Part shown: one piece after another, positions 1 to 64,000 of the stretch
How positions within the stretch are numbered: position 1 is the stretch's first letter
How the letters are laid out: each line of letters begins with the position of its first letter
Source of the DNA: Candidatus Pacearchaeota archaeon
Lineage (GTDB): Archaea > Nanobdellota > Nanobdellia > Pacearchaeales > GW2011-AR1
Assembly (NCBI GenBank): GCA_040879765.1
Contig: JBBDJQ010000001.1
Coordinates: forward strand, 271,747-335,746
DNA: 64,000 nucleotides
Reading direction: 5' to 3'
Made by a program: the position numbers and the translations under genes
The notes under the pieces: model-generated
Database searches by the model: none
What the model was told of the DNA's origin: nothing
Seen by the model: the letters and a program-made list of their open reading frames with translations, nothing else

Positions 1-2136
1 TATTTTTTTAATGACTTTTTTAACATAATCAATCGCATTTTTTTCATTACCTTCTTCCAAAATTAATCTTAAAACTTTATCTTGGACTTTTCTGGATAAA
101 GGGCACCAATCTCTTCTAACTGTTTCAAATCCTCTAATTTTTAATTCATTTTTTTTATTTATTAAAGCATATTTCTTTTTTGCCCCAATTTTTCCATCTC
201 TAGTTGTAACCCATAATCCTCTTTCATAAAAATCTTCTAACTCTAATTCCATTATTCCTGGAAGTTTCGAATTTAATTTTTCAAGAATTTCTTTTATTTC
301 TTTTTCTTTTTTGTTTCCCATTAAGAAAGCAATAGAATCAGTGTCCCCGTAAATTACAGAGAGGCCGAGTTTTTCTATATTTTTTATTGTATCTTTATTG
401 TATTTTCTAACAAAACCTAAGATAGAGGCGGAGCTTTCAATAGAGTAATATCTTGCACCAAAGAAACCAACATATCCATGGACCGATGCTGAAAGAACTT
501 TGTAGGAATTGCTTCTGGCGAGGGTTATGACGTTTGAATTTTTTTTGTACTCTGCTTTATATTTTTTCCTCGCAAGGAAGATTTCGTTTAGTAATTGTGG
601 AAAGAATCCTGGTTCTTTTGCAAAATAAAATTTATTTTTTTTACCTTTTAATTCAACCTCTGGAGATTCATAAGCTTCTTTTTCTTTTTTATCTAAAAGA
701 GTTCCTTTAGAAAGGTTGTGACTTATTATTATGCTTGTGTGCATGGATGTAAAATCAAACATTGCAATTTTTTTATAAAGTCCTGGTTTTGGCTCATATA
801 CAAATGCTCCTTCAACTCCTCCGCTTCCTCTCCTTGAGCCAATTTCATCATGAGTTGGTTTTTTCTCAGGAATCTCATTAAATTCATTTAGTCTGTGTAA
901 AATATATGCCTCCACATATCTTGAAAGTCCTGCACGAGTTATTTCATGGATGGGCTCACGAATAACTTTTGAAAATTCTATTATGTCTTGAAAGAATTTT
1001 TCAAATAATCCCATAACTAAAATTGAATCATGTAAATTATATTCATAATATTCTTCCCATTTATCATGGTCTGAGGAAATCATGTGTTTTAATTCAAATT
1101 TTTTTTTCTTGTCATTCAAGAATTCTTTAGAAACTTCGTTTAGACTTAGAGTTTCAGATTTCATATATTGGGAGTATGCAGTCCTTATGAATTTTAAGAT
1201 ATCTATATGGACTAAGCCTTTTGTTCTGGTTGTTAAATTAAATCCAAAACCCCCTTTTGAAATTCTTGGGATGGAATTATCTAAATTTAGAGAAAGTTTT
1301 ATTTTATGTTTATCAGCACGAGCTTTCAGATAAGGTAAATCAAAACCATCAGAAAAATAACCAACTAGAAAATCTGGAGAAATTTCTTTTATGTAGCTTA
1401 TGAATTTTTCTATTAGCTCCTTTTCATCTTTTACTAATTCAACATAGTTTGGAACTTTTGTGTTTTTATTTTTTTTCCAAGTTATTACTTTTTTAAAATT
1501 GTCTGAAACCAGAGAAATCATCAAAATGTTTCCTTCCCCTATTTTTAATTCATCACATTCTATATCATAACATAAGGCTTTTGGTTTGAATTTCTTCTCT
1601 GAATCAATTTTTTTTGAAGAGTTTAATTTTATAAATAAATCAACATCAAAATTTGTATCTATCCCTCCAAAATCTTTTGAATTATGCAAAACTTCTCCTT
1701 CTATTTCATACCAGTTCATAGGAGATAATCCTGATTCAATAATGTAGTGAGTTATGAATCCTAAATCATACCCCCTTCTTTTTTGAATTTCTTCAACTCC
1801 TAATCTGTCTGCAATATCGTGCAAATCTTTGTAGTTCGTCGCGTAAATTTTCAACGCCTTAACTTTCTTGTCTAAGAATTTTTTATCTAAAACTTCAACT
1901 TTTTCAACTCTTGTTTCTCTGCCTTTAGAAATAATTTTTATCCTTTTAATTTTTTCGACTAATTTATCAATCTTTTTTTTGCTTAATCTATCTTTTAGAA
2001 TTGCCCAAAAATAAATCTTGCAAGAATCTACAACACATACTCTTCTCCCATCGCTATTTCTTCCTGTTATGAGCGCGTAATTTTTTCCCTCGTAATCAAA
2101 ATTGTCATAATCTATAGGAATAAAATTTGTTTTCAT
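1..2136 (-). CDS. polB: Family B DNA polymerase (replicative PolB), partial; the C-terminus lies beyond the window start
   Basis: Minus-strand translation from the ATG at 2134-2136 gives MKTNFIPIDYDNFDYEGKNYALITGRNSDGRRVCVVDSCKIYFWAIL..., the typical archaeal PolB N-terminus. Further downstream it contains the YGDTDS motif. The frame stays open to position 1, so the ORF is absent from the supplied track because it is open at the edge. Confidence 0.85.
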   Translation of the reverse strand, partial: MKTNFIPIDYDNFDYEGKNYALITGRNSDGRRVCVVDSCKIYFWAILKDRLSKKKIDKLVEKIKRIKIISKGRETRVEKVEVLDKKFLDKKVKALKIYATNYKDLHDIADRLGVEEIQKRRGYDLGFITHYIIESGLSPMNWYEIEGEVLHNSKDFGGIDTNFDVDLFIKLNSSKKIDSEKKFKPKALCYDIECDELKIGEGNILMISLVSDNFKKVITWKKNKNTKVPNYVELVKDEKELIEKFISYIKEISPDFLVGYFSDGFDLPYLKARADKHKIKLSLNLDNSIPRISKGGFGFNLTTRTKGLVHIDILKFIRTAYSQYMKSETLSLNEVSKEFLNDKKKKFELKHMISSDHDKWEEYYEYNLHDSILVMGLFEKFFQDIIEFSKVIREPIHEITRAGLSRYVEAYILHRLNEFNEIPEKKPTHDEIGSRRGSGGVEGAFVYEPKPGLYKKIAMFDFTSMHTSIIISHNLSKGTLLDKKEKEAYESPEVELKGKKNKFYFAKEPGFFPQLLNEIFLARKKYKAEYKKNSNVITLARSNSYKVLSASVHGYVGFFGARYYSIESSASILGFVRKYNKDTIKNIEKLGLSVIYGDTDSIAFLMGNKKEKEIKEILEKLNSKLPGIMELELEDFYERGLWVTTRDGKIGAKKKYALINKKNELKIRGFETVRRDWCPLSRKVQDKVLRLILEEGNEKNAIDYVKKVIKKI

Positions 2137-2573
2137 CGTTTCTGGAAAAGGAATTTTTATTATTTAAATTTAAACAAAACCTTTATATACTACTATTAAG
2201 TGACTATTATATGGGAAATGAAATAGTTTATAAGTATAATTTTGCTGCTCAGGAAAAAGATTGGATTCAATATGAGCAATTAGAGAATGAAAGAAAGAGG
2301 AATTCTGCCCAGGACTTTGATTTAGAAATGAGCGAAAAAGATGAAATAGGTGCTTTTTTAAATTATTCAAACAAATATAATCTGAATCCAGACAATGTCT
2401 ATCAAGATGCTGAATTAAAGAGAGAAGGATTAAAACTTCTTGGACTTAATTGTTTAACTGGCAATGGGGGAGGTTTGGTTCCTTTAGATAGATGTCCGGA
2501 AATTAGAATTGGAAAAGTTTTCAGAGACAGATACAGTAGAATAGCAAGAAATTTAAGTTCTAAAGCTATGTAA
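2127..2573 (+). CDS. Hypothetical protein; the true start may be the internal Met at about 2211
   Basis: ORF only, with no recognisable motifs. Confidence 0.25.
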   Translation: MFSSFLEKEFLLFKFKQNLYILLLSDYYMGNEIVYKYNFAAQEKDWIQYEQLENERKRNSAQDFDLEMSEKDEIGAFLNYSNKYNLNPDNVYQDAELKREGLKLLGLNCLTGNGGGLVPLDRCPEIRIGKVFRDRYSRIARNLSSKAM

Positions 2574-2577
2574 TATT

Positions 2578-3618
2578 ATGGGATTAAGTATAAATGAGAT
2601 AATTCCTCGGGCAGAGATTGGTGTATCGGATCTTAGAGGGAAGACTCTTTCTGTTGATGCATTTAATATCCTTTATCAATTTATTACAACTATAAGACAA
2701 CCTGATGGAACGCCTTTAATGGATTCTGAAAGGAGAATCACAAGTCATCTTTCTGGAATTTTTTATAGAAATATGAGTTTGCTTTCAGACAAACTGAAAT
2801 TAATTTATGTTTTTGATGGGACTCCTCCAGATTTGAAATTTAAGACTCATGATAGGAGAAGTGAATCCAGAGATAAAGCTAAGGAAAAATATGAAAAGGC
2901 AAATGATGATGAGGATATAATGGCCATGAGACTTTATGGGAGCCAATTAATTAGGCTAAATGATGAAATGATTGCTGAGAGCAAAGAACTTTTGGAAGCT
3001 ATGGGAATTGCAGTTGTTCAAGCTCCGGGAGAAGGAGAGGCTGAGGCGGCTTATTTGGCCAGAAATCATAAAGAGATTTATGCGGCAGTTAGTCAAGATT
3101 ATGATTCCTTGCTTTTTGGAGCTTCCCTTTTAGTAAGAAATTTAACTTTATCAAAAAGGAGAAGGACCGCAACAGGTTATGTAGAAATTAAGCCAGAGAT
3201 AATTAATCTTGAAAAAGTTTTAAATTCTTTAGAAATAAATTTAGATCAATTAATTTGCCTTGGAATTTTAGTTGGAACGGATTATAATCCAAAAGGGGTT
3301 CCTGGAATTGGACAGAAAAAAGCCTTGCAATTGGTTAAGAAATTTAAGCAACCGGTTTTAATTTTTAAAGAAGTTGAAGAGCAGATTTATGGTTTGGATG
3401 AAATGGACAGGTTTGATTGGAAGGAAATTTTTGCTCTTTTCAAAACCCCAAATGTCTCAGAAGAAGAAATAAATTTTCCAAAAATCAATGAAGAAAAAAT
3501 AAAAGAGATTTTAGTCGAAAGGCACAATTTTTCTGAGGAAAGAATTGAAAAACAATTGAAGAAACTTAGAGAAATTCAGGAAGAAAAGAAGCAGAAAGGT
3601 TTGGGAGATTGGATTTGA
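2578..3618 (+). CDS. fen: Flap endonuclease 1 (FEN-1, XPG family)
   Basis: The N-terminus MGLSINEIIPRAEI...GKTLSVDAFNILYQF and the internal GIAVVQAPGEGEAEAAYL region match the XPG-N and XPG-I motifs of archaeal FEN-1. Confidence 0.9.
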   Translation: MGLSINEIIPRAEIGVSDLRGKTLSVDAFNILYQFITTIRQPDGTPLMDSERRITSHLSGIFYRNMSLLSDKLKLIYVFDGTPPDLKFKTHDRRSESRDKAKEKYEKANDDEDIMAMRLYGSQLIRLNDEMIAESKELLEAMGIAVVQAPGEGEAEAAYLARNHKEIYAAVSQDYDSLLFGASLLVRNLTLSKRRRTATGYVEIKPEIINLEKVLNSLEINLDQLICLGILVGTDYNPKGVPGIGQKKALQLVKKFKQPVLIFKEVEEQIYGLDEMDRFDWKEIFALFKTPNVSEEEINFPKINEEKIKEILVERHNFSEERIEKQLKKLREIQEEKKQKGLGDWI

Positions 3619-4494
3619 TTAAAATATCTTTGCTAATTCCATTTCTATTTGGCTTATTTCCATTTTGAGATATCTCCTTCTGTCTTCTGAGTTGGTCTTT
3701 TGGTATTCTTTTTTTAACAATAAAAGCTTGGAACTTAATTCCTTCTGTCTTTTTATTTTTTGCTTTTCTAATCTTAATTGGTTTTTTGCGTTTGTTTTTT
3801 CTTGAGCAAGGTTTTCTTTCTCTTTGTATCTTGCTAGCCTTGTTCTTGGATCTATATAGTTTCTTCCTTTATTGATAGTGTTTGCAGTGTTAGTAAATCC
3901 TTTTCTTAAAAATTCTTTTTTATTTTGTTGTTCATATGGATACAAATACCCTTGCCTTATCATTTGAGCTTCAGCTTTTTTTTTGTTTTCTCTTCTCCAA
4001 AACCAAATTCCTAAAACCAAAAGAACAAATCCAATTAGTCCAGTTATGAAAACTTCATAAAATAAATCTGTAAAAGAAACGATTATTAAAATTAAAATTC
4101 CCATACCGGTAATGGCCTTTCCTAAATTCTTTTTCCACCATAAAATTCCAAGGGCAAATAAAAGTGCTATCGGTCCTATCAAATAAAGCATACCTTCAGA
4201 TATCCCAATATTGAAAAGAAAACCTTCAAAGCTTTCGTAAAGGTATCTATTTATCCCGTAAGTTACCCCTAAAGATAATGAAAGTGAGATTATTGCAGGA
4301 GTTATGGCATTCCCAGTAAAGAATTTTGAAAAAGCGTAATTCAATAAGGCAAAAGAAACTATGAAAACTAAAAGTAGAATTATTGTTGATGGGTCTATTG
4401 AGTTGTAAAAAACAGAACTTATCCCTTGCGCCTCCACAAAACTAATCTCAAATAAAAACGCGAGAAAACTCAGAAATAATCCTCTTTTTATCAT
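3619..4494 (-). CDS. Membrane protein with a multi-TM N-terminal region and a charged coiled C-terminal tail
   Basis: Hydrophobic segments followed by a K/E-rich tail. Confidence 0.4.
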   Translation of the reverse strand: MIKRGLFLSFLAFLFEISFVEAQGISSVFYNSIDPSTIILLLVFIVSFALLNYAFSKFFTGNAITPAIISLSLSLGVTYGINRYLYESFEGFLFNIGISEGMLYLIGPIALLFALGILWWKKNLGKAITGMGILILIIVSFTDLFYEVFITGLIGFVLLVLGIWFWRRENKKKAEAQMIRQGYLYPYEQQNKKEFLRKGFTNTANTINKGRNYIDPRTRLARYKEKENLAQEKTNAKNQLRLEKQKIKRQKELSSKLLLLKKEYQKTNSEDRRRYLKMEISQIEMELAKIF

Positions 4495-4542
4495 TTGTTT
4501 TAAAGTAATAAGTTTTTTATAAAGATTCTTATTTTTGTTTTC

Positions 4543-5331
4543 ATGATTCCAATTAAACCAAAAGCTTATGATGTTCTTGGAAAAATTGCTCTTGTGAGAT
4601 TTCCAGATGATTTTAACTCTAAGGAAAAAATGAAATTTGCTAATGATTTATTAAAAAAACATAAATCTATAGAAACTGTCCTTGAGAAAGAAGGCAAGGT
4701 TAAGGGACGTTTGAGAAAGATTAAGACAAATTATCTTGCAGGTGTTAAAACAAAAGAAGTTTTGTATAAAGAGAATGATTGTTTGTTTAGGTTTAATGTT
4801 GATGGAACCTATTTTTCTCCAAGATTAAGTAATGAAAGGAAAGAGATTTCTCAGAAAGTTAAGAAAAATTCTGAAGTGTTGGTTATGTTTTCTGGAGTGA
4901 ATCCTTTTGGAATTGTAATTGCCAAAAATTCTAAGGCAAATAAAATTTATTCTGTAGAATTAAATAGGGAAGCAAATAAATATGCAAAGTTAAATTCTGA
5001 ATTGAACAAAGTTAAGGATAGGGTTGAATTGATTCAAGGAGATGTTAAGAAATTTGCTTCTAATATTGGAAAAAAATTTGATGTTATTGTTATGGCTCGT
5101 CCTCAATTGAAAGATTCTTTTTTGAAAGATGCTTTCAAGGTTTCAAAAAAAGGAACGAGAATTTATTATTATGATTTTTGCAAGAATGATGAGATTGATT
5201 TAATTTTGGATAAAATAAAATTAGAAGCCAAAAAATCAAAGAAAAAGATTAAGATTATTAGGAAAAAAATTGCTGGAGAAATTGCCCCTTATAAATTTAG
5301 GATGAGGTTTGATATGGTTGTTTTGAATTAA
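4543..5331 (+). CDS. Class I SAM-dependent tRNA methyltransferase, Trm5/Taw2 (Met-10+) family
   Basis: AYDVLGKIALVRF at the N-terminus and VLVMFSGVNPFGIVIAK resemble the Trm5 motifs ayDviGdIaiv and DmFAGiGpF. Confidence 0.6.
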   Translation: MIPIKPKAYDVLGKIALVRFPDDFNSKEKMKFANDLLKKHKSIETVLEKEGKVKGRLRKIKTNYLAGVKTKEVLYKENDCLFRFNVDGTYFSPRLSNERKEISQKVKKNSEVLVMFSGVNPFGIVIAKNSKANKIYSVELNREANKYAKLNSELNKVKDRVELIQGDVKKFASNIGKKFDVIVMARPQLKDSFLKDAFKVSKKGTRIYYYDFCKNDEIDLILDKIKLEAKKSKKKIKIIRKKIAGEIAPYKFRMRFDMVVLN

Positions 5332-5608
5332 TTTTCAATGTTTTCTCTCTTTGTTCATCATAGGTTGTCCGGACCACTTTTATAAAGTCTGAAATTCTTA
5401 ATTCGCAGTATCCGTTTGATATTATTGGATGCATGAGATAGTTATCGTCAATTTCTATTTCCAAAGCTTCTTCTAACCCCATTATGATTTCCACAGCATC
5501 TAATGAATCAGCTATATCATGGAATCTCAAATTACCATGCAAATCTTTTTCACTTGTAATTTCTTCAATCATTCTTAGGACTTCACTTTCTATTGTTTTC
5601 TCATCCAT
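5297..5608 (-). CDS. Acyl-carrier-protein-like small protein
   Basis: DSLDAVEIIMGLEEALEIEIDD matches the ACP phosphopantetheine-attachment motif DSLDxVEL.M..EE.F...I. Confidence 0.45.
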   Translation of the reverse strand: MDEKTIESEVLRMIEEITSEKDLHGNLRFHDIADSLDAVEIIMGLEEALEIEIDDNYLMHPIISNGYCELRISDFIKVVRTTYDEQREKTLKINSKQPYQTSS

Positions 5609-5641
5609 ACTTTTGTATAGAATTTATTCTTTTAAGAATTA

Positions 5642-6955
5642 CTATAATTCTTTTTCAACCTTTATCGCGGTTGGTGCTTCTCCTCCATGCCAGGTAAATC
5701 GAGGTTTTATCCTCACTGGATATATTCTTTCTGAATTGTCATCTAAAATTATTGCTGAACCTTTAACTGCTGGAAGGTCATTCATGTATCCACTTATACT
5801 TTCTAAAAGATAGCTTTGCATAATCTGATTTAAAGCAATCAAATCTGGTTGGGAGGTAACTCTGTGGGAAATCACTATGTCTGATTGGGTCATAACATCT
5901 CTATGTATCTGCCCGGGTTGCTGAGTTGCCAAAACAACTGAAATCCCTGGTTGTCTACCTTCTCTAAGTAATTGTATTAATGCATCTGTTGAAGAAGTTT
6001 TTCCCTTTAAGGGTAGGAATTCATGGGCTTCATCTATGAAAATCCAAGTCAATGGTGTTTCTTTTTTTTCTTCAAAATCTGAAAAATCCAAGCCTCTAGA
6101 AACTGCCTGAACTTCTTCTTTTTTTCTCGCAGACATTCTTTGATTGAAAATTTTTCTGGATAAAAGTCCTATTACTAAGGCTCTAACGTTAAATGAACCT
6201 ATTGAATTGTAAACGCTCAAATCTAAAATAGTTGTTGTTCCTCCGTTAATCAAATCATTTACCTTGGTTGCATTTTGTTTTGAACTGGAAAAAACCCCCC
6301 ATGTTTCTGCAGATTCAAATAATCCTATTGCAGCATTTTTTGTTTCAAGCGTCACTCTTTCTTCTTTGTTCATTTCACTTATTATATCTGTTATGGAATA
6401 TGAAACTCCCTCACTCCTTAATTTGTTTAAAGTTCGTTGAATTAATACTGAAACTGGGTTCAACATTTCTAAACCGAAAGTAATTATCCAATCATCTGCT
6501 TCCATTTCCATAACATCTAGGGAAAAGGTTTCATCAACTGGAATTCCTTTTTCTACATAGTCTTGATAGTGTCCATGGGGAACAAATATTTTTACAGGGA
6601 GAGTTTTTGCTTTCAAGCCCCATTCGCCTAAAAGTTCTTTGTCTTTTGAATTTTCATATTTCATTGTCCAATAAATTCCCATCGTGTCAAAAATTAAAGA
6701 AGCGATATTCTTGCTGATATTCCCTTCTAGATTTGAAATTTCTTCTGCTAAAATCCCAAGAGTGTAAGATTTCCCTGAACCTCTTTTACCTGCTACAAGA
6801 ACGACATGACTTCGTGCAACGTCCATTAAAATTCTATTGCTTAATGAAGTGCGTTGCCCCATTTTTACATAACTTTTTCCAAGAAAAATCAATCCTTTGT
6901 CTTTGAAGGTTTTTTTATCACTTGCATTTCTCCCAATTAGAATTTCGTAACTCAT
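5642..6955 (-). CDS. HerA/DUF87-like P-loop ATPase (FtsK-HerA superfamily)
   Basis: Walker A RSHVVLVAGKRGSGKSYTLG, Walker B WIFIDEAHEF, and a C-terminal LATQQPGQI sensor typical of HerA/VirB4-like ATPases. Confidence 0.55.
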   Translation of the reverse strand: MSYEILIGRNASDKKTFKDKGLIFLGKSYVKMGQRTSLSNRILMDVARSHVVLVAGKRGSGKSYTLGILAEEISNLEGNISKNIASLIFDTMGIYWTMKYENSKDKELLGEWGLKAKTLPVKIFVPHGHYQDYVEKGIPVDETFSLDVMEMEADDWIITFGLEMLNPVSVLIQRTLNKLRSEGVSYSITDIISEMNKEERVTLETKNAAIGLFESAETWGVFSSSKQNATKVNDLINGGTTTILDLSVYNSIGSFNVRALVIGLLSRKIFNQRMSARKKEEVQAVSRGLDFSDFEEKKETPLTWIFIDEAHEFLPLKGKTSSTDALIQLLREGRQPGISVVLATQQPGQIHRDVMTQSDIVISHRVTSQPDLIALNQIMQSYLLESISGYMNDLPAVKGSAIILDDNSERIYPVRIKPRFTWHGGEAPTAIKVEKEL

Positions 6956-6992
6956 ATTATCAAAAGTCGTAAGATGTTTTTATTTGTTTTGC

Positions 6993-8201
6993 TCATTGAA
7001 TAGCCTTTAAATATTCAATTTCATCTTGGTCGAGTCTTATCTCTTTTTGGACTTGAGGATTTTTTAAGAAGTTTTTAATCATTGAAAACTCTCTTAGAGC
7101 TCTTTTTTCTCCAACATGGACATATCTAGAATATTTTTTTGCAATTGATTTCTTTTTTGCATTTTTTTGATTACTCATCCAAATTTTTAAAATTCTATCT
7201 GGTTTCTTGTAAGATGTAAAAGTCATTGGAGCATTTTTATTTTGATCTTTTGATGCAGAGACCCCATAGCTAAGGAAAATATTCTGATAAACTAAAAATC
7301 TCCAATATTGTTGCTTGTAAATTCTTCCTCTAAAAACATCTGCCTTACTTATCAAATCTATGGCTCTTGCAAGTTCTCTTCCTTGATATTCTAGGGGAAT
7401 ATTTTTTTCAATCCAAAGCATGATTTCATCCAGATTCATTTTTACAGAATCAAATAAATTTAAGGTTTCTTTTCCTGGTTTTCCTTTTAGGACTGTTCTT
7501 AAAACATTGAATATGTCTGACTCTTTATTTCTTTCACTTTTGTATTCGCTTTGAGGATCTTGGTTTAAGTCTGCTGCTTCTGTTTGCAAATCATTTATGG
7601 CGGCCCTTAAATCTCCTTTGGCATTTATGGCAAGCTTTGTCAAAATTTCGTTTTTTATGAAGTTGTTCTCTTTTCTAAGAATATCAATCATAATTTCTTT
7701 TGTAGTTCTATAATCAAGTCCCTTTAATTGAACAAGTTCTGCTTTTTTTCTTAATGGGGCAAGTTTTTTGTCCCAAATGTCATTGGCAGTTATTATTACA
7801 GGATAGGTTGTGTCTTCGATTATTTTGATTAATTCAGAAATTCCTCCATAGTCTGTGTATCCTGAAATCCCATCAGCTTCGTCAACTAAAATTAGTTTGC
7901 TTTTTTTTATTAAGGATTGTTGTTGGATTGCAGGTTTTAGAACTTCATCCAATCGAGACTTGTTTCTTAGGTCAGAAGCGTTTAGTTCGAAAATTTCAGA
8001 GTTTGTTTCTTTAGCAATTACATGAGCTATTGTTGTTTTTCCAACGCCTGGAGGTCCATGAAGAATCATAGCTTTCTTTTTTGTTTTTGTAAGTTTTCCT
8101 AAATTAAATTCCCCGACAAATTTCTTTATCTTTTGCAGGGCTTCGTCCTGACCTCTTATATCTTCAAATCTTGTTGGACGGTATTTTTCGACCCAGGTCA
8201 T
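6993..8201 (-). CDS. rfcL: Replication factor C large subunit
   Basis: MTWVEKYRPTRFEDIRGQDEA...ILHGPPGVGKTT shows the RFC box and AAA+ Walker A. Confidence 0.85.
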   Translation of the reverse strand: MTWVEKYRPTRFEDIRGQDEALQKIKKFVGEFNLGKLTKTKKKAMILHGPPGVGKTTIAHVIAKETNSEIFELNASDLRNKSRLDEVLKPAIQQQSLIKKSKLILVDEADGISGYTDYGGISELIKIIEDTTYPVIITANDIWDKKLAPLRKKAELVQLKGLDYRTTKEIMIDILRKENNFIKNEILTKLAINAKGDLRAAINDLQTEAADLNQDPQSEYKSERNKESDIFNVLRTVLKGKPGKETLNLFDSVKMNLDEIMLWIEKNIPLEYQGRELARAIDLISKADVFRGRIYKQQYWRFLVYQNIFLSYGVSASKDQNKNAPMTFTSYKKPDRILKIWMSNQKNAKKKSIAKKYSRYVHVGEKRALREFSMIKNFLKNPQVQKEIRLDQDEIEYLKAIQ

Positions 8202-8612
8202 TTAAATTGATTGATACCTTTGTTTAATTAGATTTTGTACAGGGAGGAATAATGGACTTGGAAGATTGTCCCAAGAAAACCATTTCCATTCATAGATTTT
8301 ATCTGGTTCCATAACTCTTGGAGTTCCTGAAGTGTACCTTGCTCTTAGAAAATAAGTTTGATAATGTTTACCCCCTGGAAAATAATCATCCGTTGCTACA
8401 ATTGATTCATTTTTAAGAAGTTCTACTTTCAACCCTGTTTCTTCCCTAACCTCTCTTATTGCACATTCTTCCAAACTTTCTCTACACTTAAGTTTGCCTC
8501 CTGGAAAGCCCCAAGTATTTTTTCCATGTTCACTTTTTCTCTTTCCTATTAAAACTTCTTCATTTTTTAGAATAATTACTTCCACTCCTTCTTCCGGTTT
8601 TTCTTTATTCAT
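8202..8612 (-). CDS. Nudix hydrolase
   Basis: Nudix box GGKLKCRESLEECAIREVREETGL. Confidence 0.8.
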   Translation of the reverse strand: MNKEKPEEGVEVIILKNEEVLIGKRKSEHGKNTWGFPGGKLKCRESLEECAIREVREETGLKVELLKNESIVATDDYFPGGKHYQTYFLRARYTSGTPRVMEPDKIYEWKWFSWDNLPSPLFLPVQNLIKQRYQSI

Positions 8613-8644
8613 TTTAACTAAAATTTATCTAAGTATATAAAAAT

Positions 8645-9538
8645 TTATGGGGTATTTTGAAAGAAGTATCTCTTCTTCCCTTTCCCTTGACTTAGGTTTT
8701 TGTATTTCCTAAATTCACATAAAGCCCCTTCAATATTTGTTATTGAGAGAAATGGATGATTTGAAAATGCATTTTTATATGCAAGCTCTTTCCAAAGTGG
8801 CTTTTTGTTTAATTCTGGAAGAATTTCTTTTTGCAAATCGTATAACCTGTTCAATTTTTCTTTTTGTTCTTTTTTATTTAATCTCTTTTCATAAATTATT
8901 TCCAAACCCCATTTTGCTCCGGGCCCAATATTAACAAAGTCATTGTCATTCCATTTTTGTTTAAAGAAATTAAGATAGGTTAGGTCAGTCCAGATTTCAC
9001 ACGCCAAGAATGGTCCAACCATGGGAATTTCCTTTATTACTTCAAAAGATTCTTCTGGGGTTTTGGTTTTGTCTATTTTTTCAACCATTTCTTTCAAGTT
9101 TATTTTGGAGAGATTTTCTATAATTGAAATATGTTTTTCTTTTCCTTTTTTTCCTGATGAAATTAAATAGGCATTATTGAAAATTGGTTTCCCTTGTTTT
9201 TTCAATTCTGAAAATTTTTGGTTTATTTTTTCTTTTAGATTTTTGTCTATTTTTTCAAAAGGATTTATCTCCAAGCTTTCATATAAATTATTTTTATTGA
9301 AGAATCTAAAGAAAACTATGTTGAGAAAAAGATAATCTCTATTTTGTAAATTTTTCAATTTGTTAATTATGTAAAGAGTGCATCTATCTAACTCTCTGTA
9401 CACGTTTATTATTTTGAATGTTTTAAGAATTCTATCTTCGCTCCAAGGAGCTTTTTCATTTAAAACAAACCTCTTATACCAAATTAATTGTCTTTTGTAT
9501 ATGAATTCAAAGAATTCTTTTTCGGATTCCAAAATCAT
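8645..9538 (-). CDS. Conserved-looking hypothetical protein of unknown function
   Basis: Long ORF tightly packed between the Nudix gene and rfcS. It carries W...D.IL..F.I.NVYRELDRCT-type motifs but could not be assigned to a family. Confidence 0.5.
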   Translation of the reverse strand: MILESEKEFFEFIYKRQLIWYKRFVLNEKAPWSEDRILKTFKIINVYRELDRCTLYIINKLKNLQNRDYLFLNIVFFRFFNKNNLYESLEINPFEKIDKNLKEKINQKFSELKKQGKPIFNNAYLISSGKKGKEKHISIIENLSKINLKEMVEKIDKTKTPEESFEVIKEIPMVGPFLACEIWTDLTYLNFFKQKWNDNDFVNIGPGAKWGLEIIYEKRLNKKEQKEKLNRLYDLQKEILPELNKKPLWKELAYKNAFSNHPFLSITNIEGALCEFRKYKNLSQGKGKKRYFFQNTP

Positions 9539-9580
9539 AATTAGTTTAAGTATTTTGTAATTATAAAACTATGAATCTCT

Positions 9581-10537
9581 TTACTTTCCTAAACCCGCTA
9601 AGACAAAACTTGCAAGAAGAGCTTGTATTTGAATAAAAGGGTCTGAGCCTTCAACCATTCTGAATTCAGTTTCACCAGTTTTTTCTGTTAATCTAACTTT
9701 TAATTCTGGTTCAACAGGTAATTCCCAGATTTCTTTTTGAATCATTTTTATTACCTCTTCCCCAGATATACTCTCTTTTAACATTAGGTCAAGTATTTTT
9801 TCTTTTGAATTTTGAAAATCCCCTGAAAGAGCATAATCTAAAGCTACCCGGATTTCTTTTGGTCTAGCGGAAGATAACATTGTTGAAATTAAATCAGTTG
9901 TAATATTTGTTGAAATTGATGCAGTTGATTGCAAGATGTTTATACATTTTCTACAATCTCCCTCACTGCCTTCGTAAAGCATCTCTGTTGCCTCTGGACT
10001 TATTGTAAGTCTTTCCATCTCACAGATTCTTTTTATTATACTTTCAATATCTTTTTTTTCTAATAGTCTGAATCTAAAAACAGCACAACGAGATTGGATT
10101 GGGTCAATGATTTTGCTTGAGTAATTACAAGACATGATGAATCGACAAGTTTTAGAATAGTTTTCCATGGTTCTCCTCAAAGCTTGTTGAGCTTCTGGAG
10201 TTAGGGCATCTGCTTCATCTAAGAATATTATTTTGAATGGTACAGAACCAATTGATTTTGTTCTCGCAAAATTTTTAACTTTCTCTCTAACAATTTGGAT
10301 TCCTCTTTCATCAGAAGCATTTAGTTCAAGGTAATTGTCCTTCCATGTGCTCCCATACAGTTCTTTAACAACAACTAAAGCCAAAGTAGATTTTCCTGTT
10401 CCAGCAGGTCCCGCAAAAAGTAAATGTGGAATGTTTAAGGAATTAGTTAAGGATCTAACACGTTTTATTATTTCTTCTTGTCCGACAATGTCTGAAAATT
10501 TCTCAGGGCGATATTTTTCTGTCCAAATTTCACTCAT
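9581..10537 (-). CDS. rfcS: Replication factor C small subunit
   Basis: MSEIWTEKYRPEKFSDIVGQEE...LLFAGPAGTGKST plus the SRC-like segment PIQSRCAVFRF. Confidence 0.9.
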   Translation of the reverse strand: MSEIWTEKYRPEKFSDIVGQEEIIKRVRSLTNSLNIPHLLFAGPAGTGKSTLALVVVKELYGSTWKDNYLELNASDERGIQIVREKVKNFARTKSIGSVPFKIIFLDEADALTPEAQQALRRTMENYSKTCRFIMSCNYSSKIIDPIQSRCAVFRFRLLEKKDIESIIKRICEMERLTISPEATEMLYEGSEGDCRKCINILQSTASISTNITTDLISTMLSSARPKEIRVALDYALSGDFQNSKEKILDLMLKESISGEEVIKMIQKEIWELPVEPELKVRLTEKTGETEFRMVEGSDPFIQIQALLASFVLAGLGK

Positions 10538-10754
10538 GTGGGATTAATCTCCTCTGAACTTATAAAGATTGTTGTGGGAAAGAATTAGTTTGTTCAATTT
10601 GATTTTCCAATTTTCCATAACAACTCCTCTTTGGGAATTTTGACAGGAATATTTTACCTATAAATTCTTTAATTTTTTATTATCTCCCTTTTTCATAACT
10701 AAAGTTCAGGAAATTTTACTTTCAAGATACCCTAAAATTTCCGCAGAATCATTC

Positions 10755-11042
10755 TCATTCATGCAATACTTTCCTCCCATTAGATTCTATTATTTCTGCC
10801 ATTTCCTCTAAATCTTTTTCCTCTAAAGTATTATTTTTTCCGTAAAATCTGCAATTTCTGCTCAGGTAGTCAAGAGCATCAGCAATCTTCTCTCCATAAA
10901 TTCTAATAATATTTTTTTCAATTTCTGAGAAAGTTCTTATATTTCCGGGATTAATTTTTATCTGTTCAATTGAATCCATCCTATCTCTTTCTTTAGCGCG
11001 CATGAGATATTCAAGAAATAATTCTCCATTTTCATATGCCAT
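10755..11042 (-). CDS. Hypothetical protein
   Basis: ORF only. Confidence 0.3.
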   Translation of the reverse strand: MAYENGELFLEYLMRAKERDRMDSIEQIKINPGNIRTFSEIEKNIIRIYGEKIADALDYLSRNCRFYGKNNTLEEKDLEEMAEIIESNGRKVLHE

Positions 11043-11282
11043 AAAAAACCTATAGAAAATCTCTTTTTATCTTTTATTGCACTTAGAAATATATCATGAA
11101 ACTTACTTGCTTCTAGCCCTTCTTAGTCTTCTCTTTCTTTTCTCTTTCTTTAGCCTTTTACGTTGCCATTTCCAACGCATTTGCCATCGCTTTTTCCAAC
11201 GTCTTGATGATCTTTTCATTTTTGAATTCGTATTATTTTTTGATAAAGAAGTCTGGAGAAATTTGTTTATAAAGCTTTTGAG

Positions 11283-11765
11283 TTACCGAGATTGAGTTAG
11301 GGCTCTTTGTAAGCCTTTGCTGCCTGCCCTTCTATTAGAATTACAATTTGGGGAAATCATTGGCAAGGCAGTTTCTCGTAAGGTTTTATATCCGAAGAAG
11401 GTTTCATCGATGACTTGGTCTAAGTCGTATTCTACATAAAGGATTTTGTTTTTTACATCAAGGACAGCATTTGGGGGCAGATGCTCTTTCATGTTGCAGG
11501 ACTTAGATAGGAACTGATATTCTCCTTCACTCCCTTCACCTTTATCTTCTTGAGTACTTCTAATATCTATTTCACCTATGATTCTTTTTTTGCCTGTAAT
11601 CTTGTCTTTGACCCATAATCCAAAGTATCCTATTGATTCTCCTATTCTTTCAGGAAGCCTGTCTCCGACCTGTCTTATTTCCTTATAATCGTTTTGCATA
11701 TCTGGATTTGAAACACATCCTCCCAATGTTAAGGATGAAAGTAAAACGATTTCTCTTAATTTCAT
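11283..11765 (-). CDS. Putative secreted protein or lipoprotein
   Basis: N-terminal signal-like segment MKLREIVLLSSLTLGGC. Confidence 0.4.
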   Translation of the reverse strand: MKLREIVLLSSLTLGGCVSNPDMQNDYKEIRQVGDRLPERIGESIGYFGLWVKDKITGKKRIIGEIDIRSTQEDKGEGSEGEYQFLSKSCNMKEHLPPNAVLDVKNKILYVEYDLDQVIDETFFGYKTLRETALPMISPNCNSNRRAGSKGLQRALTQSR

Positions 11766-11832
11766 AAGGTTTCTGAAAACCTAGTTGTATAAAAAAGAAT
11801 ATCTTGTGGAAAATATATTTTGGAAAGTATAA

Positions 11833-12141
11833 TTAATCTTTAACTTCAATCTTTATGCTTACATTCTTTGGGATTTGAAGCCTCATGATGTTGTGAAGAA
11901 TTTTATCGTTTGCTGGAAGATCTATGAGTCTTTTGTGAATCCTCATTTCAAATCTATCAAATGTGGCTGTTCCGTCTCCACAAGGGGATTTTCTTGTTGT
12001 AACTTTGAGTTTCTTTGTTGGTAAAGGAACAGGGCCTCTAATCGCAACACCTGATTTTTTAGCCATCTCTTTTATAGAATTCACAATATTGTTAAGCATA
12101 TTTATGTCCACGCTGTTCAATTTTATTCTTACGTTTGGCAT
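11833..12141 (-). CDS. rps10: Ribosomal protein uS10
   Basis: MPNVRIKLNSVD...AIRGPVPLPTKKLKVTTRKSP...FEMRIHKRLIDL is classic S10. Confidence 0.9.
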   Translation of the reverse strand: MPNVRIKLNSVDINMLNNIVNSIKEMAKKSGVAIRGPVPLPTKKLKVTTRKSPCGDGTATFDRFEMRIHKRLIDLPANDKILHNIMRLQIPKNVSIKIEVKD

Positions 12142-12187
12142 GGTTATTTTTTGTTAATTTTGTTTTTAAATGTTTCTCACGCCAGAA

Positions 12188-12847
12188 CTAGGATTCTTCA
12201 TTTTTTTCATTGTCTGTTTCATCCTTTAAATCTAAGGATGTGAAAATCAAGTCCATCATTCTTAAAATTAATTCAAGACTTATTATGAAAATAAAGAATA
12301 CAAATAATTCGTTAAACGTGAATGAGACTCTTTGAAATTGTGAGATAAGTCTTTCTATTGAGAAGAAGCCAGGAGTTAGAAGAGAAACTGCCAAGAGTGT
12401 GAAGGGAATTAATTTTGCAATATCTTCTGAAAGTTTTTTTCTGTAATATGAAGTTAATCTTATTGCAGTTATTACAGTTGCTGAAATTAAGAGCAAGGTT
12501 CCGATTGCTAAATCTTCAGTTAATAGAATTAAGAAAATTGTGAATACAGAAAACCAAATGAAAATTAAAATTGGGAAGATAATTAGGTATTCAAGAATGT
12601 AGATTAGGAATGCTAGTCCTTTTGTGAGAGTTTGGTCTTGTGAAGTATTGTATTGACTTAGATTTGATTCAAATAAATTCTTTTTTGAAATTGTGTTATA
12701 GAACTTCCAAATGAATATTGCATATAATCCAACCAAAATTACTATGAGGATGAAATTTGTAAATTGTTCTGCTAATGGAGGAAGTGATGAGCTAATTGCA
12801 GTGTACGAATTTAAAATATCAACCCCTAAATCCCCGAATAATCCCAT
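12188..12847 (-). CDS. Multi-pass membrane protein
   Basis: Several hydrophobic helices. Confidence 0.4.
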   Translation of the reverse strand: MGLFGDLGVDILNSYTAISSSLPPLAEQFTNFILIVILVGLYAIFIWKFYNTISKKNLFESNLSQYNTSQDQTLTKGLAFLIYILEYLIIFPILIFIWFSVFTIFLILLTEDLAIGTLLLISATVITAIRLTSYYRKKLSEDIAKLIPFTLLAVSLLTPGFFSIERLISQFQRVSFTFNELFVFFIFIISLELILRMMDLIFTSLDLKDETDNEKNEES

Positions 12848-12904
12848 GAATAGTATTGTATTTTTTCGTTTATAAATTTTTTATGTTTGCTATAAATTTA
12901 AATA

Positions 12905-14266
12905 TTGTTTTTGATATTTGATAAGATGATTGATATAAAGTTATTAAGAGAAAACCCTGAAAAAATTAAGGAAGATTTGAAAAAGAGATTTAAGAAAGAG
13001 AAGGTTGCTTTGGTTGATAAAATAATTAAGTTGGATAAAGATTGGAGAGGAACAAAATACAAAGCAGACGGATTGAGGTCTGAAAGAAATAAAATTTCTG
13101 TTGAGATAAGTAAAGCAAAAAAGACCCAAGATTCTAAGGAAGCTGATGAACTTTTGAAAAAGGCGAAGGAAATTCCTGGAAAGATGCAAAAGCTTGAGGA
13201 GCAAGAAAAAAAATTAAGTAAAGAAATTGAAAATTTGCTTCTTGGAATTCCAAATCCATTACATGAATCTGTTCCAATTGGCAAAGATGAAAGTAAGAAC
13301 CCTGTTATAAGAAAATGGGGGGTTCCAAAAAAACCAAGTTTTGAAATTGAAAATCATTCCGAACTAATAGAATCTCTTGGGTTGGCAGATTTTGAAGCCG
13401 GCAGAAAAAATGCAGGACAAGGATTTAATTATTTGAAAGGGCAGATGGCAGAATTAGACTTGGCATTACAAAGATATGGTTTGGATTTTTTGATTAAGAA
13501 AGGATTTACTCCTATTGTTCCACCCATGATGTTGAACTTTGAAACTCTTGTTGGGGTTTTGAATGGCTTAGAAGATTTTGAAGAGGTTATTTACAAAATT
13601 GATGGAGAAGATTTGTATTTAATTGGAACTGCCGAGCACACTTTAGCTTCTATGTTAAAAAATAAAACTTTGAGGAAAGAGGATTTGCCTTTGAAATTTT
13701 GTGCTGCAACCCCTTGTTTTAGAAAAGAAATTGGAAGTCACGGAGTTGATACAAAGGGTTTGTTTAGAATGCACCAATTCAATAAAGTTGAACAGGTTGT
13801 TTTTTCAAATCCAAAAGATTCATTCAAACTCTTGGAAGAAATGCAAAAAATTACAGAAGAATTTTTAAAATCTTTGAAAATCCCTTATAGAGTTATAGAA
13901 ATTTGTTCTGGGGATTTGGGAAATAAGTTTGCTAAACAATATGATATTGAATCTTGGAGTCCAAGGCAAGGGAAGTACACAGAAATTACTTCTGCTGGAA
14001 ATTGCACTGATTTCCAATCAAGAGCCTTAGGAATCAAATTTCAAGACAAAAATGAAAAAGATTTTGTTCATGTTTTGAATAATACCATGGTTGCAACTTC
14101 TAGGGCGATGGTAGCAATAATTGAAAATAATCAAATGAAAGACAAAAGTATAAAAATCCCTCTTCCTCTTAGAAAATATATGGGAAATAAAGAAGCGATT
14201 ACGCATACGCATCGCGAAGAAAAAGAAAAGAAAAAAGCCATTAAATTGGATAAAAATAAAAAATGA
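12905..14266 (+). CDS. serS: Seryl-tRNA synthetase; the likely true start is the MIDIKLL Met at 12926
   Basis: MIDIKLLRENPEKIKEDLKKR, the N-terminal coiled coil and the class II core (FRKEIGSHGVDTKGLFRMHQFNKVEQ). Confidence 0.9.
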   Translation: MFLIFDKMIDIKLLRENPEKIKEDLKKRFKKEKVALVDKIIKLDKDWRGTKYKADGLRSERNKISVEISKAKKTQDSKEADELLKKAKEIPGKMQKLEEQEKKLSKEIENLLLGIPNPLHESVPIGKDESKNPVIRKWGVPKKPSFEIENHSELIESLGLADFEAGRKNAGQGFNYLKGQMAELDLALQRYGLDFLIKKGFTPIVPPMMLNFETLVGVLNGLEDFEEVIYKIDGEDLYLIGTAEHTLASMLKNKTLRKEDLPLKFCAATPCFRKEIGSHGVDTKGLFRMHQFNKVEQVVFSNPKDSFKLLEEMQKITEEFLKSLKIPYRVIEICSGDLGNKFAKQYDIESWSPRQGKYTEITSAGNCTDFQSRALGIKFQDKNEKDFVHVLNNTMVATSRAMVAIIENNQMKDKSIKIPLPLRKYMGNKEAITHTHREEKEKKKAIKLDKNKK

Positions 14267-14520
14267 ATTTAGATAAGGTTAGGTTTGGGATTGCAGGAGG
14301 AGTTGCTGCTTTTGTTTTCATCCTTTTTATGGAAGTTGTGGCTTGGTTTACCCTGGTTCCAATTTATGCTCAAATGGCGAATGTTTATGGGGTTTATTCC
14401 GCTTTTAGCGTTTTGAAAATATTTTTCTTGACTCTTGTGATTTCTTTCGTTGTTGGTTTTGCTGTATGTTGGGTTTTTGCCTGGACTTACAACAAGCTTT
14501 TGAAGGTCAAAGTCAAGTAA
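14263..14520 (+). CDS. Small membrane protein
   Basis: Two TM helices; overlaps the serS stop by 4 nt. Confidence 0.3.
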   Translation: MNLDKVRFGIAGGVAAFVFILFMEVVAWFTLVPIYAQMANVYGVYSAFSVLKIFFLTLVISFVVGFAVCWVFAWTYNKLLKVKVK

Positions 14521-14567
14521 TAATCGAGAACATAAATTCTTATAAATTTCTTTTTTGTTGATTTTTT

Positions 14568-14819
14568 ATGCAGGTTAAAACCAAGAAGCAGAATGCTGAT
14601 GGAAGTGTTAGGCTTGAGACTTCTGGCGAGATAAAAGAGATTTTGATTAATGAAGATTTTATGAATCCAAACAATGCTTCCGTTTCTCTTTGCTTTAGAG
14701 GAAAAAATAGCTCTGGAATTATTGAATTAAGTGCTAAGGAAATTGAATCCATAAGCAAACAGATTTCTCCGAGTTTGCATCTTTTGAGAGATGTAAAGGT
14801 GATGAAGTTTAAGAAGTAA
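14568..14819 (+). CDS. Hypothetical small protein
   Basis: ORF only. Confidence 0.3.
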   Translation: MQVKTKKQNADGSVRLETSGEIKEILINEDFMNPNNASVSLCFRGKNSSGIIELSAKEIESISKQISPSLHLLRDVKVMKFKK

Positions 14820-14868
14820 ATTTTCTATTGAGTAAGTTTTAAAAACGAATTGGGATATTAGGATTTAT

Positions 14869-14940
14869 GCCTCGGTAGTTTAATGGCTAGAACATAAGCC
14901 TGTCGCGCTTAAGACCCGGGTTCGATTCCCGGTCGAGGCG
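14869..14940 (+). tRNA. tRNA-Asp (GTC)
   Basis: Hand fold: acceptor GCCTCGG/TCGAGGC, anticodon stem TAAGC/GCTTA with loop CTGTCGC, T-arm CCGGG-TTCGATT-CCCGG, discriminator G. A TTTTAAAAA element lies about 25 nt upstream. Confidence 0.8.
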
Positions 14941-15196
14941 TCGGCACTTCGGTGCCTTGTCACTTGTCTGCCCGAGCAAGGTCGAACGAGGGTGTTTTGG
15001 AGTAAGAAGATGAGAATAAGAAAGTTAAGAGATAAAGGAAGTGTTTTTGGTTCAGGACATAAAAAAGAATGGTATAAATTTCGTAGGTGGATTGTAGAAA
15101 TAATAGTTTTTTTAGCATTAGTTCTTTTAGCATTAGTTCTTTGTGCCGTAATTATTTTTTAGAAAAATCTAAAAATAGTTTATTCTTTTACAAAAT

Positions 15197-15436
15197 ATGG
15201 TTAAAGTTACTTATTGCGACAGATGTAAAAAAGAAATAAAAAGAAAAGATAGAGATTCATTTGGAGAGGTCTTTGATGATGAGGATTGGGATGACAAGTT
15301 CAATTTTTCTAATAGCTTTTCAGGATTAAATAAAGCCGAGAAGTACCATCTGTGTGATGGGTGTAAGAGAGGATATAATAAGATAATAAACAAAACCAAT
15401 AAGGAATTGAAGAAATTTATAAAAAAAGATAATTGA
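15197..15436 (+). CDS. Small zinc-ribbon protein
   Basis: CDRCKK...CDGCKRG, two CxxC pairs. Confidence 0.4.
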   Translation: MVKVTYCDRCKKEIKRKDRDSFGEVFDDEDWDDKFNFSNSFSGLNKAEKYHLCDGCKRGYNKIINKTNKELKKFIKKDN

Positions 15437-15529
15437 CTTCTCAAACTCTTACGGCGTGGGGGTTTGTTCTTTTATTCTTATAGGAAGGCAGTTACATAAT
15501 CTTTTAAAGCCTGATTTCGTGTATGATAT

Positions 15530-16192
15530 ATGAAGGCATTTACAATTTTGACTGCTATGTTGATAGTTTTTTCAGCATTTGTGGTTGCTCAGACAGAATC
15601 TGATTTAGGTTCTCCTGGAATTACTCCTGATAGTCCATTTTATTTTTTAGATAGACTGTTTGATGGACTTCAATCTGATGAAGCAAGAGCGGATGAAAAG
15701 GCTGCAGAAGTTTTAGCGATGGCAAGAGAGTCTAAGAATGAAGATGCGGAAAGGGCTCTAGAGCTTTATATGAAATCATTAGAGAACCTTGATGAAGACG
15801 CCTCAGATGATGAAGATCTTGCTGCAAGAGTTGCCGAAAAGACTTCAACACATCTAGTTGTTTTATCTGGAGTTTTAGAACAAGTTCCTGAGCAAGCTAA
15901 GGGTTCAATAGAAAGAGCTCTTGAAGAAAGTGCGAGAGGAAGAGAAGCATCATTAGATGCTTTAAGAAGTATTAATCCTTCAAGAGGTGAACAAGTAGCA
16001 TCTGAAACTTTGACAAGAGTCATGGCTAATACTCCTTTAGAAGCTCAAGAAGGGCTTCAGATGGCATTTCAAAGTATAGGAAAAGGTGATGAACTTTCAG
16101 AAGCTAGAGAGGAAGCTGGCTTACCAGAGATTGAAGAAGTACCAGATACAAGTGATGAAATTGAGATTCCAGAAATACAAATACGAGCTTGA
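15530..16192 (+). CDS. Secreted acidic protein
   Basis: Signal peptide MKAFTILTAMLIVFSAFVVAQ followed by a D/E-rich body. Confidence 0.45.
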   Translation: MKAFTILTAMLIVFSAFVVAQTESDLGSPGITPDSPFYFLDRLFDGLQSDEARADEKAAEVLAMARESKNEDAERALELYMKSLENLDEDASDDEDLAARVAEKTSTHLVVLSGVLEQVPEQAKGSIERALEESARGREASLDALRSINPSRGEQVASETLTRVMANTPLEAQEGLQMAFQSIGKGDELSEAREEAGLPEIEEVPDTSDEIEIPEIQIRA

Positions 16193-16234
16193 AAATAATA
16201 TTTCTTAGATATAATTTTTAGTTCTTTAATTTTA

Positions 16235-16783
16235 TTATATATTTAAAATTATTAACCAGAAAGCAAATACCACTATGTGTCTTAAGGCTCTTACTAATAG
16301 GATATAAGCCATTATGCTTTTTGATTTTAGTTTGAAAACTCCGGCAAGAGTTGGAAGATAGGGAACTGGAGATATCGCCATTATTCCAAGAGTTTTTCCT
16401 CCATGATTTTTGAAGAACTTTTTGTATTTTTCTACATCTTTATCACTGAAATATTTCAATATTTTTTTGCCTGAAAAATATCCCAGATAATAATAAAACA
16501 CATTTCCAACAAAAGCAGATATTAAAAATAAAAACAAAATAGTCCATGGATTCAAGGCTCCCATTGCTAAAATTGAAGCAACAGCGACACTCGGGCCAAT
16601 AAAAACTGGAGCCCCTTCCAGAATAACAACAAATAAAATCATGGCAACTAAACCAAAAGTCGCCACAATATTTGAGACTTCTTGATTCAAAACCCTGTGA
16701 TTTATTAGACTCCAAATTAAAAGAAAAATTATTATGAAATTGAGAATCCAAAATGAAATCTTCACAATATTCTTTTTATCCAT
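16235..16783 (-). CDS. Membrane protein, possibly DedA/SNARE-associated-like
   Basis: Hydrophobic multi-TM protein; the family call is weak. Confidence 0.35.
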   Translation of the reverse strand: MDKKNIVKISFWILNFIIIFLLIWSLINHRVLNQEVSNIVATFGLVAMILFVVILEGAPVFIGPSVAVASILAMGALNPWTILFLFLISAFVGNVFYYYLGYFSGKKILKYFSDKDVEKYKKFFKNHGGKTLGIMAISPVPYLPTLAGVFKLKSKSIMAYILLVRALRHIVVFAFWLIILNI

Positions 16784-17116
16784 AAATGAAAATAATTTTA
16801 TTGTTTAATTAATTTTTTAAGATATGGAAGGGTTTAACTCCTGCGGATAAATGTGGAGTTGGAGTTAATGGAAATGCTTGGGAAACTATACTATTAAGGG
16901 CAATTAAATTAAACAACTCCTGTATGCGACAGGAGAGGAGAAAATGATGATAACTCCCTAATCTGCGACACTCTCATCACCCAATAACCTTATAAAGCTA
17001 AAAAATTGCTAATTATATAGCAAATGTTGCGAGTCTTGAGCTATTGTCTCTAGTGACTTGCGCTCAAGAATGTTTCTTGAAGTCATTGTTAGTGCCTTTA
17101 TTGGCTAAATTAAAAA

Positions 17117-18571
17117 ATGGAAAAATTTACAAAATTAGGTTTAAGAAAAGAATTAGCTGAAAGCCTAGTTAGGCTTGGATTTACAGAACCTTCTGAAATT
17201 CAGGAAAAGGTAATTCCTGCAGGTTTGGAAGGAAAAGATATAATCGGCGGCTCGGCTACAGGAAGTGGAAAAACATTAGCCTTTGCTTCAGTTATTTTAG
17301 AAAGAATAAAACCTTACAAACATATTCAAGCATTGGTTTTAACTCCAACAAGAGAACTTGCTGAACAAGTCGCTGGTTCCATAAGACAATTTGATACTAC
17401 AAAGCAACTAAATGTTCTAGCAGTTTATGGTGGAGCAAGAATCGAGCAACAAATAAGAAAGCTTGCCCATACAGATATTTTGGTTGGAACTCCTGGAAGA
17501 ATTTTAGATCATTTAAGCCGAAGAACATTGAATCTAAGCGATGTTAAGTTTTTGGTTTTGGATGAAGTGGATAGATTATTTGACATGGGTTTCAGTAAGG
17601 ATGTTGAAAAAATAATTGCCGAAGTCCCAAAAGAAAGACAGACACTTATGTTCTCTGCAACAATTTCTCAAGAAATGGATTACTTTGGAAAGAAATATAC
17701 TAAAAATCCTGTTGAAGTTTCTCTGAAATCTCAGGTTGACCCATTAAAACTAAAACAGGTTTATTATGATGTTATGCAAAATAAAAAATTTGCTTTGCTT
17801 GTAACCTTGCTTAAACACGAAGATGCAAATTTAGTTATGGTTTTCTGTAATACAAGAAGAAATGCAGATTTTATAACGCAGAATTTAATTCATTCTGGAA
17901 TTGATGCAAAATCCATTCACGGAGGTATAGAACAGAAAAAGAGAATTCAAGTTCTTGAGCAATTTCACAAAAACAAACTTGGAGTTTTGGTTTGTACAGA
18001 TGTTGCAGCAAGAGGGTTGGACATAAAAGGAGTTACTCACGTTTACAATTATGATGTTCCTGGAGAGTTGAATGAATACGTACACAGAATTGGAAGAACT
18101 GCAAGAGCTGGAGAAGAGGGAATAGCAATAACAATCCTTTCTTCAAGAGATTATGAAAATTTTAGAAATTTAATGAGAGGAGAAGATGTAAATATAACTT
18201 CGGCAAAATTACCCCACATAGACTATGTATCTTTAAAACCCGAATCAACAAGAAATGGAAGGTTCAATAGAAATTATCCCAGAGGCGGAAGTTCTAGCAG
18301 TTCAAGGGATGGAAGAAGCAGGGACAGAGATTCGTCTAGGGGCAGAAATTATGGTAATAGGGGAAGGAGTTCCAGCAGTTCAAGAGAAGGAAGTAGATTT
18401 GGAAACAGAGATTCAAGTCCAAGAGGCAGAAATTATGGAAGAAGCAGGGATGGAGATTCCTCTAGAAGAGGTTATGGAAACAGAGATTCAAGCTCAAGAA
18501 GAGATTCTCCGAGAGGAAGAAGACCTATGAGGGTTCCAATGATTAGAAGAGGGCCTAGTAGAAGAAGGTAA
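17117..18571 (+). CDS. DEAD-box ATP-dependent RNA helicase with an Arg/Ser/Gly-rich C-terminal tail
   Basis: Q motif (FTEPSEIQ), Walker A GSGKT, DEVD, SAT, HGG...RG.D, and a C-terminal tail of RS/RG repeats. Confidence 0.9.
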   Translation: MEKFTKLGLRKELAESLVRLGFTEPSEIQEKVIPAGLEGKDIIGGSATGSGKTLAFASVILERIKPYKHIQALVLTPTRELAEQVAGSIRQFDTTKQLNVLAVYGGARIEQQIRKLAHTDILVGTPGRILDHLSRRTLNLSDVKFLVLDEVDRLFDMGFSKDVEKIIAEVPKERQTLMFSATISQEMDYFGKKYTKNPVEVSLKSQVDPLKLKQVYYDVMQNKKFALLVTLLKHEDANLVMVFCNTRRNADFITQNLIHSGIDAKSIHGGIEQKKRIQVLEQFHKNKLGVLVCTDVAARGLDIKGVTHVYNYDVPGELNEYVHRIGRTARAGEEGIAITILSSRDYENFRNLMRGEDVNITSAKLPHIDYVSLKPESTRNGRFNRNYPRGGSSSSSRDGRSRDRDSSRGRNYGNRGRSSSSSREGSRFGNRDSSPRGRNYGRSRDGDSSRRGYGNRDSSSRRDSPRGRRPMRVPMIRRGPSRRR

Positions 18572-18726
18572 TTAGAAAGTTTTAAGTAGTTTTTTCTTTG
18601 GATATGAGCATCGCGATATTGAAGCGAAGCATTTTTCTTATACTAAAAAGGGAGAGCAAAGAAATCATAGAGCACTTATTTTTGGTTCTAGATAAAATTT
18701 AAAAACTCATTCAACTTTTTTTTAAT

Positions 18727-19512
18727 ATGAAAAATCCTTTTGCTAAATCACCTAAAATTTCAAATTCAGTTCAGATAACCTTAATTATATCTGTGACAAT
18801 TTTAATTGTGGCTTTTCTTTTCTTCTCATTAATTAGTAATGTAGCTGAAGGTCCTTACAAGGAAAATACAATTTCCGTAAATGGAGAATCAACAATACAA
18901 GTTGCTCCCGATGAAGTTTCAGTTTATTTTAATATTGAAACAACTGCAGATACTGCACAAGAAGCCCAAGAAAATAACTCGCAAATATTTAATTCATTGA
19001 AGAATGCTTTGGTTGCTGAAGGATTTTCAGAAGATGAAATAAAAACCCAGAGCCTAAGTATAAATCCAAATTATGTTTGGGAAAATAACAAGCAAACGAC
19101 AAAAGGTTACAAGGCTTCACATTCTGTTACTATAGAATTTTCTTCAGAAGAATCTGAAAGAGTCCTAGATGTTTTGAACGCAGCAGTTTCCTCTGGAGTT
19201 GAAATAGGATACATCAATTTTCAATTAAGTGATGAGCTTGAAAAAGAAAAGAAAGCCGAGGCAATTGAAGAAGCTTCGGGAGATGCTCGAATAAAAGCCG
19301 AGGCGACAGCAAGAGGTTTAGGAAAAAAGATTGACGATATAGTTTCTGTTTCAGTTGACAATTATAATTATCTTCCTTACAGAGCTTATGATTCTGCAGT
19401 TTCCTCTGGAAGTTCCATAGCTGAAGTTGAAGAAGCAGTGACACAAGAAAGGTTTAACCCCTCAGAGCAAAATATTTATGCTTCAATAAGAGTTGTTTAT
19501 GAATTAAAATAA
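18727..19512 (+). CDS. SIMPL/DUF541 family protein
   Basis: TISVNGESTIQVAPDEVSVYFNIET...A resembles the SIMPL signature after an N-terminal TM helix. Confidence 0.65.
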   Translation: MKNPFAKSPKISNSVQITLIISVTILIVAFLFFSLISNVAEGPYKENTISVNGESTIQVAPDEVSVYFNIETTADTAQEAQENNSQIFNSLKNALVAEGFSEDEIKTQSLSINPNYVWENNKQTTKGYKASHSVTIEFSSEESERVLDVLNAAVSSGVEIGYINFQLSDELEKEKKAEAIEEASGDARIKAEATARGLGKKIDDIVSVSVDNYNYLPYRAYDSAVSSGSSIAEVEEAVTQERFNPSEQNIYASIRVVYELK

Positions 19513-19572
19513 AAAATTAAGATATTTTTATTTTCAATAAATTTTATAAAGAGAAATTTCTTATAGGTTTGA

Positions 19573-21582
19573 ATGTACAAAAGAGGGAGCACATTAAGGG
19601 CAGAGAATGTTGTAACATTTCTTTTAGTTTTGGTCATTGCCGGAATTGCAATTATGACTGTAAATCTTTTTGGGAATGGACTTACAGGTTTGGTTATTGA
19701 GAACCAAGGAAGCCAAGCAGATTTTGATTTTGGAACTTACAACAACACACTTTACGATGGAAGCGCTTTAGTTTTATCAGAGAATGAAACTTCTGGAGAT
19801 TACATCTCTAAACTTTTTGATGGAGGCGAAGACGTAACTTGGAACAGTATTTCTTTCGAAACCTCTGAATTGGATTTTGAATCTTTTGTTTTTGTTGACT
19901 CAGAGTCAGGCTTTTGGAGTTCTTCAGATTCCGGAGTTAATTTCAATCTTTTAAAGAATGATTACAACGATGCAGATTCAGATGGAGCAACTGCCTTGGC
20001 AAAAAATTCTTCAGATTCCTTATTTGTTTTAGATAATCAAGCATTGTGGGTTTCAACTAATTTTGGAAATTCATGGACAAAGGTCAACTCAGATTATAAT
20101 GCAAATGAATCTGATGATGGAAAGGTTATGGAGATAGATTCAAGTGATAATATTTATGTGATTGAATCAGATAATGATATTTGGACCTCAAGCAATGCTG
20201 GAGCTAACTTTACAAAAGTTGATTCGGATTTGAATACAACAATTGTTGCTTTGACTTCTCACTCTGGAACTCTTTTTGCAGTTGACTCAAATTCAGAAGT
20301 TTTGACTTCAAGCAATGCAGGAGTCACTTGGACAAGTGCAAATTCAAACTATGATTCTGGAAATTCAACTGGAGCTGCAGATATATTTGCAGATTCTTCA
20401 GGAAACTTATTCATAATAAATGATGATTTATGGACTTCAAACGATGCAGGAGTCACTTGGACATTGGTTAATAGTGGAATCAACGGGATTACAGGTTATA
20501 CCAGCAATAATATAATTTACGTTATTGATGATTCGGGAGATTTATCTTCTTCAGATAATTCAGGAGTTAACTTCACGCTTGTTTCATCTGATGTTAATTC
20601 TGGAAATGGGCAAATAGTGGGCTTATCTTCGGTAATAGATTCAATCAATTTAGCATTCCAGGTTAAAACTTGTTCAGATGTAAATTGTTCTAACAGTAGT
20701 GGTTTTATTGGTCCTGATGAAACTTCAAACACATTCTACACTTCAGATAGTACATTAAATATAGTTTCACAATATTTCCAATATATGATTTTCTTTTCAG
20801 AAGAGAATCAGAATGTTGAAATTACTGGGGTAAATGTGGAGTATAATTTATTAGTAAATGCGCCACAGATCACCCTCTTCCAACCTACAGATGGAAATTA
20901 TGATCCTACTCAAGAAATTCCTTTGAGCTTTGCAGTTTATGATTATGATGGAGATATAACTTCTTGCTGGTATACTTTGAATGGAGACGCTGACACAGAA
21001 TTGACTAATTGTGATAATTCTTCACTAGATTTAGTTGAATATACCTATGATTTGATTGTTTATGTTGAAGATAGCGAAGGACAACAAGCTTCGGATTCAG
21101 TAACCTTTGTTGTGGATGGAGGAAATGATGAAGATGAAAATATCGATGATGAAGAGGCATCTGCCATCGAATCAGATACCACTGTTGGAGGCGAAGGTGG
21201 AGATCCTGGATCAATAACATTCCCAACAACTTCAAGTTCAGATTCATCTTCAAGTGAAGAAGAAGTTGTGGAAGAAGTTCAGACAGAAGAAGCAGAATCT
21301 TCAGAGACTTCTGATCAAAATGCACAAACCAATCCTTTCATAACTGGATTCGCATTCATGAAAGAATTTGGTGAAAACATTCCGAGAGGAGGATATCTAT
21401 TTGCAGGAATTCTTGCAGTATTATTCGTAGCTTTGGGAGTAAGAAGGGCTTATAAAAGGAATCTTGGTTCTGGACATGGTGTTTTTGGAAGACTTCCAAT
21501 AGTTGAGTTTTTCAAGAGAAAGAGCCCTTCGAAAAAGAAAATTAATGGTTCCTCTTCTTTAAGTAGTGCTGACGGGCCTTAA
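19573..21582 (+). CDS. Cell-surface protein with BNR/Asp-box-like repeats and a C-terminal TM anchor
   Basis: Repeated SxNxGxxWTxVNSD units (SSNAGVTWTSANS, SNDAGVTWTLVNS, STNFGNSWTKVNSD), an acidic linker, and a C-terminal hydrophobic anchor followed by a basic tail. Confidence 0.55.
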   Translation: MYKRGSTLRAENVVTFLLVLVIAGIAIMTVNLFGNGLTGLVIENQGSQADFDFGTYNNTLYDGSALVLSENETSGDYISKLFDGGEDVTWNSISFETSELDFESFVFVDSESGFWSSSDSGVNFNLLKNDYNDADSDGATALAKNSSDSLFVLDNQALWVSTNFGNSWTKVNSDYNANESDDGKVMEIDSSDNIYVIESDNDIWTSSNAGANFTKVDSDLNTTIVALTSHSGTLFAVDSNSEVLTSSNAGVTWTSANSNYDSGNSTGAADIFADSSGNLFIINDDLWTSNDAGVTWTLVNSGINGITGYTSNNIIYVIDDSGDLSSSDNSGVNFTLVSSDVNSGNGQIVGLSSVIDSINLAFQVKTCSDVNCSNSSGFIGPDETSNTFYTSDSTLNIVSQYFQYMIFFSEENQNVEITGVNVEYNLLVNAPQITLFQPTDGNYDPTQEIPLSFAVYDYDGDITSCWYTLNGDADTELTNCDNSSLDLVEYTYDLIVYVEDSEGQQASDSVTFVVDGGNDEDENIDDEEASAIESDTTVGGEGGDPGSITFPTTSSSDSSSSEEEVVEEVQTEEAESSETSDQNAQTNPFITGFAFMKEFGENIPRGGYLFAGILAVLFVALGVRRAYKRNLGSGHGVFGRLPIVEFFKRKSPSKKKINGSSSLSSADGP

Positions 21583-21590
21583 TTTTTATT

Positions 21591-21944
21591 TTAACAATTC
21601 TTGTAAATAATTTTTCCATCTATCCCTATTTCTTCTATTTCTGGATTATGAATCCCTTCACATAAGTAAATTGTATTTTCTGAACCGCCCAATGTGATTT
21701 TTTTTGGGTTTGAAGTTATGGCAAAATGAACCTCATTAGTTGTCCCATATACTTTGAACACTTCATTATATGAATTCTCAACATTTATATTTTCAGAAAT
21801 TCCCCTTAGTTTTATGACTTGTTCAGATTGGCTAAATTCTATTATCTTTCCAGTTGTATTCTCACCAAAGTTTTTTGTTAAGGGTGCAAGAAAAAGAATT
21901 CCTAGAAGCAATGTAAGAAAAAATAATGTTGTTGAAATCTTCAT
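21591..21944 (-). CDS. Small secreted protein
   Basis: Signal peptide MKISTTLFFLTLLLGILFLA. Confidence 0.35.
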   Translation of the reverse strand: MKISTTLFFLTLLLGILFLAPLTKNFGENTTGKIIEFSQSEQVIKLRGISENINVENSYNEVFKVYGTTNEVHFAITSNPKKITLGGSENTIYLCEGIHNPEIEEIGIDGKIIYKNC

Positions 21945-21966
21945 AAGTTAGTTAGGTTTATGAATT

Positions 21967-23382
21967 TTATAAAAGTTTCTTGACCATATAAGGTTCTTTT
22001 ATTTTATATCCTAGTTTCTTATAATACTCTCTAACGCCAATCCCAGATATAACATATAGTTCTTCCATTCCGTATTCTTTGGCAATTTTCTCTGCTTCTT
22101 CCATAAGGATTTTTCCAATCCCTCTATGTTGGGAATCATTTATCTTAGATTTTATTCCTATGTTCAATGCCTGTCCATAAACATGAAGTTCCCTAACCAT
22201 TGCGCGATTAGACATGTGCTTTGCCGATTTATTTTCTATAGAAGATAATTGATTTTCACTATCAAAAATCCTTAATCTTAGGAGCCCAAATAAAATATTG
22301 TCATCATTTATGAATTCAAGAAATAATTCCTTTCCTCCCGATGCTTCATATTCTATTGTTTTTAATTTCACATTTTGATTTATGTCTTTGTTGAATCCAA
22401 CCTCTCGCATCCTAATTTCATTGATTTGTTCCTTATTTTTTCTAAAATCATTTTCTATTTCTTTTCTTATATCTAATCTTTCTAAACCTTCAATTAATTT
22501 TTCCTTTGGAAATTCTCTCATCATTCTCATAACCCTACAATATTCTGGAATTATTTTCATCATTTTAATTAGAATCTCTTGGGTTTGTTTTTCTGAATAA
22601 GGTGTGAATTTTATTAACTTATATGTTTTTGCCAAGGGAGAATCTTCCACAACTTGGCAAGGATATATTTTCAATTGATCTGGACGGAAATCTGGATTAT
22701 CAAATATTTTTTTGAATAATTCAATATCTTTTTTTGGGTTGCTGTATGGAAGTCCAGGCATTATGTGGTAGCCCAATTTGAATCCTGCATCTTTGAGATT
22801 TTTTGTTGCTTCAATAACCTCTTTAACTGTATGCCCTCTGTTTGTTTTCCTATATAATTCATCATCGGGCATTTGAACACCTATCTCTACACGGGTACAC
22901 CCAAACTCAAGCATCCTTTCTATTTCTTCTTTAGAACAGTTGTCTGGACGATTTTCTATGCACATTGCGACACATCTGTGCTTTGCTGTTTCGTTTATTT
23001 TTTTTGCTTCTTTAAGATTTTTTGAATCACAATCATTCAATGCATCATAACATCTTTTTATGAAATTATATTGATATTCTAAAGGATATTGTAAAAATGT
23101 GCCGCCGAGAACTATTAACTCTATTTTATCTGTTTGGTGGTTCATTTTATCTAGAACTCCTAATCTATTTTTTACCTGCTCGTATGGGTCGAATTGAAGG
23201 GCAAGAGCACGCATTATTGCTGGGCTTTTGTTTGTATAGCTTTGAGGCACAAAATCTCCCCCGGGACAATAAATACATGTTCCGTGGTCGCATTTTCTTG
23301 GCTCTAAAACTACGGTTAAAGGAGTAACTCCAGAAACTGATCTTACGGGTTTTCTGACAAACTTTTTTTCTTGATTTTCCAT
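21967..23382 (-). CDS. elp3: Elp3-type radical SAM / GNAT tRNA-modification enzyme
   Basis: Radical SAM cluster CDHGTCIYCPGG and a C-terminal GNAT region (RGIGKILMEEAEKIAKEYG). Confidence 0.85.
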   Translation of the reverse strand: MENQEKKFVRKPVRSVSGVTPLTVVLEPRKCDHGTCIYCPGGDFVPQSYTNKSPAIMRALALQFDPYEQVKNRLGVLDKMNHQTDKIELIVLGGTFLQYPLEYQYNFIKRCYDALNDCDSKNLKEAKKINETAKHRCVAMCIENRPDNCSKEEIERMLEFGCTRVEIGVQMPDDELYRKTNRGHTVKEVIEATKNLKDAGFKLGYHIMPGLPYSNPKKDIELFKKIFDNPDFRPDQLKIYPCQVVEDSPLAKTYKLIKFTPYSEKQTQEILIKMMKIIPEYCRVMRMMREFPKEKLIEGLERLDIRKEIENDFRKNKEQINEIRMREVGFNKDINQNVKLKTIEYEASGGKELFLEFINDDNILFGLLRLRIFDSENQLSSIENKSAKHMSNRAMVRELHVYGQALNIGIKSKINDSQHRGIGKILMEEAEKIAKEYGMEELYVISGIGVREYYKKLGYKIKEPYMVKKLL

Positions 23383-23429
23383 GTTATTTTTATAAGAAAG
23401 GGTTTTAAATTGTTTTTCTATTTAATCTT

Positions 23430-24059
23430 ATGGACCAAAAAGAAGTTTGGAATCAAGTTGCAGAACCTTGGAAAATTTTTAGAGTTAATCCAGATAAAGA
23501 AGTTATCAACTTTTTAAAAAATAAGAAGGGTAAAATTTTAGATTTGGCTTGTGGAAGCGGGAGGAATTTTGTAAAATCTGATGAAATCAAATTATATGCT
23601 GTTGATTTTTCTTCTAAAATGTTGGAATATGCAAAAGACTATGTTAAGAAGAATAACCTAGAGGCTGAAATTTTTGAATCTTCTGCGGAAAAACTTCCCT
23701 TTGAAAATAATTTTTTTGATTATGCAATTTTTATAAGGGCTTTACATTGCATAGATTATGAAGAAAAGAGAAAGCGAGCTTTGGAAGAGCTTTATAGGGT
23801 TCTGAAACCAAATGCTGAGATTTTGATAAGTGTTTGGAATAAAGACCAAGAGAGGTTTAAGAATTCTGGAAAAGAAGAGTTTATTCCTTGGAAACACGAA
23901 GGTGAGGAATTTATGAGGTATTATTATTTGTATGAAGAAGATGAATTTTTGAATTTGCTGAGAGAAGTTGGCTTTGAAATTTTAAAAGTTGGTTCTGAAG
24001 AGATAGAGGGCTTTAATTCTAAGAAGAATATAGTTGCTGTTGTTAGGAAGCCAAATTAA
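23430..24059 (+). CDS. Class I SAM-dependent methyltransferase
   Basis: Motif I ILDLACGSGRN. Confidence 0.75.
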   Translation: MDQKEVWNQVAEPWKIFRVNPDKEVINFLKNKKGKILDLACGSGRNFVKSDEIKLYAVDFSSKMLEYAKDYVKKNNLEAEIFESSAEKLPFENNFFDYAIFIRALHCIDYEEKRKRALEELYRVLKPNAEILISVWNKDQERFKNSGKEEFIPWKHEGEEFMRYYYLYEEDEFLNLLREVGFEILKVGSEEIEGFNSKKNIVAVVRKPN

Positions 24060-24562
24060 TCTTTTTTCTTACTTGAAATTTTGACCATATCAAATAATGA
24101 TTTTTTTTCTAAATCAAGAACTTTTTTATTTTTCAAATCAATTTCAAATTTTATCATTCCTAGCATTGGAATAAATGCTGTGCCAAAAATGAATGGTTTC
24201 CCTTCTCTGCTTTGTAGGGAAAATATAAGTTTCTGGATTTTAGTTTTTATTTGCTTTTTTTCCATTTCCTCCAAAACTAATTTTTCAATTTGATTAAAAT
24301 CCATTTCAACTTTCTGAGAAACTTCTAAAGGTTTTTCTTCAAAATCTTCTAATGGGATCATTTTTCCATTTTCTCCTAAATCAAATGAAAATACTTTCTC
24401 TTTTTCAGGAGAGAAAAAATCTAAATGTATTTTTTCACCTTGCTTCTCTTCTTTTGGAACTACGAAAAATCCTGAGCATAAAAATGCTTTAGGATTTTTT
24501 TTCAAAAAGTTCTTGAACGAATCTGTGTTTCGAAGTTTTTCTAAATAGAATTGTAGATTCAT
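24056..24562 (-). CDS. Hypothetical protein
   Basis: ORF only; overlaps its neighbours by 4 nt. Confidence 0.35.
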   Translation of the reverse strand: MNLQFYLEKLRNTDSFKNFLKKNPKAFLCSGFFVVPKEEKQGEKIHLDFFSPEKEKVFSFDLGENGKMIPLEDFEEKPLEVSQKVEMDFNQIEKLVLEEMEKKQIKTKIQKLIFSLQSREGKPFIFGTAFIPMLGMIKFEIDLKNKKVLDLEKKSLFDMVKISSKKKD

Positions 24563-25857
24563 TTTCTTTCTCTAATTTCTTCATCTAATTTTTTTACAAA
24601 TTCATCAAACTTAAAGTTCTGTATTTTTTTATCCCCCTTAACTCTTACTGGAATTGTATTGGTTTTTTCTTCTTTATTACCAATTAATATTATATATGGA
24701 ATTTTCATTTCTTCTGCATCACGGATTTTTCCCTGTATTTTTGAATTTTTAAAATCAAAACCTATTCTTAGACCAGGAATTTTTTCTTTTAATATTTTGA
24801 TCATTTTTTCACAAAATTTAATGCTGTCTTCAGTGAAGCTTATTATTCTCACTTGCTCTGGCGAAAGCCAAGTTTTTAATCTGCCTTGATTTTGCTCAAG
24901 CAGGACTGAAATTACTCTTTCAAGGGCTCCAACAGATGAGCGATGTATGACCATTGCTCTTTTCATTTCATTATGTTTATCTTTGTATTCAAGGTTGAAT
25001 CTTTCCGGCATTGAGAAATCAAGCTGTATTGTAAAAAGAGTATCTTCCTTTCCATAAATATCCTTATATTGAAAATCTAATTTTGGGCCGTATATTGCAG
25101 CTTCTCCAACTCCTTCAATAAATTTTATTTTTAGTTTATTTAGAATACTTCTCATTGTTGCTTGAGAAGATTCCCAAGCTTTATCATTATCAATATACTT
25201 TCCTTTATTTTTAGAGTCCCATGTTGAAAACCTGTACCACACATCTTTTATTCCAAGTTTCTTCATTGAGAATTTGATTAATTCCAAAGCATTTTTAAAT
25301 TCATCTTCTAGCTGTTCTTCGGTACAAATTATATGGGCGTCTGCAAGTGAGAATTGCCTTACTCTGGTTAAACCTCGTAATTCTCCTGATTGTTCGTTTC
25401 TGAATAAGTTGGATATTTCTGCATATCTTAATGGAAGGTCTTTGTAGCTTCTTGGTTTTCTTTTGTAGAGGACAAAATGAAATGGACAGGTTACAGGTCT
25501 TAATGCAAAGTCTTCATTTTTAATTTTAAATGTGATCATGTCTTCCTTAAAATGCTCCCAGTGCCCTGAAATTTTAAACAGATCTGCTTTTGCTATAACT
25601 GGTGTTGTTGTGTAAAGGTACCCTCTTGAGATTTCTTCATCTGTGATGAATCTTTCTATTTCTCTTCTTATTACTGTTCCTCTGGGAGTTAATAATGGAA
25701 GTCCGTGCCCAATAACCTCATTTACTATATATAAATCAAGTTCTCTGCCAAGCTCAATATTACTTTTTAGATTATCTTTTCCTCTTTGAGAAGACATTTT
25801 TACCTTAGAAATTTTCTTCAGAAGTTTTTTGTAATCTTCACTATTCTGACTGTTCAT
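24559..25857 (-). CDS. thrS: Threonyl-tRNA synthetase, catalytic-core type (no N-terminal editing domain)
   Basis: Class II motifs: RVRQFSLADAHIIC (compare FTQDDAHIFC) and motif 3 HRSSVGALERVISVLLE...WLSPEQVRII. Confidence 0.75.
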   Translation of the reverse strand: MNSQNSEDYKKLLKKISKVKMSSQRGKDNLKSNIELGRELDLYIVNEVIGHGLPLLTPRGTVIRREIERFITDEEISRGYLYTTTPVIAKADLFKISGHWEHFKEDMITFKIKNEDFALRPVTCPFHFVLYKRKPRSYKDLPLRYAEISNLFRNEQSGELRGLTRVRQFSLADAHIICTEEQLEDEFKNALELIKFSMKKLGIKDVWYRFSTWDSKNKGKYIDNDKAWESSQATMRSILNKLKIKFIEGVGEAAIYGPKLDFQYKDIYGKEDTLFTIQLDFSMPERFNLEYKDKHNEMKRAMVIHRSSVGALERVISVLLEQNQGRLKTWLSPEQVRIISFTEDSIKFCEKMIKILKEKIPGLRIGFDFKNSKIQGKIRDAEEMKIPYIILIGNKEEKTNTIPVRVKGDKKIQNFKFDEFVKKLDEEIRERK

Positions 25858-25887
25858 TTAAGTAAACGACATGGAATGTTTATAAAA

Positions 25888-26997
25888 TTAATCTATTAAA
25901 TATTTGTGCAATTGTTTTCTTGCTTTGATTTTTTTCTTTCTATGTTCTTTTAGGAAAGCATTTATTTTTTCAATCAGGATTTCTTTTAGTTCTCCTGTTA
26001 GTAAAATCCCCTCTTTGTAAGAATTATAAATTTCTTGGAGTTTCTTATCATCTTCTTCAAATAAAAATTTAAGATACTGGAATGAAACATCATTTTCAGG
26101 AACTCCCCCTTTTTCTCTATGCTCTTTCAAAGTTTCTCTCCCCCCAGAGAAGGCGTATTTTTTTATTTTTCTTTCAATTTCTTTTTCTGAATCGTCAAAT
26201 GAAATGTAACTTTCTTTATCTGATGATGACATTTTTGAATTAACCCCTTTCAATCCTGGAATAAGTTTGTTGAAGGTAAAACCTGGCATCTGAAATTTCA
26301 TTCTTGAAGCAATGTCTCTTGTGAAATTTGCATGAGGTAATTGGTCAAAGCCAACTGGAGTTATTGTCACTTTGAACCCATCTAATTGGGGATAAAGAAT
26401 ATCTGCAACTTGTGTTAAAGCAGAAGTGAACTTACCAGGATTTAACTCCCCGTAAATATTTTTTATTTCGTTAAAAGTTGTTTTTCCCGAGGATAATTTA
26501 CTAAGATTCATATATTCTTTTGTATTTTTTTTTGGACCCTCTGATTGAAAATAAAACTCCAAATTTTTATCTGAAAGTCCGAGAGCAATATAATTAAGCA
26601 GATATTCTTCAATTGCAATTTTCCTAGTTTCTTCTATGGTTAGGTTCCTTGTTAGTTGCGCCTCAATGTCTGCAACAGCCAAATAAACCTTGGCCCCAAG
26701 TTTTTGATAATAGATAACTTGATTTATTACAGACATGTGCCCTAAATGAAAAGATCCAGAAGGCATCAATCCCGTCATAACTGCAAATTTTTTTCTTCTA
26801 TTTATTGCTTCCAAAGTTTTGTTGAAATCTTTATGACCCAAAATTAAACCTCTCTTTATTTCTAGGGGGGCATTCTTTAATTTTGTTGAATATTTTGAAA
26901 AATCTGAAACACCTAAATTTTCCATTAGATCTCCATAGTTCTTGACTTCCTTGACTTCCCAAGGATTTAGGTTGGAATCATCATTTTTTCCCATCAT
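25888..26997 (-). CDS. trpS: Class I aminoacyl-tRNA synthetase, TrpRS (TyrRS is the alternative)
   Basis: HIGH motif (PSGSFHLGH) and KMSSS. A length of 369 aa and VAVADIEA favour archaeal TrpRS, but KMSSS also occurs in TyrRS. Confidence 0.55.
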   Translation of the reverse strand: MMGKNDDSNLNPWEVKEVKNYGDLMENLGVSDFSKYSTKLKNAPLEIKRGLILGHKDFNKTLEAINRRKKFAVMTGLMPSGSFHLGHMSVINQVIYYQKLGAKVYLAVADIEAQLTRNLTIEETRKIAIEEYLLNYIALGLSDKNLEFYFQSEGPKKNTKEYMNLSKLSSGKTTFNEIKNIYGELNPGKFTSALTQVADILYPQLDGFKVTITPVGFDQLPHANFTRDIASRMKFQMPGFTFNKLIPGLKGVNSKMSSSDKESYISFDDSEKEIERKIKKYAFSGGRETLKEHREKGGVPENDVSFQYLKFLFEEDDKKLQEIYNSYKEGILLTGELKEILIEKINAFLKEHRKKKIKARKQLHKYLID

Positions 26998-27103
26998 TTG
27001 TCTATTAGGCTAGTGATATTTTTAAAACTTTAGAGCATTTTATTTGCTAACTAGTATTAAAAAATGAACAAATATTTATAAATAAGTTTCATCTAACTTT
27101 CCT

Positions 27104-29200
27104 ATGAGGTGGAGGATATTTGCATTGTTTTTTGCATTACTGTTTGTGCCATTTTTGAGTGCAGATATAATAATTAGCCAGCAGCCTTTAGAAATTTATA
27201 ATTTAGGTGATATCCTTGAAACTTCTGTCACTTTGACGACAAATGAAGGTATTTATGATTTTTTGCAAATTTCAATTCTTTGTAATAATCATGAAGAAAG
27301 ATTACCAAAAGAGCAAATTAATTTACAAGCAAACAATCAAATAGTAATAGAAAAATCAATTTTTCTGATAAAGAAGTTTATTGGAAGTTCTTTGGGAGTT
27401 TGTCAAATTAAGGCATCTCTTGATGATTCTCCTCAACAAGTTGTTTTTTCTAATGATTTTGAGATTTCAAATAATCTTGTCATAAAATCTGAGATTGAAG
27501 ATAAGCAATATGGGCCAGGAGAGAAAGTTTTAGTTAAAGGAACGGCTACAAAAGCAAATGGAAAACCTGTTGAAGGACTTATTAATTTGAGTTTGTCCTT
27601 TGGGATTCAAAAAGGAAACTTGTCTGAAAAGAGAACTTATCAAGGAACCATAAATAACGGGCATTTTTCTGTAGAATTAGATTTGAATAAGCAATTGGAG
27701 GCTGGAGTTTATACTTTGAATATGGATGGCTATGAGAGAGATCCTTTAGATGTGATTACTAATATAGGTTCAGATAGCCAGGAAATAGTTGTTAAACAAA
27801 TCCCTACAAGTTTGGGCGTTGTCTTTGAAACTCCAGAGGTTTCTCCAGGGACTAATGTTAGGGTTAAAGGAATTCTTTATGACCAATCTGGAGAGAAAAT
27901 AGAATCAATGGTGATTTTAACAATAAAAGATAGGAACAATAAAATTTTAGAGCAAATTGAATTAGGAACTGATGAGTTTTTTGAGTACCCTATAGCCTAT
28001 AATCAAGTTCCTGAAGAATGGTCTGCTGTTGCAGTTTCAAATAAACTAACTTCCGAAGGTAAATTCAATATAATTGAAAAAGAAGATGTGGATGTTAAAA
28101 TTGCAAATGAAACTTTGATTTTGAAAAACCTTGGAAATATTTTTTACAATAAAACTTTATTGATTAAGCTTGGAGATGAGACAATAAATCTAAATCCTTT
28201 TTTAGAGGTGGATGAGACTAAAAAATATTCTTTGAGTGCTCCTGATGGAGAATATGAGTTGTCTGTTATTTCTCCAGATGGAGAGAATAAAATCACAGGA
28301 AACTTTGTTCTAACTGGAAAATCTGTGAGTGTTAAGGAGATTTCTGATTTCGGGATTGTTTTTGTTTACCCTTTAGCTTGGATTTTTATTTTCTTAGTTC
28401 TTGGATTCATGGGCTATATGGTTTATAGGAAAGGATGGAAGAATACAATTTTGGGTAAACTTAATTTTAGAAGACACGAGAATTCTTCTAAAGAAGACGT
28501 AGTTGAAATTCCTTCTGAAAAAAAAGGACATCATGAAGAGAAGTATCATCATATGAGCAAAGATACTAATTTGATAAAGGATTCAAGAATGAAGGCAGAA
28601 ATGTCGCTTTCAATGAAGGGGCACAAACAAAAAGCAGATTTGATTAATTTCAAGATAAGGAATTTTTCAGAAGTTAAACATAATGAAAAAATTGTTGAAG
28701 ATATTATTGGTAAAATAGTTGATATTGCTGAAGAAAATCATGCACATATTTATGAAAACCAGGGAAATATCTTTTTTATATTTGCACCAATTGTCACAAA
28801 GACTTTCAAAAATGAAAGAAGAGCTTTGAAAGTTTCATATAAATTATTAGAACTTGTTAAAGGCCACAATAAACTTTCAAAGCAAAAGATTAAATTCGGA
28901 ATTAGTATAAATTCTGGAGATTTGATGGTTTCTTTGGAAAATAAAAATATTCTAAAATTTATGGCTTTTGGTCATTTGTTGCTTGACTCTAAGAGACTTG
29001 CTTCTATTTCAGAAGGTGAGGAAGTCTATTTGAGCAAATCTGTGAAAGAAGCAATAATGTCTGGAGTAAAAACTAAGAAAGTAGAATCTGGAAATGTGGA
29101 AGCTTACTTGGTTGAAGAAATTAAGAAAGATAATCCTGAAGAACACAAAAAATTTCTAAGCGAATTTGTTAAGAGACTGGATAAGGATAAGAAAAATTAA
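27104..29200 (+). CDS. Large membrane protein: signal peptide, extracellular beta-rich region, one TM helix, and a cytoplasmic C-terminal domain
   Basis: Signal MRWRIFALFFALLFVPFLSA, TM helix FGIVFVYPLAWIFIFLVLGFMGYMVY, and an uncharacterised C-terminal domain of about 250 aa. Confidence 0.45.
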   Translation: MRWRIFALFFALLFVPFLSADIIISQQPLEIYNLGDILETSVTLTTNEGIYDFLQISILCNNHEERLPKEQINLQANNQIVIEKSIFLIKKFIGSSLGVCQIKASLDDSPQQVVFSNDFEISNNLVIKSEIEDKQYGPGEKVLVKGTATKANGKPVEGLINLSLSFGIQKGNLSEKRTYQGTINNGHFSVELDLNKQLEAGVYTLNMDGYERDPLDVITNIGSDSQEIVVKQIPTSLGVVFETPEVSPGTNVRVKGILYDQSGEKIESMVILTIKDRNNKILEQIELGTDEFFEYPIAYNQVPEEWSAVAVSNKLTSEGKFNIIEKEDVDVKIANETLILKNLGNIFYNKTLLIKLGDETINLNPFLEVDETKKYSLSAPDGEYELSVISPDGENKITGNFVLTGKSVSVKEISDFGIVFVYPLAWIFIFLVLGFMGYMVYRKGWKNTILGKLNFRRHENSSKEDVVEIPSEKKGHHEEKYHHMSKDTNLIKDSRMKAEMSLSMKGHKQKADLINFKIRNFSEVKHNEKIVEDIIGKIVDIAEENHAHIYENQGNIFFIFAPIVTKTFKNERRALKVSYKLLELVKGHNKLSKQKIKFGISINSGDLMVSLENKNILKFMAFGHLLLDSKRLASISEGEEVYLSKSVKEAIMSGVKTKKVESGNVEAYLVEEIKKDNPEEHKKFLSEFVKRLDKDKKN

Positions 29201-29202
29201 AT

Positions 29203-30003
29203 TTACTTTTTTATTTTAACTGAACTCATTGAAGTTGTTTTCGTTCTTAAGTTATTTATTTTTTGAAGGAAGAAATTTCCTAAATTAAAGAATTTAATAA
29301 GGAATCCAAAGATAGATAAAGAAATTCCTAATATGAACATGATTCTAAAGACAAAACCAGATTCGGAAAAAAGCAAAGGAATTATGGCTAATATGAAATT
29401 ATCAAATATCCCTGAGAATTTTTCAATTAATAAAAGTGGCAATGAGGAAATGATTATTGTAAGTCCTAAGAATCCAAATATGTCAAATTTATTTTCCATC
29501 AATAAAAAGATTATTACCGAAAGAATTATTGAGATTATTAATGTGGAGTAAAATTTGCTTTTCCATTCTTGCTTTGCTTCTTCTGTGAAAAGATAGGCTG
29601 GGTTTTTTTCTTTAAATAGGCACTTTATTATTGAATCACAGTCATATTCCTGTGCATAAGACTCATCAACTATGTCTCTAATACTTTCTTCTATTATTGC
29701 TTCTTTACCTTCTTCAACAACTTCGCAGGGGATGTCAATTATGTATCCTTCTTGAGAAAAGATAAATTCATCATTTATTTTACAATGTTCTTCTAAAACC
29801 GGAATAATTTCATCTATTTTACCATCAATTCCATCAAGGATTATTTCTTCTGTTTGCGTGCTAATTTCTTCTTTTAAATTTTCTTGATTTGCTGAAAGGC
29901 TCAACGTAAGGAAGATATTTCCCGCAGTTAATGAAAAGATTAAGAGTACTCCTAGGAAAAAAATTAAGCCTCCTTTTATCAATCCCATCAATTTTTGAAA
30001 CAA
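29203..30003 (-). CDS. Membrane protein
   Basis: Several hydrophobic helices. Confidence 0.35.
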   Translation of the reverse strand: MFQKLMGLIKGGLIFFLGVLLIFSLTAGNIFLTLSLSANQENLKEEISTQTEEIILDGIDGKIDEIIPVLEEHCKINDEFIFSQEGYIIDIPCEVVEEGKEAIIEESIRDIVDESYAQEYDCDSIIKCLFKEKNPAYLFTEEAKQEWKSKFYSTLIISIILSVIIFLLMENKFDIFGFLGLTIIISSLPLLLIEKFSGIFDNFILAIIPLLFSESGFVFRIMFILGISLSIFGFLIKFFNLGNFFLQKINNLRTKTTSMSSVKIKK

Positions 30004-30022
30004 ATCTTGTTTATAAAATTAA

Positions 30023-30904
30023 TCACATCCTTTCAAGAATTGAAATTCTTTTTTCTAAAGGAGGATGAGTTGAAGCAAGATTGTTCAATGGATTGGAGAA
30101 AAACAAAGGAGCAATAGCACTACTTACATTTTTATTTGGAATTTGGTTTTCTGTTTTTATTTTTCTCAAAGCGCCAATTAATCCTCTTGGATATCTAGTA
30201 AATTTAACTGCAGATGCATCTGCATTATATTCTCTTTTTCTCGAAATAGCAAATTGAACTAGTCGAACAATTATTGGCGCTAGAATTGCAAGTAAAATTC
30301 CTAAAAGGATAAAAATCCAATTTTTATTATCATTTCCTCCATGGCTAAACCAGAGACTGTGCAAATAAATCTCAGAGATTATGGAAACCAATCCTACTAC
30401 GACTGTTGCAACAGTCATATATCTTATATCAAAATTTGCTATGTGTCCTAATTCATGGGCCAATACCCCCTCTAATTCTTTTTTATCTAGTTTTTCTAAA
30501 GCTCCAGTTGTAATACAAACGACTGCATTTTCAGGATTTCTTCCAGAAGCAAAGGCATTTATTTGGGGAGATTCCATGACGTATAATTTGGGCATGGGGA
30601 TTCCAGAAGAAATTTTTAATCCTTCAACTAAATCATAAAATTGTTTATGTTTTTCCCTCGAAGCTTTTTTAGCATTAACCGATTTTATTGCAATACTTCC
30701 AGAATTATAATATGAAATCAAAATATAGCCTAATGAAAAAATAATTGAAATTATCATTATTATGAAAAAATAGCCTGGACTAAAGGCAAAAGAAATTACA
30801 TAACCCAATGCTATGAAAACTAAGAAAATTATTGATAGAAGGAAGAATGATTTCCATTTGTTCCTTGAAATTTGATCTCTAAAATCAACTTTGTTTTTTT
30901 CCAT
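30023..30904 (-). CDS. htpX: HtpX-like M48 zinc metalloprotease
   Basis: HELGH (HExxH) with TM helices and a C-terminal END-like region. Confidence 0.85.
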   Translation of the reverse strand: MEKNKVDFRDQISRNKWKSFFLLSIIFLVFIALGYVISFAFSPGYFFIIMIISIIFSLGYILISYYNSGSIAIKSVNAKKASREKHKQFYDLVEGLKISSGIPMPKLYVMESPQINAFASGRNPENAVVCITTGALEKLDKKELEGVLAHELGHIANFDIRYMTVATVVVGLVSIISEIYLHSLWFSHGGNDNKNWIFILLGILLAILAPIIVRLVQFAISRKREYNADASAVKFTRYPRGLIGALRKIKTENQIPNKNVSSAIAPLFFSNPLNNLASTHPPLEKRISILERM

Positions 30905-30936
30905 ATAGTTTAAAATATAGAATTGTTTTTAAGTTT

Positions 30937-31443
30937 TTACTCCAGCCATTTATTGTTTTTTACAATTTTCAAGTTTTTCCATTTTTTTCCAAACCCAAGA
31001 TATTCATTTCCTTTGAAGTGAAAAATTACTAGCAGAGTGATGGCATAAATTAATTGTTTCTCAATGAAAGGGTGATGGGTTGGGGGAAGGTTCCCAGCCC
31101 ACATTAAGATAAACAATGTAAATCCTAAATAAGTTCCTAATTTATTTGCTATTCCAAAAGTTAGACTAATTCCTATCCCAAAAAGTCCTAACATAAATAG
31201 CCAATCAATAATTGCAAAGTTTGAGAGCCAATAATAAAAATTTATAAAAATTCCAGAAGTTTCATTTTGGAGAAATTCTTTGGTTGGAGAAATTCCATTA
31301 ATCCATGCGTTTCCCCTGACAGTTCCAAATCCCAATCCTAATAATTTATCAAAAAACGCCCATAAAAGAACCAAACCAAAACCTATTCTTAAAATCCCAA
31401 GTGTTAAATTTTGCCTTGAGTGATTCATATTAGCTAAATTCAA
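30937..31443 (-). CDS. DoxX-like membrane protein
   Basis: LGILRIGFGLVLLWAFFDKLLG resembles the DoxX N-terminal motif. Confidence 0.4.
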   Translation of the reverse strand: MNLANMNHSRQNLTLGILRIGFGLVLLWAFFDKLLGLGFGTVRGNAWINGISPTKEFLQNETSGIFINFYYWLSNFAIIDWLFMLGLFGIGISLTFGIANKLGTYLGFTLFILMWAGNLPPTHHPFIEKQLIYAITLLVIFHFKGNEYLGFGKKWKNLKIVKNNKWLE

Positions 31444-31984
31444 CCTTGATTTTCTTTTTCTCTATCTCTGTAATTTGCAAGTACTTTTTTTCTTTTCTCC
31501 CGAATAGAGTAGCGAATAAGTTTCCTGGAAGTTGCTGAATCATGTTATTGTATGCCAAAATCGAATCGTTGTAAAATTGTCTTGCATAAGCAATCCTGTC
31601 TTCGGTAGTTGAGAGCTCCTTTTGAAGTTCAAGAAAATTTGTATTTGCTTTTAAATCTGGATAATTTTCTGCTATTGCAAACAATCTTCCTAAAGCAGAT
31701 TCCAAAAGCCCATCTGCACGGACTTTGTTTTCTATACCCTTTGCGTTTGTTAAAGCCTTCCTTGCTTCGTTAACTGATTTTATGACCATCTTTTCATGCT
31801 TAGCATAGCCTTTGACAGTTTCAATTAGATTAGGAATTAAATCAGCTCTACGTTTTAGTTGGACGTTTATTTGTGAAAGAGAATTTTCTATCCTATTAGC
31901 TAGGGTAATGAACCTGTTGTAATATATAAAAGTCATTAAAATAACTACTAAGATTATTACTGCAAGAACCCATAGCCAACTCAT
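31430..31984 (-). CDS. lemA: LemA family protein
   Basis: N-terminal TM helix and a LemA-like core (NRFITLANRIENSLSQINVQLKRRADLIPNLIETVKGYAKHE). Confidence 0.8.
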   Translation of the reverse strand: MSWLWVLAVIILVVILMTFIYYNRFITLANRIENSLSQINVQLKRRADLIPNLIETVKGYAKHEKMVIKSVNEARKALTNAKGIENKVRADGLLESALGRLFAIAENYPDLKANTNFLELQKELSTTEDRIAYARQFYNDSILAYNNMIQQLPGNLFATLFGRKEKKYLQITEIEKKKIKVEFS

Positions 31985-32394
31985 ATTTTGTGAAATTTAA
32001 TCTTATTTATAAATATGCCTATTGATACTTTGTTAATTTGAGGACACCTAAGCATATTAAAAAATTAATCTTTTTCTATGTTAATTTATCTCCCTTTATT
32101 TCAGCTTTCAATTCTTGTCTTGATCTCCATTTAAGCATTTCAAAAAGTTTCTAGTCACAACTTCTAAAGATCCCCCATCATAATTGATGGAATGGTTTAT
32201 GATTCAACTGATTAGATTTTCCAACATTCTGGCAGAGAAGTGCCATTTTGCAACTTTGCGGATTTGATGAGACTAGTATTTTCAGAGGACGGCATGGAAC
32301 TAATCAAAAACAAGCCAATGTCCTGGAGGTTATTTAATTTGGGATTTAACTTAGAATCAAAAAACTTTATTAATCCGTTCTGTTTATTTTTATA

Positions 32395-34677
32395 ATGAAA
32401 GAAGAGGGTGAGGGTTCAGGAGACTTTATAAAATGGTTCTCTGAATTAGATAAGGAATCAATTTCCATTGTTGGGGGAAAGGGTGCGAACCTTTCTGAAA
32501 TTTATAATTTGAAAATTCCAGTTCCTCCTGGCTTTGTTGTAACTACAAAAGCTTATGATTTGTTTTTAGAAAGAGCAAAAATAAAGGAGAAGATTTCTGA
32601 AATCTTAGAAAAAATAAATTATGAGAACACCAAGAATATAGATTCTTTCACAAAAGAGATAAGGGATTTAATCACCGATGCTGAAATGCCTAAAGAAATA
32701 GAAGAGGAAATTATAGAATCATATAATCATCTTAACTCTGATTCTGAAAGTGTAAAATCTAAACATGCTGAGGAAATTTTGAATGATGATTCCGAAGAGG
32801 AGTCTTTGGTTATTGTTCGTTCTTCTGCAACTACTGAAGATTTAGAGGATTCTAGTTTTGCAGGACAACAAGATACCTTCTCTAATGTTAAAGGTGGAGA
32901 AGAAGTGGTTGAAAATGTGAAAAAAGCTTTTGCCTCTTTGTTTACATCTAGGGCAACTTATTACAGGAATAAAAAAGGTTTCAAACACACAGAAGCAAAG
33001 CTGGCGGTTGTGGTTCAGAAAATGATAAATTCTGAAAAATCGGGCGTTATTTTTTCTAAAGATCCTTCTTACGAAAAAGATAATCTAATAATTGAAGCGG
33101 TTTTTGGAATGGGGGAGGGTATTGTTTCTGGCAGCATAAATCCAGATAAATATCTTGTTAAAAGAAGTGATGATTTTGAAATTCTTAATGTTAGGGTTTC
33201 TGATAAGAAAGTGGCTATAACCAGAAACAAAGACAGGAAAAACGTTGAGGTTAAACTTCCCGATTCAACTTCTAAAGCGCAGGTTTTAAGCAAATATGAA
33301 ATACAAAAATTATCCGAACTCGCATTAAAAATTGAAGAACATTATGGTAAGGCCCAGGACATAGAATTTGCAATAGAGGGTGAAGAAATTTATATTGTCC
33401 AAACCCGGGCCATAACAACTATTGGAACTAGGGTTAATGAAGGCAAGGAGATAAAGGGAGAAAGTATTTTGGAAGGTATTGGAGGCTCGCCAGGAATTGC
33501 TTCCGGCAAGATAAAGATTATAAAAGACTTGAAAGATTTAGATAAAATAAAAGAAGGAGATGTTTTGGTTACTGGCATGACAAATCCTGACATGGTTGTG
33601 GTTATGCAAAAAGCTTCAGCCATAGTTACAGATAAGGGTGGAATGACTTCACATGCCGCAATTGTTTCTCGAGAAATTGGGGTGCCTTCGGTAATTGGAA
33701 CTAATGATGCAACTTTAAAATTGAAAGAAGGAGAAATAATAACTGTGAATGGATTCACAGGTAAAATCTATAAGGGTAAAGTTGCAGAGACTGTTAAGAA
33801 AGAAATCCTTCCAGTCGAAGCCAATACAAAAACAAAAATAAAAGTTACAATTGATTTGCCTGAATTTGCTGAAAGGGCTGCAAAGACTAAACTTAACCAT
33901 GTTGGACTTTTAAGAATTGAAGGGATAATTGCAGAATCTGGAAAACATCCAGGATTCTTTTTGAAAAATAAAAAATTTGAAGATTATGAAAAAGTGATTT
34001 ACAAAGGGGTAAAAAAAATTGCTGAACACTTTGATAATATCTGGGTTAGAACTTCTGATGTTCGGAGTGATGAATTCCATAATCTTGAGGGAGCTCCAGA
34101 AAAAATTGAATTAAATCCAATGCTTGGAATGCATGGAATAAGGTATAGCTTGAAACATCCTGAAATTCTTAAGGCTGAATTGAGGGCTTTGAAAAAATTA
34201 ACCCAAGAAGGCAAAAAAATTGGAATTATGTTTCCTCAAATTATTTCTGTAGATGATATAAAAAAAATAAAAGAAATTTGCAAAGAGATAGAGTTTGAAA
34301 GACCTTACTTGGGGGTCATGATTGAAACTCCGGCTTCAGTTCAAATGATCCGGGAAATTTGCGAAGAAGGAATAAAATTTATTTCATTTGGAACTAATGA
34401 TTTAACTCAATATACCTTGGCCATAGATAGGGGTAATGAGAAAGTTCAGGAGATTTATGATGAAATGAATCCCGCAGTTTTAAAACAGATTAAACATGTT
34501 ATTAGAGTTTGTAAAAAGAATAAAATTAAAACAAGTATTTGTGGGCAGGCTGCAAATAGAAAAGAGATGGTTGAATTTTTAGTTCAAAGAAAAATTGATA
34601 GCATAAGTGTTAACCCGGATTCGGCAAAAGAAATTTCAGATTATGTTAAGGAATTAGAGAATAAAGAAAATTTATAA
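32395..34677 (+). CDS. ppsA: Phosphoenolpyruvate synthase / pyruvate, water dikinase
   Basis: ATP-grasp N-terminus, phospho-His motif GGMTSHAAIVSREIGVPSVIG and a C-terminal PEP-utilizing TIM-barrel domain. Confidence 0.85.
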   Translation: MKEEGEGSGDFIKWFSELDKESISIVGGKGANLSEIYNLKIPVPPGFVVTTKAYDLFLERAKIKEKISEILEKINYENTKNIDSFTKEIRDLITDAEMPKEIEEEIIESYNHLNSDSESVKSKHAEEILNDDSEEESLVIVRSSATTEDLEDSSFAGQQDTFSNVKGGEEVVENVKKAFASLFTSRATYYRNKKGFKHTEAKLAVVVQKMINSEKSGVIFSKDPSYEKDNLIIEAVFGMGEGIVSGSINPDKYLVKRSDDFEILNVRVSDKKVAITRNKDRKNVEVKLPDSTSKAQVLSKYEIQKLSELALKIEEHYGKAQDIEFAIEGEEIYIVQTRAITTIGTRVNEGKEIKGESILEGIGGSPGIASGKIKIIKDLKDLDKIKEGDVLVTGMTNPDMVVVMQKASAIVTDKGGMTSHAAIVSREIGVPSVIGTNDATLKLKEGEIITVNGFTGKIYKGKVAETVKKEILPVEANTKTKIKVTIDLPEFAERAAKTKLNHVGLLRIEGIIAESGKHPGFFLKNKKFEDYEKVIYKGVKKIAEHFDNIWVRTSDVRSDEFHNLEGAPEKIELNPMLGMHGIRYSLKHPEILKAELRALKKLTQEGKKIGIMFPQIISVDDIKKIKEICKEIEFERPYLGVMIETPASVQMIREICEEGIKFISFGTNDLTQYTLAIDRGNEKVQEIYDEMNPAVLKQIKHVIRVCKKNKIKTSICGQAANRKEMVEFLVQRKIDSISVNPDSAKEISDYVKELENKENL

Positions 34678-34699
34678 ATAACTTATTCCTTTTTGACTC

Positions 34700-35218
34700 A
34701 TGGTTAGCAAAACCAAAAAATCAACTACTAAAAAGAAAATAACTAGAAAAAAAACTTCTACTTCTCCAAAAGTCAGTAAGCAAACAGTCCATTTGGAGCG
34801 GGCAGTTATTGAAAATTTTGTTGCCCTGCAAAAAGTTATGACAAATCTTTCTTTAAGATTTGATAATTTATCTACTCAGATTTCTAATCTTTTGGAGTTG
34901 TTTGAAATCTCTGCAAAGAACCTTGCGCAAAAAGATTTTGGTGCTGAAAAAGAAAATAGGAATAGTAAAGAAATTATCTCTAAGCTTAATAATCTTACAG
35001 ACCAAAATAAAGTTATTGCTCGTGGATTAACTCTTTTGCATGAATCTGAAGATTCTTATGGAAAAAATCCAGAAAAGAAAGAAATGAAAAATGAGCATGA
35101 TTATGAAGTTAAAAATGCCAAGCATCCTAATTTAGTTAATAAACAAGCGTCTATGGATATGGGAGATTATGAAAAATCCCTCTCTCCAGACAAATCAGAT
35201 GACATCCAAAAATCTTAG
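34700..35218 (+). CDS. Hypothetical K/S-rich protein
   Basis: ORF only. Confidence 0.35.
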   Translation: MVSKTKKSTTKKKITRKKTSTSPKVSKQTVHLERAVIENFVALQKVMTNLSLRFDNLSTQISNLLELFEISAKNLAQKDFGAEKENRNSKEIISKLNNLTDQNKVIARGLTLLHESEDSYGKNPEKKEMKNEHDYEVKNAKHPNLVNKQASMDMGDYEKSLSPDKSDDIQKS

Positions 35219-35888
35219 ATATGGAACGTCTAAAGATAAAAGGATTTTAATTCTCCTTGAATTCACTAAGGAACTATTAAAAAATTCTGGTGAAGAGGTT
35301 TTTGAATTAGAGGAATTTAATAAAGAAGGATTCAAGAAACATAAGAAAATAAAAGATCCGTTTAAATTTCTTGAAAGAAAGGATAAGCAAATACTAAAAC
35401 CTAAAAAAGAGGAGAAGGAAGAATCTAAGAAGGCTGATAAAAAACAACATAATGATTTGCATAATAAAATCTTGAAAAGATTTGGAGCGATGAAAAAAGG
35501 AAATGTTAATTTTTTGAATATTCCAAAGCCAAAACTTCCAGAGAGATTTAATTACCTTAAACCAAGCCCCTCAAATATGGAAATTGACCTTGGAATTTTA
35601 AACCCTTTTTTGAAGGACCCTCTTGTAAAGAATATAGAATGTAATGGACCTGGAGAAAATATAATGGTGATTGGGACCATGGGCAGAAAGAAAACAAATA
35701 TTTTTTTGAATGAAGCACAAGTTGAAGAAGTTGTGAATAGATTTTCTAAATTAACCAAGATTCCTTCTCACGAAGGGGTTTTTAGGGTTGTTGCCGGGAA
35801 ATTTATTTTTTCAGCAGTAATTTCCCCCAAAATTGGTTCAAAATTTTTGATAAAAAAAATGTTTTATGATCCAAGATTTAGAAGATAA
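35169..35888 (+). CDS. Protein resembling only the N-terminal domain of FlaI/GspE-type secretion ATPases; possible gene remnant
   Basis: KDPLVKNIECNGPGENIMVIGTMGRKKTNIFL resembles the DP.LEDIs.NG...v.v segment of FlaI/VirB11-like ATPases. No Walker ATPase domain follows before the stop. Confidence 0.35.
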   Translation: MKNPSLQTNQMTSKNLRYGTSKDKRILILLEFTKELLKNSGEEVFELEEFNKEGFKKHKKIKDPFKFLERKDKQILKPKKEEKEESKKADKKQHNDLHNKILKRFGAMKKGNVNFLNIPKPKLPERFNYLKPSPSNMEIDLGILNPFLKDPLVKNIECNGPGENIMVIGTMGRKKTNIFLNEAQVEEVVNRFSKLTKIPSHEGVFRVVAGKFIFSAVISPKIGSKFLIKKMFYDPRFRR

Positions 35889-36014
35889 TCATAATCTCTT
35901 CATGAAATCACATAAAATTTTTCCTCGCTACCTTTTAATATGGTTTCAATAGCTTTTTGATTATCTTTGGTATCATAAGCTATTTTTTTATTTGGTTCAT
36001 ATTGTTTATAAATT

Positions 36015-37469
36015 TTATTCGGATGAAGCGTTAATTTCTAAAATTGATTTACTTCCTAAAAATTCTTGGAGATTTTCATTTTGAGAATCTTGTTCAATAA
36101 AATTCTTTGATATATCTTTTAGGAATTTTATTTTCTCATCTTCAACTTTTTTTGTAAGACTTTTATTTGTATTTTCTAAACTATAATGATGCTCAATCCA
36201 ATATCTTCCTATCTCAAATCTAAAAACATAATCTTTAGAAGTTTTTTCAGCTTTAGTAACTATTAACTCTTGCCCAAATAAATTTTTTAATATGAGTTCT
36301 TTTTCTTCTTCAGTCAATTTTATTTCTTCATTCTCTTGAGGGTTTGTAAATGGGTTAAGAAAATCAAAATTGCTTTCACTCGAATTTGCAATTTCATTTG
36401 ATTTTAGAATTGTATTTAGGGAAATAATCTCCTTTTCCTTGTGAATTAAACTTATTTTTAGGTTTTCTCCTTCTGGATCAAACCCTAATTCAGATAAACT
36501 TATTGAGAGAATTTTGTTTTTTTTCTTAATGAAATCTTCTCCAAACCCTTCTTCTTGAATTGAATATTCTGTTGTAATGATTATTTGATTTCCTATGATT
36601 TTAAAATTTATTTCCGAGTCACTTAAATTTTCCGAGTTTGTTTTTACACTTCCTAAAATTAATTCTGCTGTTTGTCCTGAATTCAAATTATATGCAAAAT
36701 CATTTCCATATGAAACAATACCTTCTAAAATTCCCTCTTGGTTTGAAATAACATTTCCAGTTATAGTTGGGGTAACTTCCTCAGTTTCATTTTCTTTAAT
36801 TACCTCTTCTTGAATAACTTCTTCACTTTCATTTATTTTTTCAATCTCTTCTGAAGATTCTTCTGTTTGATTGCTTGGTTGAATTATTTCTTCTGTTGAA
36901 TTACTTTTTTCAGATTCATCAACTTTAGAATTTTCTGTTTGATTAATTACCTCTTCTTGAATAACTTCTTCACTTTCATTAATTTCTGGCTGGTTTGTTT
37001 GATTCCCGGTTATCTCTTCTTGGAATTCTAGTTGATCTTCAACAACTTCCTCTTTATTAGTTTCTGATTCCTTTGTGGGGTATAAATTTAATTTGAAAGA
37101 AACATTAGGATATGAAACTTTTTGACCTTTAATACCATATCCTTCTCCACTTCCAGATAAGGGATATCCTTTTAAGTAAAAATCTCCAGAGATTTTTTCT
37201 TCGTTTATTATTTCACTAAGCAAATATTCTTGTTTTTTCCCAGAATCTAGGTTTTCAAGTATGATCTTTGTAGAGCTGGGAATTAATTCTCCCTCATTGA
37301 TAGAAATTTTTAAACTCCCATTAAGCCCTTCGCCTTCAAGGTAAATTGCACTTGACTCTAAAATTATATTTCCTGTTAATTTTCCTCCAAATAGGAATAT
37401 GACATAGAAAAGTCCAACTATAAGTAGAATAAAAAAACTAATTAAAAAATAATTTTTAGTCTTTGACAT
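36015..37469 (-). CDS. Secreted or membrane-anchored acidic repeat protein
   Basis: N-terminal TM/signal segment, E/S/N-rich, with an internal duplicated unit INESEEVIQEEVI. Confidence 0.45.
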   Translation of the reverse strand: MSKTKNYFLISFFILLIVGLFYVIFLFGGKLTGNIILESSAIYLEGEGLNGSLKISINEGELIPSSTKIILENLDSGKKQEYLLSEIINEEKISGDFYLKGYPLSGSGEGYGIKGQKVSYPNVSFKLNLYPTKESETNKEEVVEDQLEFQEEITGNQTNQPEINESEEVIQEEVINQTENSKVDESEKSNSTEEIIQPSNQTEESSEEIEKINESEEVIQEEVIKENETEEVTPTITGNVISNQEGILEGIVSYGNDFAYNLNSGQTAELILGSVKTNSENLSDSEINFKIIGNQIIITTEYSIQEEGFGEDFIKKKNKILSISLSELGFDPEGENLKISLIHKEKEIISLNTILKSNEIANSSESNFDFLNPFTNPQENEEIKLTEEEKELILKNLFGQELIVTKAEKTSKDYVFRFEIGRYWIEHHYSLENTNKSLTKKVEDEKIKFLKDISKNFIEQDSQNENLQEFLGSKSILEINASSE

Positions 37470-37516
37470 TTGTCACCTTTCTCTTTCAGGCTTAGAATAT
37501 ATTTAAAGCTTGCGAG

Positions 37517-37819
37517 TTAAGATGTAGCTTCTGTCTCTAAAGATTCCTGTGTTTGTGTATCTGTTGCTGTGCTTGGTGCAGGGTCTTGAACTTCAACAGG
37601 AGCCAAAATAAGGGTCTGTTCTCCTACAGGGATGGCTGCATACCCTTGCGTTTGTATCTGCTGGACAATTGCATTAATTGTCAGTGCAACACCTTCTCCT
37701 TGAGCTGCAGCAAGATTTCTATCTATAAATGGTTGGATGACAAAAGCATATGCCATAATTGCAACCAAGATAACGATTATTGCTCCCAACAACAAATATA
37801 CCTTTTTGTGTGTATCCAT
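37517..37819 (-). CDS. Small membrane protein
   Basis: N-terminal TM helix. Confidence 0.3.
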   Translation of the reverse strand: MDTHKKVYLLLGAIIVILVAIMAYAFVIQPFIDRNLAAAQGEGVALTINAIVQQIQTQGYAAIPVGEQTLILAPVEVQDPAPSTATDTQTQESLETEATS

Positions 37820-37824
37820 TTTAT

Positions 37825-38520
37825 TTAAATCCTATTTGAGATTTCCACAAGAACCGTTATATCGGTTATGGAAACTCCATTTTTGTTCTCTGCATAAACA
37901 GAGATTGTGTCTCCTGGCTTGAATTCAACAACGCCTTTTGACTGAATATCATAGTCTTTCTTTATTCCGGCTGAAGAAACTCCAATCGAATTACTGAACT
38001 CAACAAGTTCTTGGTTTTTATAGATTCTTATTTGAATCTCTCCTTGACCTTGTAGAGCTTCTAAATTTGTTGAAAGTCCTACAATACTTCCTTGTCTTAA
38101 CATCACATAACCTTTATTTAAATTACTTTCGGTTCCAACGGAGGTCTTTAAGAATGCAGATTCTGAAGTGATCTCGCCTTCTCCAAATACTAAGAATGAA
38201 CTAGCATAAATCTCTGGAACTTTTTTAATTTCCCGACTCAAGCTTCCAGAAGTTATAATGAAGAATGAAGTCTTGTTTTTTTGTTTAACTTCGTAAAGAG
38301 AAACTGTTGTATCATCTATGTTTTCTAATTTGACCTGGTTTGGGAGTTCAGAAAGGTTAACTTTTTCAACACTCTCAATATCTGATTCAGGAATTCCTTT
38401 TTCTATAGCCTTTTCTTTAATTTCTTTTACTTTTTGCGTATCTTCTTGAGATTGTGCCACTACAAGACCCATCATTAAGAAAATCACTATAATTGAGAAT
38501 ACTACACCCAATTTTTTCAT
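37825..38520 (-). CDS. Secreted protein
   Basis: Signal peptide MKKLGVVFSIIVIFLMMGLVVAQS. Confidence 0.4.
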   Translation of the reverse strand: MKKLGVVFSIIVIFLMMGLVVAQSQEDTQKVKEIKEKAIEKGIPESDIESVEKVNLSELPNQVKLENIDDTTVSLYEVKQKNKTSFFIITSGSLSREIKKVPEIYASSFLVFGEGEITSESAFLKTSVGTESNLNKGYVMLRQGSIVGLSTNLEALQGQGEIQIRIYKNQELVEFSNSIGVSSAGIKKDYDIQSKGVVEFKPGDTISVYAENKNGVSITDITVLVEISNRI

Positions 38521-38566
38521 TATTAAAAAAGGAAAAATATTTATTTAAACTTTTCTAGTTTTTTGT

Positions 38567-38848
38567 ATGGAAGATAAGATAACTGAAGAAAAGCTAGCCA
38601 AATACTTTAAATTGACTTCTAAAGCTTTGGAAGAAGTTAAAGTCAATATTATTGATGGAAAAGAATCTGGAGCAAAGGAGATAATCAGTATGGTTTCAAA
38701 TTATCTTAATGATGCTGAGCATTTTAGAGGTAATGGGGATTTGGTAAATGCCTTTGCGGCTTTGAATTATGCTCATGGTTGGCTTGACTCTGGAGTCAGA
38801 CTCGGAATTTTTGATGTAAAGGATGATAAACTTTTTACTATTAAGTAA
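38567..38848 (+). CDS. Small conserved archaeal protein, DUF357-like
   Basis: NAFAALNYAHGWLDSGVRLG motif. Confidence 0.35.
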   Translation: MEDKITEEKLAKYFKLTSKALEEVKVNIIDGKESGAKEIISMVSNYLNDAEHFRGNGDLVNAFAALNYAHGWLDSGVRLGIFDVKDDKLFTIK

Positions 38849-38879
38849 ACTATAAAAAACCATTTCGCTTATTTTTTGT

Positions 38880-39578
38880 ATGAAAAAAAAGGTAGTTGTG
38901 ATTAGTCTTGGTGGAAGTCTTATTGTTCCAGATGATATAGATTATGAATTTCTTTATAAATTTAAAAAAGTAATTCTAAAATATTCAAAGAAATATAAGT
39001 TTGTTGTTGTTTGTGGCGGAGGTTCGGTTGCAAGAAAATACATAGATGGTTTGGAGAAAGTTAAATTTTTGAAAAAGAAAAGTTTTCATCAAGGACTTTT
39101 AGGAATTGCTTCAACTAGGCTGAATGCAAGGTTTATGACTTATTTTTTTGGGAATGATGCAAACAAAGGAATTCCCCACGATATGAAAGAAGTTAAGGGG
39201 ATGTTGAGAGTTTATGATGTTGTTTTTTGTGGGGCTTTGCGTTATGCAGAAAATGAAACTTCTGATGGAACTTCGGCTAAGCTTGCGAGATTTTTTGATA
39301 GCTATTTCATAAATATGACTAATATAAAAGGACTTTATAGTAAAAATCCAAAACAATTCAAAAATGCCAAATTCATCCCCTCTATTTCTTGGAAGGATTT
39401 TCATAAAATGGCTAATAAGGAAAAATTTAAACCAGGACAACATTTTGTTTTAGACCAAAATGCTTCCGGAATAATCATGAAATCAAAGATTCCAACTTAC
39501 ATTCTTGGCAAGGATTTAAAGCAACTTGAAAAATTATTTGAGGGAAAGGATTTTATTGGAACTAAAATTGGTGATTAG
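38880..39578 (+). CDS. pyrH: Uridylate (UMP) kinase, archaeal type
   Basis: Amino-acid kinase fold N-terminus KKVVVISLGGSLIVP and the FVVVCGGGSVAR segment. Confidence 0.75.
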   Translation: MKKKVVVISLGGSLIVPDDIDYEFLYKFKKVILKYSKKYKFVVVCGGGSVARKYIDGLEKVKFLKKKSFHQGLLGIASTRLNARFMTYFFGNDANKGIPHDMKEVKGMLRVYDVVFCGALRYAENETSDGTSAKLARFFDSYFINMTNIKGLYSKNPKQFKNAKFIPSISWKDFHKMANKEKFKPGQHFVLDQNASGIIMKSKIPTYILGKDLKQLEKLFEGKDFIGTKIGD

Positions 39579-39633
39579 GCATGCACATTAGTATATCGAG
39601 AAAATTAATAAACGGAAAATCCCTTAGGTTTGG

Positions 39634-40104
39634 ATGGCAGATTTTGTTTTGATTTCAGATAATAATTTTTTAAAAATTAGGAAGCAGATTAGAGAATCCT
39701 CTGGAAAGAGGATTGCTTTTTATAGCGAGGATGATGAATTAAATAGGAAGGTTTTGGAAAAGGAAAAGTTTGATATTCTTTTGCTTGGACTTAAGAGAAG
39801 AAAGGATTTTCAGAAACAAAGAAATTCTGGTTTAAATCAGGTTTTAGCAAATATTGCCAAAAAACAAAAAACTTCAATCGGAATCCTTCTTGATGAATTG
39901 GTTAATTCTGAAGGGAAAGAAAAATCAGATGTGCTTGGAAGATTAAAACAAAATATAGAATTATGTAAAAAGAATAATCTTAAAATGAATTTTATCTGCT
40001 TAAACTATGAGAATAAGAGAAATGTTTATGACCTTAGGTCTTTGGGGTTGGTTTTAGGAATGCCAACTTCAATGGTTAAAAGTTTGAATATTTATTTGAA
40101 ATAA
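39634..40104 (+). CDS. Hypothetical protein, possibly an RNase P protein subunit (Rpp30/Rnp3-like)
   Basis: Weak resemblance only. Confidence 0.25.
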   Translation: MADFVLISDNNFLKIRKQIRESSGKRIAFYSEDDELNRKVLEKEKFDILLLGLKRRKDFQKQRNSGLNQVLANIAKKQKTSIGILLDELVNSEGKEKSDVLGRLKQNIELCKKNNLKMNFICLNYENKRNVYDLRSLGLVLGMPTSMVKSLNIYLK

Positions 40105-40105
40105 A

Positions 40106-41635
40106 ATGGACAAAAAAAGAATAATAGAATCTCTAAGTGCGAATGAAGTAAAAATTTTGCCTTTTTTAGAAGAAGGAAGTTTGGATAAAATTTCTGAGGT
40201 TTCTGGATTGGATAAAATTTCTGTAAGCAGAGCTTTGGAATATCTTGAAAATAAGAAAATTGTTTCGGTGATCTCCGAGAAGAAAAAGATAATAGACCTT
40301 GGTGTTAATGGGATTTTGTATAAACGTAGGGGGCTGCCTGAAAGGAAAATAATGGAACTTCTTAAAGATAAGAAAGCAATCTCTATGAAAGATGCTAAAA
40401 AGAAATCTTCTTTATCTGATGAAGAATTTAAGGCTTCTATTGGAATTTTGAAAAGAAAAGATATGATTGATTTGAAAAATGAAAATATACTCTTAAATTG
40501 TAATGGGGAAAAAATTTCTAAGAAATCATTGGAAGAAATTTTCATAGAAACTTTACCCATGGAAGAAAGTAATTTTAGCGAAGAACAAAAAATAATTTTA
40601 AAAGATTTGGTTAAAAGAAAAGAAATAATCAAAATTTCTGAAGAAAAAAGTACTTTTGTTGAAGTCACTAAGTTTGGAAAATCTTTTACTGATTTAAAAT
40701 TGAAAACTGATTTTATAGAACAGATAACTCCAGAAATTTTGAAAAAGGATTCTAATTGGAAGGGGAAAAAATTTAGGAGGTATGATGTTGATGCAAGAGT
40801 TCCTAAAGTTTTCGGAGGAAAGAGGCATTTTGTTCTTCAGGCTGGAGATTATGCTAGGGGAATTTGGAGGGATATGGGCTTTGAAGAAATGTCTGGAGAT
40901 ATGGTTGTAAGCTCTTTATGGAATTTTGACTCTTTGTTTACCCCCCAAGATCATCCAGTTAGAGAAATGCAAGACACTTTCTTTCTTTATGGAAATTTGA
41001 GAAAAGATGATTTTCCTGATAAGAAATTAGTTGAGTCTATAAAAAATGCTCATGAAGGAAAGATAAAATCTCTTGGTTCGAAAGGCTGGAATTATTCTTG
41101 GAGTGAGGATAAAGCTAGAAAACTTGTTTTGAGAACTCATACAACTATCCTTTCTGCACAAACTTTAGCAAAATTAAAGGATACTAAGAATTTACCAAGG
41201 AAATTTTTTGCATTGGGGAAATGTTTTAGAAATGAAACTCTTGATTGGAGTCATGGGTTTGAATTTAATCAAACAGAAGGAATTGTTATTGATAGGGGCG
41301 CAAATTTTAGGCATCTTTTGGGTTATTTGAAGCAATTTTTCCATAAGATGGGATTTGAAAAACTTAGATTCAGGCCCGCGTATTTTCCATATACTGAACC
41401 AAGTGTGGAAATAGATGTTTACCATGAGGAAAAGAAAACTTGGTTGGAACTTGGAGGGGCGGGAATTTTCCGTCCTGAGGTCGTGGTTCCATTACTTGGG
41501 GAGAACATCCCTGTTTTGGCTTGGGGTCCTGGATTTGATAGGACCATAATGGATTATTATGAAATCAAAGATTTGAGGGAATTATACAAGAACGATGTAA
41601 ATAAATTACGGAATATGAAATCCTGGATGAAGTAA
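40106..41635 (+). CDS. pheS: Phenylalanyl-tRNA synthetase alpha subunit, archaeal type
   Basis: N-terminal winged-helix repeats and the class II core with motif 3 FRPAYFPYTEPSVEIDV. Confidence 0.9.
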   Translation: MDKKRIIESLSANEVKILPFLEEGSLDKISEVSGLDKISVSRALEYLENKKIVSVISEKKKIIDLGVNGILYKRRGLPERKIMELLKDKKAISMKDAKKKSSLSDEEFKASIGILKRKDMIDLKNENILLNCNGEKISKKSLEEIFIETLPMEESNFSEEQKIILKDLVKRKEIIKISEEKSTFVEVTKFGKSFTDLKLKTDFIEQITPEILKKDSNWKGKKFRRYDVDARVPKVFGGKRHFVLQAGDYARGIWRDMGFEEMSGDMVVSSLWNFDSLFTPQDHPVREMQDTFFLYGNLRKDDFPDKKLVESIKNAHEGKIKSLGSKGWNYSWSEDKARKLVLRTHTTILSAQTLAKLKDTKNLPRKFFALGKCFRNETLDWSHGFEFNQTEGIVIDRGANFRHLLGYLKQFFHKMGFEKLRFRPAYFPYTEPSVEIDVYHEEKKTWLELGGAGIFRPEVVVPLLGENIPVLAWGPGFDRTIMDYYEIKDLRELYKNDVNKLRNMKSWMK

Positions 41636-41636
41636 A

Positions 41637-42011
41637 ATGGGAATGAAAGAAATATTATTAATATGTAATGAAGGAAAAACGAGAAGTAAATATTTAGCAG
41701 GATGCCTTAAGAAAAAAGAAGATCCTACAAGGATGGGTGGCGCAAGCAAAAGTGCAAAAGTAAAACTAATCCAGAATAAAATTGATTGGACCGACAGGAT
41801 TGTTGTGACAGATGGATCTGTATTAAAAAAACTTAGAGATAGATACAATTTACCAAAAAAAGAGGGGATAAAAATTAACGTATCAGATAACTTTCAATAT
41901 TATCCAAAAGCAAAAGAAATATTAGATAAATATGCAAAATTGAGAAAGAAATTTTTGGAAAAACACGTTCATCCAAATTTAAGAAAACAAATTAATAAAA
42001 AATTGAATTAA
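41637..42011 (+). CDS. Small basic protein encoded between pheS and pheT
   Basis: ORF packed with 1-nt spacers between the two PheRS subunit genes. Confidence 0.4.
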   Translation: MGMKEILLICNEGKTRSKYLAGCLKKKEDPTRMGGASKSAKVKLIQNKIDWTDRIVVTDGSVLKKLRDRYNLPKKEGIKINVSDNFQYYPKAKEILDKYAKLRKKFLEKHVHPNLRKQINKKLN

Positions 42012-42012
42012 C

Positions 42013-43680
42013 ATGGCGATAGTAACTTTTGATAAAAAAACTTTTGAAAAAGAAATAGGGAAGTTCGATGAAAAGATGGAAAATAAGATTTCTATGTTTG
42101 GGACTCCTGTGGAGTCAGAAGACTCTAAGGAAATTCAAATAGAAGTTTTTCCAAATCGTCCAGACCTATTATCCTATCATGGATTTAAGAGGAGTTTTCT
42201 TTCTTTCTTAGGAAAATCTCCAGGTATGAAAAACTATTCAATGAAGAAACCAAAATCTAACTTCAAAGTTATTGTGGATTCTTCTGTAAAAAATGTAAGG
42301 CCTTATACTTCTTGTGCAATTGTTAAAGGATTAAAATTGAATGACAATAAAATAAAAGAGATAATTGAAGTTCAGGAAAAGCTTCATTTGACTGTTGGAA
42401 GGAAAAGAAAGAAACTTGCTATTGGGATTTATCCTTTGGATAAAATTAAACTCCCAATAACTTTCAAAGCCATAAATCAGAAGGAAATAAATTTTGTTCC
42501 TATGGGTTCCACTGAAAGTATGAGGGGAGATGAAATTATAAGGAAACATCCAACCGGAAAAGAATATGCTCATTTGCTTAAAGGAATGGATAAGTTTCCA
42601 TTGTTTGTAGATGCTGAAAATAATGTTTTAAGTATGCCCCCAATAATAAATTCGGAATTTGCTGGAAAGATTACTGAAAAAACAAAAGATGTTTTTGTCG
42701 AATGTTCTGGTTTTGATGCGGGGCTTTTGAAAAAATGTATGATAATTCTTTCAACTATGCTGGCAGATATGGGCGGAAAGATTTATCAGATGGAAATAAA
42801 ATCCTCTAATTTTAAGAAAGAAATTTCTCCTGATTTTAAATCGAGCGAAATGAAGATTTCAATAAATAATGTTAGTAAGTTAATAGGTTTGGAGTTTGAT
42901 GAATCGAAAGTGAAAACCCTTTTAGAAAAAATGGGTTATAATTATAAGAAGAATTCAAATTCTGTTGAAATTCCAAGCTGGAGAACAGATATTTTGCATG
43001 AAGTTGATTTAATTGAAGACATTGCAATTGCTTATGGTTATGAGAACCTTGTTCCAGAAATTCCAAGCATCTCTACAATTGGTTCTGAAAATCCTAAGGA
43101 AACTATGAAAAGGAAAATTTCTGAAATTTTTTCAGGTTTGGGATTTTTAGAAGTTTTGAATTATCATTTGACAAATAAAGAGAATCAATTGAAGAAGATG
43201 GGGGAGTTCAAAAAAAAACTTATGGAAATAAAAGGATCTAAGTCAGAATATAATTTGCTTAGACGTGATTTGAGTCATTATCTTTTGAAGAATTTTTCAG
43301 AGAATAGTGATTCTGAATATCCTCAAAAATTATTTGAAATTGGAAGGGTTTTTGATTTAGAAGTAGATAATGTGGTTGAGGGAGAAAATCTTTCTTTTGG
43401 CGTTTCAGCTGGGGGATTTACTGAAGTAAAGCAAACTTTAGAATATTTGTTTAAAATGATTAATTTGAATTTTAAACTTGAAGAACCTAAAGAAACCGAA
43501 GAAGTTCCAAAATATTTGGTTAGAGGGAGAATTGCTTCTGTTGTTTTAGATGGAAAGAGTCTTGGATATTTTGGAGAAGTCCACCCAAGAATTTTAAGAA
43601 ATTGGAAAATTAAGATGCCAGTGGCAATCTGTGAGATTTCTTTGAAAGAAGTTTTTGAGAAATTAAACCAGATATCTTAA
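42013..43680 (+). CDS. pheT: Phenylalanyl-tRNA synthetase beta subunit, archaeal type
   Basis: B3/4 and B5 domain-like regions; its length and its position beside pheS support the call. Confidence 0.85.
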   Translation: MAIVTFDKKTFEKEIGKFDEKMENKISMFGTPVESEDSKEIQIEVFPNRPDLLSYHGFKRSFLSFLGKSPGMKNYSMKKPKSNFKVIVDSSVKNVRPYTSCAIVKGLKLNDNKIKEIIEVQEKLHLTVGRKRKKLAIGIYPLDKIKLPITFKAINQKEINFVPMGSTESMRGDEIIRKHPTGKEYAHLLKGMDKFPLFVDAENNVLSMPPIINSEFAGKITEKTKDVFVECSGFDAGLLKKCMIILSTMLADMGGKIYQMEIKSSNFKKEISPDFKSSEMKISINNVSKLIGLEFDESKVKTLLEKMGYNYKKNSNSVEIPSWRTDILHEVDLIEDIAIAYGYENLVPEIPSISTIGSENPKETMKRKISEIFSGLGFLEVLNYHLTNKENQLKKMGEFKKKLMEIKGSKSEYNLLRRDLSHYLLKNFSENSDSEYPQKLFEIGRVFDLEVDNVVEGENLSFGVSAGGFTEVKQTLEYLFKMINLNFKLEEPKETEEVPKYLVRGRIASVVLDGKSLGYFGEVHPRILRNWKIKMPVAICEISLKEVFEKLNQIS

Positions 43681-43914
43681 GGTTTCTTCAACTCCAACTA
43701 TTACAGGTAAGGAAGGTATGGCTCTTTGATAAGTATGAACAATCATATCGTAAGCAAGAACTTTCCACTGCGTTCTTGGAGTTGGCAAAGGTTCTTCGCC
43801 TTCCATGTCAAATATTTCAATCATGTGGGTTAATGAACCAAGTTTTGGAATAAAATGGTTTGGGTTGTATAAATCCGAAAATTCAATATCTTTTACTATT
43901 TCTTTTTTTGCCAA
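43663..43914 (-). CDS. Hypothetical small protein
   Basis: ORF only. Confidence 0.3.
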   Translation of the reverse strand: MAKKEIVKDIEFSDLYNPNHFIPKLGSLTHMIEIFDMEGEEPLPTPRTQWKVLAYDMIVHTYQRAIPSLPVIVGVEETLRYLV

Positions 43915-43916
43915 CT

Positions 43917-44405
43917 TTAACCAAAATACCCCTTTTCTTTTTCTTCTAGTTTTCTATCCAATCCTTTTTCCGCATTTTCAATAGAACTAAAGATTTGATT
44001 TTTTATCCCTTGCCAAAAATTATATGATTCTTTTATGAATTTGGCTTCTTTTTCTTCGGAATATACAAAGTCTAATTTGAATAGCTCAATTTCTTTTTTT
44101 GCTAAATTTTTGTAAATTTCTCCAAAAGATCTTTTATCTTCTGGACTCATAGCTTTGGATAATGATATTATAAAAACTGGGGCATTGACAGGATTCAAAA
44201 GAGTTTCAATAAATCTCAAAGTATTGTATAACCGGTCTGCGATAAACTTCCTTATTTCCCTTATAAGAAAATCAGTTTCATTCTCACATATTTTTTCTAT
44301 TTGGAAGTCTTCATTAAGTTGTTCAAAAGTAGGCAACTCGTATTTTTTTTGAAAAGAAGAACATCTTTTTTTAAGTTCGTTTAAAGTTAATTCAGTATTT
44401 GACAT
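43917..44405 (-). CDS. Hypothetical protein
   Basis: ORF only. Confidence 0.35.
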   Translation of the reverse strand: MSNTELTLNELKKRCSSFQKKYELPTFEQLNEDFQIEKICENETDFLIREIRKFIADRLYNTLRFIETLLNPVNAPVFIISLSKAMSPEDKRSFGEIYKNLAKKEIELFKLDFVYSEEKEAKFIKESYNFWQGIKNQIFSSIENAEKGLDRKLEEKEKGYFG

Positions 44406-44618
44406 AGTTAAGAATTGAAGTTAGAGTTTTATAAAATTAACTGGTTGCTTATTGTCGCTTTCAAAAGAACTTTAGTAACAAGCATATCCAATTAATACTT
44501 CTAGAATATTAGTGGAAGAAAAAGCCGAAGCAATTTCTTCCGGTGCCTAACCGAAGTTAGACAGATTTCATAGGAAATTTGATTATTTAAAGTTTTCGGT
44601 GGTGGTTTAAATGAGATA

Positions 44619-44741
44619 AGCCTGTGCTGAGAATCGAACTCAGGACCTCGACATGTTTGGATTGTTTCAATCGAAACACTCGGAAAATCAAAGATTTTCA
44701 AGTTACCAATGTCGCGCTCTAACCAGCTGAGCTACACAGGC
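44619..44741 (-). tRNA. tRNA-Thr (GGT) with a ~49-nt intron after position 37
   Basis: Reverse complement: acceptor GCCTGTG/CACAGGC, D-arm GCTC-AGCTGGTTA-GAGC, anticodon stem CGACA/TGTCG enclosing TTGGTA plus a 49-nt insert, and T-arm CTGAG-TTCGATT-CTCAG. Confidence 0.55.
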
Positions 44742-44767
44742 GTAGCTATTCCGTTCGCTTTGCTCAC

Positions 44768-44775
44768 TATAAAAG
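44768..44775 (-). promoter_or_regulatory. TATA-box-like element (TTTTATA on the minus strand) about 27 nt upstream of tRNA-Thr
   Basis: Its position and sequence fit an archaeal promoter. Confidence 0.35.
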
Positions 44776-44835
44776 TATCTCCTATCACGAAGGAATAATC
44801 AGATAAAAAAGAACGCGTTTAAAAAACCTTTAGAA

Positions 44836-45108
44836 TTATTTCTTTTTGAAAACTTTAGCGAACCAGAAAACTAAATAGGCAATAATCAGTGCTAAAACAA
44901 TAAATCCCGTTATAACTGCAGTCATGGAAAACACGTCTGCTAGAAATTCATTTCCAGTAACCTGATATAGTCCTGTTGAAATTAAAAATAATCCTAAGAA
45001 AATTGCAAAATATTTGAACACACGATTCATTTTATTTTGTGTAGATCTTGAAACTGGCTTCTTTGAAGTTTTTCTTGAAGCAACTTTTCCCACCTTTCTT
45101 TTTGCCAT
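44836..45108 (-). CDS. Small membrane protein
   Basis: Two TM helices. Confidence 0.3.
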   Translation of the reverse strand: MAKRKVGKVASRKTSKKPVSRSTQNKMNRVFKYFAIFLGLFLISTGLYQVTGNEFLADVFSMTAVITGFIVLALIIAYLVFWFAKVFKKK

Positions 45109-45144
45109 GCTTTATTAAATGAAAAAACCTTTTTAAATATTATG

Positions 45145-45462
45145 TTAGGTTGATGTGTGATTTCCAAACCAATCAAGCGAAATTGCCTGCGTCGTAATTG
45201 CTTTTAGGTTTGAGAAAAATCCCCCAATCCATGAAGCATATAACTTAGTTGCTTCAACTATTCCTCCAATGGTTGTTAAATCTACATTGTTATTTTGTCC
45301 AATAGTTGCCATTCCAGCATAACCTACAATAACTAAAACTATCAATCCTATTGCAATTAACTTGTGCTGGAATCTTTTCATCTCTATAACAAACCAGATC
45401 CCTAATGAGATCATTGTTAGAACAAAGATGCTTGTCCAAGAGAAAATTCCTTCCATTGCCAT
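45145..45462 (-). CDS. Small membrane protein
   Basis: TM helices. Confidence 0.3.
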   Translation of the reverse strand: MAMEGIFSWTSIFVLTMISLGIWFVIEMKRFQHKLIAIGLIVLVIVGYAGMATIGQNNNVDLTTIGGIVEATKLYASWIGGFFSNLKAITTQAISLDWFGNHTST

Positions 45463-45538
45463 AATTTATAATACTAATGAAAGTATAAAAGTTTTTGTAT
45501 CCGTTAAGGTTTTAAATTCTCAATTGTAAAGAATTTAA

Positions 45539-45611
45539 AGCCCTGTAGTACAGTGGTCAAGTATGACTGGTTCTGGGCCAGTTGACCCAGGTTCGAATCC
45601 TGGCAGGGCTA
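45539..45611 (+). tRNA. tRNA-Gln (CTG)
   Basis: Acceptor AGCCCTG/CAGGGCT, D-arm GTAC..GTAT, anticodon stem ACTGG/CCAGT with loop TTCTGGG, T-arm CCAGG-TTCGAAT-CCTGG, discriminator A. Confidence 0.7.
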
Positions 45612-45682
45612 TGCTCTGACAGCAAACCCGAAAGGAGGTTGACTGTCAAGGAACCTTGGTTCCTTACACCTGGCAGGGCTAT
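45599..45682 (+). repeat. 14-nt direct repeat CCTGGCAGGGCTAT, present at the tRNA-Gln 3' end (45599-45612) and again at 45669-45682, flanking a 56-nt structured spacer
   Basis: Exact duplicate read directly in the sequence. The spacer contains a perfect 8+8 palindrome AAGGAACCTTGGTTCCTT and the inverted repeat TGACAG/CTGTCA. Confidence 0.8.
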
Positions 45683-46067
45683 TTAAGACTGGTAAAATTT
45701 CTAACAAGTTTTCCTCATATGTAATTATGACCCTTTAAAGAAATGCAAGAATAAATACAAATTGATTCGTAATTTTTAATCAAACTATTTATTTTTTCAG
45801 CCTCATTATTATTTATAAAAGTATAGCATCTAAAATGGCATTTCTAACAGACATCAACACAATCACTTTTTGTTTTGCAATAATTTGTATTATCAATTTC
45901 AAACTTGATTAAATTCTTCCCAGTATAAACAAATAAAAATATTAAAACTAAGATTATAAATAACTTCAGCCTAATTAATACAAGAGTTAATCTTTTACCT
46001 GCTTTTATATTTTATTTATAAGATTTATTTTTATATACTTTTTTATGAAAAAAATTTATAAGCACCA

Positions 46068-46466
46068 GTGACAATCAATAATATGTTAAACTTGGAAAAA
46101 TATGCAAAACCTATACTAAGAATTGGAATGAGTTTGGTTTTTCTTTATTTTGGAATTAGTCAATTAATTTCTCCTGGGCAATGGGTAGGTTTTGTCCCAA
46201 ATTATGCATTGGTTTTTGGAATCGCTACAGAACAAATCGTCTTGATGAATGCTCTTCTTGAAATAAGTTTTGGAACTTTGCTGATTATCGGACTTTATAC
46301 TAAAGTTGCATCAATTATACTTGCCCTGCATCTTGTTGGGATAACTTTTTCATTGGGAATAAATGATTTAGGAGTCAGAGATTTTGGATTGACAGTTGCA
46401 ACTTTTGTAACATTCATAAATGGTCCTGACCAGTTCTGTCTTGACAATAAATTTAAGAAAAGATAA
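46068..46466 (+). CDS. DoxX-like membrane protein
   Basis: PILRIGMSLVFLYFGISQL N-terminal motif and four TM segments. Confidence 0.45.
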   Translation: MTINNMLNLEKYAKPILRIGMSLVFLYFGISQLISPGQWVGFVPNYALVFGIATEQIVLMNALLEISFGTLLIIGLYTKVASIILALHLVGITFSLGINDLGVRDFGLTVATFVTFINGPDQFCLDNKFKKR

Positions 46467-46497
46467 AATTTATAAAAGAATTATTTTTTAATAAATT

Positions 46498-46905
46498 ATG
46501 AATAAATTAGTTTTAGGGGTTGTTGTTTTGCTTGTTGTTGCATTAGGGGGATTTTTTCTATATCTAAATTCAAATCCAAACTCTTCTGGAAGTGTAGTGG
46601 ATGAAGTTAATGGAGATGTAAAAACTTTTGTTTTGGAAGGTGAAAATTTTAGATATGTGATGGATGGAGTTGATAACCCTGAAATTAGAGTTAACCAAGG
46701 TGACATTGTCAGAATTGAATTTACAAGTGTTGGAGGTTTCCATGATTGGGTTGTTAATGAGTTTGATGCCAGCACAGAAAGAGTAAACGAGGGTGGTTTA
46801 GCAATGGTGGAATTTATTGCAGATAAAAAAGGAGAATTCGAATATTATTGCAGTGTTGGAAGCCATAGGGAATTTGGAATGTTTGGAAAATTCATAGTTG
46901 AATAA
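46498..46905 (+). CDS. Cupredoxin (plastocyanin/amicyanin-like blue copper protein)
   Basis: Signal/TM N-terminus; type-1 copper ligands H...YYCSVGSHREFGMFG (C-x-x-H-x4-M). Confidence 0.6.
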   Translation: MNKLVLGVVVLLVVALGGFFLYLNSNPNSSGSVVDEVNGDVKTFVLEGENFRYVMDGVDNPEIRVNQGDIVRIEFTSVGGFHDWVVNEFDASTERVNEGGLAMVEFIADKKGEFEYYCSVGSHREFGMFGKFIVE

Positions 46906-47368
46906 AATGAAAACTTGGCTAATTTCTTTGATAGTTGTTGGAATCCTTGGAGTTGTTTTATTTTCTATATTTTCATTTTCTCAAGATTCTGAAGAAATAG
47001 ATAATCTAAATGTTGGAAATGAAGTTGAAGATTCATTAGAAGATTCGGATGTCACTCTTGATGATGTAGATAATACTGATACAGTAGAAGGAATAGTTGA
47101 AAAAAGTTCAGAGCCTCAAACATTTACTATAGAGATAATGAATTTTGATTATTCTAATAATGAGCTTGCAATAAATTTAGGAGATGCTGTTATCTGGACA
47201 AATCAAGATTCTATTGGTCACACAGTTACTTCTGATTCTGGAGGTAAGATCAATTCTAGTTTGTTAAGTAAGGGAGAAACATATTCTAAAACATTTAATG
47301 AGGTTGGAAGCTTTTCATATCATTGCGCTCCACATCCTTATATGAAAGGGACAATTGTTGTCGAGTAA
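46898..47368 (+). CDS. Cupredoxin (blue copper protein), second copy
   Basis: YHCAPHPYMKGTIVV (C-x-x-H-x-x-M); the start overlaps the previous gene by 8 nt. Confidence 0.6.
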   Translation: MNKMKTWLISLIVVGILGVVLFSIFSFSQDSEEIDNLNVGNEVEDSLEDSDVTLDDVDNTDTVEGIVEKSSEPQTFTIEIMNFDYSNNELAINLGDAVIWTNQDSIGHTVTSDSGGKINSSLLSKGETYSKTFNEVGSFSYHCAPHPYMKGTIVVE

Positions 47369-47409
47369 TCTAGCAAATCTTTTAAAGAAATACAATTTTA
47401 TATCTATGC

Positions 47410-47604
47410 GCCCCGATAGTTCAGAGGCCAAGAATGCCGCCCTCTCAAAACTCCGAAAGTCAATTTGATATTCTAATAAAATAACTGGAGGAGAAAAAAG
47501 AGGAGTGACTTTGACTCGATGAGAGAAGATTAAGTCTAGCATCTAAATGCAGCTTGCTCTTTTGGAGAACGGCGGTGACCCGAGTTCGAATCTCGGTCGG
47601 GGCG
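47410..47604 (+). tRNA. tRNA-Glu (CTC) interrupted by a ~122-nt intron (47448-47569)
   Basis: Exon 1: GCCCCGA-TA-GTTC-AGAGGCCAA-GAAT-G-CCGCC-CTCTCA. Exon 2: C-GGCGG-TGAC-CCGAG-TTCGAAT-CTCGG-TCGGGGC-G. The acceptor and anticodon stems pair perfectly once the insert is removed. Confidence 0.6.
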
Positions 47605-47663
47605 TTGGACATTTATGTCCCAAAAATACAAAGGTTTTTATAGTTCTACGACGATAGTTTTGT

Positions 47664-47915
47664 ATGCCGAAAGATAATGATAAACTAAAAGAAATTGTTG
47701 GAGGAACGTTTAAGAGAGTTGTTTCTGATTTGATAGTTGGAATATTATTCTATGCCTTTATGCCAATTCATTGGATTTTTGTAGTTATGTTTATTTTATT
47801 CATTGGGGGAAATATTTATACAATAATTTATTCTGCAATTGAATTAAATGACTTTAAGCCATTGATCTATTTCTTAATGACAAATTGGGTAGGAGGTTCA
47901 GATGGCGAACAATAA
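47664..47915 (+). CDS. Small membrane protein
   Basis: Two TM helices; overlaps the int start. Confidence 0.3.
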   Translation: MPKDNDKLKEIVGGTFKRVVSDLIVGILFYAFMPIHWIFVVMFILFIGGNIYTIIYSAIELNDFKPLIYFLMTNWVGGSDGEQ

Positions 47916-49011
47916 GATTGAAGTGCATAATCGTAATGTTGAAGTAAGAATAAAGGCTACAAAAGATTGGAATATTTCAGATGAAGATAAAAAAGATTTC
48001 TATAAATTTTTAGATGATTTGGGTTTGGGCAAAGTTAACAGAGGTTTTAAGATTTCAAGAAGTAGACAGTTAAAATATTTGGATTTGTTAAGAACGCCTC
48101 TTGAATTTTGGAATAAGCCAACTTCTAAATTAACCCTTAAAGATGTTGAGAAATTTGAGAAAGCTTTGAGTAGCGATGAAATAAGATCTAAGATAAAGGG
48201 TGTTTACGCAAATGAAACAAAGAGGGATATTAAATTAGCACTAAGAATTTATTTGAAATGGAAATTGGGAGTTGCCAAAGCTTCTGAATTAGCTGGATGG
48301 TTAGACACGAGAAGAGTCGCAAGAACACCCGATTACATTAAAGAAGTTGATGTTGAGAAGTTGTATAAGGCTTGTAAGTCTGCCTCTGAGAGGTTCTTAA
48401 TCGCCGTTCTTTTCGACTCTGGTGCAAGAATAGAAGAATTTCTTAATATTAGATATGAAGACTTAGAATTGCCAAGAGAAGGCGAAGAATTTGTTAAACT
48501 TACATTAAAAGAAGAATATTCTAAGACTAAGGGGAGAACGATAAGACTTTATTGGAAATACAGTTTAGAAGCAGTAAAAGATTTTCAAAAAGAAAGAGAA
48601 CAGGAGGGAATAAAAGCGAATGAACAAATGTATCCCAAAGCTTACGACCCTACAAGAAAATTTTTACAAAGATTGGGACAGAAGATTTTGAATCGCTCAG
48701 TATCACCTCATTTATTTAGACATAGTTCAGCAACTTATTACGCAAATAAGATGAATAGGCAAGAATTATGTTATCGTTATGGATGGGCTTTTAGTTCTCA
48801 TATGCCAGACACATATATTTCAAGATCAGGAATGATGAATAAAGAATTAGATGTTAAGTTTAAGGCAACAGAAATCAACAAAGTCCAATCTGAATTAGAA
48901 AAACAAAGACAAGAGAATAAGATATTAAAAGACCAAATGCAAAGACAATTAGACGAGATTAGAGAGCAATTAGCAGGACAAAGCCTTAAGCAAATAGCCA
49001 AAAAATCATAA
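47902..49011 (+). CDS. int: Tyrosine recombinase / integrase
   Basis: Catalytic region with Arg-I (SGARIEE), HLFRHSSATYYA (H-x-x-R-H box II) and a downstream Tyr (LCYRYGW). Located immediately 3' of a tRNA gene. Confidence 0.85.
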   Translation: MANNKIEVHNRNVEVRIKATKDWNISDEDKKDFYKFLDDLGLGKVNRGFKISRSRQLKYLDLLRTPLEFWNKPTSKLTLKDVEKFEKALSSDEIRSKIKGVYANETKRDIKLALRIYLKWKLGVAKASELAGWLDTRRVARTPDYIKEVDVEKLYKACKSASERFLIAVLFDSGARIEEFLNIRYEDLELPREGEEFVKLTLKEEYSKTKGRTIRLYWKYSLEAVKDFQKEREQEGIKANEQMYPKAYDPTRKFLQRLGQKILNRSVSPHLFRHSSATYYANKMNRQELCYRYGWAFSSHMPDTYISRSGMMNKELDVKFKATEINKVQSELEKQRQENKILKDQMQRQLDEIREQLAGQSLKQIAKKS

Positions 49012-49023
49012 ATCACTTTCATA

Positions 49024-49656
49024 ATGAACGAACTAAAGAAGGAACGAAAAAAAAGAGAAGTTAACAAGTTGCCAAAACTTTGGAAGGAGATATTTAGAGT
49101 TTTTATGCTTGATAAAAGAGAAGGATTAAAAGAGCCAGAGATTGTTAAAAAAAAGAAAGATGGCAGAATAAAAAAGTTGACTATTCCACAAAAAAATCAA
49201 ATTAAAAGATACAATTATTTAAAAAATAAGAAAAATAATTTTTTTAAAAAACTTACAGCAGAAGAAATACTTATGCTTGCTGGAATAAAATATTCCGAGA
49301 GAACTCAAACTCATTTAAGGGATCATTTAGAAAAATTATCAAAGAAAAAAATAATTATCAAAGAAAAAGCAAAAGATAGAAAGAATAAATTTCTCTGGAA
49401 AATGAATTATGATTTTAATGAGGGTTTGAAATTATTGTATGAATGTCCTTGGATTCTGGAGGATATGAAGGGAAACGAAGATGCATTTGAATTAAGTATG
49501 GATAATATGAGGCAAAAAACAAAGATTTTGAAAAGTCACGCAAAGACACTTATTGTTTCAAGCAAAGATTCTAAGGAGACAGAGGTAGTTCAGGAGATTT
49601 ATGATAACTGGGAAGATAAAGAACATATGAATGATTTGATTAAAAAATTTACTTAA
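49024..49656 (+). CDS. Lys-rich hypothetical protein
   Basis: ORF only. Confidence 0.4.
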   Translation: MNELKKERKKREVNKLPKLWKEIFRVFMLDKREGLKEPEIVKKKKDGRIKKLTIPQKNQIKRYNYLKNKKNNFFKKLTAEEILMLAGIKYSERTQTHLRDHLEKLSKKKIIIKEKAKDRKNKFLWKMNYDFNEGLKLLYECPWILEDMKGNEDAFELSMDNMRQKTKILKSHAKTLIVSSKDSKETEVVQEIYDNWEDKEHMNDLIKKFT

Positions 49657-49807
49657 AATTTACTACCTTTTTTTCTAAAAAAGTTCGGAATGTGATTTAA
49701 TAATAGAAGAATAATATCTTCTATGGAAAAAGTTAACGAACTGATAACTATCAAATTAAAGAAGAGCGATCTAAAGAAAATTCTTCTTCGGAATTGGGAT
49801 TTATTAG

Positions 49808-50533
49808 ATGAAGATACAAAGCGAATGCTCGTTATATCTGAATTGGTCGATGGAGGTTCTTATGATGGGAACTGAACAAAAAAGATGTAATAAGTGTGGA
49901 CAGCTTTCTTACAATGGACAATTTAAAGGAAATAGATTTTTCTGTTCTGATTGTTTAGAATATCATAGGATATCTGACGCCGATACTTATGGGGACAAAC
50001 TGTCAAGAGAACAGCTAAAACAAGAACAAACAAGAAAAGCACAAGAACAATTGTTGAGATTAGTTAGAAGAGCCAAGCCAGTGGATTTTTACACAAAAAA
50101 AATAAACAAAACAGGAACTAATTTTTTAGAAGTTGATGTTAGTCCTTATGCACATTCTATTGATTGGGGAAAAATGAGGCAAGATTATGGAGAGCTTTTA
50201 AAAGATAAGGTCTCAGATCCAAAGTTACTCAATGATATTATAAAATATAGGGATAAGATTCTGAAACATAGGCTATCTTGTGATGTTAAATTGCTTTCTA
50301 AAGGGACAGAAGTGGGGGAACTTAAGGTATACCGAATTTTAGTAGAAGATGGACACCATATTGTAAAATTTTGGACAAATAAGGAAGTTGATCCTTCTAG
50401 TGTAAATAATCAAGTATATCTTTTTCAAAGGGAACTAAGTTTAAGTGGAAGGGGTGGAGAAGTTAGAGTTTCAAAAGTTCCCTCTAGATATATCAATATC
50501 GACGAAGTTAAATTAAAATTCAGTTTTTCTTAA
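49808..50533 (+). CDS. Zinc-finger protein; the probable true start is the MMGTEQKRCNKCG Met at about 49862
   Basis: CNKCG...CSDCLEYH zinc ribbon at the N-terminus. Confidence 0.4.
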   Translation: MKIQSECSLYLNWSMEVLMMGTEQKRCNKCGQLSYNGQFKGNRFFCSDCLEYHRISDADTYGDKLSREQLKQEQTRKAQEQLLRLVRRAKPVDFYTKKINKTGTNFLEVDVSPYAHSIDWGKMRQDYGELLKDKVSDPKLLNDIIKYRDKILKHRLSCDVKLLSKGTEVGELKVYRILVEDGHHIVKFWTNKEVDPSSVNNQVYLFQRELSLSGRGGEVRVSKVPSRYINIDEVKLKFSFS

Positions 50534-50534
50534 A

Positions 50535-50750
50535 ATGGATGAACGGTATACCTCCGAAATAATTGGAAACAAAGTTGTAGTTTGGACTATTGCTGGGTTG
50601 AAGTATGTTGGAGAAACTATCTGGATAGATTCTATTTCTATTTGGGTTAAAGATACAATTGCAAGATGTGAAAGGATTATTCCATTAACTGCAATTTCCA
50701 GTATTGAATTAAGATCGACAAATGCTATCTCGGAGGGATATAGAAAATGA
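50535..50750 (+). CDS. Small hypothetical protein
   Basis: ORF packed between neighbours with a 4-nt overlap. Confidence 0.3.
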   Translation: MDERYTSEIIGNKVVVWTIAGLKYVGETIWIDSISIWVKDTIARCERIIPLTAISSIELRSTNAISEGYRK

Positions 50751-51940
50751 AGAGCATAACTCTCGGAGAATTAAGGAAACAAGTTGGAGACTACCTCTAT
50801 ATGGAAGATACTGATTTTTTAGATTTGGTCTTAGCAACCTTTCTTTCTACGAATCAAACAAATTGTAAATTATGGTTATTTATTATTGGAATGAGTGGGG
50901 GAGGTAAATCAGAATTAATTAATCTTTTTGACGATGATAGGAATGGAACATATTTTTTAAACAAAATAACGGCGAATGCAATTATTACAGGATATAAATC
51001 TAAAACCTTCGATACTGATTTGGTTGAACAACTTAGAAATAAAATACTTCTAATTCCTGAAATGGCTTCAATACTTGGGCAAACAAAAGAAAATCGTTCT
51101 CAAATATTAGCTCAATTAAGATCACTTCACGACGGGAAGATGGGAGTTGTGTCAGGTTATGGAAAAGCTAAGAACTATACCAATCTAAATGTTACTTTAG
51201 TCGCTTGTTCAACTCCGATAATTGATAGAATGATTTCACTAGGACAAGAATTAGGATCAAGAGAATTAGTTTATCGTTTAGCTAAAATGGATTCTGAAAA
51301 GTTAATGCAAAGGATAAAAGAAAATTCAAATAAAAATAAATCAAAGATAAGGGAGGAGCTAAAAGAATTAGTCTATTTATTTCTTAAGGAAAGGAAATTT
51401 AATCCGGTTCATATCCCTGAAGAAATAGCAGACAATATCAAAAATTTTGCACATCTATTAACTTATCTTAGAGCTTCTGTAAATATTGATGACAGGACAG
51501 GAGAATTGGAAGGAGAGCCTCATTTAGAAGCTCCCACAAGGGTTTACGATCAATTATTAACTTACTTTCGAGCATTAAAGTCTTTAGATGATAATTACTC
51601 AGATGAAAAAGCGTTAAATCTTATCGGCAAAATAGTGATTTCAAGTGTAGACCCCGTTAGACTAAAAGTTTTAAAATTTCTAATGGAAAACAAATTAGGA
51701 AATATTGAAGGATTCGGAAAGGGACAAATTGCCAATGAAATAAGAATAAGTCCTAAGCGAGTTTTTGGGGAGGCGTGTGTTCTTTCTTGTTTAGATTTTG
51801 TTAGGATGGAATCTGAAGAAATTAAGAAAACTGAGGATAAATATTGGCATAAATTTGAATTAAATTCCGGGAATCCTTTCGTTAGACATCTTGCAAAATA
51901 CTTAGAAATTCAATTAGAACCAGATTACGAAAAAATATAG
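50747..51940 (+). CDS. P-loop NTPase, putatively a superfamily-3-like replicative helicase
   Basis: Walker A IIGMSGGGKSEL, Walker B-like ILLIPEMAS, and a motif-C-like NLNVTLVACSTP segment. Confidence 0.5.
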   Translation: MKSITLGELRKQVGDYLYMEDTDFLDLVLATFLSTNQTNCKLWLFIIGMSGGGKSELINLFDDDRNGTYFLNKITANAIITGYKSKTFDTDLVEQLRNKILLIPEMASILGQTKENRSQILAQLRSLHDGKMGVVSGYGKAKNYTNLNVTLVACSTPIIDRMISLGQELGSRELVYRLAKMDSEKLMQRIKENSNKNKSKIREELKELVYLFLKERKFNPVHIPEEIADNIKNFAHLLTYLRASVNIDDRTGELEGEPHLEAPTRVYDQLLTYFRALKSLDDNYSDEKALNLIGKIVISSVDPVRLKVLKFLMENKLGNIEGFGKGQIANEIRISPKRVFGEACVLSCLDFVRMESEEIKKTEDKYWHKFELNSGNPFVRHLAKYLEIQLEPDYEKI

Positions 51941-51987
51941 TTTACCGACGATAAACTTATATACTAAATAGACTTTAGATAGACAAT

Positions 51988-53808
51988 ATGATAATAGCCT
52001 TAGATACAGAAACCTACAAATTTAACAAAGAAAAAGAAGTTTATGAGCCTAGTTTGGATGCTAGAGATTTTGTTTTGGGTTGCATTAAAATTGATAAAAA
52101 GAAAAAGCCTTTATGGTTCACAAGCCCTGAAGAAATGTTTGACTTTTTATTGGATTTTATTGATAAAAGAAAAAAGGAAGGACATAATTGTTATATTTAT
52201 GCCCACAATCATTCTTATGATTTATACGCCTATGCAAAGAATAGAATTAATGATGTTGAAATATTAAAAGTCAAACAACAGAAGCCTTTGTTCGCTCTAC
52301 TAAACGAAACTGGCTTGTTATTGGACACATTATCTTTCTATAAATGTCCCTTGAAAAAGGTCGGAAAATTAGTGGGGCTTCCAAAGTTAGAAATGCCTGA
52401 TGAAGTTAAGGATTTATCGGAGTTAAAAGAATATCTCTTAAGAGATGTAGAAATCGTTATGGAGTCTATTAAGATGTTGCGTGATGTCTTGAAGGGATTG
52501 TCTCACCGACCCAAGAAAATGTTAACAGCTGGAAGTTTGGCTATGAATTATTTTAAAACCCATTGTAAAAGGGAGGATTTTGAAGGTATACCTTATTCGG
52601 CTTACTTATATCGGAAAGGGACAATCCATCAGACAAAATATAATAAGTTTATCCGAAGAGCTTTGCGTGGAGGGAGATGTGAATGTTTTAGGCAAGATAA
52701 ATTCAAAAAAGTAAGTATGATTGATATTAATTCTCTTTATCCGTTTGTTATGGCAGAAATTATGAAAATACCAGACATCCTAAAAGAAAGAAGACATTAT
52801 AATATTCAAGGAATGATCCCAGATGAAGAAATTCTTGGAAAGATTGGTGTTGTCAAAGCTAAGGTTAAATTTCCTAAGAAAAAAATGGGATATTTACCAA
52901 CAAAGAATGCAAGAACGGGAAAAGGAATATTTTTTCCTTGCAATGGAGAGGTTGTTACAGGATATTGGACAACTATGGAAATAAATAATGCAATAAAAGA
53001 AGGCTATGAGGTTTTAGAAATATACGAAGCTGTTCTCTATGGGGAGTTACCATTCAATCCATTCACTAAACTAATGAGGGGGTTGTATGATTTAAGGAAA
53101 AAAAGTCAGGAGGAAATGGGTTATGTCATTAAATTATTAATGAACTCTTTAGCTGGGAAATTTGCTCAATATAGAGGGGATACTGAAAGAGCAGTTTGTC
53201 ACAGACAAGACATTTTAGAATATGAAAAAAGTGGGTTTGAGATTCAATCAGACTTAGGAGAGGAATATTTTTTATCAAAAGAAGGAGAGAAGAAAGTTCC
53301 GCCTTATGCTCATCCAATATTTACAATTTTAATTAATGCCTATGCAAGAGATTATCTATATTGGCAAATGAAGAAAATCCCATTTGAAGATTTAGTTTAT
53401 TGCGATACTGATGCGATTGCATTTGTTGGAGATCATTTAGACAAATATGACATTGGAGATAAATTGGGAGAATTTAAAACAGTGTTTGAAAATGAAGCTG
53501 GAGAATTTATCAAGGAAAAGGATTATAGATTTACAGATAAAGAAGGCGAAATATTAAAGGTAGTTTGTGCAGGAAGCACTAACAGAGAACTAACGCAGGG
53601 ACAAAGTTGGGGAGAAGAAGAAATCGTGAATAAGAAAATGTATACTTATAATATGGGTTGTAAAACAGGGAATTTTGATAAGGTTGGATCATTCTTTGAT
53701 GTTCATACGAAAATCAATCCATTAAAGAGAAAGAGAGAAATGAAGTTTCCACCACAATTTGAGGAGTTTACTCCTGAAGATTTGAAGAGTTTTTCTGAAG
53801 AAGATTAA
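51988..53808 (+). CDS. Protein-primed-type (phi29-like) family B DNA polymerase, 606 aa
   Basis: Exo I ALDTET, Exo II HNHSYD, motif A DINSLYP, motif B KLLMNSLAGKF, motif C YCDTDA, KxY (KDY), and VVCAGSTN comparable to phi29 VKCAGMTD. Confidence 0.85.
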   Translation: MIIALDTETYKFNKEKEVYEPSLDARDFVLGCIKIDKKKKPLWFTSPEEMFDFLLDFIDKRKKEGHNCYIYAHNHSYDLYAYAKNRINDVEILKVKQQKPLFALLNETGLLLDTLSFYKCPLKKVGKLVGLPKLEMPDEVKDLSELKEYLLRDVEIVMESIKMLRDVLKGLSHRPKKMLTAGSLAMNYFKTHCKREDFEGIPYSAYLYRKGTIHQTKYNKFIRRALRGGRCECFRQDKFKKVSMIDINSLYPFVMAEIMKIPDILKERRHYNIQGMIPDEEILGKIGVVKAKVKFPKKKMGYLPTKNARTGKGIFFPCNGEVVTGYWTTMEINNAIKEGYEVLEIYEAVLYGELPFNPFTKLMRGLYDLRKKSQEEMGYVIKLLMNSLAGKFAQYRGDTERAVCHRQDILEYEKSGFEIQSDLGEEYFLSKEGEKKVPPYAHPIFTILINAYARDYLYWQMKKIPFEDLVYCDTDAIAFVGDHLDKYDIGDKLGEFKTVFENEAGEFIKEKDYRFTDKEGEILKVVCAGSTNRELTQGQSWGEEEIVNKKMYTYNMGCKTGNFDKVGSFFDVHTKINPLKRKREMKFPPQFEEFTPEDLKSFSEED

Positions 53809-53838
53809 ATATAAATAACTCCTCTTAATATTAAATTA

Positions 53839-54933
53839 ATGGTAGAAAATAAATGGCAACACTTTGTTCCTCAGTTTTATTTTAAATTCTTTTCTGAAGA
53901 CGATAAAAACATCGGAATTTTTAATCTAAAAAGGCAAAGTCATTTTAAGGGAGCATTCGAAAACCAATCTGCTAAAAATTTCTTTTATAGTGAAAATGTT
54001 GAAATAGAAAAATCATTTTCTCCTCTTGAAGGAAAATTTAAGGATGTTTTAAAGAGATTAATCTTGGATGGTTTTAAACAACTAGATTCTCGTGATTATT
54101 TTGAAGTTTTGAGATTTATAACTTTCCAATTTGATAGAACAGAGTTATCAAAAAAAGCCTCTAAAGATTATACTCAAAAGTTTGTAGAGAATGTAATGAA
54201 GCCAATGATGAAGGCTAATAAGGAATTGAGAGAAAAGTTATCTCCTGAAGATATAGACAATGTTAAGATTACTCATCCCGCTGATTTTTTATATAGTGTT
54301 TTGCTCTCCTTGGAAGCGAACATTCTTTTAACAGACTTAGTTCCTGTTTTAATTAAAAATAAGACAGAGGCGGATTTTATTTTTAGTGACAATCCAATTA
54401 TAAAATATAATGGTATTTATTACTCCGAGGGGCATAGTTTTACTGGTTATCAATCGCCGGGACTTTTGGTTTTCTTTCCATTGAATCCCAAGCTTATGAT
54501 TATGTTATTTGATCCTGTTTATTATAATATAAAACTTGAGCAAAATAATGAATTTTCCTTAAATGATTTAGAAGACGTAAGTAAACTCAATAAATTCCAA
54601 TTTCATAATTGTATGAAGAATGTTTACTATTCTGATAAAAAAAGCAAAAAAGGTATAGACCTAATTTCTGAAGAATTTTTTAGTGAATATTCAAAAGGAG
54701 AAAATTTGGCTCAGATGAGGGAAATACCTAATTGGAGAGGTAATGGAAATAGTTTGTTAGTCTCTTCAAGGAAAAGTATCTCTGAAAGAATTAAATTTAA
54801 CTTCTTAAAATATGCTTCTCCAAAACAAACAATAGCCACATTTAGAGATAAAAAATTATGTGATTTATTTAATGAAAAAATAAAAGCAATTGAAGAAATG
54901 ATGGAACTTAAAAAATCTAAGAAAAAGAATTAA
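53839..54933 (+). CDS. DUF4238 family protein
   Basis: N-terminal WQHFVPQFYFKFF (H-x-V-P-Q-x-Y-L-x-x-F signature) and an internal FSDNPII motif. Confidence 0.55.
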   Translation: MVENKWQHFVPQFYFKFFSEDDKNIGIFNLKRQSHFKGAFENQSAKNFFYSENVEIEKSFSPLEGKFKDVLKRLILDGFKQLDSRDYFEVLRFITFQFDRTELSKKASKDYTQKFVENVMKPMMKANKELREKLSPEDIDNVKITHPADFLYSVLLSLEANILLTDLVPVLIKNKTEADFIFSDNPIIKYNGIYYSEGHSFTGYQSPGLLVFFPLNPKLMIMLFDPVYYNIKLEQNNEFSLNDLEDVSKLNKFQFHNCMKNVYYSDKKSKKGIDLISEEFFSEYSKGENLAQMREIPNWRGNGNSLLVSSRKSISERIKFNFLKYASPKQTIATFRDKKLCDLFNEKIKAIEEMMELKKSKKKN

Positions 54934-55195
54934 CTTCTTTCTGCAATTTTTTGCCCTTATCTGTAATTTGATAGAGTTTATTGTAAGGGTCGTTCTTGTT
55001 AAGACAAATGACTAATTTTTGTTCTTCGAAGTCTCTTAAATGTCTGCTCATTTCTCTCAGACTGATTGTATGTTCAAGCTTTTTCCTAAGCTTATTCGAC
55101 ATAAATGGATCGGAAGGAAGACTAAGAAAAACATCCTTTCTTTGATTGCCTCTAAGCATCCATATAGCTTCTTTAGTCACTTTTTGCATTGACAT
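54917..55195 (-). CDS. Small protein, possibly a winged-helix regulator
   Basis: This is the only minus-strand ORF in the block. It is basic, HTH-like (MSRHLRDFEEQKLV), and divergent from the next gene. Confidence 0.3.
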   Translation of the reverse strand: MSMQKVTKEAIWMLRGNQRKDVFLSLPSDPFMSNKLRKKLEHTISLREMSRHLRDFEEQKLVICLNKNDPYNKLYQITDKGKKLQKEVNSFS

Positions 55196-55286
55196 TAGGT
55201 AGACAAGAGCCTATAAATTGGGGATTGACAACAGATAGATAGATTTAAATAATAAATTTGATAAGAAAAAGTATGGATTCAGAAAT

Positions 55287-55706
55287 TTGGCTCTGGGAAA
55301 CTATTCCTTATATCTTTGGTTTACTAATCGGAGTTGGGGTAGTTATCTGGTTAAAGAAAAAGAAAAAATGAAAGGCGAAGCAACACTTGAAGCAAGAAAA
55401 TTATATAATGCTCTAAAAAAAGAGAAAGTCCCAGCATATTTAGAAAAGTGGGATGGATACAAACATATTGATATAGCTATTCCGGAAGCAATGATTAATA
55501 TAGAAATTGATGGCTGTCATCACAATCTTCACTCATTTCAAGCCTTGGCAGATTTGAAAAGAACTTATCATTCATTCAAAAAAGGTTATTTCACTCTAAG
55601 AATACCTAATTCTCTAATAAGAAATCATTTTGATGAAGTTGTAGATTTGGTTATCGAAATATTGAATGAAAGCAATGATCAATTAGATGAAGAATATTAT
55701 GACTAG
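55287..55706 (+). CDS. DUF559 / Vsr-like endonuclease-fold protein; the probable true start is at about 55366
   Basis: HIDIAIPEAMINIEIDGCHHN resembles the DUF559 core (IEvDG..H). Confidence 0.45.
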   Translation: MALGNYSLYLWFTNRSWGSYLVKEKEKMKGEATLEARKLYNALKKEKVPAYLEKWDGYKHIDIAIPEAMINIEIDGCHHNLHSFQALADLKRTYHSFKKGYFTLRIPNSLIRNHFDEVVDLVIEILNESNDQLDEEYYD

Positions 55707-55745
55707 TATGAAAAGGATTAAAAATGGCATTTTGTTTTCTTAAAG

Positions 55746-57815
55746 ATGGAAGCAAAGGCAAGTAATTTATTAAGATTCTTGGATGGGACAAAACAATTTT
55801 TTATTCCTAAATATCAAAGACCTTATAGTTGGGAAATAAAACAATGTGATCAACTTTGGAAAGATATTATTAATGCACCTGAAAAAGGATATTTCATTGG
55901 TTCAATCGTTTATGTTGGGAAGGGATTGCAAACAATTACATCTGTTCCAGAATTTTTAGTTATTGATGGGCAACAAAGATTAACAACAATTTCCTTACTA
56001 CTTTATGCACTCAGTGAAGCAATTGAAGAGAACGGGAAGCTAGATTTGGGAACTGATCAAATAAATTCTGAAAAAATTAAAGGTTACTATTTATTCAATA
56101 CTCGAGAAGAAGGAGATATGAAATATAAATTACTTCTTTCTAAAAAAGACAAAGAGACTTTTATGAACTTGTTAGATGGATTAAAATTAGGAGAAGCTCC
56201 TACAAATATTAAAAGAAATTATGAATTTTTCAAATCAAAAATTTTAAAAACTGATTTAAAGAAAATTTATGAAGGAATAGCAAAATTAATGATTATTGAT
56301 GTGGCTTTAGATTATGAAAAAGATAATCCTCAATTGATTTTTGAAAGTTTAAATTCTACTGGCTTAGATTTGACTCAAAGCGATTTAATTAGAAATTTTG
56401 TTCTTATGGGATTAGAGAAAGAAAAGCAAGATGAATTATATTCAAATTATTGGTATCCAATGGAAGAAATGTTCTCCGGTTCAGATTCTCGGGCGGAGTT
56501 TGATTATTTTGTTAGAGATTACTTAACTATGAAAATGAAAAATATTCCAAAAGTAGGAGAGGTTTATGAAGAATATAAAAAATATCTATCTGAAAATAAA
56601 TTAGATCTTTATGAAGCAATTAAAGAACTTAATCAGTTCGCTAAACTTTATACAAATATGATATTCTCTAAATCTAATTCTAAATTAGACGAGATATTTT
56701 CTAATCTAAAAATCTTAAAGGTTGATGTAGCCTATCCTTTCTTATTAAAAATATATGATGATTATAATTCAAATAAAATTTCAATAGAAGATTTCGAATT
56801 AATCTTAAGGAATATTGAAAGTTATGTTTTTAGAAGATTAATTTGTGGTATCCCAACTAATTCAATGAATAAAACTTTTGCAACTCTTTACTCTGAAATT
56901 GAACAAGAAAATTATATTGAAAGTTTTTTGGCAAATATGCAATTAAAAGATTCATATAGGAGACTACCAACAGATGAAGAGTTTACAGCTGAACTTTTAA
57001 CAAAAGATGTATACAATCTTAGGAATAGAAATTATCTTCTTAGAAAATTAGAGAACAAAGATAGAAAAGAAGTTGTTAACGTGGAGAGTTATACTATTGA
57101 ACATATTATGCCACAAAAAGAAGGGCTTACTCCTGAATGGAAGGAAGAGTTAGGAGAAAACTGGAAGGAAGTTCACGAGAAATATTTACACACATTGGGA
57201 AATTTAACCTTAACCGGGTATAATTCTGAATTAAGTTGTAAACCTTTCAAAGAAAAACAAAGCATGGTTGGAGGATTTAAAGATAGTCCAATAAGATTAA
57301 ACAGAGATTTAGCTTTAATTAATTCTTGGAATGAAGAAAACATTTTAGAGAGAGCAAAAAAATTGGCTAAAATTTGTTCCGAGATTTGGAGAGTCCCAAT
57401 TTTATCAGAGGAAATTCTAAATAAATATAGAAAAATTGAGGAGACAAAACAAAAAGACTATACTTTAGAGGATCATATTCAATTAGCAGAAGGAGAGCAA
57501 ATGAAACCTATTTTTGAAGAATTAAGAAAAAGAATACTAAATATTGATTCTTCTGTAAGAGAAGAAATTTTGAAACTATACATCGCATATAAAAGTAATA
57601 CGAATTTTGTAGACATTATACCTCAAAAATCTAAATTGAATTTAACTATAAATCTCAAATTTGATGAAATTGAAGATCCGAAGGGGAGCTGTAAAGATAT
57701 AACTGGACAGGGTAGATGGGGAAATGGAGACGTAAGATTTTCTATTGGTTCAATGGAAGACCTGGATTATGCAATGTTTTTAATTAATCAATCATATGAA
57801 AAACATTCTGAATAA
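55746..57815 (+). CDS. DUF262 (ParB-like nuclease, N-terminal) + DUF1524 (His-Me finger, C-terminal) protein; GmrSD-like putative modification-dependent endonuclease
   Basis: FFIPKYQRPYSWEIKQC and VIDGQQRLTT are DUF262 signatures; C-terminal IEHIMPQK...H..GNLTL is DUF1524-like. Confidence 0.75.
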   Translation: MEAKASNLLRFLDGTKQFFIPKYQRPYSWEIKQCDQLWKDIINAPEKGYFIGSIVYVGKGLQTITSVPEFLVIDGQQRLTTISLLLYALSEAIEENGKLDLGTDQINSEKIKGYYLFNTREEGDMKYKLLLSKKDKETFMNLLDGLKLGEAPTNIKRNYEFFKSKILKTDLKKIYEGIAKLMIIDVALDYEKDNPQLIFESLNSTGLDLTQSDLIRNFVLMGLEKEKQDELYSNYWYPMEEMFSGSDSRAEFDYFVRDYLTMKMKNIPKVGEVYEEYKKYLSENKLDLYEAIKELNQFAKLYTNMIFSKSNSKLDEIFSNLKILKVDVAYPFLLKIYDDYNSNKISIEDFELILRNIESYVFRRLICGIPTNSMNKTFATLYSEIEQENYIESFLANMQLKDSYRRLPTDEEFTAELLTKDVYNLRNRNYLLRKLENKDRKEVVNVESYTIEHIMPQKEGLTPEWKEELGENWKEVHEKYLHTLGNLTLTGYNSELSCKPFKEKQSMVGGFKDSPIRLNRDLALINSWNEENILERAKKLAKICSEIWRVPILSEEILNKYRKIEETKQKDYTLEDHIQLAEGEQMKPIFEELRKRILNIDSSVREEILKLYIAYKSNTNFVDIIPQKSKLNLTINLKFDEIEDPKGSCKDITGQGRWGNGDVRFSIGSMEDLDYAMFLINQSYEKHSE

Positions 57816-57858
57816 GAATCTTAGTTAACTTTTTAACGCTCCAATCTTTACTACAATT

Positions 57859-59322
57859 ATGGCAATGTTAACAAAATCAAATTATTTACTGGGATTGCAA
57901 TGTCCTAAATTGCTTTGGGTGGCTAAGAATGATAAAGAGCGTATTCCAAAACCAACAGAAATAGAGCAGAAGAAATTTGATGATGGAACTTTGGTTGGAG
58001 AATTGGCTACTCAAGTATTTCCTAATGGAACAGATCTGTCAAAATTAGGGTTTAAAGAGAATATTGATAAAACAAAAGAAGCCATAAAAAATAAGGAAAT
58101 AATTTATGAAGCCGGATTTTTAGAAGACAATTTATTTTCTAGAGCAGATATTTTAAATCCTGTTGGAGACGAGTGGGATATAATAGAAGTTAAGTCAGCT
58201 ACAAAGGTTAAGGATATCAACCTTCACGATGTTGCTTTTCAAAAATATGTATATGAAAAAGCTGGGCTAAAAATTAGAAAGTGTTTCTTAATGCACATAA
58301 ATAATGAATATGTTAAAAATGGAGAAATTGAACCTTCGGAGTTATTTGTTCAAACAGATATAACCGAGAAGATAGAAGAATTTTCTGAAAATTTAAGATC
58401 CAACATTGAAAAAATGTTTAAAGTGATTGAGGGAGAAGAACCAGAATTTTGTATTGACGATATCCTAACGATAGAATACGGTAATATTTGTTTAGATGAT
58501 TTTATGGACTCTCTTCCAGAAAATAATATTTTTGAGTTTTATCGTATGTTAAAGAAAAAGATTGTTGAATTATATAAAGAAGGCTGTAAGTGTATGGACG
58601 ATGTTCCCGAATCAGTAAAACTTAACGAGAAACAAGCAATACAAAAAAGATTATGCTGTGACGGAGGAGTTCATATAAACAAACAAGGCATAAATAATTT
58701 TTTGAGAAATTTGGAATATCCTATTTACTATTTAGATTTTGAAACAATTAATCCTATACTTCCAAAATTTGAAGGAATGAAATCTTATCAAAGAATACCT
58801 TTTCAGTTTTCATTACATATACAAAAACAGAAAGGTGGAGAACTAAAACATATTTCTTTTTTAGCAGATGGGACAAGTGATCCGAGACCAAAGTTTATGC
58901 AATCTTTAAAAGATAATTTGGGAAATAAGGGAAGTGTCCTTGTTTATAATCAAGGATTTGAAAAAGGTGTTATGAATGAATGTGCAACAGCTTTTCCTGA
59001 ATTTAGGAAATGGTATGATGAGGTTATTTTACATAGGATAAAAGACCTCTGGGATGTCTTTAGAAACTTTGATTATTATGATCCAAAACAAAAGGGATCT
59101 TGTTCTATAAAATACGTATTGCCCGTAATGAGTGATTTGTCCTATAAAGATTTAGAACACGTCAAGAAGGGAGATCAGGCTTCTTTTGAATGGGAAAGAG
59201 TTACTTACAATGAAATTGACTATAAAGAAAAACAAAAGATAAGAGACGCTTTGGAAAAATATTGTTGTTTAGATACTCTTGCAGAAGTTAAGATTTTGGA
59301 TAAGCTGTATGAGGTTGTCTAA
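57859..59322 (+). CDS. DUF2779-like protein with a PD-(D/E)xK nuclease core and a C-terminal Cys cluster
   Basis: The N-terminus MLTKSNYLLGLQCPKLLWV matches the DUF2779 start. WDIIEVKSATK is a D..EVK nuclease motif, and several Cys residues sit near the C-terminus. Confidence 0.5.
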   Translation: MAMLTKSNYLLGLQCPKLLWVAKNDKERIPKPTEIEQKKFDDGTLVGELATQVFPNGTDLSKLGFKENIDKTKEAIKNKEIIYEAGFLEDNLFSRADILNPVGDEWDIIEVKSATKVKDINLHDVAFQKYVYEKAGLKIRKCFLMHINNEYVKNGEIEPSELFVQTDITEKIEEFSENLRSNIEKMFKVIEGEEPEFCIDDILTIEYGNICLDDFMDSLPENNIFEFYRMLKKKIVELYKEGCKCMDDVPESVKLNEKQAIQKRLCCDGGVHINKQGINNFLRNLEYPIYYLDFETINPILPKFEGMKSYQRIPFQFSLHIQKQKGGELKHISFLADGTSDPRPKFMQSLKDNLGNKGSVLVYNQGFEKGVMNECATAFPEFRKWYDEVILHRIKDLWDVFRNFDYYDPKQKGSCSIKYVLPVMSDLSYKDLEHVKKGDQASFEWERVTYNEIDYKEKQKIRDALEKYCCLDTLAEVKILDKLYEVV

Positions 59323-59399
59323 AATTAGAGTAGTTTCTTTATAAATAAATAAGATTAAAAACCTCTATTTATTACTTATAATGAGGTGTAAATTTTAAT

Positions 59400-60401
59400 A
59401 TGAAAAAGAGGTATAATGTCATTGATTTATTTTCTGGAGCAGGAGGTTTGTCTTTGGGATTTGAAAATGAAGGATTTGAAAATATATTTTCAATAGATTT
59501 GATGAAAGATTATTGTGACACATATAGAAAGAATTTTCCACATCACAAATTAATTCAAGAGGATATATTGAAATTAACTTCTGAAAAAATCAGAAAAATC
59601 CTTGGAAATAATAAAGTTGATGTAATTATTGGAGGTCCGCCCTGTCAAGGATTTAGTATGGCGGGGAATATTGGAAGAACTTTTATTGATGACCCAAGAA
59701 ATCATCTATTTAGAGAATTTGCAAGAGTTGTTTCAGTAGTAAAGCCTAAAATTTTTGTTATGGAGAATGTTGCAAGACTATTTACCCATAATAAGGGAAA
59801 AACAAAAGAAGAGATAATAGATTCATTTGAAAAATTGGGTTATAAGGTAGACTGCAAGATTTTATGTTCAGCCGATTATGGGGTTCCTCAGATAAGGAAC
59901 AGAGTTATTTTCATAGGAAATAAAATAAATAAAAAGAATATTTTCCCCCAAAAGAATGTTAAAAAATATAAAACAATTAAAGAAGCTATTGGAAATTTAC
60001 CTCAATTAAAATCAGGAGAAGTTTCAACTATTTCAAATCATCAAGCAATGAATCATACAGGGGATATGTTAAAAAAAATGGATTTTATCAAAGATGGAGG
60101 AGATAGGTTCCAAATACCAAATAATCTTAGACCTAAAAGTGGAGACATTAGAAAATACATAAAATACGATAGCTCCAAACCTTCTATCTGTATAACTGGG
60201 GATATGAGAAAAGTTTTTCATTATAATCAAAATAGGGCTTTAACAGTAAGAGAGCTAGCAAGAATACAATCTTTCCCAGATTCATTTTTATTTGAGGGAA
60301 ATAAAATTTCACAGCAACAACAAGTAGGGAATGCAGTTCCTCCCTTAATGGCTCAAGAAATTGCAAAGGAAATAAAAAAGATGTTAAAGAAAAATGAATA
60401 A
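59400..60401 (+). CDS. dcm: DNA cytosine-5 methyltransferase
   Basis: Motif I DLFSGAGGLSLGF, motif IV GGPPCQGFS, motif VI ENV, motif X QQVGNAVPP. Confidence 0.85.
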   Translation: MKKRYNVIDLFSGAGGLSLGFENEGFENIFSIDLMKDYCDTYRKNFPHHKLIQEDILKLTSEKIRKILGNNKVDVIIGGPPCQGFSMAGNIGRTFIDDPRNHLFREFARVVSVVKPKIFVMENVARLFTHNKGKTKEEIIDSFEKLGYKVDCKILCSADYGVPQIRNRVIFIGNKINKKNIFPQKNVKKYKTIKEAIGNLPQLKSGEVSTISNHQAMNHTGDMLKKMDFIKDGGDRFQIPNNLRPKSGDIRKYIKYDSSKPSICITGDMRKVFHYNQNRALTVRELARIQSFPDSFLFEGNKISQQQQVGNAVPPLMAQEIAKEIKKMLKKNE

Positions 60402-61398
60402 ATTACCAAAGATAAATTTTATTGGAAATAAAGAGAAAATAGTAAGTTGGATATGCGAAAATATCCCTTCAGATGTAGAAACTATTTTTGATGCTTTTTC
60501 TGGAGGAGCATCTGTAAGTTATGAAGCAAAAAAAAGAGGTTTTAAGGTAATTAGTAATGATATCTTAAGTATAAATTATCTTTTATCTAAAGCAATAATT
60601 GAAAATAAAAAAGACACCTTTGATGAAAAAGATTTAAATCTTATATTTGAGGGAAAACCAATAAAAGGATTTATGTATAAAAATTATTCAGAAGTTTTTT
60701 TCTTCCCAAAAGAATGTATGGAATTAGATATATATAGAAAGAACATCGATAAATTAGATTCCGAAAATAAAAAAGCGTTAGCTTTTTCTTTAATTAGAAG
60801 AGCAATGATTCGTAAAATGCCTTATTCGAGATTTAATCTACCCTGGGATAAAATCAAACAACTTCGTGATGAAGAATATAGTTATAACAAATATAAAAGA
60901 AAAAGGGCATATCACAATAAGACAATCAAAGAACATTTTCTTGAGAACCTTCAAGAATATAATAAAGCAGTGTTTGATAATAATAAGAAAAACAAGGCAT
61001 ATAACAAAGATATTTTTGAGCTAATTCCTAAAATTAATGCAGACCTTATTTATTTGGACCCTCCTTATACGGGAACAATGAATAATTATTTTGGATTTTA
61101 TGGCTTAATCGATGAATATATTAAACAAGAGAAATTAAAACCCTTTAAAAATAATTTTATTGAAAAAAATAAATCCATTGAGCTTTTCGATAATTTATTC
61201 TCTAGACTAGGAAAATTTAAGTATTGGATTTTAAGTTATAATAATTCTTCATACCCCACTAAAGAGCAATTATTATCTTTATTGAAAAAATATTCCGATG
61301 ATGTTAAGGTTATAGAGAGGAAACATAATTATCAAGTAACTGGAAAATTGAAAAAAACTAAAAATAAAGAGTATCTTTTTATTGTTAAGAATAAATAA
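60394..61398 (+). CDS. Dam-like (D12 class) N6-adenine DNA methyltransferase
   Basis: N-terminal FIGNKEKI...IFDAFSGGASV and catalytic DPPY (IYLDPPYTG); overlaps dcm by 8 nt. Confidence 0.8.
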   Translation: MNKLPKINFIGNKEKIVSWICENIPSDVETIFDAFSGGASVSYEAKKRGFKVISNDILSINYLLSKAIIENKKDTFDEKDLNLIFEGKPIKGFMYKNYSEVFFFPKECMELDIYRKNIDKLDSENKKALAFSLIRRAMIRKMPYSRFNLPWDKIKQLRDEEYSYNKYKRKRAYHNKTIKEHFLENLQEYNKAVFDNNKKNKAYNKDIFELIPKINADLIYLDPPYTGTMNNYFGFYGLIDEYIKQEKLKPFKNNFIEKNKSIELFDNLFSRLGKFKYWILSYNNSSYPTKEQLLSLLKKYSDDVKVIERKHNYQVTGKLKKTKNKEYLFIVKNK

Positions 61399-62464
61399 AA
61401 TGGTCAAACAAAAAAATCAAGTATATGAAAAATATTGGAGCATAACTCTTGAATATACGGACATAAACGGAGAAAGATTTATAGGAACATTAAAAATAAT
61501 TGTCGACCATATTGATAAAAATAAGGGAAAATATTCCAAGGAAATTTATCAAGAATTACAAGAAAAAATCTATGAGAAATATCCAAAAAGAGACTATGCC
61601 TCTGTGAGAAAAAGTATAAATCAGTTTGTAAAATTGGGATTTATAAATTATAAATTAAAATCTTATAGTAAGGATTGTAAAACCTTTTTAGAAGCAAGAA
61701 CTAGTAGAAAAAGAAAGACGATCTTTTCCAAAATTGTTTACCAAAATTCAAGCTTTGACAGAGACATAACTAAGAAATCTGATAAAAGAGAAATCAACTT
61801 TTTATTAAAAACATTAGAAGAGGTTGGAAATTTATCCAAAGAAGATATTGTAGCTTTAATGACTCAAGAAATAGAAAAATATCCAAAAGGCTATCTTACC
61901 GAAGAGGAGTTATTAAAGGCTAAACAAAATGCAGAAGAAATTAGATTTCTTGAAAGAAAATATAATCAGGTAAGCCACTTCAGAACTGTTTTAGCTAAAT
62001 TAGATGATATCGTTTTTGTTTCTGGGAAGTTATATTTTGAAGATGATGCTAAAGTAATCTTTGGAGAGGACTTGAAAGAAGAAATAAAAACAAGGGATAA
62101 TTATCTACACAGACTTTATAAAAACCAATTAAAAGAAGAATCTGAAGAGAAAGAGGGGGAAATTATGTGTATGGTAGAACTATTAGACTATCCATCACTT
62201 GTGGCAAGCCATATAAAACCATTCATTAAATCAAATGAGGATGAAGCCTATGACCCAGAAAACGGATTATTATTAAGTAGAAATATGGATATTTTGTTTG
62301 ATCAGGGATATATTACTTTTTCAAATGAAGGTAAAATTATCCTTTCAAAAAGGTTATCACAAGATTTAAGAGAATTTCTTAAGGATTATACTTTAAAAAA
62401 GACTTATCTAACTCCAAAGAGATTAAGTTTTCTAAAATATCATAGAGAAAACGTCTTTCATTAA
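61382..62464 (+). CDS. HNH endonuclease, putative restriction enzyme: N-terminal uncharacterised region plus C-terminal HNH domain
   Basis: HIKPFIKSNEDEAYDPENGLLLSRNMDILFDQGYITF is an HNH (HNH_2-like) motif; overlaps the Dam-like gene by 17 nt. Confidence 0.7.
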   Translation: MLRINKMVKQKNQVYEKYWSITLEYTDINGERFIGTLKIIVDHIDKNKGKYSKEIYQELQEKIYEKYPKRDYASVRKSINQFVKLGFINYKLKSYSKDCKTFLEARTSRKRKTIFSKIVYQNSSFDRDITKKSDKREINFLLKTLEEVGNLSKEDIVALMTQEIEKYPKGYLTEEELLKAKQNAEEIRFLERKYNQVSHFRTVLAKLDDIVFVSGKLYFEDDAKVIFGEDLKEEIKTRDNYLHRLYKNQLKEESEEKEGEIMCMVELLDYPSLVASHIKPFIKSNEDEAYDPENGLLLSRNMDILFDQGYITFSNEGKIILSKRLSQDLREFLKDYTLKKTYLTPKRLSFLKYHRENVFH

Positions 62465-62498
62465 ACATTTCAGACATATCAACACTTTTACTCTGTAT

Positions 62499-62520
62499 CT
62501 CCTATATATATATATAGGAG
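62499..62520. repeat. 22-nt perfect palindrome CTCCTATATATATATATAGGAG
   Basis: Read directly; it lies about 35 nt after the HNH gene stop. Confidence 0.85.
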
Positions 62521-62670
62521 TTTTAGAGTGGTTTTATTGGTGGTGGTGTAATGGTGTTGATGATTGTGTGTGTAGTTTTGATGTGTGAATGTTAGTGTGT
62601 TTATAGTGGTTTGTGTGAAGTGTGTTTGGTGGTTGTTCTGGAAGTGTGTGTGGTTTGTGTGGGGTATATA
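62521..62670 (+). other. C-depleted G/T-rich tract: 150 nt with a single C on the plus strand
   Basis: Counted directly, GGTGGTGGTGTAATGGTGTTGATG...GTGTGTGGTTTGTGTGGGG. There is extreme strand compositional asymmetry and no ORF. Confidence 0.85.
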
Positions 62671-62887
62671 CTACGATTCGTTAGACTGAAATGAATTTCA
62701 AACTTTCTTTAGTCATTGTGAATGTTTTCTTCACTTCTTTCTGTTAAAGTTTTCAATTTTTCTATATTTATTAAACGAATTTGTAAGATTATGTTGGAAT
62801 ATTGTGAGATATAGAGTTTAGTTAGGTTGTGATTAGGTAAAACCCAAGTATAATTAAGATTAAAAATAGTTAACTTATGATAATTTT

Positions 62888-63832
62888 ATGATAAAAGAAA
62901 CACAAGAAAAAATCTCAAGAAGCCTAAATAAAATAGGAATTGTAATTATATTTGCTTATTTTTCTTTAGTCTTATTTTTTCTAAGTTATTATATTCACGA
63001 ATTCGGGCATATTCTTTTTGGTTTACTAAATAATTTAATGCTGGGGGATGGTTGGTCTAAAATTGTTGTTTCACATTGGGTAAGTCATCCGTTAGTTCCT
63101 TTCTTGAAATTGCCTCAACAAACTATGATTTTATCAGGAAAAGGTTCTTTAAACTTTATTTGGGGAGGAATAATCTTCAGTATATTATTTTGGAGTTGGT
63201 TTTCTTGGGTAGGATATAGACAAACAAGGCAGAAATTATGGGGATTAATACCTATTGTAATAATACTCGGAGAGATATTTGGGAATTATTTCTGCGGAAC
63301 AGATAACTTAACGGGAAATCCCTTGTTTCTATGTTCATCCTTGAATCTTAATTTTTTTGTAACTTATGAACCCTTTATTTTTATGACAATACTAACAATT
63401 ATATTTATTCGCTCTAAATTATTTAGGAGATTTTACAATTATCTTGATAAATTACCAATCAGAATAAATAAAAGACTATGCAGAACTAAACCAATTACAA
63501 ATTTAAGAGAAATTAATCTTAATGATGGGAATAAAGAGAAGAAGCTAAATTATATTGCTGGAGTAAACAGGATTGGAGATTTAATTAATGGAGTTAATAG
63601 GGATATGGAGAATAAGGTTATAGTATTTGTTTCGATTTTATTTAGTGCATTGCTTGGGGCATTCTTAACCGCAAAAATGTATTTGCAATCTTTCATAACT
63701 TTTGGAATCTTGGTTTTAATACTAATGATTGTTTTGATAAAGGAATTAAAGGATAAAATAAATTTACAAAAACAGATGAATTATTTAGTTAAGGACGCTA
63801 AGGAAAAAGTCGGATTAGACTTGAGGCAATAG
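62888..63832 (+). CDS. Multi-pass membrane protein
   Basis: Several TM helices. Confidence 0.4.
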   Translation: MIKETQEKISRSLNKIGIVIIFAYFSLVLFFLSYYIHEFGHILFGLLNNLMLGDGWSKIVVSHWVSHPLVPFLKLPQQTMILSGKGSLNFIWGGIIFSILFWSWFSWVGYRQTRQKLWGLIPIVIILGEIFGNYFCGTDNLTGNPLFLCSSLNLNFFVTYEPFIFMTILTIIFIRSKLFRRFYNYLDKLPIRINKRLCRTKPITNLREINLNDGNKEKKLNYIAGVNRIGDLINGVNRDMENKVIVFVSILFSALLGAFLTAKMYLQSFITFGILVLILMIVLIKELKDKINLQKQMNYLVKDAKEKVGLDLRQ

Positions 63833-64000
63833 CTGAATAGTTAAGTATAAAAAGTTTAATATACTTAAATTTTAATGAGGTGGTGATCGGAGTTGTCCGT
63901 AAACAAGACCTCTGATTACTTCTTTAGAAACTAACAAATGAACTTTGTAATAAAACTGGCGGAAATTGTAGCGAATGTATCTTTGAGTATATCTAATCTA

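What the first reader, a model, noticed from the sequence alone, without database searches (positions are those of the whole stretch)
47410..62464. tRNA-Glu-adjacent integrated element combining a tyrosine recombinase, an SF3-like ATPase and a phi29-like protein-primed PolB
The sequence shows an intact tyrosine recombinase gene 300 nt downstream of an intron-containing tRNA-Glu. It is followed, on one strand, by a zinc-finger protein, a Walker A/B ATPase with SF3-helicase-like motifs, and a 606-aa family B polymerase. That polymerase carries the full phi29-type motif set: ALDTET, HNHSYD, DINSLYP, KLLMNSLAGKF, YCDTDA, KDY and VVCAGSTN. By inference, this is a self-replicating integrative element. 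The polymerase keeps a canonical KxY motif, so it is not a pipolin piPolB. There is no Cas1, so it is not a casposon. No capsid-like gene is visible. Archaeal elements that combine tRNA integration by a tyrosine recombinase with their own small protein-primed PolB are, to my knowledge, not a described class. No terminal-protein candidate is obvious; the K-rich 49024-49656 product or the zinc-finger protein could play that role.
Basis: partly seen in the sequence, partly recalled or inferred. Interest (0 to 1): 0.85.

Follow-up and report, generated by a model that had tools for sequence, protein, structure and literature searches.

The report
Integrating archaeal element with own polymerase
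A 17.4-kb mobile element sits in a tRNA-Glu gene of a tiny DPANN archaeon; it carries its own phi29-type DNA polymerase, a helicase and anti-virus genes, so it is an archaeal counterpart of bacterial pipolins, and how its polymerase starts synthesis is unknown.

Summary
An intron-containing tRNA-Glu(CTC) lies at 47409-47605. On one strand it is followed by a tyrosine recombinase, a zinc-ribbon protein, a P-loop ATPase and a 606-aa family-B polymerase with every exonuclease and polymerase motif intact.

The element is longer than reported. A 13-bp repeat of the tRNA 3' end (TCGGTCGGGGCGT) recurs 1,024 nt beyond the window, giving a 17.4-kb insert with no terminal inverted repeats.

The host is a DPANN archaeon (Pacearchaeota/Woesearchaeota). 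At least nine relatives keep the core integrase, zinc-ribbon/CTD protein and PolB, with or without the helicase, next to tRNA-Glu or tRNA-Asp. Their cargo varies and is rich in defence genes.

It is not a pipolin: the motifs are DTD and KxY, not TTD and KTRG. It is not a casposon: there is no Cas1 and no inverted repeats. No capsid module was found.

The ATPase belongs to the helicase family normally fused to Prim-Pol primases. More distant PolB relatives sit on virus-like contigs.

Best reading: a non-viral integrative element that excises as a circle and replicates with its own helicase and PolB. Priming is unresolved. It is a new variant of the self-synthesizing element theme. One relevant 2024 paper could not be read.

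The parts
47409..47605 (+). tRNA-Glu(CTC) with a 122-nt intron; integration target
   Evidence: ARAGORN with introns allowed. Missed by default ARAGORN and by Rfam at gathering threshold.
47593..47605 (+). attL core TCGGTCGGGGCGT, the 3' strand of the acceptor stem plus the discriminator base
   Evidence: Exact direct repeats at composite 65024-65036 (attR1) and 65811-65823 (attR2), both beyond the window in L001.
47607..47619 (+). Palindrome GGACATTTATGTC just inside the left end; putative integrase-binding site
   Evidence: The partner motif GGACACTTTTGTC lies 6 nt inside attR1 (composite 65005). The same pair flanks the L012 element. The binding role is inferred.
47664..47915 (+). 83-aa protein with two hydrophobic helices; accessory gene
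   Evidence: Hydropathy. In L002 and L012 the integrase starts directly after the tRNA, and no homologue was found in any fetched locus. No similarity to the small hydrophobic proteins of the virus-like relatives.
47902..49011 (+). Tyrosine recombinase (integrase)
   Evidence: Pfam PF00589 4.6e-12; NCBIfam XerA-like. By eye the R..K..HxxR..W..Y residues are present. dN/dS against L002 is 0.049.
49024..49656 (+). 210-aa lysine-rich protein of unknown function
   Evidence: Homologues only in the close relatives L002 and L012. No family hit.
49723..49875 (+). 50-aa conserved small protein
   Evidence: Homologues in L002, L003, L004, L006, L012 and L013.
49865..50533 (+). Zinc-ribbon + conserved C-terminal domain ('ZnF-CTD') protein; constant partner of this PolB clade
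   Evidence: Present upstream of PolB in every locus with PolB at 34% identity or more, and in the virus-like contig L076. AF2 model pLDDT 82. No fold relative. dN/dS 0.092.
50535..50750 (+). 71-aa small protein
   Evidence: Homologues in L002, L006, L012 and L013.
50747..51940 (+). P-loop ATPase + C-terminal winged helix; stand-alone helicase module of the primase-helicase (SF3-type) family
   Evidence: 4,123 representative homologues. Many are the C-terminal half of proteins that begin with Prim-Pol/PriCT_1 or BT4734-like_N. The C-terminus matches the wHTH protein 2x4h. Weak Pfam hits to TniB and AAA_22. dN/dS 0.119.
51988..53808 (+). Family-B DNA polymerase of the phi29/tectivirus ('protein-primed') type
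   Evidence: PF03175 5e-34. The family profile's best PDB hit is phi29 DNAP, 7.5e-26. All catalytic motifs are invariant. dN/dS 0.04.
53839..54933 (+). DUF4238 protein (cargo)
   Evidence: Pfam 8.3e-34. 79% identical copy in L003.
54917..55195 (-). Winged-helix regulator (cargo)
   Evidence: Weak Pfam HTH hits. Conserved in L002, L003, L006 and L012.
55287..55706 (+). DUF559 (Vsr-like endonuclease fold) protein
   Evidence: Pfam 6e-06.
55746..57815 (+). GmrSD-type type IV restriction enzyme + DUF5655
   Evidence: Pfam GmrSD_N 4e-39 and GmrSD_C 7e-26. PADLOC Orf5 2.5e-176.
57859..59322 (+). DUF2779 protein with a Cas4-like nuclease N-terminus
   Evidence: Pfam 4.9e-39. PADLOC Cas4, weak.
59400..60401 (+). 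C5-cytosine DNA methyltransferase
   Evidence: Pfam 2.6e-80. PADLOC MTase_II 6e-111.
60394..61398 (+). D12-class N6-adenine DNA methyltransferase
   Evidence: Pfam 4.2e-39. PADLOC MTase_II 9e-150.
61382..62464 (+). HNH type II restriction endonuclease
   Evidence: Pfam HNH_2. PADLOC REase_II 1.2e-107.
62888..63832 (+). 314-aa multi-pass membrane protein with an HEFGH motif (cargo of unknown function)
   Evidence: Hydropathy. No family hits.
63938..64000 (+). Start of the last element gene (338 aa), which runs off the window. The element ends at attR1, 1,036 nt beyond the window.
   Evidence: L001 11051-12067. No family hit.

Best explanation
This is a 17.4-kb non-viral integrative mobile element of a DPANN archaeon (Pacearchaeota/Woesearchaeota). 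It belongs to a family whose conserved core is a tyrosine recombinase, a small 50-aa protein, a zinc-ribbon/CTD protein, often an SF3-type helicase with a winged helix, and a phi29-type family-B polymerase.

Shown:
- The element is inserted at the 3' end of tRNA-Glu.
- It is bounded by a 13-bp direct repeat and has no terminal inverted repeats.
- All core genes are under strong purifying selection.
- The right-hand half is variable cargo rich in defence genes: a type II restriction-modification system, a GmrSD type IV restriction enzyme, and further genes such as DUF4238 and DUF2779.

Inferred:
- The integrase recombines an attP with the tRNA 3' end. The reconstructed attP is GGACACTTTTGTC-ttgcct-TCGGTCGGGGCGT-t-GGACATTTATGTC.
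- The free form is therefore a circle.
- The circle is replicated by the element's own machinery. The helicase-wHTH protein would open an origin, and the strand-displacing PolB would copy the DNA with the ZnF-CTD protein as a dedicated cofactor.

The priming step is unknown. My ranking is:
(a) PolB is primed by the ZnF-CTD protein, or primes with its help (about 35%).
(b) Host primase supplies RNA primers (about 35%).
(c) PolB extends from a nick in rolling-circle fashion (about 20%).
(d) PolB primes de novo as piPolB does (about 10%).

The defence cargo benefits the host and stabilises the element. In that respect it works like a bacterial pipolin.

The replication module is shared with virus-like contigs. 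The family probably arose from a provirus that lost its virion genes.
For: Boundaries:
- The att repeats occur only at the three expected places in 73.8 kb.
- The palindromic motif lies just inside both ends, here and in L012.
- Host genes resume on the right: XPD-like helicase, DnaG, SMC.

Family and mobility:
- Relatives at 86-96% PolB identity sit at tRNA-Asp (L002, L013) or at an intron-containing tRNA (L012), and L002 has different host flanks.
- Relatives at 56% identity sit at tRNA-Glu(CTC) (L003) and tRNA-Glu(TTC) (L004).
- L003 has its own attR followed by a second integrase.
- L012 is a complete 15.2-kb copy bounded by its repeats.

Conserved core: the integrase, CTD protein and ATPase are found only with PolB at 34% identity or more, out of 77 loci.

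Selection: dN/dS is 0.04-0.12 for the integrase, CTD protein, ATPase and PolB.

Polymerase type: PF03175; best PDB match phi29 DNAP at 93.9 bits against 67.8 bits for a reference piPolB; nearest viruses are MetSV and tectiviruses at about 26% identity.

Helicase.

Cargo. Variable cargo in relatives includes the Shedu SduA domain, AbiTii, HEPN/MNT, a BsuBI restriction enzyme and PD-(D/E)XK nucleases.

No virion genes. The family was not found in IMG/VR.
Against: - No excised circle, empty site or attP junction was observed.
- Replication by the element's own proteins is inferred from gene content only.
- PolBs of this type are otherwise known only from linear genomes with inverted repeats and terminal proteins (PMC5695915, PMC7544198). 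The proposed circular replication therefore has no precedent for this clade.
- The helicase is missing from the subgroup at 56% identity (L003-L005). It cannot be essential to the family's replication.
- Five element ORFs have no assignable function. Archaeal capsid proteins are notoriously hard to detect.
- The ATPase could not be modelled (pLDDT 35), so its SF3 assignment rests on domain-fusion context.
Confidence: 0.72

Rival explanations
1. It is a provirus of an unrecognised archaeal virus, for example spindle-shaped or pleomorphic. Its virion proteins are among the unannotated ORFs: the 83-aa two-helix protein, the 314-aa membrane protein and the 338-aa protein.
For: PolB relatives at 33-38% identity (L075, L076, L077) lie on one-strand contigs. 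There PolB is followed by one or two 68-89-aa proteins with two hydrophobic helices and then by 511-1325-aa proteins. That layout is reminiscent of the virion modules of spindle-shaped viruses. L073 is an integrated version with an integrase, a helicase and a 1135-aa protein. The major capsid protein of NSV1 is 81 aa with two hydrophobic helices (PMC8491892), and the window's 83-aa ORF has the same size and hydropathy pattern.
Against: The 83-aa ORF has no homologue in any fetched locus, and in L002 and L012 the integrase starts directly after the tRNA. It shows no significant similarity to the small proteins of L073 and L075-L077. The window element has no large adhesin-like protein and no copy of the 356-384-aa P-loop protein found in the virus-like contigs. 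Apart from two regulators, three small ORFs and a helicase in L005, everything right of PolB in the window, L002-L005 and L012 is defence-type or unannotated, and it differs between relatives.
Confidence: 0.12
2. It is a satellite or defective derivative. It keeps the replication module of a helper virus of the L075-L077 type and is packaged or mobilised only when that virus infects.
For: It shares the CTD + PolB module with the virus-like contigs. It has lost the virion genes but retains the integrase. Virus satellites have been reported in DPANN and haloarchaeal systems (bioRxiv 10.1101/2025.02.15.638363).
Against: No packaging signal, capsid-interaction gene or co-occurring helper was identified. 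Identity to the virus-like PolBs is only 33-38%.
Confidence: 0.08
3. It is an immobilised genomic island. The PolB has been taken over by the host for repair, translesion synthesis or defence rather than for replicating the element.
For: For pipolins the in vivo role of the polymerase is also unsettled, and it has translesion activity (PMC5695915). The island is dominated by defence genes.
Against: The integrase is under strong purifying selection (dN/dS 0.049). The att repeats are perfect. Close relatives occupy different tRNA genes with different flanks. PolB is always linked to the integrase in the integrated relatives, not to host repair genes.
Confidence: 0.05
4. It is a classical protein-primed linear replicon of the casposon or polinton type that happens to lie next to an unrelated integrase.
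For: The polymerase belongs to the pPolB family. A conserved ~220-aa protein is encoded close upstream of PolB (directly upstream in some relatives), which is where terminal proteins are usually encoded.
Against: There are no inverted repeats at the ends or on any full-length relative contig. There is no Cas1 or rve integrase. The ends are direct repeats of a tRNA 3' end, the signature of tyrosine-recombinase integration.
Confidence: 0.03

Closest known systems
Pipolins (bacterial and mitochondrial piPolB-encoding integrative elements; PMC5695915, PMC11551731)
   Same: Both are integrative elements bounded by direct repeats, and both are often in tRNA genes. Both carry a tyrosine recombinase plus a PolB related to the protein-primed clade, and a second module of variable defence genes. 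Both are expected to have a circular free form.
   Different: This polymerase keeps YCDTDA and KDY, where piPolB has SxTTDG and KTRG. It scores closer to phi29 DNAP than to a reference piPolB. The host is a DPANN archaeon. It adds a ZnF-CTD protein and an SF3-type helicase.
Family 1 casposons of Thaumarchaeota (PMC6563490, PMC4104785)
   Same: Both are archaeal integrated 'self-synthesizing' elements of similar size. Both carry a pPolB-type polymerase preceded by a few conserved uncharacterised genes, plus nuclease and methyltransferase cargo.
   Different: Casposons use Cas1 and have terminal inverted repeats with target-site duplications. This element has a tyrosine recombinase, tRNA-derived direct repeats, no inverted repeats and no Cas1.
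Archaeal tyrosine-recombinase elements that encode PolB (IgnAgg-E3, ArcSul-E1, PMC4104785) and thaumarchaeal cryptic integrated elements (PMC6563490)
   Same: Integration by a tyrosine recombinase with att sites, a polymerase or other replication gene of their own, no recognisable virion genes, and restriction-modification cargo.
   Different: The paper places IgnAgg-E3's PolB with RNA-primed polymerases and calls ArcSul-E1's PolB too divergent to align. [quoted passage not shown] Homology to this family was not tested here.
Viruses and plasmids with protein-primed PolB: phi29, tectiviruses and Bacillus linear plasmids, Methanosarcina spherical virus, Muninn virus, His1, NSV1
   Same: Same polymerase family (about 26% identity to MetSV, AP50 and phi29). 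Muninn virus also encodes a zinc-ribbon protein alongside its pPolB (PMC9246712).
   Different: Those genomes are linear with terminal inverted repeats and encode capsid proteins. This element has neither, and it integrates by site-specific recombination.
Primase-helicase replication proteins of mobile elements (Prim-Pol + PriCT-1 + SF3 helicase + winged helix)
   Same: The 397-aa ATPase is homologous over its full length to the helicase + wHTH half of such proteins.
   Different: Here it stands alone, with no AEP primase domain anywhere in the element, and it is paired with a PolB instead.

Membership tests
Pipolin / piPolB | PolC motif with Thr replacing the first Asp (SxTTDG) | tested here: not met
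   The window PolB has YCDTDA, and D473 and D475 are invariant in 40 homologues. The reference piPolB of pSE-12228-03 has SVTTDG.
Pipolin / piPolB | KTRG motif in place of KxY | tested here: not met
   K511-D-Y513 is invariant. The reference piPolB has KTRG.
Pipolin / piPolB | Integrative element with a recombinase, direct repeats (often in a tRNA) and defence cargo | tested here: met
Pipolin / piPolB | Primer-independent DNA synthesis | not testable with these tools
   Needs biochemistry.
Casposon | Cas1-family casposase | tested here: not met
   No Cas1 hit in any element ORF (Pfam). PADLOC gives only a weak Cas4-like nuclease domain in DUF2779.
Casposon | [quoted passage not shown] | tested here: not met
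   No inverted repeat longer than 10 nt between the ends. The ends are tRNA-derived direct repeats.
Protein-primed PolB (pPolB) clade | PF03175-type PolB with intact ExoI-III, motifs A, B and C, and KxY | tested here: met
Protein-primed PolB (pPolB) clade | TPR1 and TPR2 insertions | tested here: inconclusive
   The profile alignment to phi29 DNAP runs continuously through both regions, and the A-B spacing is nearly identical (136 vs 134 aa). No structure was modelled.
Protein-primed PolB (pPolB) clade | Linear genome with terminal inverted repeats | tested here: not met
Protein-primed PolB (pPolB) clade | Terminal protein that primes synthesis | not testable with these tools
   The ZnF-CTD protein is the only positional candidate. 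Its fold has no known relative.
Tyrosine-recombinase integrative element (cryptic integrated element, sensu PMC6563490) | Tyrosine recombinase plus att direct repeats at the target | tested here: met
Tyrosine-recombinase integrative element (cryptic integrated element, sensu PMC6563490) | No viral or conjugative hallmark genes | tested here: met
   No such hits in the Pfam scans (all element ORFs of 60 aa or more plus the 50-aa ORF), PHROGs (core and right-end ORFs), NCBIfam (core) or PADLOC (cargo). This is a negative result with limited sensitivity.
SF3 helicase | P-loop ATPase homologous to the helicase part of AEP-primase/PriCT fusions | tested here: met
SF3 helicase | SF3-specific motifs (B', C) or the SF3 fold | tested here: inconclusive
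   The single-sequence model failed (pLDDT 35). Pfam gives only weak TniB, AAA_22 and AAA_16 hits.
Spindle-shaped virus provirus | Conserved alpha-helical hairpin capsid protein(s), an AAA+ ATPase and a large adhesin | tested here: not met
   The 83-aa ORF is not conserved and not similar. There is no homologue of the 356-384-aa P-loop protein and no large protein.

The most novel reading that the evidence does not exclude
These DPANN elements are a fourth superfamily of self-synthesizing mobile elements, beside polintons, casposons and pipolins. In them a canonical DTD/KxY 'protein-primed' PolB replicates a circular, tyrosine-recombinase-integrating genome. Either the conserved ZnF-CTD protein is a new kind of protein primer or priming cofactor acting at an internal origin, or this PolB clade can start DNA synthesis without the piPolB-specific motifs. 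Either case would break the rule that such polymerases are confined to linear genomes with inverted repeats.
Probability: 0.3. Interest if true: 0.8.

Novelty: new variant of a known kind. Interest (0 to 1): 0.62.

Why it matters
Protein-primed-type PolBs are treated as a marker of small linear genomes with inverted terminal repeats. Here one sits, under strong purifying selection, in a family of elements whose ends and integrase point to a circular intermediate. That makes the initiation mechanism directly testable with three small proteins: PolB, the ZnF-CTD protein and the helicase.

The finding also extends the pairing of a self-encoded polymerase with a defence-gene platform, known from bacterial pipolins, to DPANN archaea. 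Those organisms have tiny genomes and a poorly known mobilome.

It links that platform to a set of uncharacterised virus-like contigs that share the same replication module, which suggests an origin from a virus.

A compact polymerase of the phi29 family may also be of practical interest.

Tried and rejected
- Thaumarchaeal origin, NSV-like provirus or family 1 casposon. This was my first guess, from the AT-rich DNA and the cupredoxin genes. I rejected it because the identical PolB is annotated on a 457-kb Pacearchaeota contig and relatives are labelled Woesearchaeota or Nanoarchaeota. There is no Cas1.
- Empty-site search using the exact left-flank proteins: nothing on record.
- attP junction search in IMG/VR: no match. 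The metagenome and genome scan quotas were already used.
- Terminal inverted or direct repeats on 19 full-length relative contigs: none.
- ATPase structure: the single-sequence AF2 model failed.
- PolB phmmer against PDB found nothing. A profile was needed.
- CTD homologues and the virus-like PolB subgroup in IMG/VR: none.
- The supplement of the 2024 pipolin paper, which lists nine archaeal piPolBs, is not held.
- Wu, Liu, Ni 2024 (Nat Microbiol, DPANN viruses and mobile elements) is not held.
- A formal PolB phylogeny with a full reference set was not built, because most reference sequences were not obtainable here.

Full report
**1. What is in the sequence**

The window is about 31% GC throughout. 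ARAGORN with default settings and Rfam at gathering threshold see no tRNA at 47410. When introns of up to 200 nt are allowed, ARAGORN calls tRNA-Glu(ctc) at 47409-47605 with a 122-nt intron.

From 47664 to the end of the window, nearly every long ORF is on the + strand.
- a tyrosine recombinase at 47902-49011;
- a family-B polymerase of the PF03175 'organellar and viral' type at 51988-53808 (5e-34);
- between them, a 210-aa lysine-rich protein, a 50-aa protein, a zinc-ribbon protein, a 71-aa protein and a 397-aa P-loop ATPase, none of which reaches a curated family threshold.

Downstream of the polymerase lies cargo. It comprises DUF4238, a winged-helix regulator, DUF559, a GmrSD type IV restriction enzyme, DUF2779, a Dcm and a Dam methyltransferase, and an HNH type II restriction enzyme.

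**2. Boundaries**

A protein near the right end of the window occurs on a Logan contig that is identical to the window over 11,113 nt. That contig extends 9.8 kb further (L001).

The last 13 nt of the tRNA (TCGGTCGGGGCGT) recur as direct repeats at composite positions 65024-65036 and 65811-65823. The second copy matches 16 nt. The 13-mer occurs nowhere else in the 73.8 kb.

A palindrome, GGACA-N4/5-TGTC, lies just inside the left end (47607). It also lies 6 nt inside the first right-hand repeat (65005), but not at the second repeat. The same pair brackets the relative L012.

I therefore take 65024-65036 as attR. The element then spans about 17.4 kb. The 0.79-kb stretch up to the second repeat holds one SAM methyltransferase gene. 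I read it as a remnant of an older insertion.

To the right come ordinary cellular genes: an XPD-like helicase, DnaG, a surface protein and SMC. The element ends carry no inverted repeats.

**3. Host and relatives**

The identical polymerase is annotated by NCBI on a 457-kb contig of a 'Candidatus Pacearchaeota archaeon'. Other relatives are labelled Woesearchaeota, Nanoarchaeota or simply 'archaeon'. The host is therefore a DPANN archaeon, not a thaumarchaeon as its composition first suggested.

I fetched 77 loci. Profile searches over all of them gave three results:
- The integrase, the ZnF-CTD protein and the ATPase occur only beside PolBs that are at least 34% identical to this one.
- Every such contig that reaches far enough upstream has the integrase. 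These are the window, L002, L003, L004, L005, L012, L013, L016 and L073.
- The ZnF-CTD protein is present in every case, while the ATPase is present in only about half.

The insertion sites of the relatives are:

| Locus | Site |
|---|---|
| L002, L013 | tRNA-Asp(GTC) |
| L003 | tRNA-Glu(CTC) |
| L004 | tRNA-Glu(TTC) |
| L012 | an intron-containing tRNA (the contig starts inside its intron) |
| L073 | tRNA-Asp with an intron |

. L003 has its own attR, with one mismatch, followed by a second integrase. L012 is a complete 15.2-kb copy between its repeats.

Most genes to the right of PolB differ from one relative to the next. They include a BsuBI-type restriction-modification system, PD-(D/E)XK nucleases, the Shedu SduA domain, AbiTii, HEPN/MNT pairs and DEAD helicases.

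The core genes evolve under strong constraint. dN/dS against L002 is 0.049 for the integrase, 0.092 for the ZnF-CTD protein, 0.119 for the ATPase and 0.045 for PolB, with dS at or above 1.

**4. The polymerase**

All exonuclease and polymerase catalytic residues are invariant in 40 homologues. A profile of the family finds phi29 DNA polymerase as its best solved structure (7.5e-26, 93.9 bits). The alignment runs through the TPR1 and TPR2 regions.

The nearest annotated relatives are Methanosarcina spherical virus, tectiviruses, Bacillus linear plasmids and phi29, all at about 26% identity.

The published piPolB signatures are SxTTDG and KTRG (PMC5695915). I confirmed both in a reference piPolB from plasmid pSE-12228-03 (SVTTDG, KTRG). 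The window enzyme instead has YCDTDA and KDY. The family profile scores the piPolB lower than phi29, at 67.8 bits.

**5. The other core proteins**

An exhaustive HMMER search with the ATPase found 4,123 representative homologues. Many are the C-terminal halves of 610-1016-aa proteins. The N-termini of those proteins are Prim-Pol + PriCT-1, BT4734-like_N + PriCT-1, or Prim-Pol + a CHC2 zinc finger. The ATPase's own C-terminus matches winged-helix proteins.

It is therefore the helicase + DNA-binding half of the standard primase-helicase of mobile elements. Here it stands alone, without a primase domain. This supports the 'SF3-like' label by context. The fold itself could not be checked, because the model failed.

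The ZnF-CTD protein gave a confident model (pLDDT 82). It has no significant structural or sequence relative in PDB or BFVD. Its zinc ribbon is sometimes a separate ORF or is absent. The 130-aa C-terminal domain, with invariant Y108, R129, R136, C139, Y156, E161, W170, D176 and S178, is the constant part.

**6. Link to viruses**

PolBs at 33-38% identity lie on contigs L075-L077. On these contigs all genes point one way and there is no integrase. PolB is preceded by a ZnF-CTD homologue (found in L076 only, 1.4e-18) and by a 356-384-aa P-loop protein (all three). It is followed by one or two 68-89-aa proteins with two hydrophobic helices, which fall into two paralogous families, and then by proteins of 511-1325 aa.

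This layout resembles the virion modules described for spindle-shaped archaeal viruses (PMC8491892, bioRxiv 10.1101/2025.02.15.638363). However, no HMM supports that reading, and the contigs are truncated, so their ends could not be examined.

L073 and L016 are intermediate forms. They carry an integrase, the P-loop protein, the ZnF-CTD protein, the helicase, PolB and a protein of about 1,150 aa.

The window element has none of these putative virion genes. Its 83-aa two-helix ORF has no homologue in any fetched locus and is not similar to the small proteins of the virus-like contigs. Neither the PolB clade nor the ZnF-CTD protein was found in IMG/VR.

**7. Interpretation**

Integration by site-specific recombination into a tRNA 3' end is well supported. 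The element is most likely a non-viral integrative element that excises as a circle and carries its own replication proteins plus defence cargo. It probably descends from a provirus.

How replication starts is open. Classical protein priming needs linear ends, which are absent. There is no primase domain, and the piPolB motifs are absent. The strictly co-inherited ZnF-CTD protein is the obvious candidate for a priming or loading cofactor, but nothing shown here proves that.

**8. Comparison with what is known**

- Pipolins have the same architecture but a different polymerase clade, and they are bacterial. Only nine piPolBs were found in about 13,000 archaeal assemblies (PMC11551731).
- Family 1 casposons share the polymerase type but use Cas1 and have inverted repeats (PMC6563490).
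- Two archaeal tyrosine-recombinase elements with other kinds of PolB were listed in 2014 (PMC4104785).
- I found no description of this family in the searchable literature. However, the 2024 Nature Microbiology survey of DPANN viruses and mobile elements could not be read.

I therefore rate the finding as a new variant of a known kind, of moderate to high interest.

Noticed in passing
window 44619-44741 (- strand): tRNA-Thr(GGT) with an intron of about 50 nt. Rfam and intron-permissive ARAGORN find it; default ARAGORN does not. Long tRNA introns recur in the relatives: L012, L073 tRNA-Asp (72 nt) and L004 tRNA-Ile (47 nt).
   Followed up: partly
L001 12150-12923 (composite 65037-65810, just beyond the window): A 0.79-kb segment between two copies of the att repeat holds a single SAM-dependent methyltransferase gene. 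It looks like the remnant of an earlier insertion at the same tRNA, or a minimal tandem element.
   Followed up: partly
L075, L076, L077 (whole loci); L073 3796-16814: One-strand contigs with a related PolB, a 356-384-aa P-loop protein, paralogous small proteins with two hydrophobic helices, and very large proteins. They may be uncharacterised archaeal viruses of the spindle-shaped type. L073 is an integrated version next to tRNA-Asp.
   Followed up: partly
window 50747-51940: The ATPase belongs to a very large, largely unannotated family (4,123 cluster representatives). Its members are frequently fused to Prim-Pol, BT4734-like_N, PriCT-1 or CHC2 zinc-finger domains, and one member carries an intein.
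   Followed up: partly
window 62888-63832: A 314-aa multi-pass membrane protein with an HEFGH (HExxH) motif near its first membrane segment. It resembles an intramembrane metalloprotease, but no family model matches.
   Followed up: no
window 46068-47368: A DoxX-like membrane protein and two cupredoxin (plastocyanin/azurin-like) genes lie immediately left of the tRNA-Glu. This is unexpected content for a DPANN genome.
   Followed up: no
window 14868-14942: The tRNA-Asp(GTC) gene of this genome has no integrase of this family anywhere else in the window. The equivalent tRNA is the insertion site of the closely related elements in L002 and L013.
   Followed up: partly
window 49865-50533 (model m4b08ae246beb): The Foldseek list against PDB is headed by HORMA-domain proteins, including Rev7, the accessory subunit of the B-family polymerase zeta. 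The scores are far below significance (E > 0.03, TM 0.1-0.15).
   Followed up: no

Follow-up and report, generated by a model that had tools for sequence, protein, structure and literature searches.

The stretch of DNA analyzed here (the window, 64,000 nucleotides) belongs to the MAG of a Candidatus Pacearchaeota archaeon (DPANN). An integrated element of ~15 kb occupies roughly 47.6–62.7 kb of it and carries, as variable cargo, a block of four co-directional genes. Its components, in order, are a tRNA-Glu gene with an intron, a tyrosine integrase, a polymerase of family B, then the block, followed by a type II restriction-modification (R-M) operon and a conserved non-coding end:

47410–47603, + strand: tRNA-Glu(CUC), intron-containing, recognized by direct reading of the sequence; putative integration target on the attL side
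47902–49011, + strand: tyrosine integrase (Pfam Phage_integrase, 46.5 bits; PHROG integrase), 92% identical to the copy in sister element L003
49024–51940, + strand: four backbone genes without assigned function (210, 241, 71 and 397 aa), three of which are kept in L003
51988–53808, + strand: family-B DNA polymerase of the protein-primed type, pPolB (Pfam DNA_pol_B_2, 118.4 bits; PHROG DNA polymerase)
53839–54933, + strand: DUF4238 protein (PF14022, 117.7 bits); defence-type gene that stands alone and occupies a variable slot of the element
54917–55195, − strand: small wHTH-like protein, probably regulating transcription; part of the backbone, at the junction with the cargo
55368–55706, + strand: small DUF559 (Vsr-like) endonuclease (PF04480)
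55746–57815, + strand: type IV restriction enzyme of the GmrSD family (DUF262-DUF1524), ending in a DUF5655 domain (Pfam, PADLOC)
57859–59322, + strand: DUF2779 protein (PF11074), a Cas4-like PD-(D/E)xK nuclease fused to a DEDDy 3'-5' exonuclease
59400–62464, + strand: type II R-M operon of a C5 cytosine methyltransferase, a D12-class N6-adenine methyltransferase and an HNH endonuclease (Pfam, PADLOC)
62491–62712, no strand assigned: non-coding but conserved stretch that follows the cargo; may be an element end, an origin or an RNA

The block had been singled out by a sequence-only reading as a candidate defence island beside an R-M module on a mobile element, and much of this description stands. 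Open reading frames on the + strand were recovered exactly where they had been called, at 53839–54933 (364 aa), 55287–55706 (139 aa, TTG start), 55746–57815 (689 aa) and 57859–59322 (487 aa), together with one of 92 aa on the minus strand at 54917–55195; because all four block proteins have many homologues, we regard the four as real genes. Their domain assignments exceeded the curated Pfam cut-offs throughout, with 117.7 bits against 27 for DUF4238, 26.5 against 20.6 for DUF559, 133.9 against 23.3 for DUF2779, and 135.3 against 33.2 (GmrSD_N) and 91.3 against 23 (GmrSD_C) for the 55746–57815 protein. The motifs described were likewise present: HFVPQFYF at residue 8, IEIDGCHH at residue 72 and, for the D..EVK core, DIIEVK at residue 107 of the DUF2779 protein. 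The mobile-element setting and the downstream R-M module are confirmed by the integrase, pPolB and R-M genes (Pfam, PADLOC), and the label of defence island is a fair one. The assignments of GmrSD to the type IV enzymes and of DUF2779 to the PD-(D/E)xK nucleases, with Cas4-like features, had also been correct.

The element lies just 3' of the tRNA-Glu at 47410–47603, which was not picked up by ARAGORN or Rfam. Its acceptor arms (GCCCCGA/TCGGGGC) pair, its T-arm reads CCGAG-TTCGAAT-CTCGG, and the anticodon loop CTCTCA is followed by an intron of ~125 nt; the integrase starts ~300 nt downstream of the tRNA end. The related element L002 adjoins an intron-less tRNA-Glu(CUC) and L003 a tRNA-Asp-like sequence. 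Among the backbone genes at 49024–51940, for which neither PHROG nor NCBIfam matches were obtained, the 241-aa protein has zinc-ribbon-like cysteine pairs and the 397-aa protein a P-loop with a weak match to TniB-like AAA proteins (Pfam). Identity to L003 is 73% for the 241-aa, 44% for the 71-aa and 75% for the 397-aa protein, and the 210-aa gene is replaced there. The polymerase, with the motifs DTET, SLYP, NSLAGK and CDTDAI and identities of 87% to L003 and 57% to L002, is the predicted replication gene of the element. At the other end, region 62491–62712 combines a TATA-rich palindrome with a GT-rich tract of 141 nt, containing a single C, and with a GAAATGAATTTCAA box, a composition unique within the window; it had no Rfam match, and 43 nt of it are 95% identical to L002:12550–12592. 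Repeat searches of the window found no attR or flanking direct repeats of the element, so that its right boundary is only inferred, and there were no terminal inverted repeats among the repeats reported.

In several respects the element resembles pipolins, the piPolB-encoding integrative elements that serve as reservoirs of defence genes (PMC11551731, PMC5695915). It is small (~15 kb, compared with pipolin lengths centred at ~20 kb), brings its own polymerase, a family-B enzyme from the pPolB/piPolB cluster, along with a tyrosine recombinase, is inserted at a tRNA 3' end, and combines a conserved core with exchangeable cargo (R-M, other defence genes, nucleases, HTH proteins); swapping of this cargo is seen directly between the element's relatives. 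Unlike pipolins, it resides in a DPANN archaeon and lacks detectable flanking direct repeats; only 9 piPolBs were found in ~13,000 archaeal assemblies in a pipolin survey (PMC11551731). The piPolB signature consists of an SxTTDG PolC motif and KTRG instead of KxY (PMC5695915). In the polymerase of the element the PolC motif is the canonical CDTDAI, and a motif search returned neither KTRG nor TTDG; the enzyme is thus not a piPolB, and we rejected assignment to the true pipolins. Casposons, which are self-synthesizing elements with pPolB and Cas1, are likewise archaeal integrated elements encoding a pPolB-type polymerase. We rejected this assignment as well, as no element gene matches Cas1 (Pfam), the reported repeats include no terminal inverted pair, and a tyrosine recombinase at a tRNA is found instead.

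Comparison with the closely related sister elements L003 and L041 (82–93% protein identity) allowed us to observe the exchange of cargo directly. Homology between the window and L003 breaks exactly around DUF4238, an exact single-gene indel at 53809–54934, and again 18 nt past the stop codon of DUF2779, beyond which L003 carries an N4/N6 methyltransferase and an AlwI-type enzyme in place of the R-M operon of the window. This operon is well supported (Pfam: DNA_methylase 270.7, MethyltransfD12 135.2 and HNH_2 38.2 bits; PADLOC: MTase_II 369 and 497, REase_II 358 bits), and its genes overlap by 8 and 17 nt. The order wHTH, DUF559, GmrSD, DUF2779 is syntenic in the window and L003, and its first three genes also in L041, where the DUF4238 slot is occupied by an unrelated ORF of >337 aa. 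L002 keeps only DUF4238 and the wHTH gene of the block, and its other cargo comprises PDDEXK_1, a C5 methyltransferase, a BsuBI/PstI-type enzyme, VRR_NUC and a faint HEPN match.

The small wHTH-like gene had been proposed as the regulator of the block, but it is kept in L002, which is without DUF559, GmrSD and DUF2779. It alone persists in all four element variants, L002 included, which makes it a backbone gene, and its identity (87% in L003, 93% in L041, 66% in L002) holds whatever cargo is present. As to its nature, the wHTH-like description draws weak support from a PHROG transcription-regulator match (6e-4) and a PADLOC match to the C-terminal part of a CARF-domain protein model (7.8e-5), whereas in Pfam it reached only sub-threshold scores (HxlR, 16.4 against 20.8; HTH_45 and HVO_A0261_N also below threshold). 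It is probably a backbone regulator at the junction of replication genes and cargo.

DUF4238 is set apart from the three genes that follow by the convergent wHTH gene. The N-terminal QH(F/Y)VPxFY motif is present, with K5, Q7, H8, P11, F13 and F15 invariant among 35 sequences. About 14 DUF4238 contexts were sampled. Relatives at 51–79% identity adjoin R-M operons that are unrelated to one another and contain neither GmrSD nor DUF559; in four or five such operons, all different, DUF4238 comes last. In one of these contexts (L004/L005/L009) a DUF2779 gene lies ~7 kb away. No PADLOC model matched. The AF2 model (pLDDT 88) had no fold match in the PDB, and its sole significant match in BFVD is a protein of Stenotrophomonas phage Smp131, a P2-like phage. 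Nothing in the analysis of DUF4238 points to a nuclease. The claim that the proteins other than GmrSD have no established role does not hold here: a DUF4238 member from an E. coli P2-prophage hotspot is a validated single-gene anti-T7 system (Rousset et al. 2022, PMC9122126) and a DefenseFinder system. The gene in the window shares with it a PF14022 score well above cut-off, single-gene mobility and residence in a variable hotspot of a mobile element, but differs in being archaeal, in having ~25–30% identity to bacterial and phage members and in that, within its clade, the gene mostly closes an R-M operon.

For DUF559, the true start is most likely ATG 55368 (112 aa) rather than TTG 55287, because DNA homology to L003 resumes at 55366 and many relatives have ~105–125 aa. 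E26, D29, K32, D35, E46, D48, H52 and R78 are invariant among 28 homologues, and no solved relative was detectable by sequence. Relatives at 63–72% identity are solitary among housekeeping genes in DPANN (2 contexts), where they adjoin proteasome/exosome genes or TsaD. DUF559 thereby appears to behave as a promiscuous solitary gene.

The GmrSD protein is a single chain of DUF262 and DUF1524 with intact motifs (DGQQR at residue 74; EHI at 452 and GNL at 485 of the His-Me finger). In this fusion of a ParB-like NTPase to a His-Me finger it resembles Eco94GmrSD, BrxU and SspE (PMC4619093, PMC4437046, PMC8565348). Unlike these, it bears an additional C-terminal DUF5655 (56.1 bits against 24 in Pfam), which had been overlooked before and which is also matched by the PADLOC candidate PDC-S18; further PADLOC matches are Orf5 (586 bits), HEC-06 and mREase_IV. 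Among solved proteins, the DUF262 protein 9jfl and SspE come closest, with very distant sequence similarity.

DUF2779, too, had been said to lack an established role, although family members have been dissected in silico as fusions of a Cas4-like and a DEDD nuclease (MMSYN1_0389, PMC13621843; RNase H-like superfamily survey, PMC3985635). The protein of the element has both domains, and structure prediction confirmed the two-nuclease fold, in agreement with PMC13621843. The catalytic residues of both are conserved: D107, E110, K112 and QxxxY in the N-terminal Cas4-like domain, and the DEDD residues in the C-terminal exonuclease, in which Tyr replaces His (Y468-x3-D472). The clade of the element has three invariant cysteines (C15, C142, C469), compared with the four of a Cas4-type Fe-S cluster and the two of the Mycoplasma protein. 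A further difference from MMSYN1_0389 is the location of the gene in the cargo of a mobile element.

The role of DUF2779 is the point at which several explanations have to be weighed. A family member is quasi-essential in the minimal Mycoplasma JCVI-syn3.0 (PMC13621843), so a housekeeping rather than a defence role is possible. DUF2779, and possibly DUF559, could be DNA-maintenance nucleases that merely lie beside defence genes and act for the element (processing of replication intermediates and ends, recombination) or for the host (repair). The distribution of DUF2779 fits such a function, since it is widespread and highly conserved in DPANN, with >5,700 relatives, the best 120 of them at 63–86% identity. 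So does the resemblance of its fold to MGME1, Dna2, MrfB and the exonuclease domains of PolB, nucleases of repair and replication. In addition, other element variants bear different Cas4/RecB-like nucleases (PDDEXK_1, L002), and the DUF559 relatives reside among housekeeping genes. On the other hand, DUF2779 sits in the exchangeable cargo, outside the conserved replication module, its variable neighbours include the defence-island families WYL, ResIII, Bro-N, N6_Mtase, SLFN helicase, NACHT, PLD and HEPN, and the presence of a second copy in some genomes (L011) is unusual for a core repair gene. We consider a maintenance role a serious though rather unlikely alternative.

That the four genes form one multi-gene system, as had been suggested, is contradicted by a co-occurrence check, in which the component genes were scattered singly in other genomes. 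Co-occurrence of the four families was partial and confined to the close sisters L003 and L041; exceptions to the scattered pattern are an adjacency of GmrSD and DUF2779 in the Woesearchaeota locus L016 and the DUF2779 and DUF4238 genes of L004/L005/L009. For DUF2779, contexts were sampled in sets of 24, 9 and 8, the 24 being those of 31 species-representative loci with enough flank for a reading of neighbours. The 128 neighbour proteins at these 24 loci fell into 112 Pfam families. A full GmrSD was directly beside DUF2779 in one of the 24 genomes, and DUF4238 and DUF559 were absent from all of these neighbourhoods. In 16 plasmid neighbourhoods the neighbours were of varied defence types, and plasmid DUF4238 (38 records) and DUF2779 (31 records) have no listed genus in common.

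A smaller module could still be imagined, in which three or four genes (wHTH regulator, DUF559, GmrSD-DUF5655, DUF2779) cooperate: GmrSD, as NTPase and His-Me nuclease, would recognize and nick or cut modified invader DNA, DUF2779 would degrade the ends, and DUF559 would serve as an additional nuclease or confer specificity. The gene order shared by the window, L003 and (up to GmrSD) L041, together with the short gaps on the same strand from DUF559 to GmrSD (39 nt) and on to DUF2779 (43 nt), leaves room for co-transcription and cooperation. Moreover, a second, independent arrangement exists in L016, where DUF2779 (52% identity) comes directly after a distant GmrSD-DUF5655 protein (25%), the two genes overlapping by 4 nt and a CARF-wHTH regulator preceding them, and DUF2779 of bacterial plasmids often directly follows an NTPase. 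However, the syntenic elements are close relatives, so that the shared gene order would be inherited rather than selected, and the plasmid NTPases come from unrelated families (Cdc48-like AAA+, GHKL, tandem AAA, NACHT). The rarity of GmrSD beside DUF2779 and the solitary DUF559 relatives speak against the module as well, as do the 35% identical GmrSD proteins of L042 and L043, which occur without DUF559 or DUF2779, and the fact that characterized GmrSD enzymes act as single proteins (PMC4437046, PMC8565348). We hold such cooperation to be improbable.

DUF2779 could instead be tied to the downstream R-M genes rather than to GmrSD and degrade linear restriction fragments, assuming an absence of RecBCD/AddAB. 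A DNA methyltransferase or R-M component lies no more than three genes downstream in seven of nine DPANN contexts with DUF2779 of at least 62% identity (the window, L003, L004, L010, L011, L044 and the P0055 contig), and the two predicted exonuclease domains, being of opposite polarity, would suit the degradation of double-strand ends. Yet the R-M modules differ in type and orientation, and sister-element homology breaks right after DUF2779, which indicates that the two were not inherited as a unit. The association may equally reflect an insertion hotspot for R-M or general clustering in defence islands, and beyond DPANN most of the 24 contexts lack R-M neighbours. This link appears unlikely to us. 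Equally doubtful is its broader form, in which DPANN DUF2779 would be a general restriction helper at the upstream edge of inserted R-M or type IV modules, degrading ends in the presumed absence of RecBCD/AddAB, and DUF4238 of this clade a second-line effector embedded in R-M operons. PrrC, embedded in the type Ic hsd locus, offers a parallel for the latter. If this were true, the window would present these two accessory genes together on archaeal pPolB elements that resemble pipolins and form a family not yet described.

Instead, we favor as the likely explanation that the block consists of separately acquired defence and nuclease genes on a mobile element, each module being expected to act alone. 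What is observed directly is which genes and domains are present, that their active sites are conserved, that the genes are distributed independently and that sister elements exchange cargo; all biochemical activities and an anti-virus role of the cargo are what we infer. Independently acquired genes would accumulate downstream of pPolB. DUF4238 belongs to a family that protects against phage as a single gene elsewhere, and DUF559 would add a small Vsr-like endonuclease. GmrSD may cut DNA with modified bases, the modifications being other than the element's own m5C and m6A, and DUF2779 may chew DNA ends from both directions by means of its Cas4-like and DEDDy domains. With the type II R-M operon as a fifth, classic cargo module, these genes could together provide layered protection of host and element against viruses and rival elements. 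Overall, the locus is a mosaic defence island of an ordinary kind, carried by an archaeal element that resembles pipolins. Its novelty is minor and lies in the family of the element, the link of DUF4238 or DUF2779 to R-M modules, and the predicted DUF4238 fold, which is without a solved relative.

The cluster of four co-directional genes in the window is a mosaic defence island of known families carried on a mobile element. The sequence-only reading had taken these genes, together with a small divergent wHTH ORF, for a candidate multi-gene anti-phage or addiction system. Its observation is correct, but its interpretation overreached. We recovered the four ORFs and the small ORF on the opposite strand exactly at the positions claimed. 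All four domain calls lie above the curated Pfam thresholds, with DUF4238 scoring 117.7 bits (cut-off 27), DUF559 26.5 bits (cut-off 20.6), GmrSD_N and GmrSD_C 135.3 and 91.3 bits and DUF2779 133.9 bits, and the motifs cited for the block proteins were found in them. The wHTH call for the small ORF yielded sub-threshold matches only. A DUF5655 domain, previously overlooked, occupies the C-terminus of the GmrSD protein (56.1 bits, Pfam). In this protein the DGQQR and His-Me motifs are intact, and it gave strong PADLOC matches to the type IV, HEC-06 and 'Orf5' models. No PADLOC model was matched by DUF4238, and DUF2779 produced weak Cas4 matches only. Invariant positions in DUF4238 are K5, Q7, H8, E64, R100, D166, D184, N191, D225, N251 and Q254. 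NCBIfam and PHROGs returned nothing useful for the four proteins, the sole match being UU173 for DUF2779, far below threshold; nor did searching solved structures by sequence with DUF4238, DUF2779, DUF559 and the polymerase encoded upstream. Paralogues of the block genes were not found elsewhere in the window. The DUF559 protein retains a conserved acidic/His core and lacks the N-terminal CxxC...CxxC zinc ribbon that many relatives carry. Its ORF as listed begins with TTG; translation probably starts instead with the ATG at 55368, for a protein of 112 aa, because DNA homology to a sister element picks up again at 55366 and many relatives comprise ~105-125 aa.

The block is cargo of a ~15-kb integrated element, since an integrase, a polymerase and a tRNA gene lie upstream and a restriction-modification (R-M) operon and a conserved non-coding region downstream.

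Features of the integrated element (window coordinates)
~47410-47603, +, tRNA-Glu(CUC) with a ~125-nt intron after the anticodon loop, recognised by eye
47902-49011, tyrosine integrase, upstream of the block
between integrase and block, several unknown genes, a 397-aa P-loop protein and a protein-primed-type family-B DNA polymerase (pPolB)
53839-54933, +, DUF4238
54917-55195, -, wHTH ORF
55368-55706, +, DUF559, with the probable ATG start (112 aa)
55746-57815, +, GmrSD
57859-59322, +, DUF2779
59400-62464, type II R-M operon of overlapping genes downstream of the block: C5 methyltransferase, D12 N6-adenine methyltransferase, HNH endonuclease
62491-62712, conserved non-coding region past the R-M operon, with a counterpart at 12550-12760 of the related element L002

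The tRNA-Glu(CUC) gene lies ~300 nt upstream of the integrase and is likely the integration target of the element. It was missed by ARAGORN and Rfam, and Rfam searches covering this tRNA and the GT-rich stretch near the other end gave nothing meaningful. On the host side just outside the element are a second intron-containing tRNA of 123 nt (Rfam; 44619-44741, -) and a DoxX protein together with two cupredoxin/plastocyanin-like genes (46068-47368, +). The combination of m5C and m6A methyltransferases with an HNH endonuclease may resemble the MnlI-type type IIS arrangement. The non-coding region contains a perfect TATA-rich palindrome CTCCTATATATATATATAGGAG, a GT-rich tract, 141 nt long with only one C, whose composition is unique in the window, and a conserved box GAAATGAATTTCAA(A/T)CTTTCTT. 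The same arrangement recurs in L002, whose polymerase is 57% identical, and part of the region is 95% identical between the two; it could be the element end, an origin or an RNA. In a comparison of the left end with 62.4-64.9 kb, neither a second tRNA 3' end nor any repeat of at least 9-11 nt rose above chance level, so the right end of the element is inferred only.

Comparison with related elements shows how the cargo varies. The sister element L003 shares with the window the integrase (92% protein identity), pPolB (87%), GmrSD (90%) and DUF2779 (86%). L003 is arranged as pPolB, wHTH, two small ORFs, DUF559, GmrSD and DUF2779. It has no DUF4238, which at the DNA level is an exact indel (53809-54934) between the two. 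The homology stops 18 nt past the DUF2779 stop codon, after which L003 carries another R-M module, an N4/N6 methyltransferase with an AlwI-type enzyme. In the fragmentary sister element L041, wHTH, DUF559 and GmrSD are kept and the DUF4238 slot holds an unrelated ORF of >337 aa. The more distant L002 has only DUF4238 and wHTH in common with the block (77.6% nucleotide identity), and its remaining cargo is wholly different. The slot following the polymerase is therefore a hotspot of cargo exchange. The wHTH ORF is the sole gene found in every variant; it is therefore a backbone gene and probably not the dedicated regulator of the block that it was suggested to be.

Window positions 47604-62712, L002, L003 and L041 represent one family of Pacearchaeota/DPANN integrative elements, inserted beside tRNA-Glu or tRNA-Asp. 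They have in common a tyrosine integrase and a PolB of the protein-primed type (motif C = CDTDAI), with the cargo hotspot directly after the polymerase. In PolB, tyrosine recombinase, integration at tRNA 3' ends and exchangeable defence cargo the element resembles pipolins, which combine these features and act as defence-gene reservoirs (PMC11551731). Strictly speaking, however, it is no pipolin, since its polymerase keeps the canonical CDTDAI and has neither KTRG nor SxTTDG, the signatures by which piPolBs are defined (PMC5695915). It is not a casposon either, as it encodes no Cas1. The pipolin survey recorded almost no archaeal piPolBs (PMC11551731), and our search of the literature turned up no account of elements of this kind from Pacearchaeota. 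Scanning a viral contig collection with GmrSD, DUF4238 and an alignment of the polymerase gave no relatives, and a metagenome scan with GmrSD returned 3 loci only. With this family there is evidence for small PolB and integrase elements in DPANN archaea that combine a conserved core with swappable defence cargo, like the pipolins of bacteria.

Co-occurrence in other genomes was the decisive point for a four-gene system, and it is not seen: relatives of DUF4238, DUF559 and DUF2779 sit apart, which refutes such a system. DUF4238 relatives (51-56% identical) stand at the end of an R-M operon in every context retrieved, namely three type I arrangements, in the order hsdM-hsdS-DUF4238, and one double N4/N6 methyltransferase module; in L002 a C5 methyltransferase and a BsuBI/PstI-type enzyme precede it. 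In these contexts (loci L004-L009, L047, L048/L049, L050 and L002, with DUF4238 at ~8001-11080 in each) neither GmrSD nor DUF559 was present. Among DPANN relatives DUF4238 often overlaps the preceding R-M gene by 8-17 nt, an arrangement resembling that of PrrC, which lies within a type Ic hsd locus. On plasmids (n=8) its neighbours are varied and of defence type, and in about three of the eight it is R-M-linked. The DUF559 family has >500 relatives, and those compared (P0158-P0277) reach 52-69% identity between DPANN archaea and Bacteroidota or Leptospira. Both mid-divergence relatives examined (n=2) are solitary among housekeeping genes of other DPANN genomes, one between RNase J and proteasome/exosome genes, the other between BatA and TsaD. 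This cross-phylum identity and the solitary sites suggest that the small DUF559 is a promiscuous, possibly selfish, nuclease gene.

DUF2779 has >5,700 relatives. We examined 31 species-representative loci, 24 of which had flanks long enough to read neighbours: 128 neighbouring proteins represented 112 Pfam families, none of them a dominant partner, DUF4238 or DUF559 never adjoined DUF2779 and a full GmrSD did so in a single locus, L016 from a Woesearchaeota genome. On bacterial plasmids DUF2779 often comes right after an NTPase, whose family differs from case to case (AAA+, GHKL, NACHT), and in some cases a PLD nuclease is close by. A fixed ATPase partner akin to the GmrSD NTPase was rejected, as five upstream plasmid proteins belong to unrelated families. 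The claimed new system does not stand, and the case warns against inferring a functional unit from genes that lie close together on a mobile element.

A smaller cooperating module of GmrSD and DUF2779 appears improbable. The window and its sister elements share the order wHTH, DUF559, GmrSD, DUF2779, and the gaps measure 39 and 43 nt. With protein identities of 82-93%, however, the order reflects inheritance and provides no evidence of selection. The only independent adjacency is that in L016 (7021-13794), where a CARF-wHTH (Csa3-like) protein, a GmrSD with DUF5655 (25% identical) and DUF2779 (52%) are consecutive with 4-nt overlaps. A MazG-like gene and a Schlafen-type helicase (PADLOC PDC-S41) come after them, and the locus looks like a packed defence island.

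Within a mosaic island, every module would work separately. The type II R-M enzymes would cleave unmethylated invaders and GmrSD DNA bearing modified bases, presumably modifications other than the element's own m5C and m6A, since both methylases reside on the same element. DUF4238 would act separately, and DUF2779 may degrade DNA ends. A DNA methyltransferase or R-M component of varying module type lies within three genes downstream of DUF2779 in 7/9 DPANN contexts where DUF2779 is at least 62% identical (the window, L003, L004, L010, L011, L044 and the P0055 contig), which suggests an insertion hotspot or a restriction helper role. It is possible, though less likely, that DUF2779 and DUF559 serve DNA maintenance rather than immunity.

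The data indicate two neighbourhood regularities, a terminal place of DUF4238 in R-M operons and a place of DUF2779 immediately upstream of R-M modules. These associations, the archaeal pipolin-like element family and an unmatched predicted DUF4238 fold constitute the residual value of the locus. DUF4238 belongs to a validated defence family of opaque mechanism, and its confident structure model has no solved structural relative, which recommends it for structural and biochemical studies.
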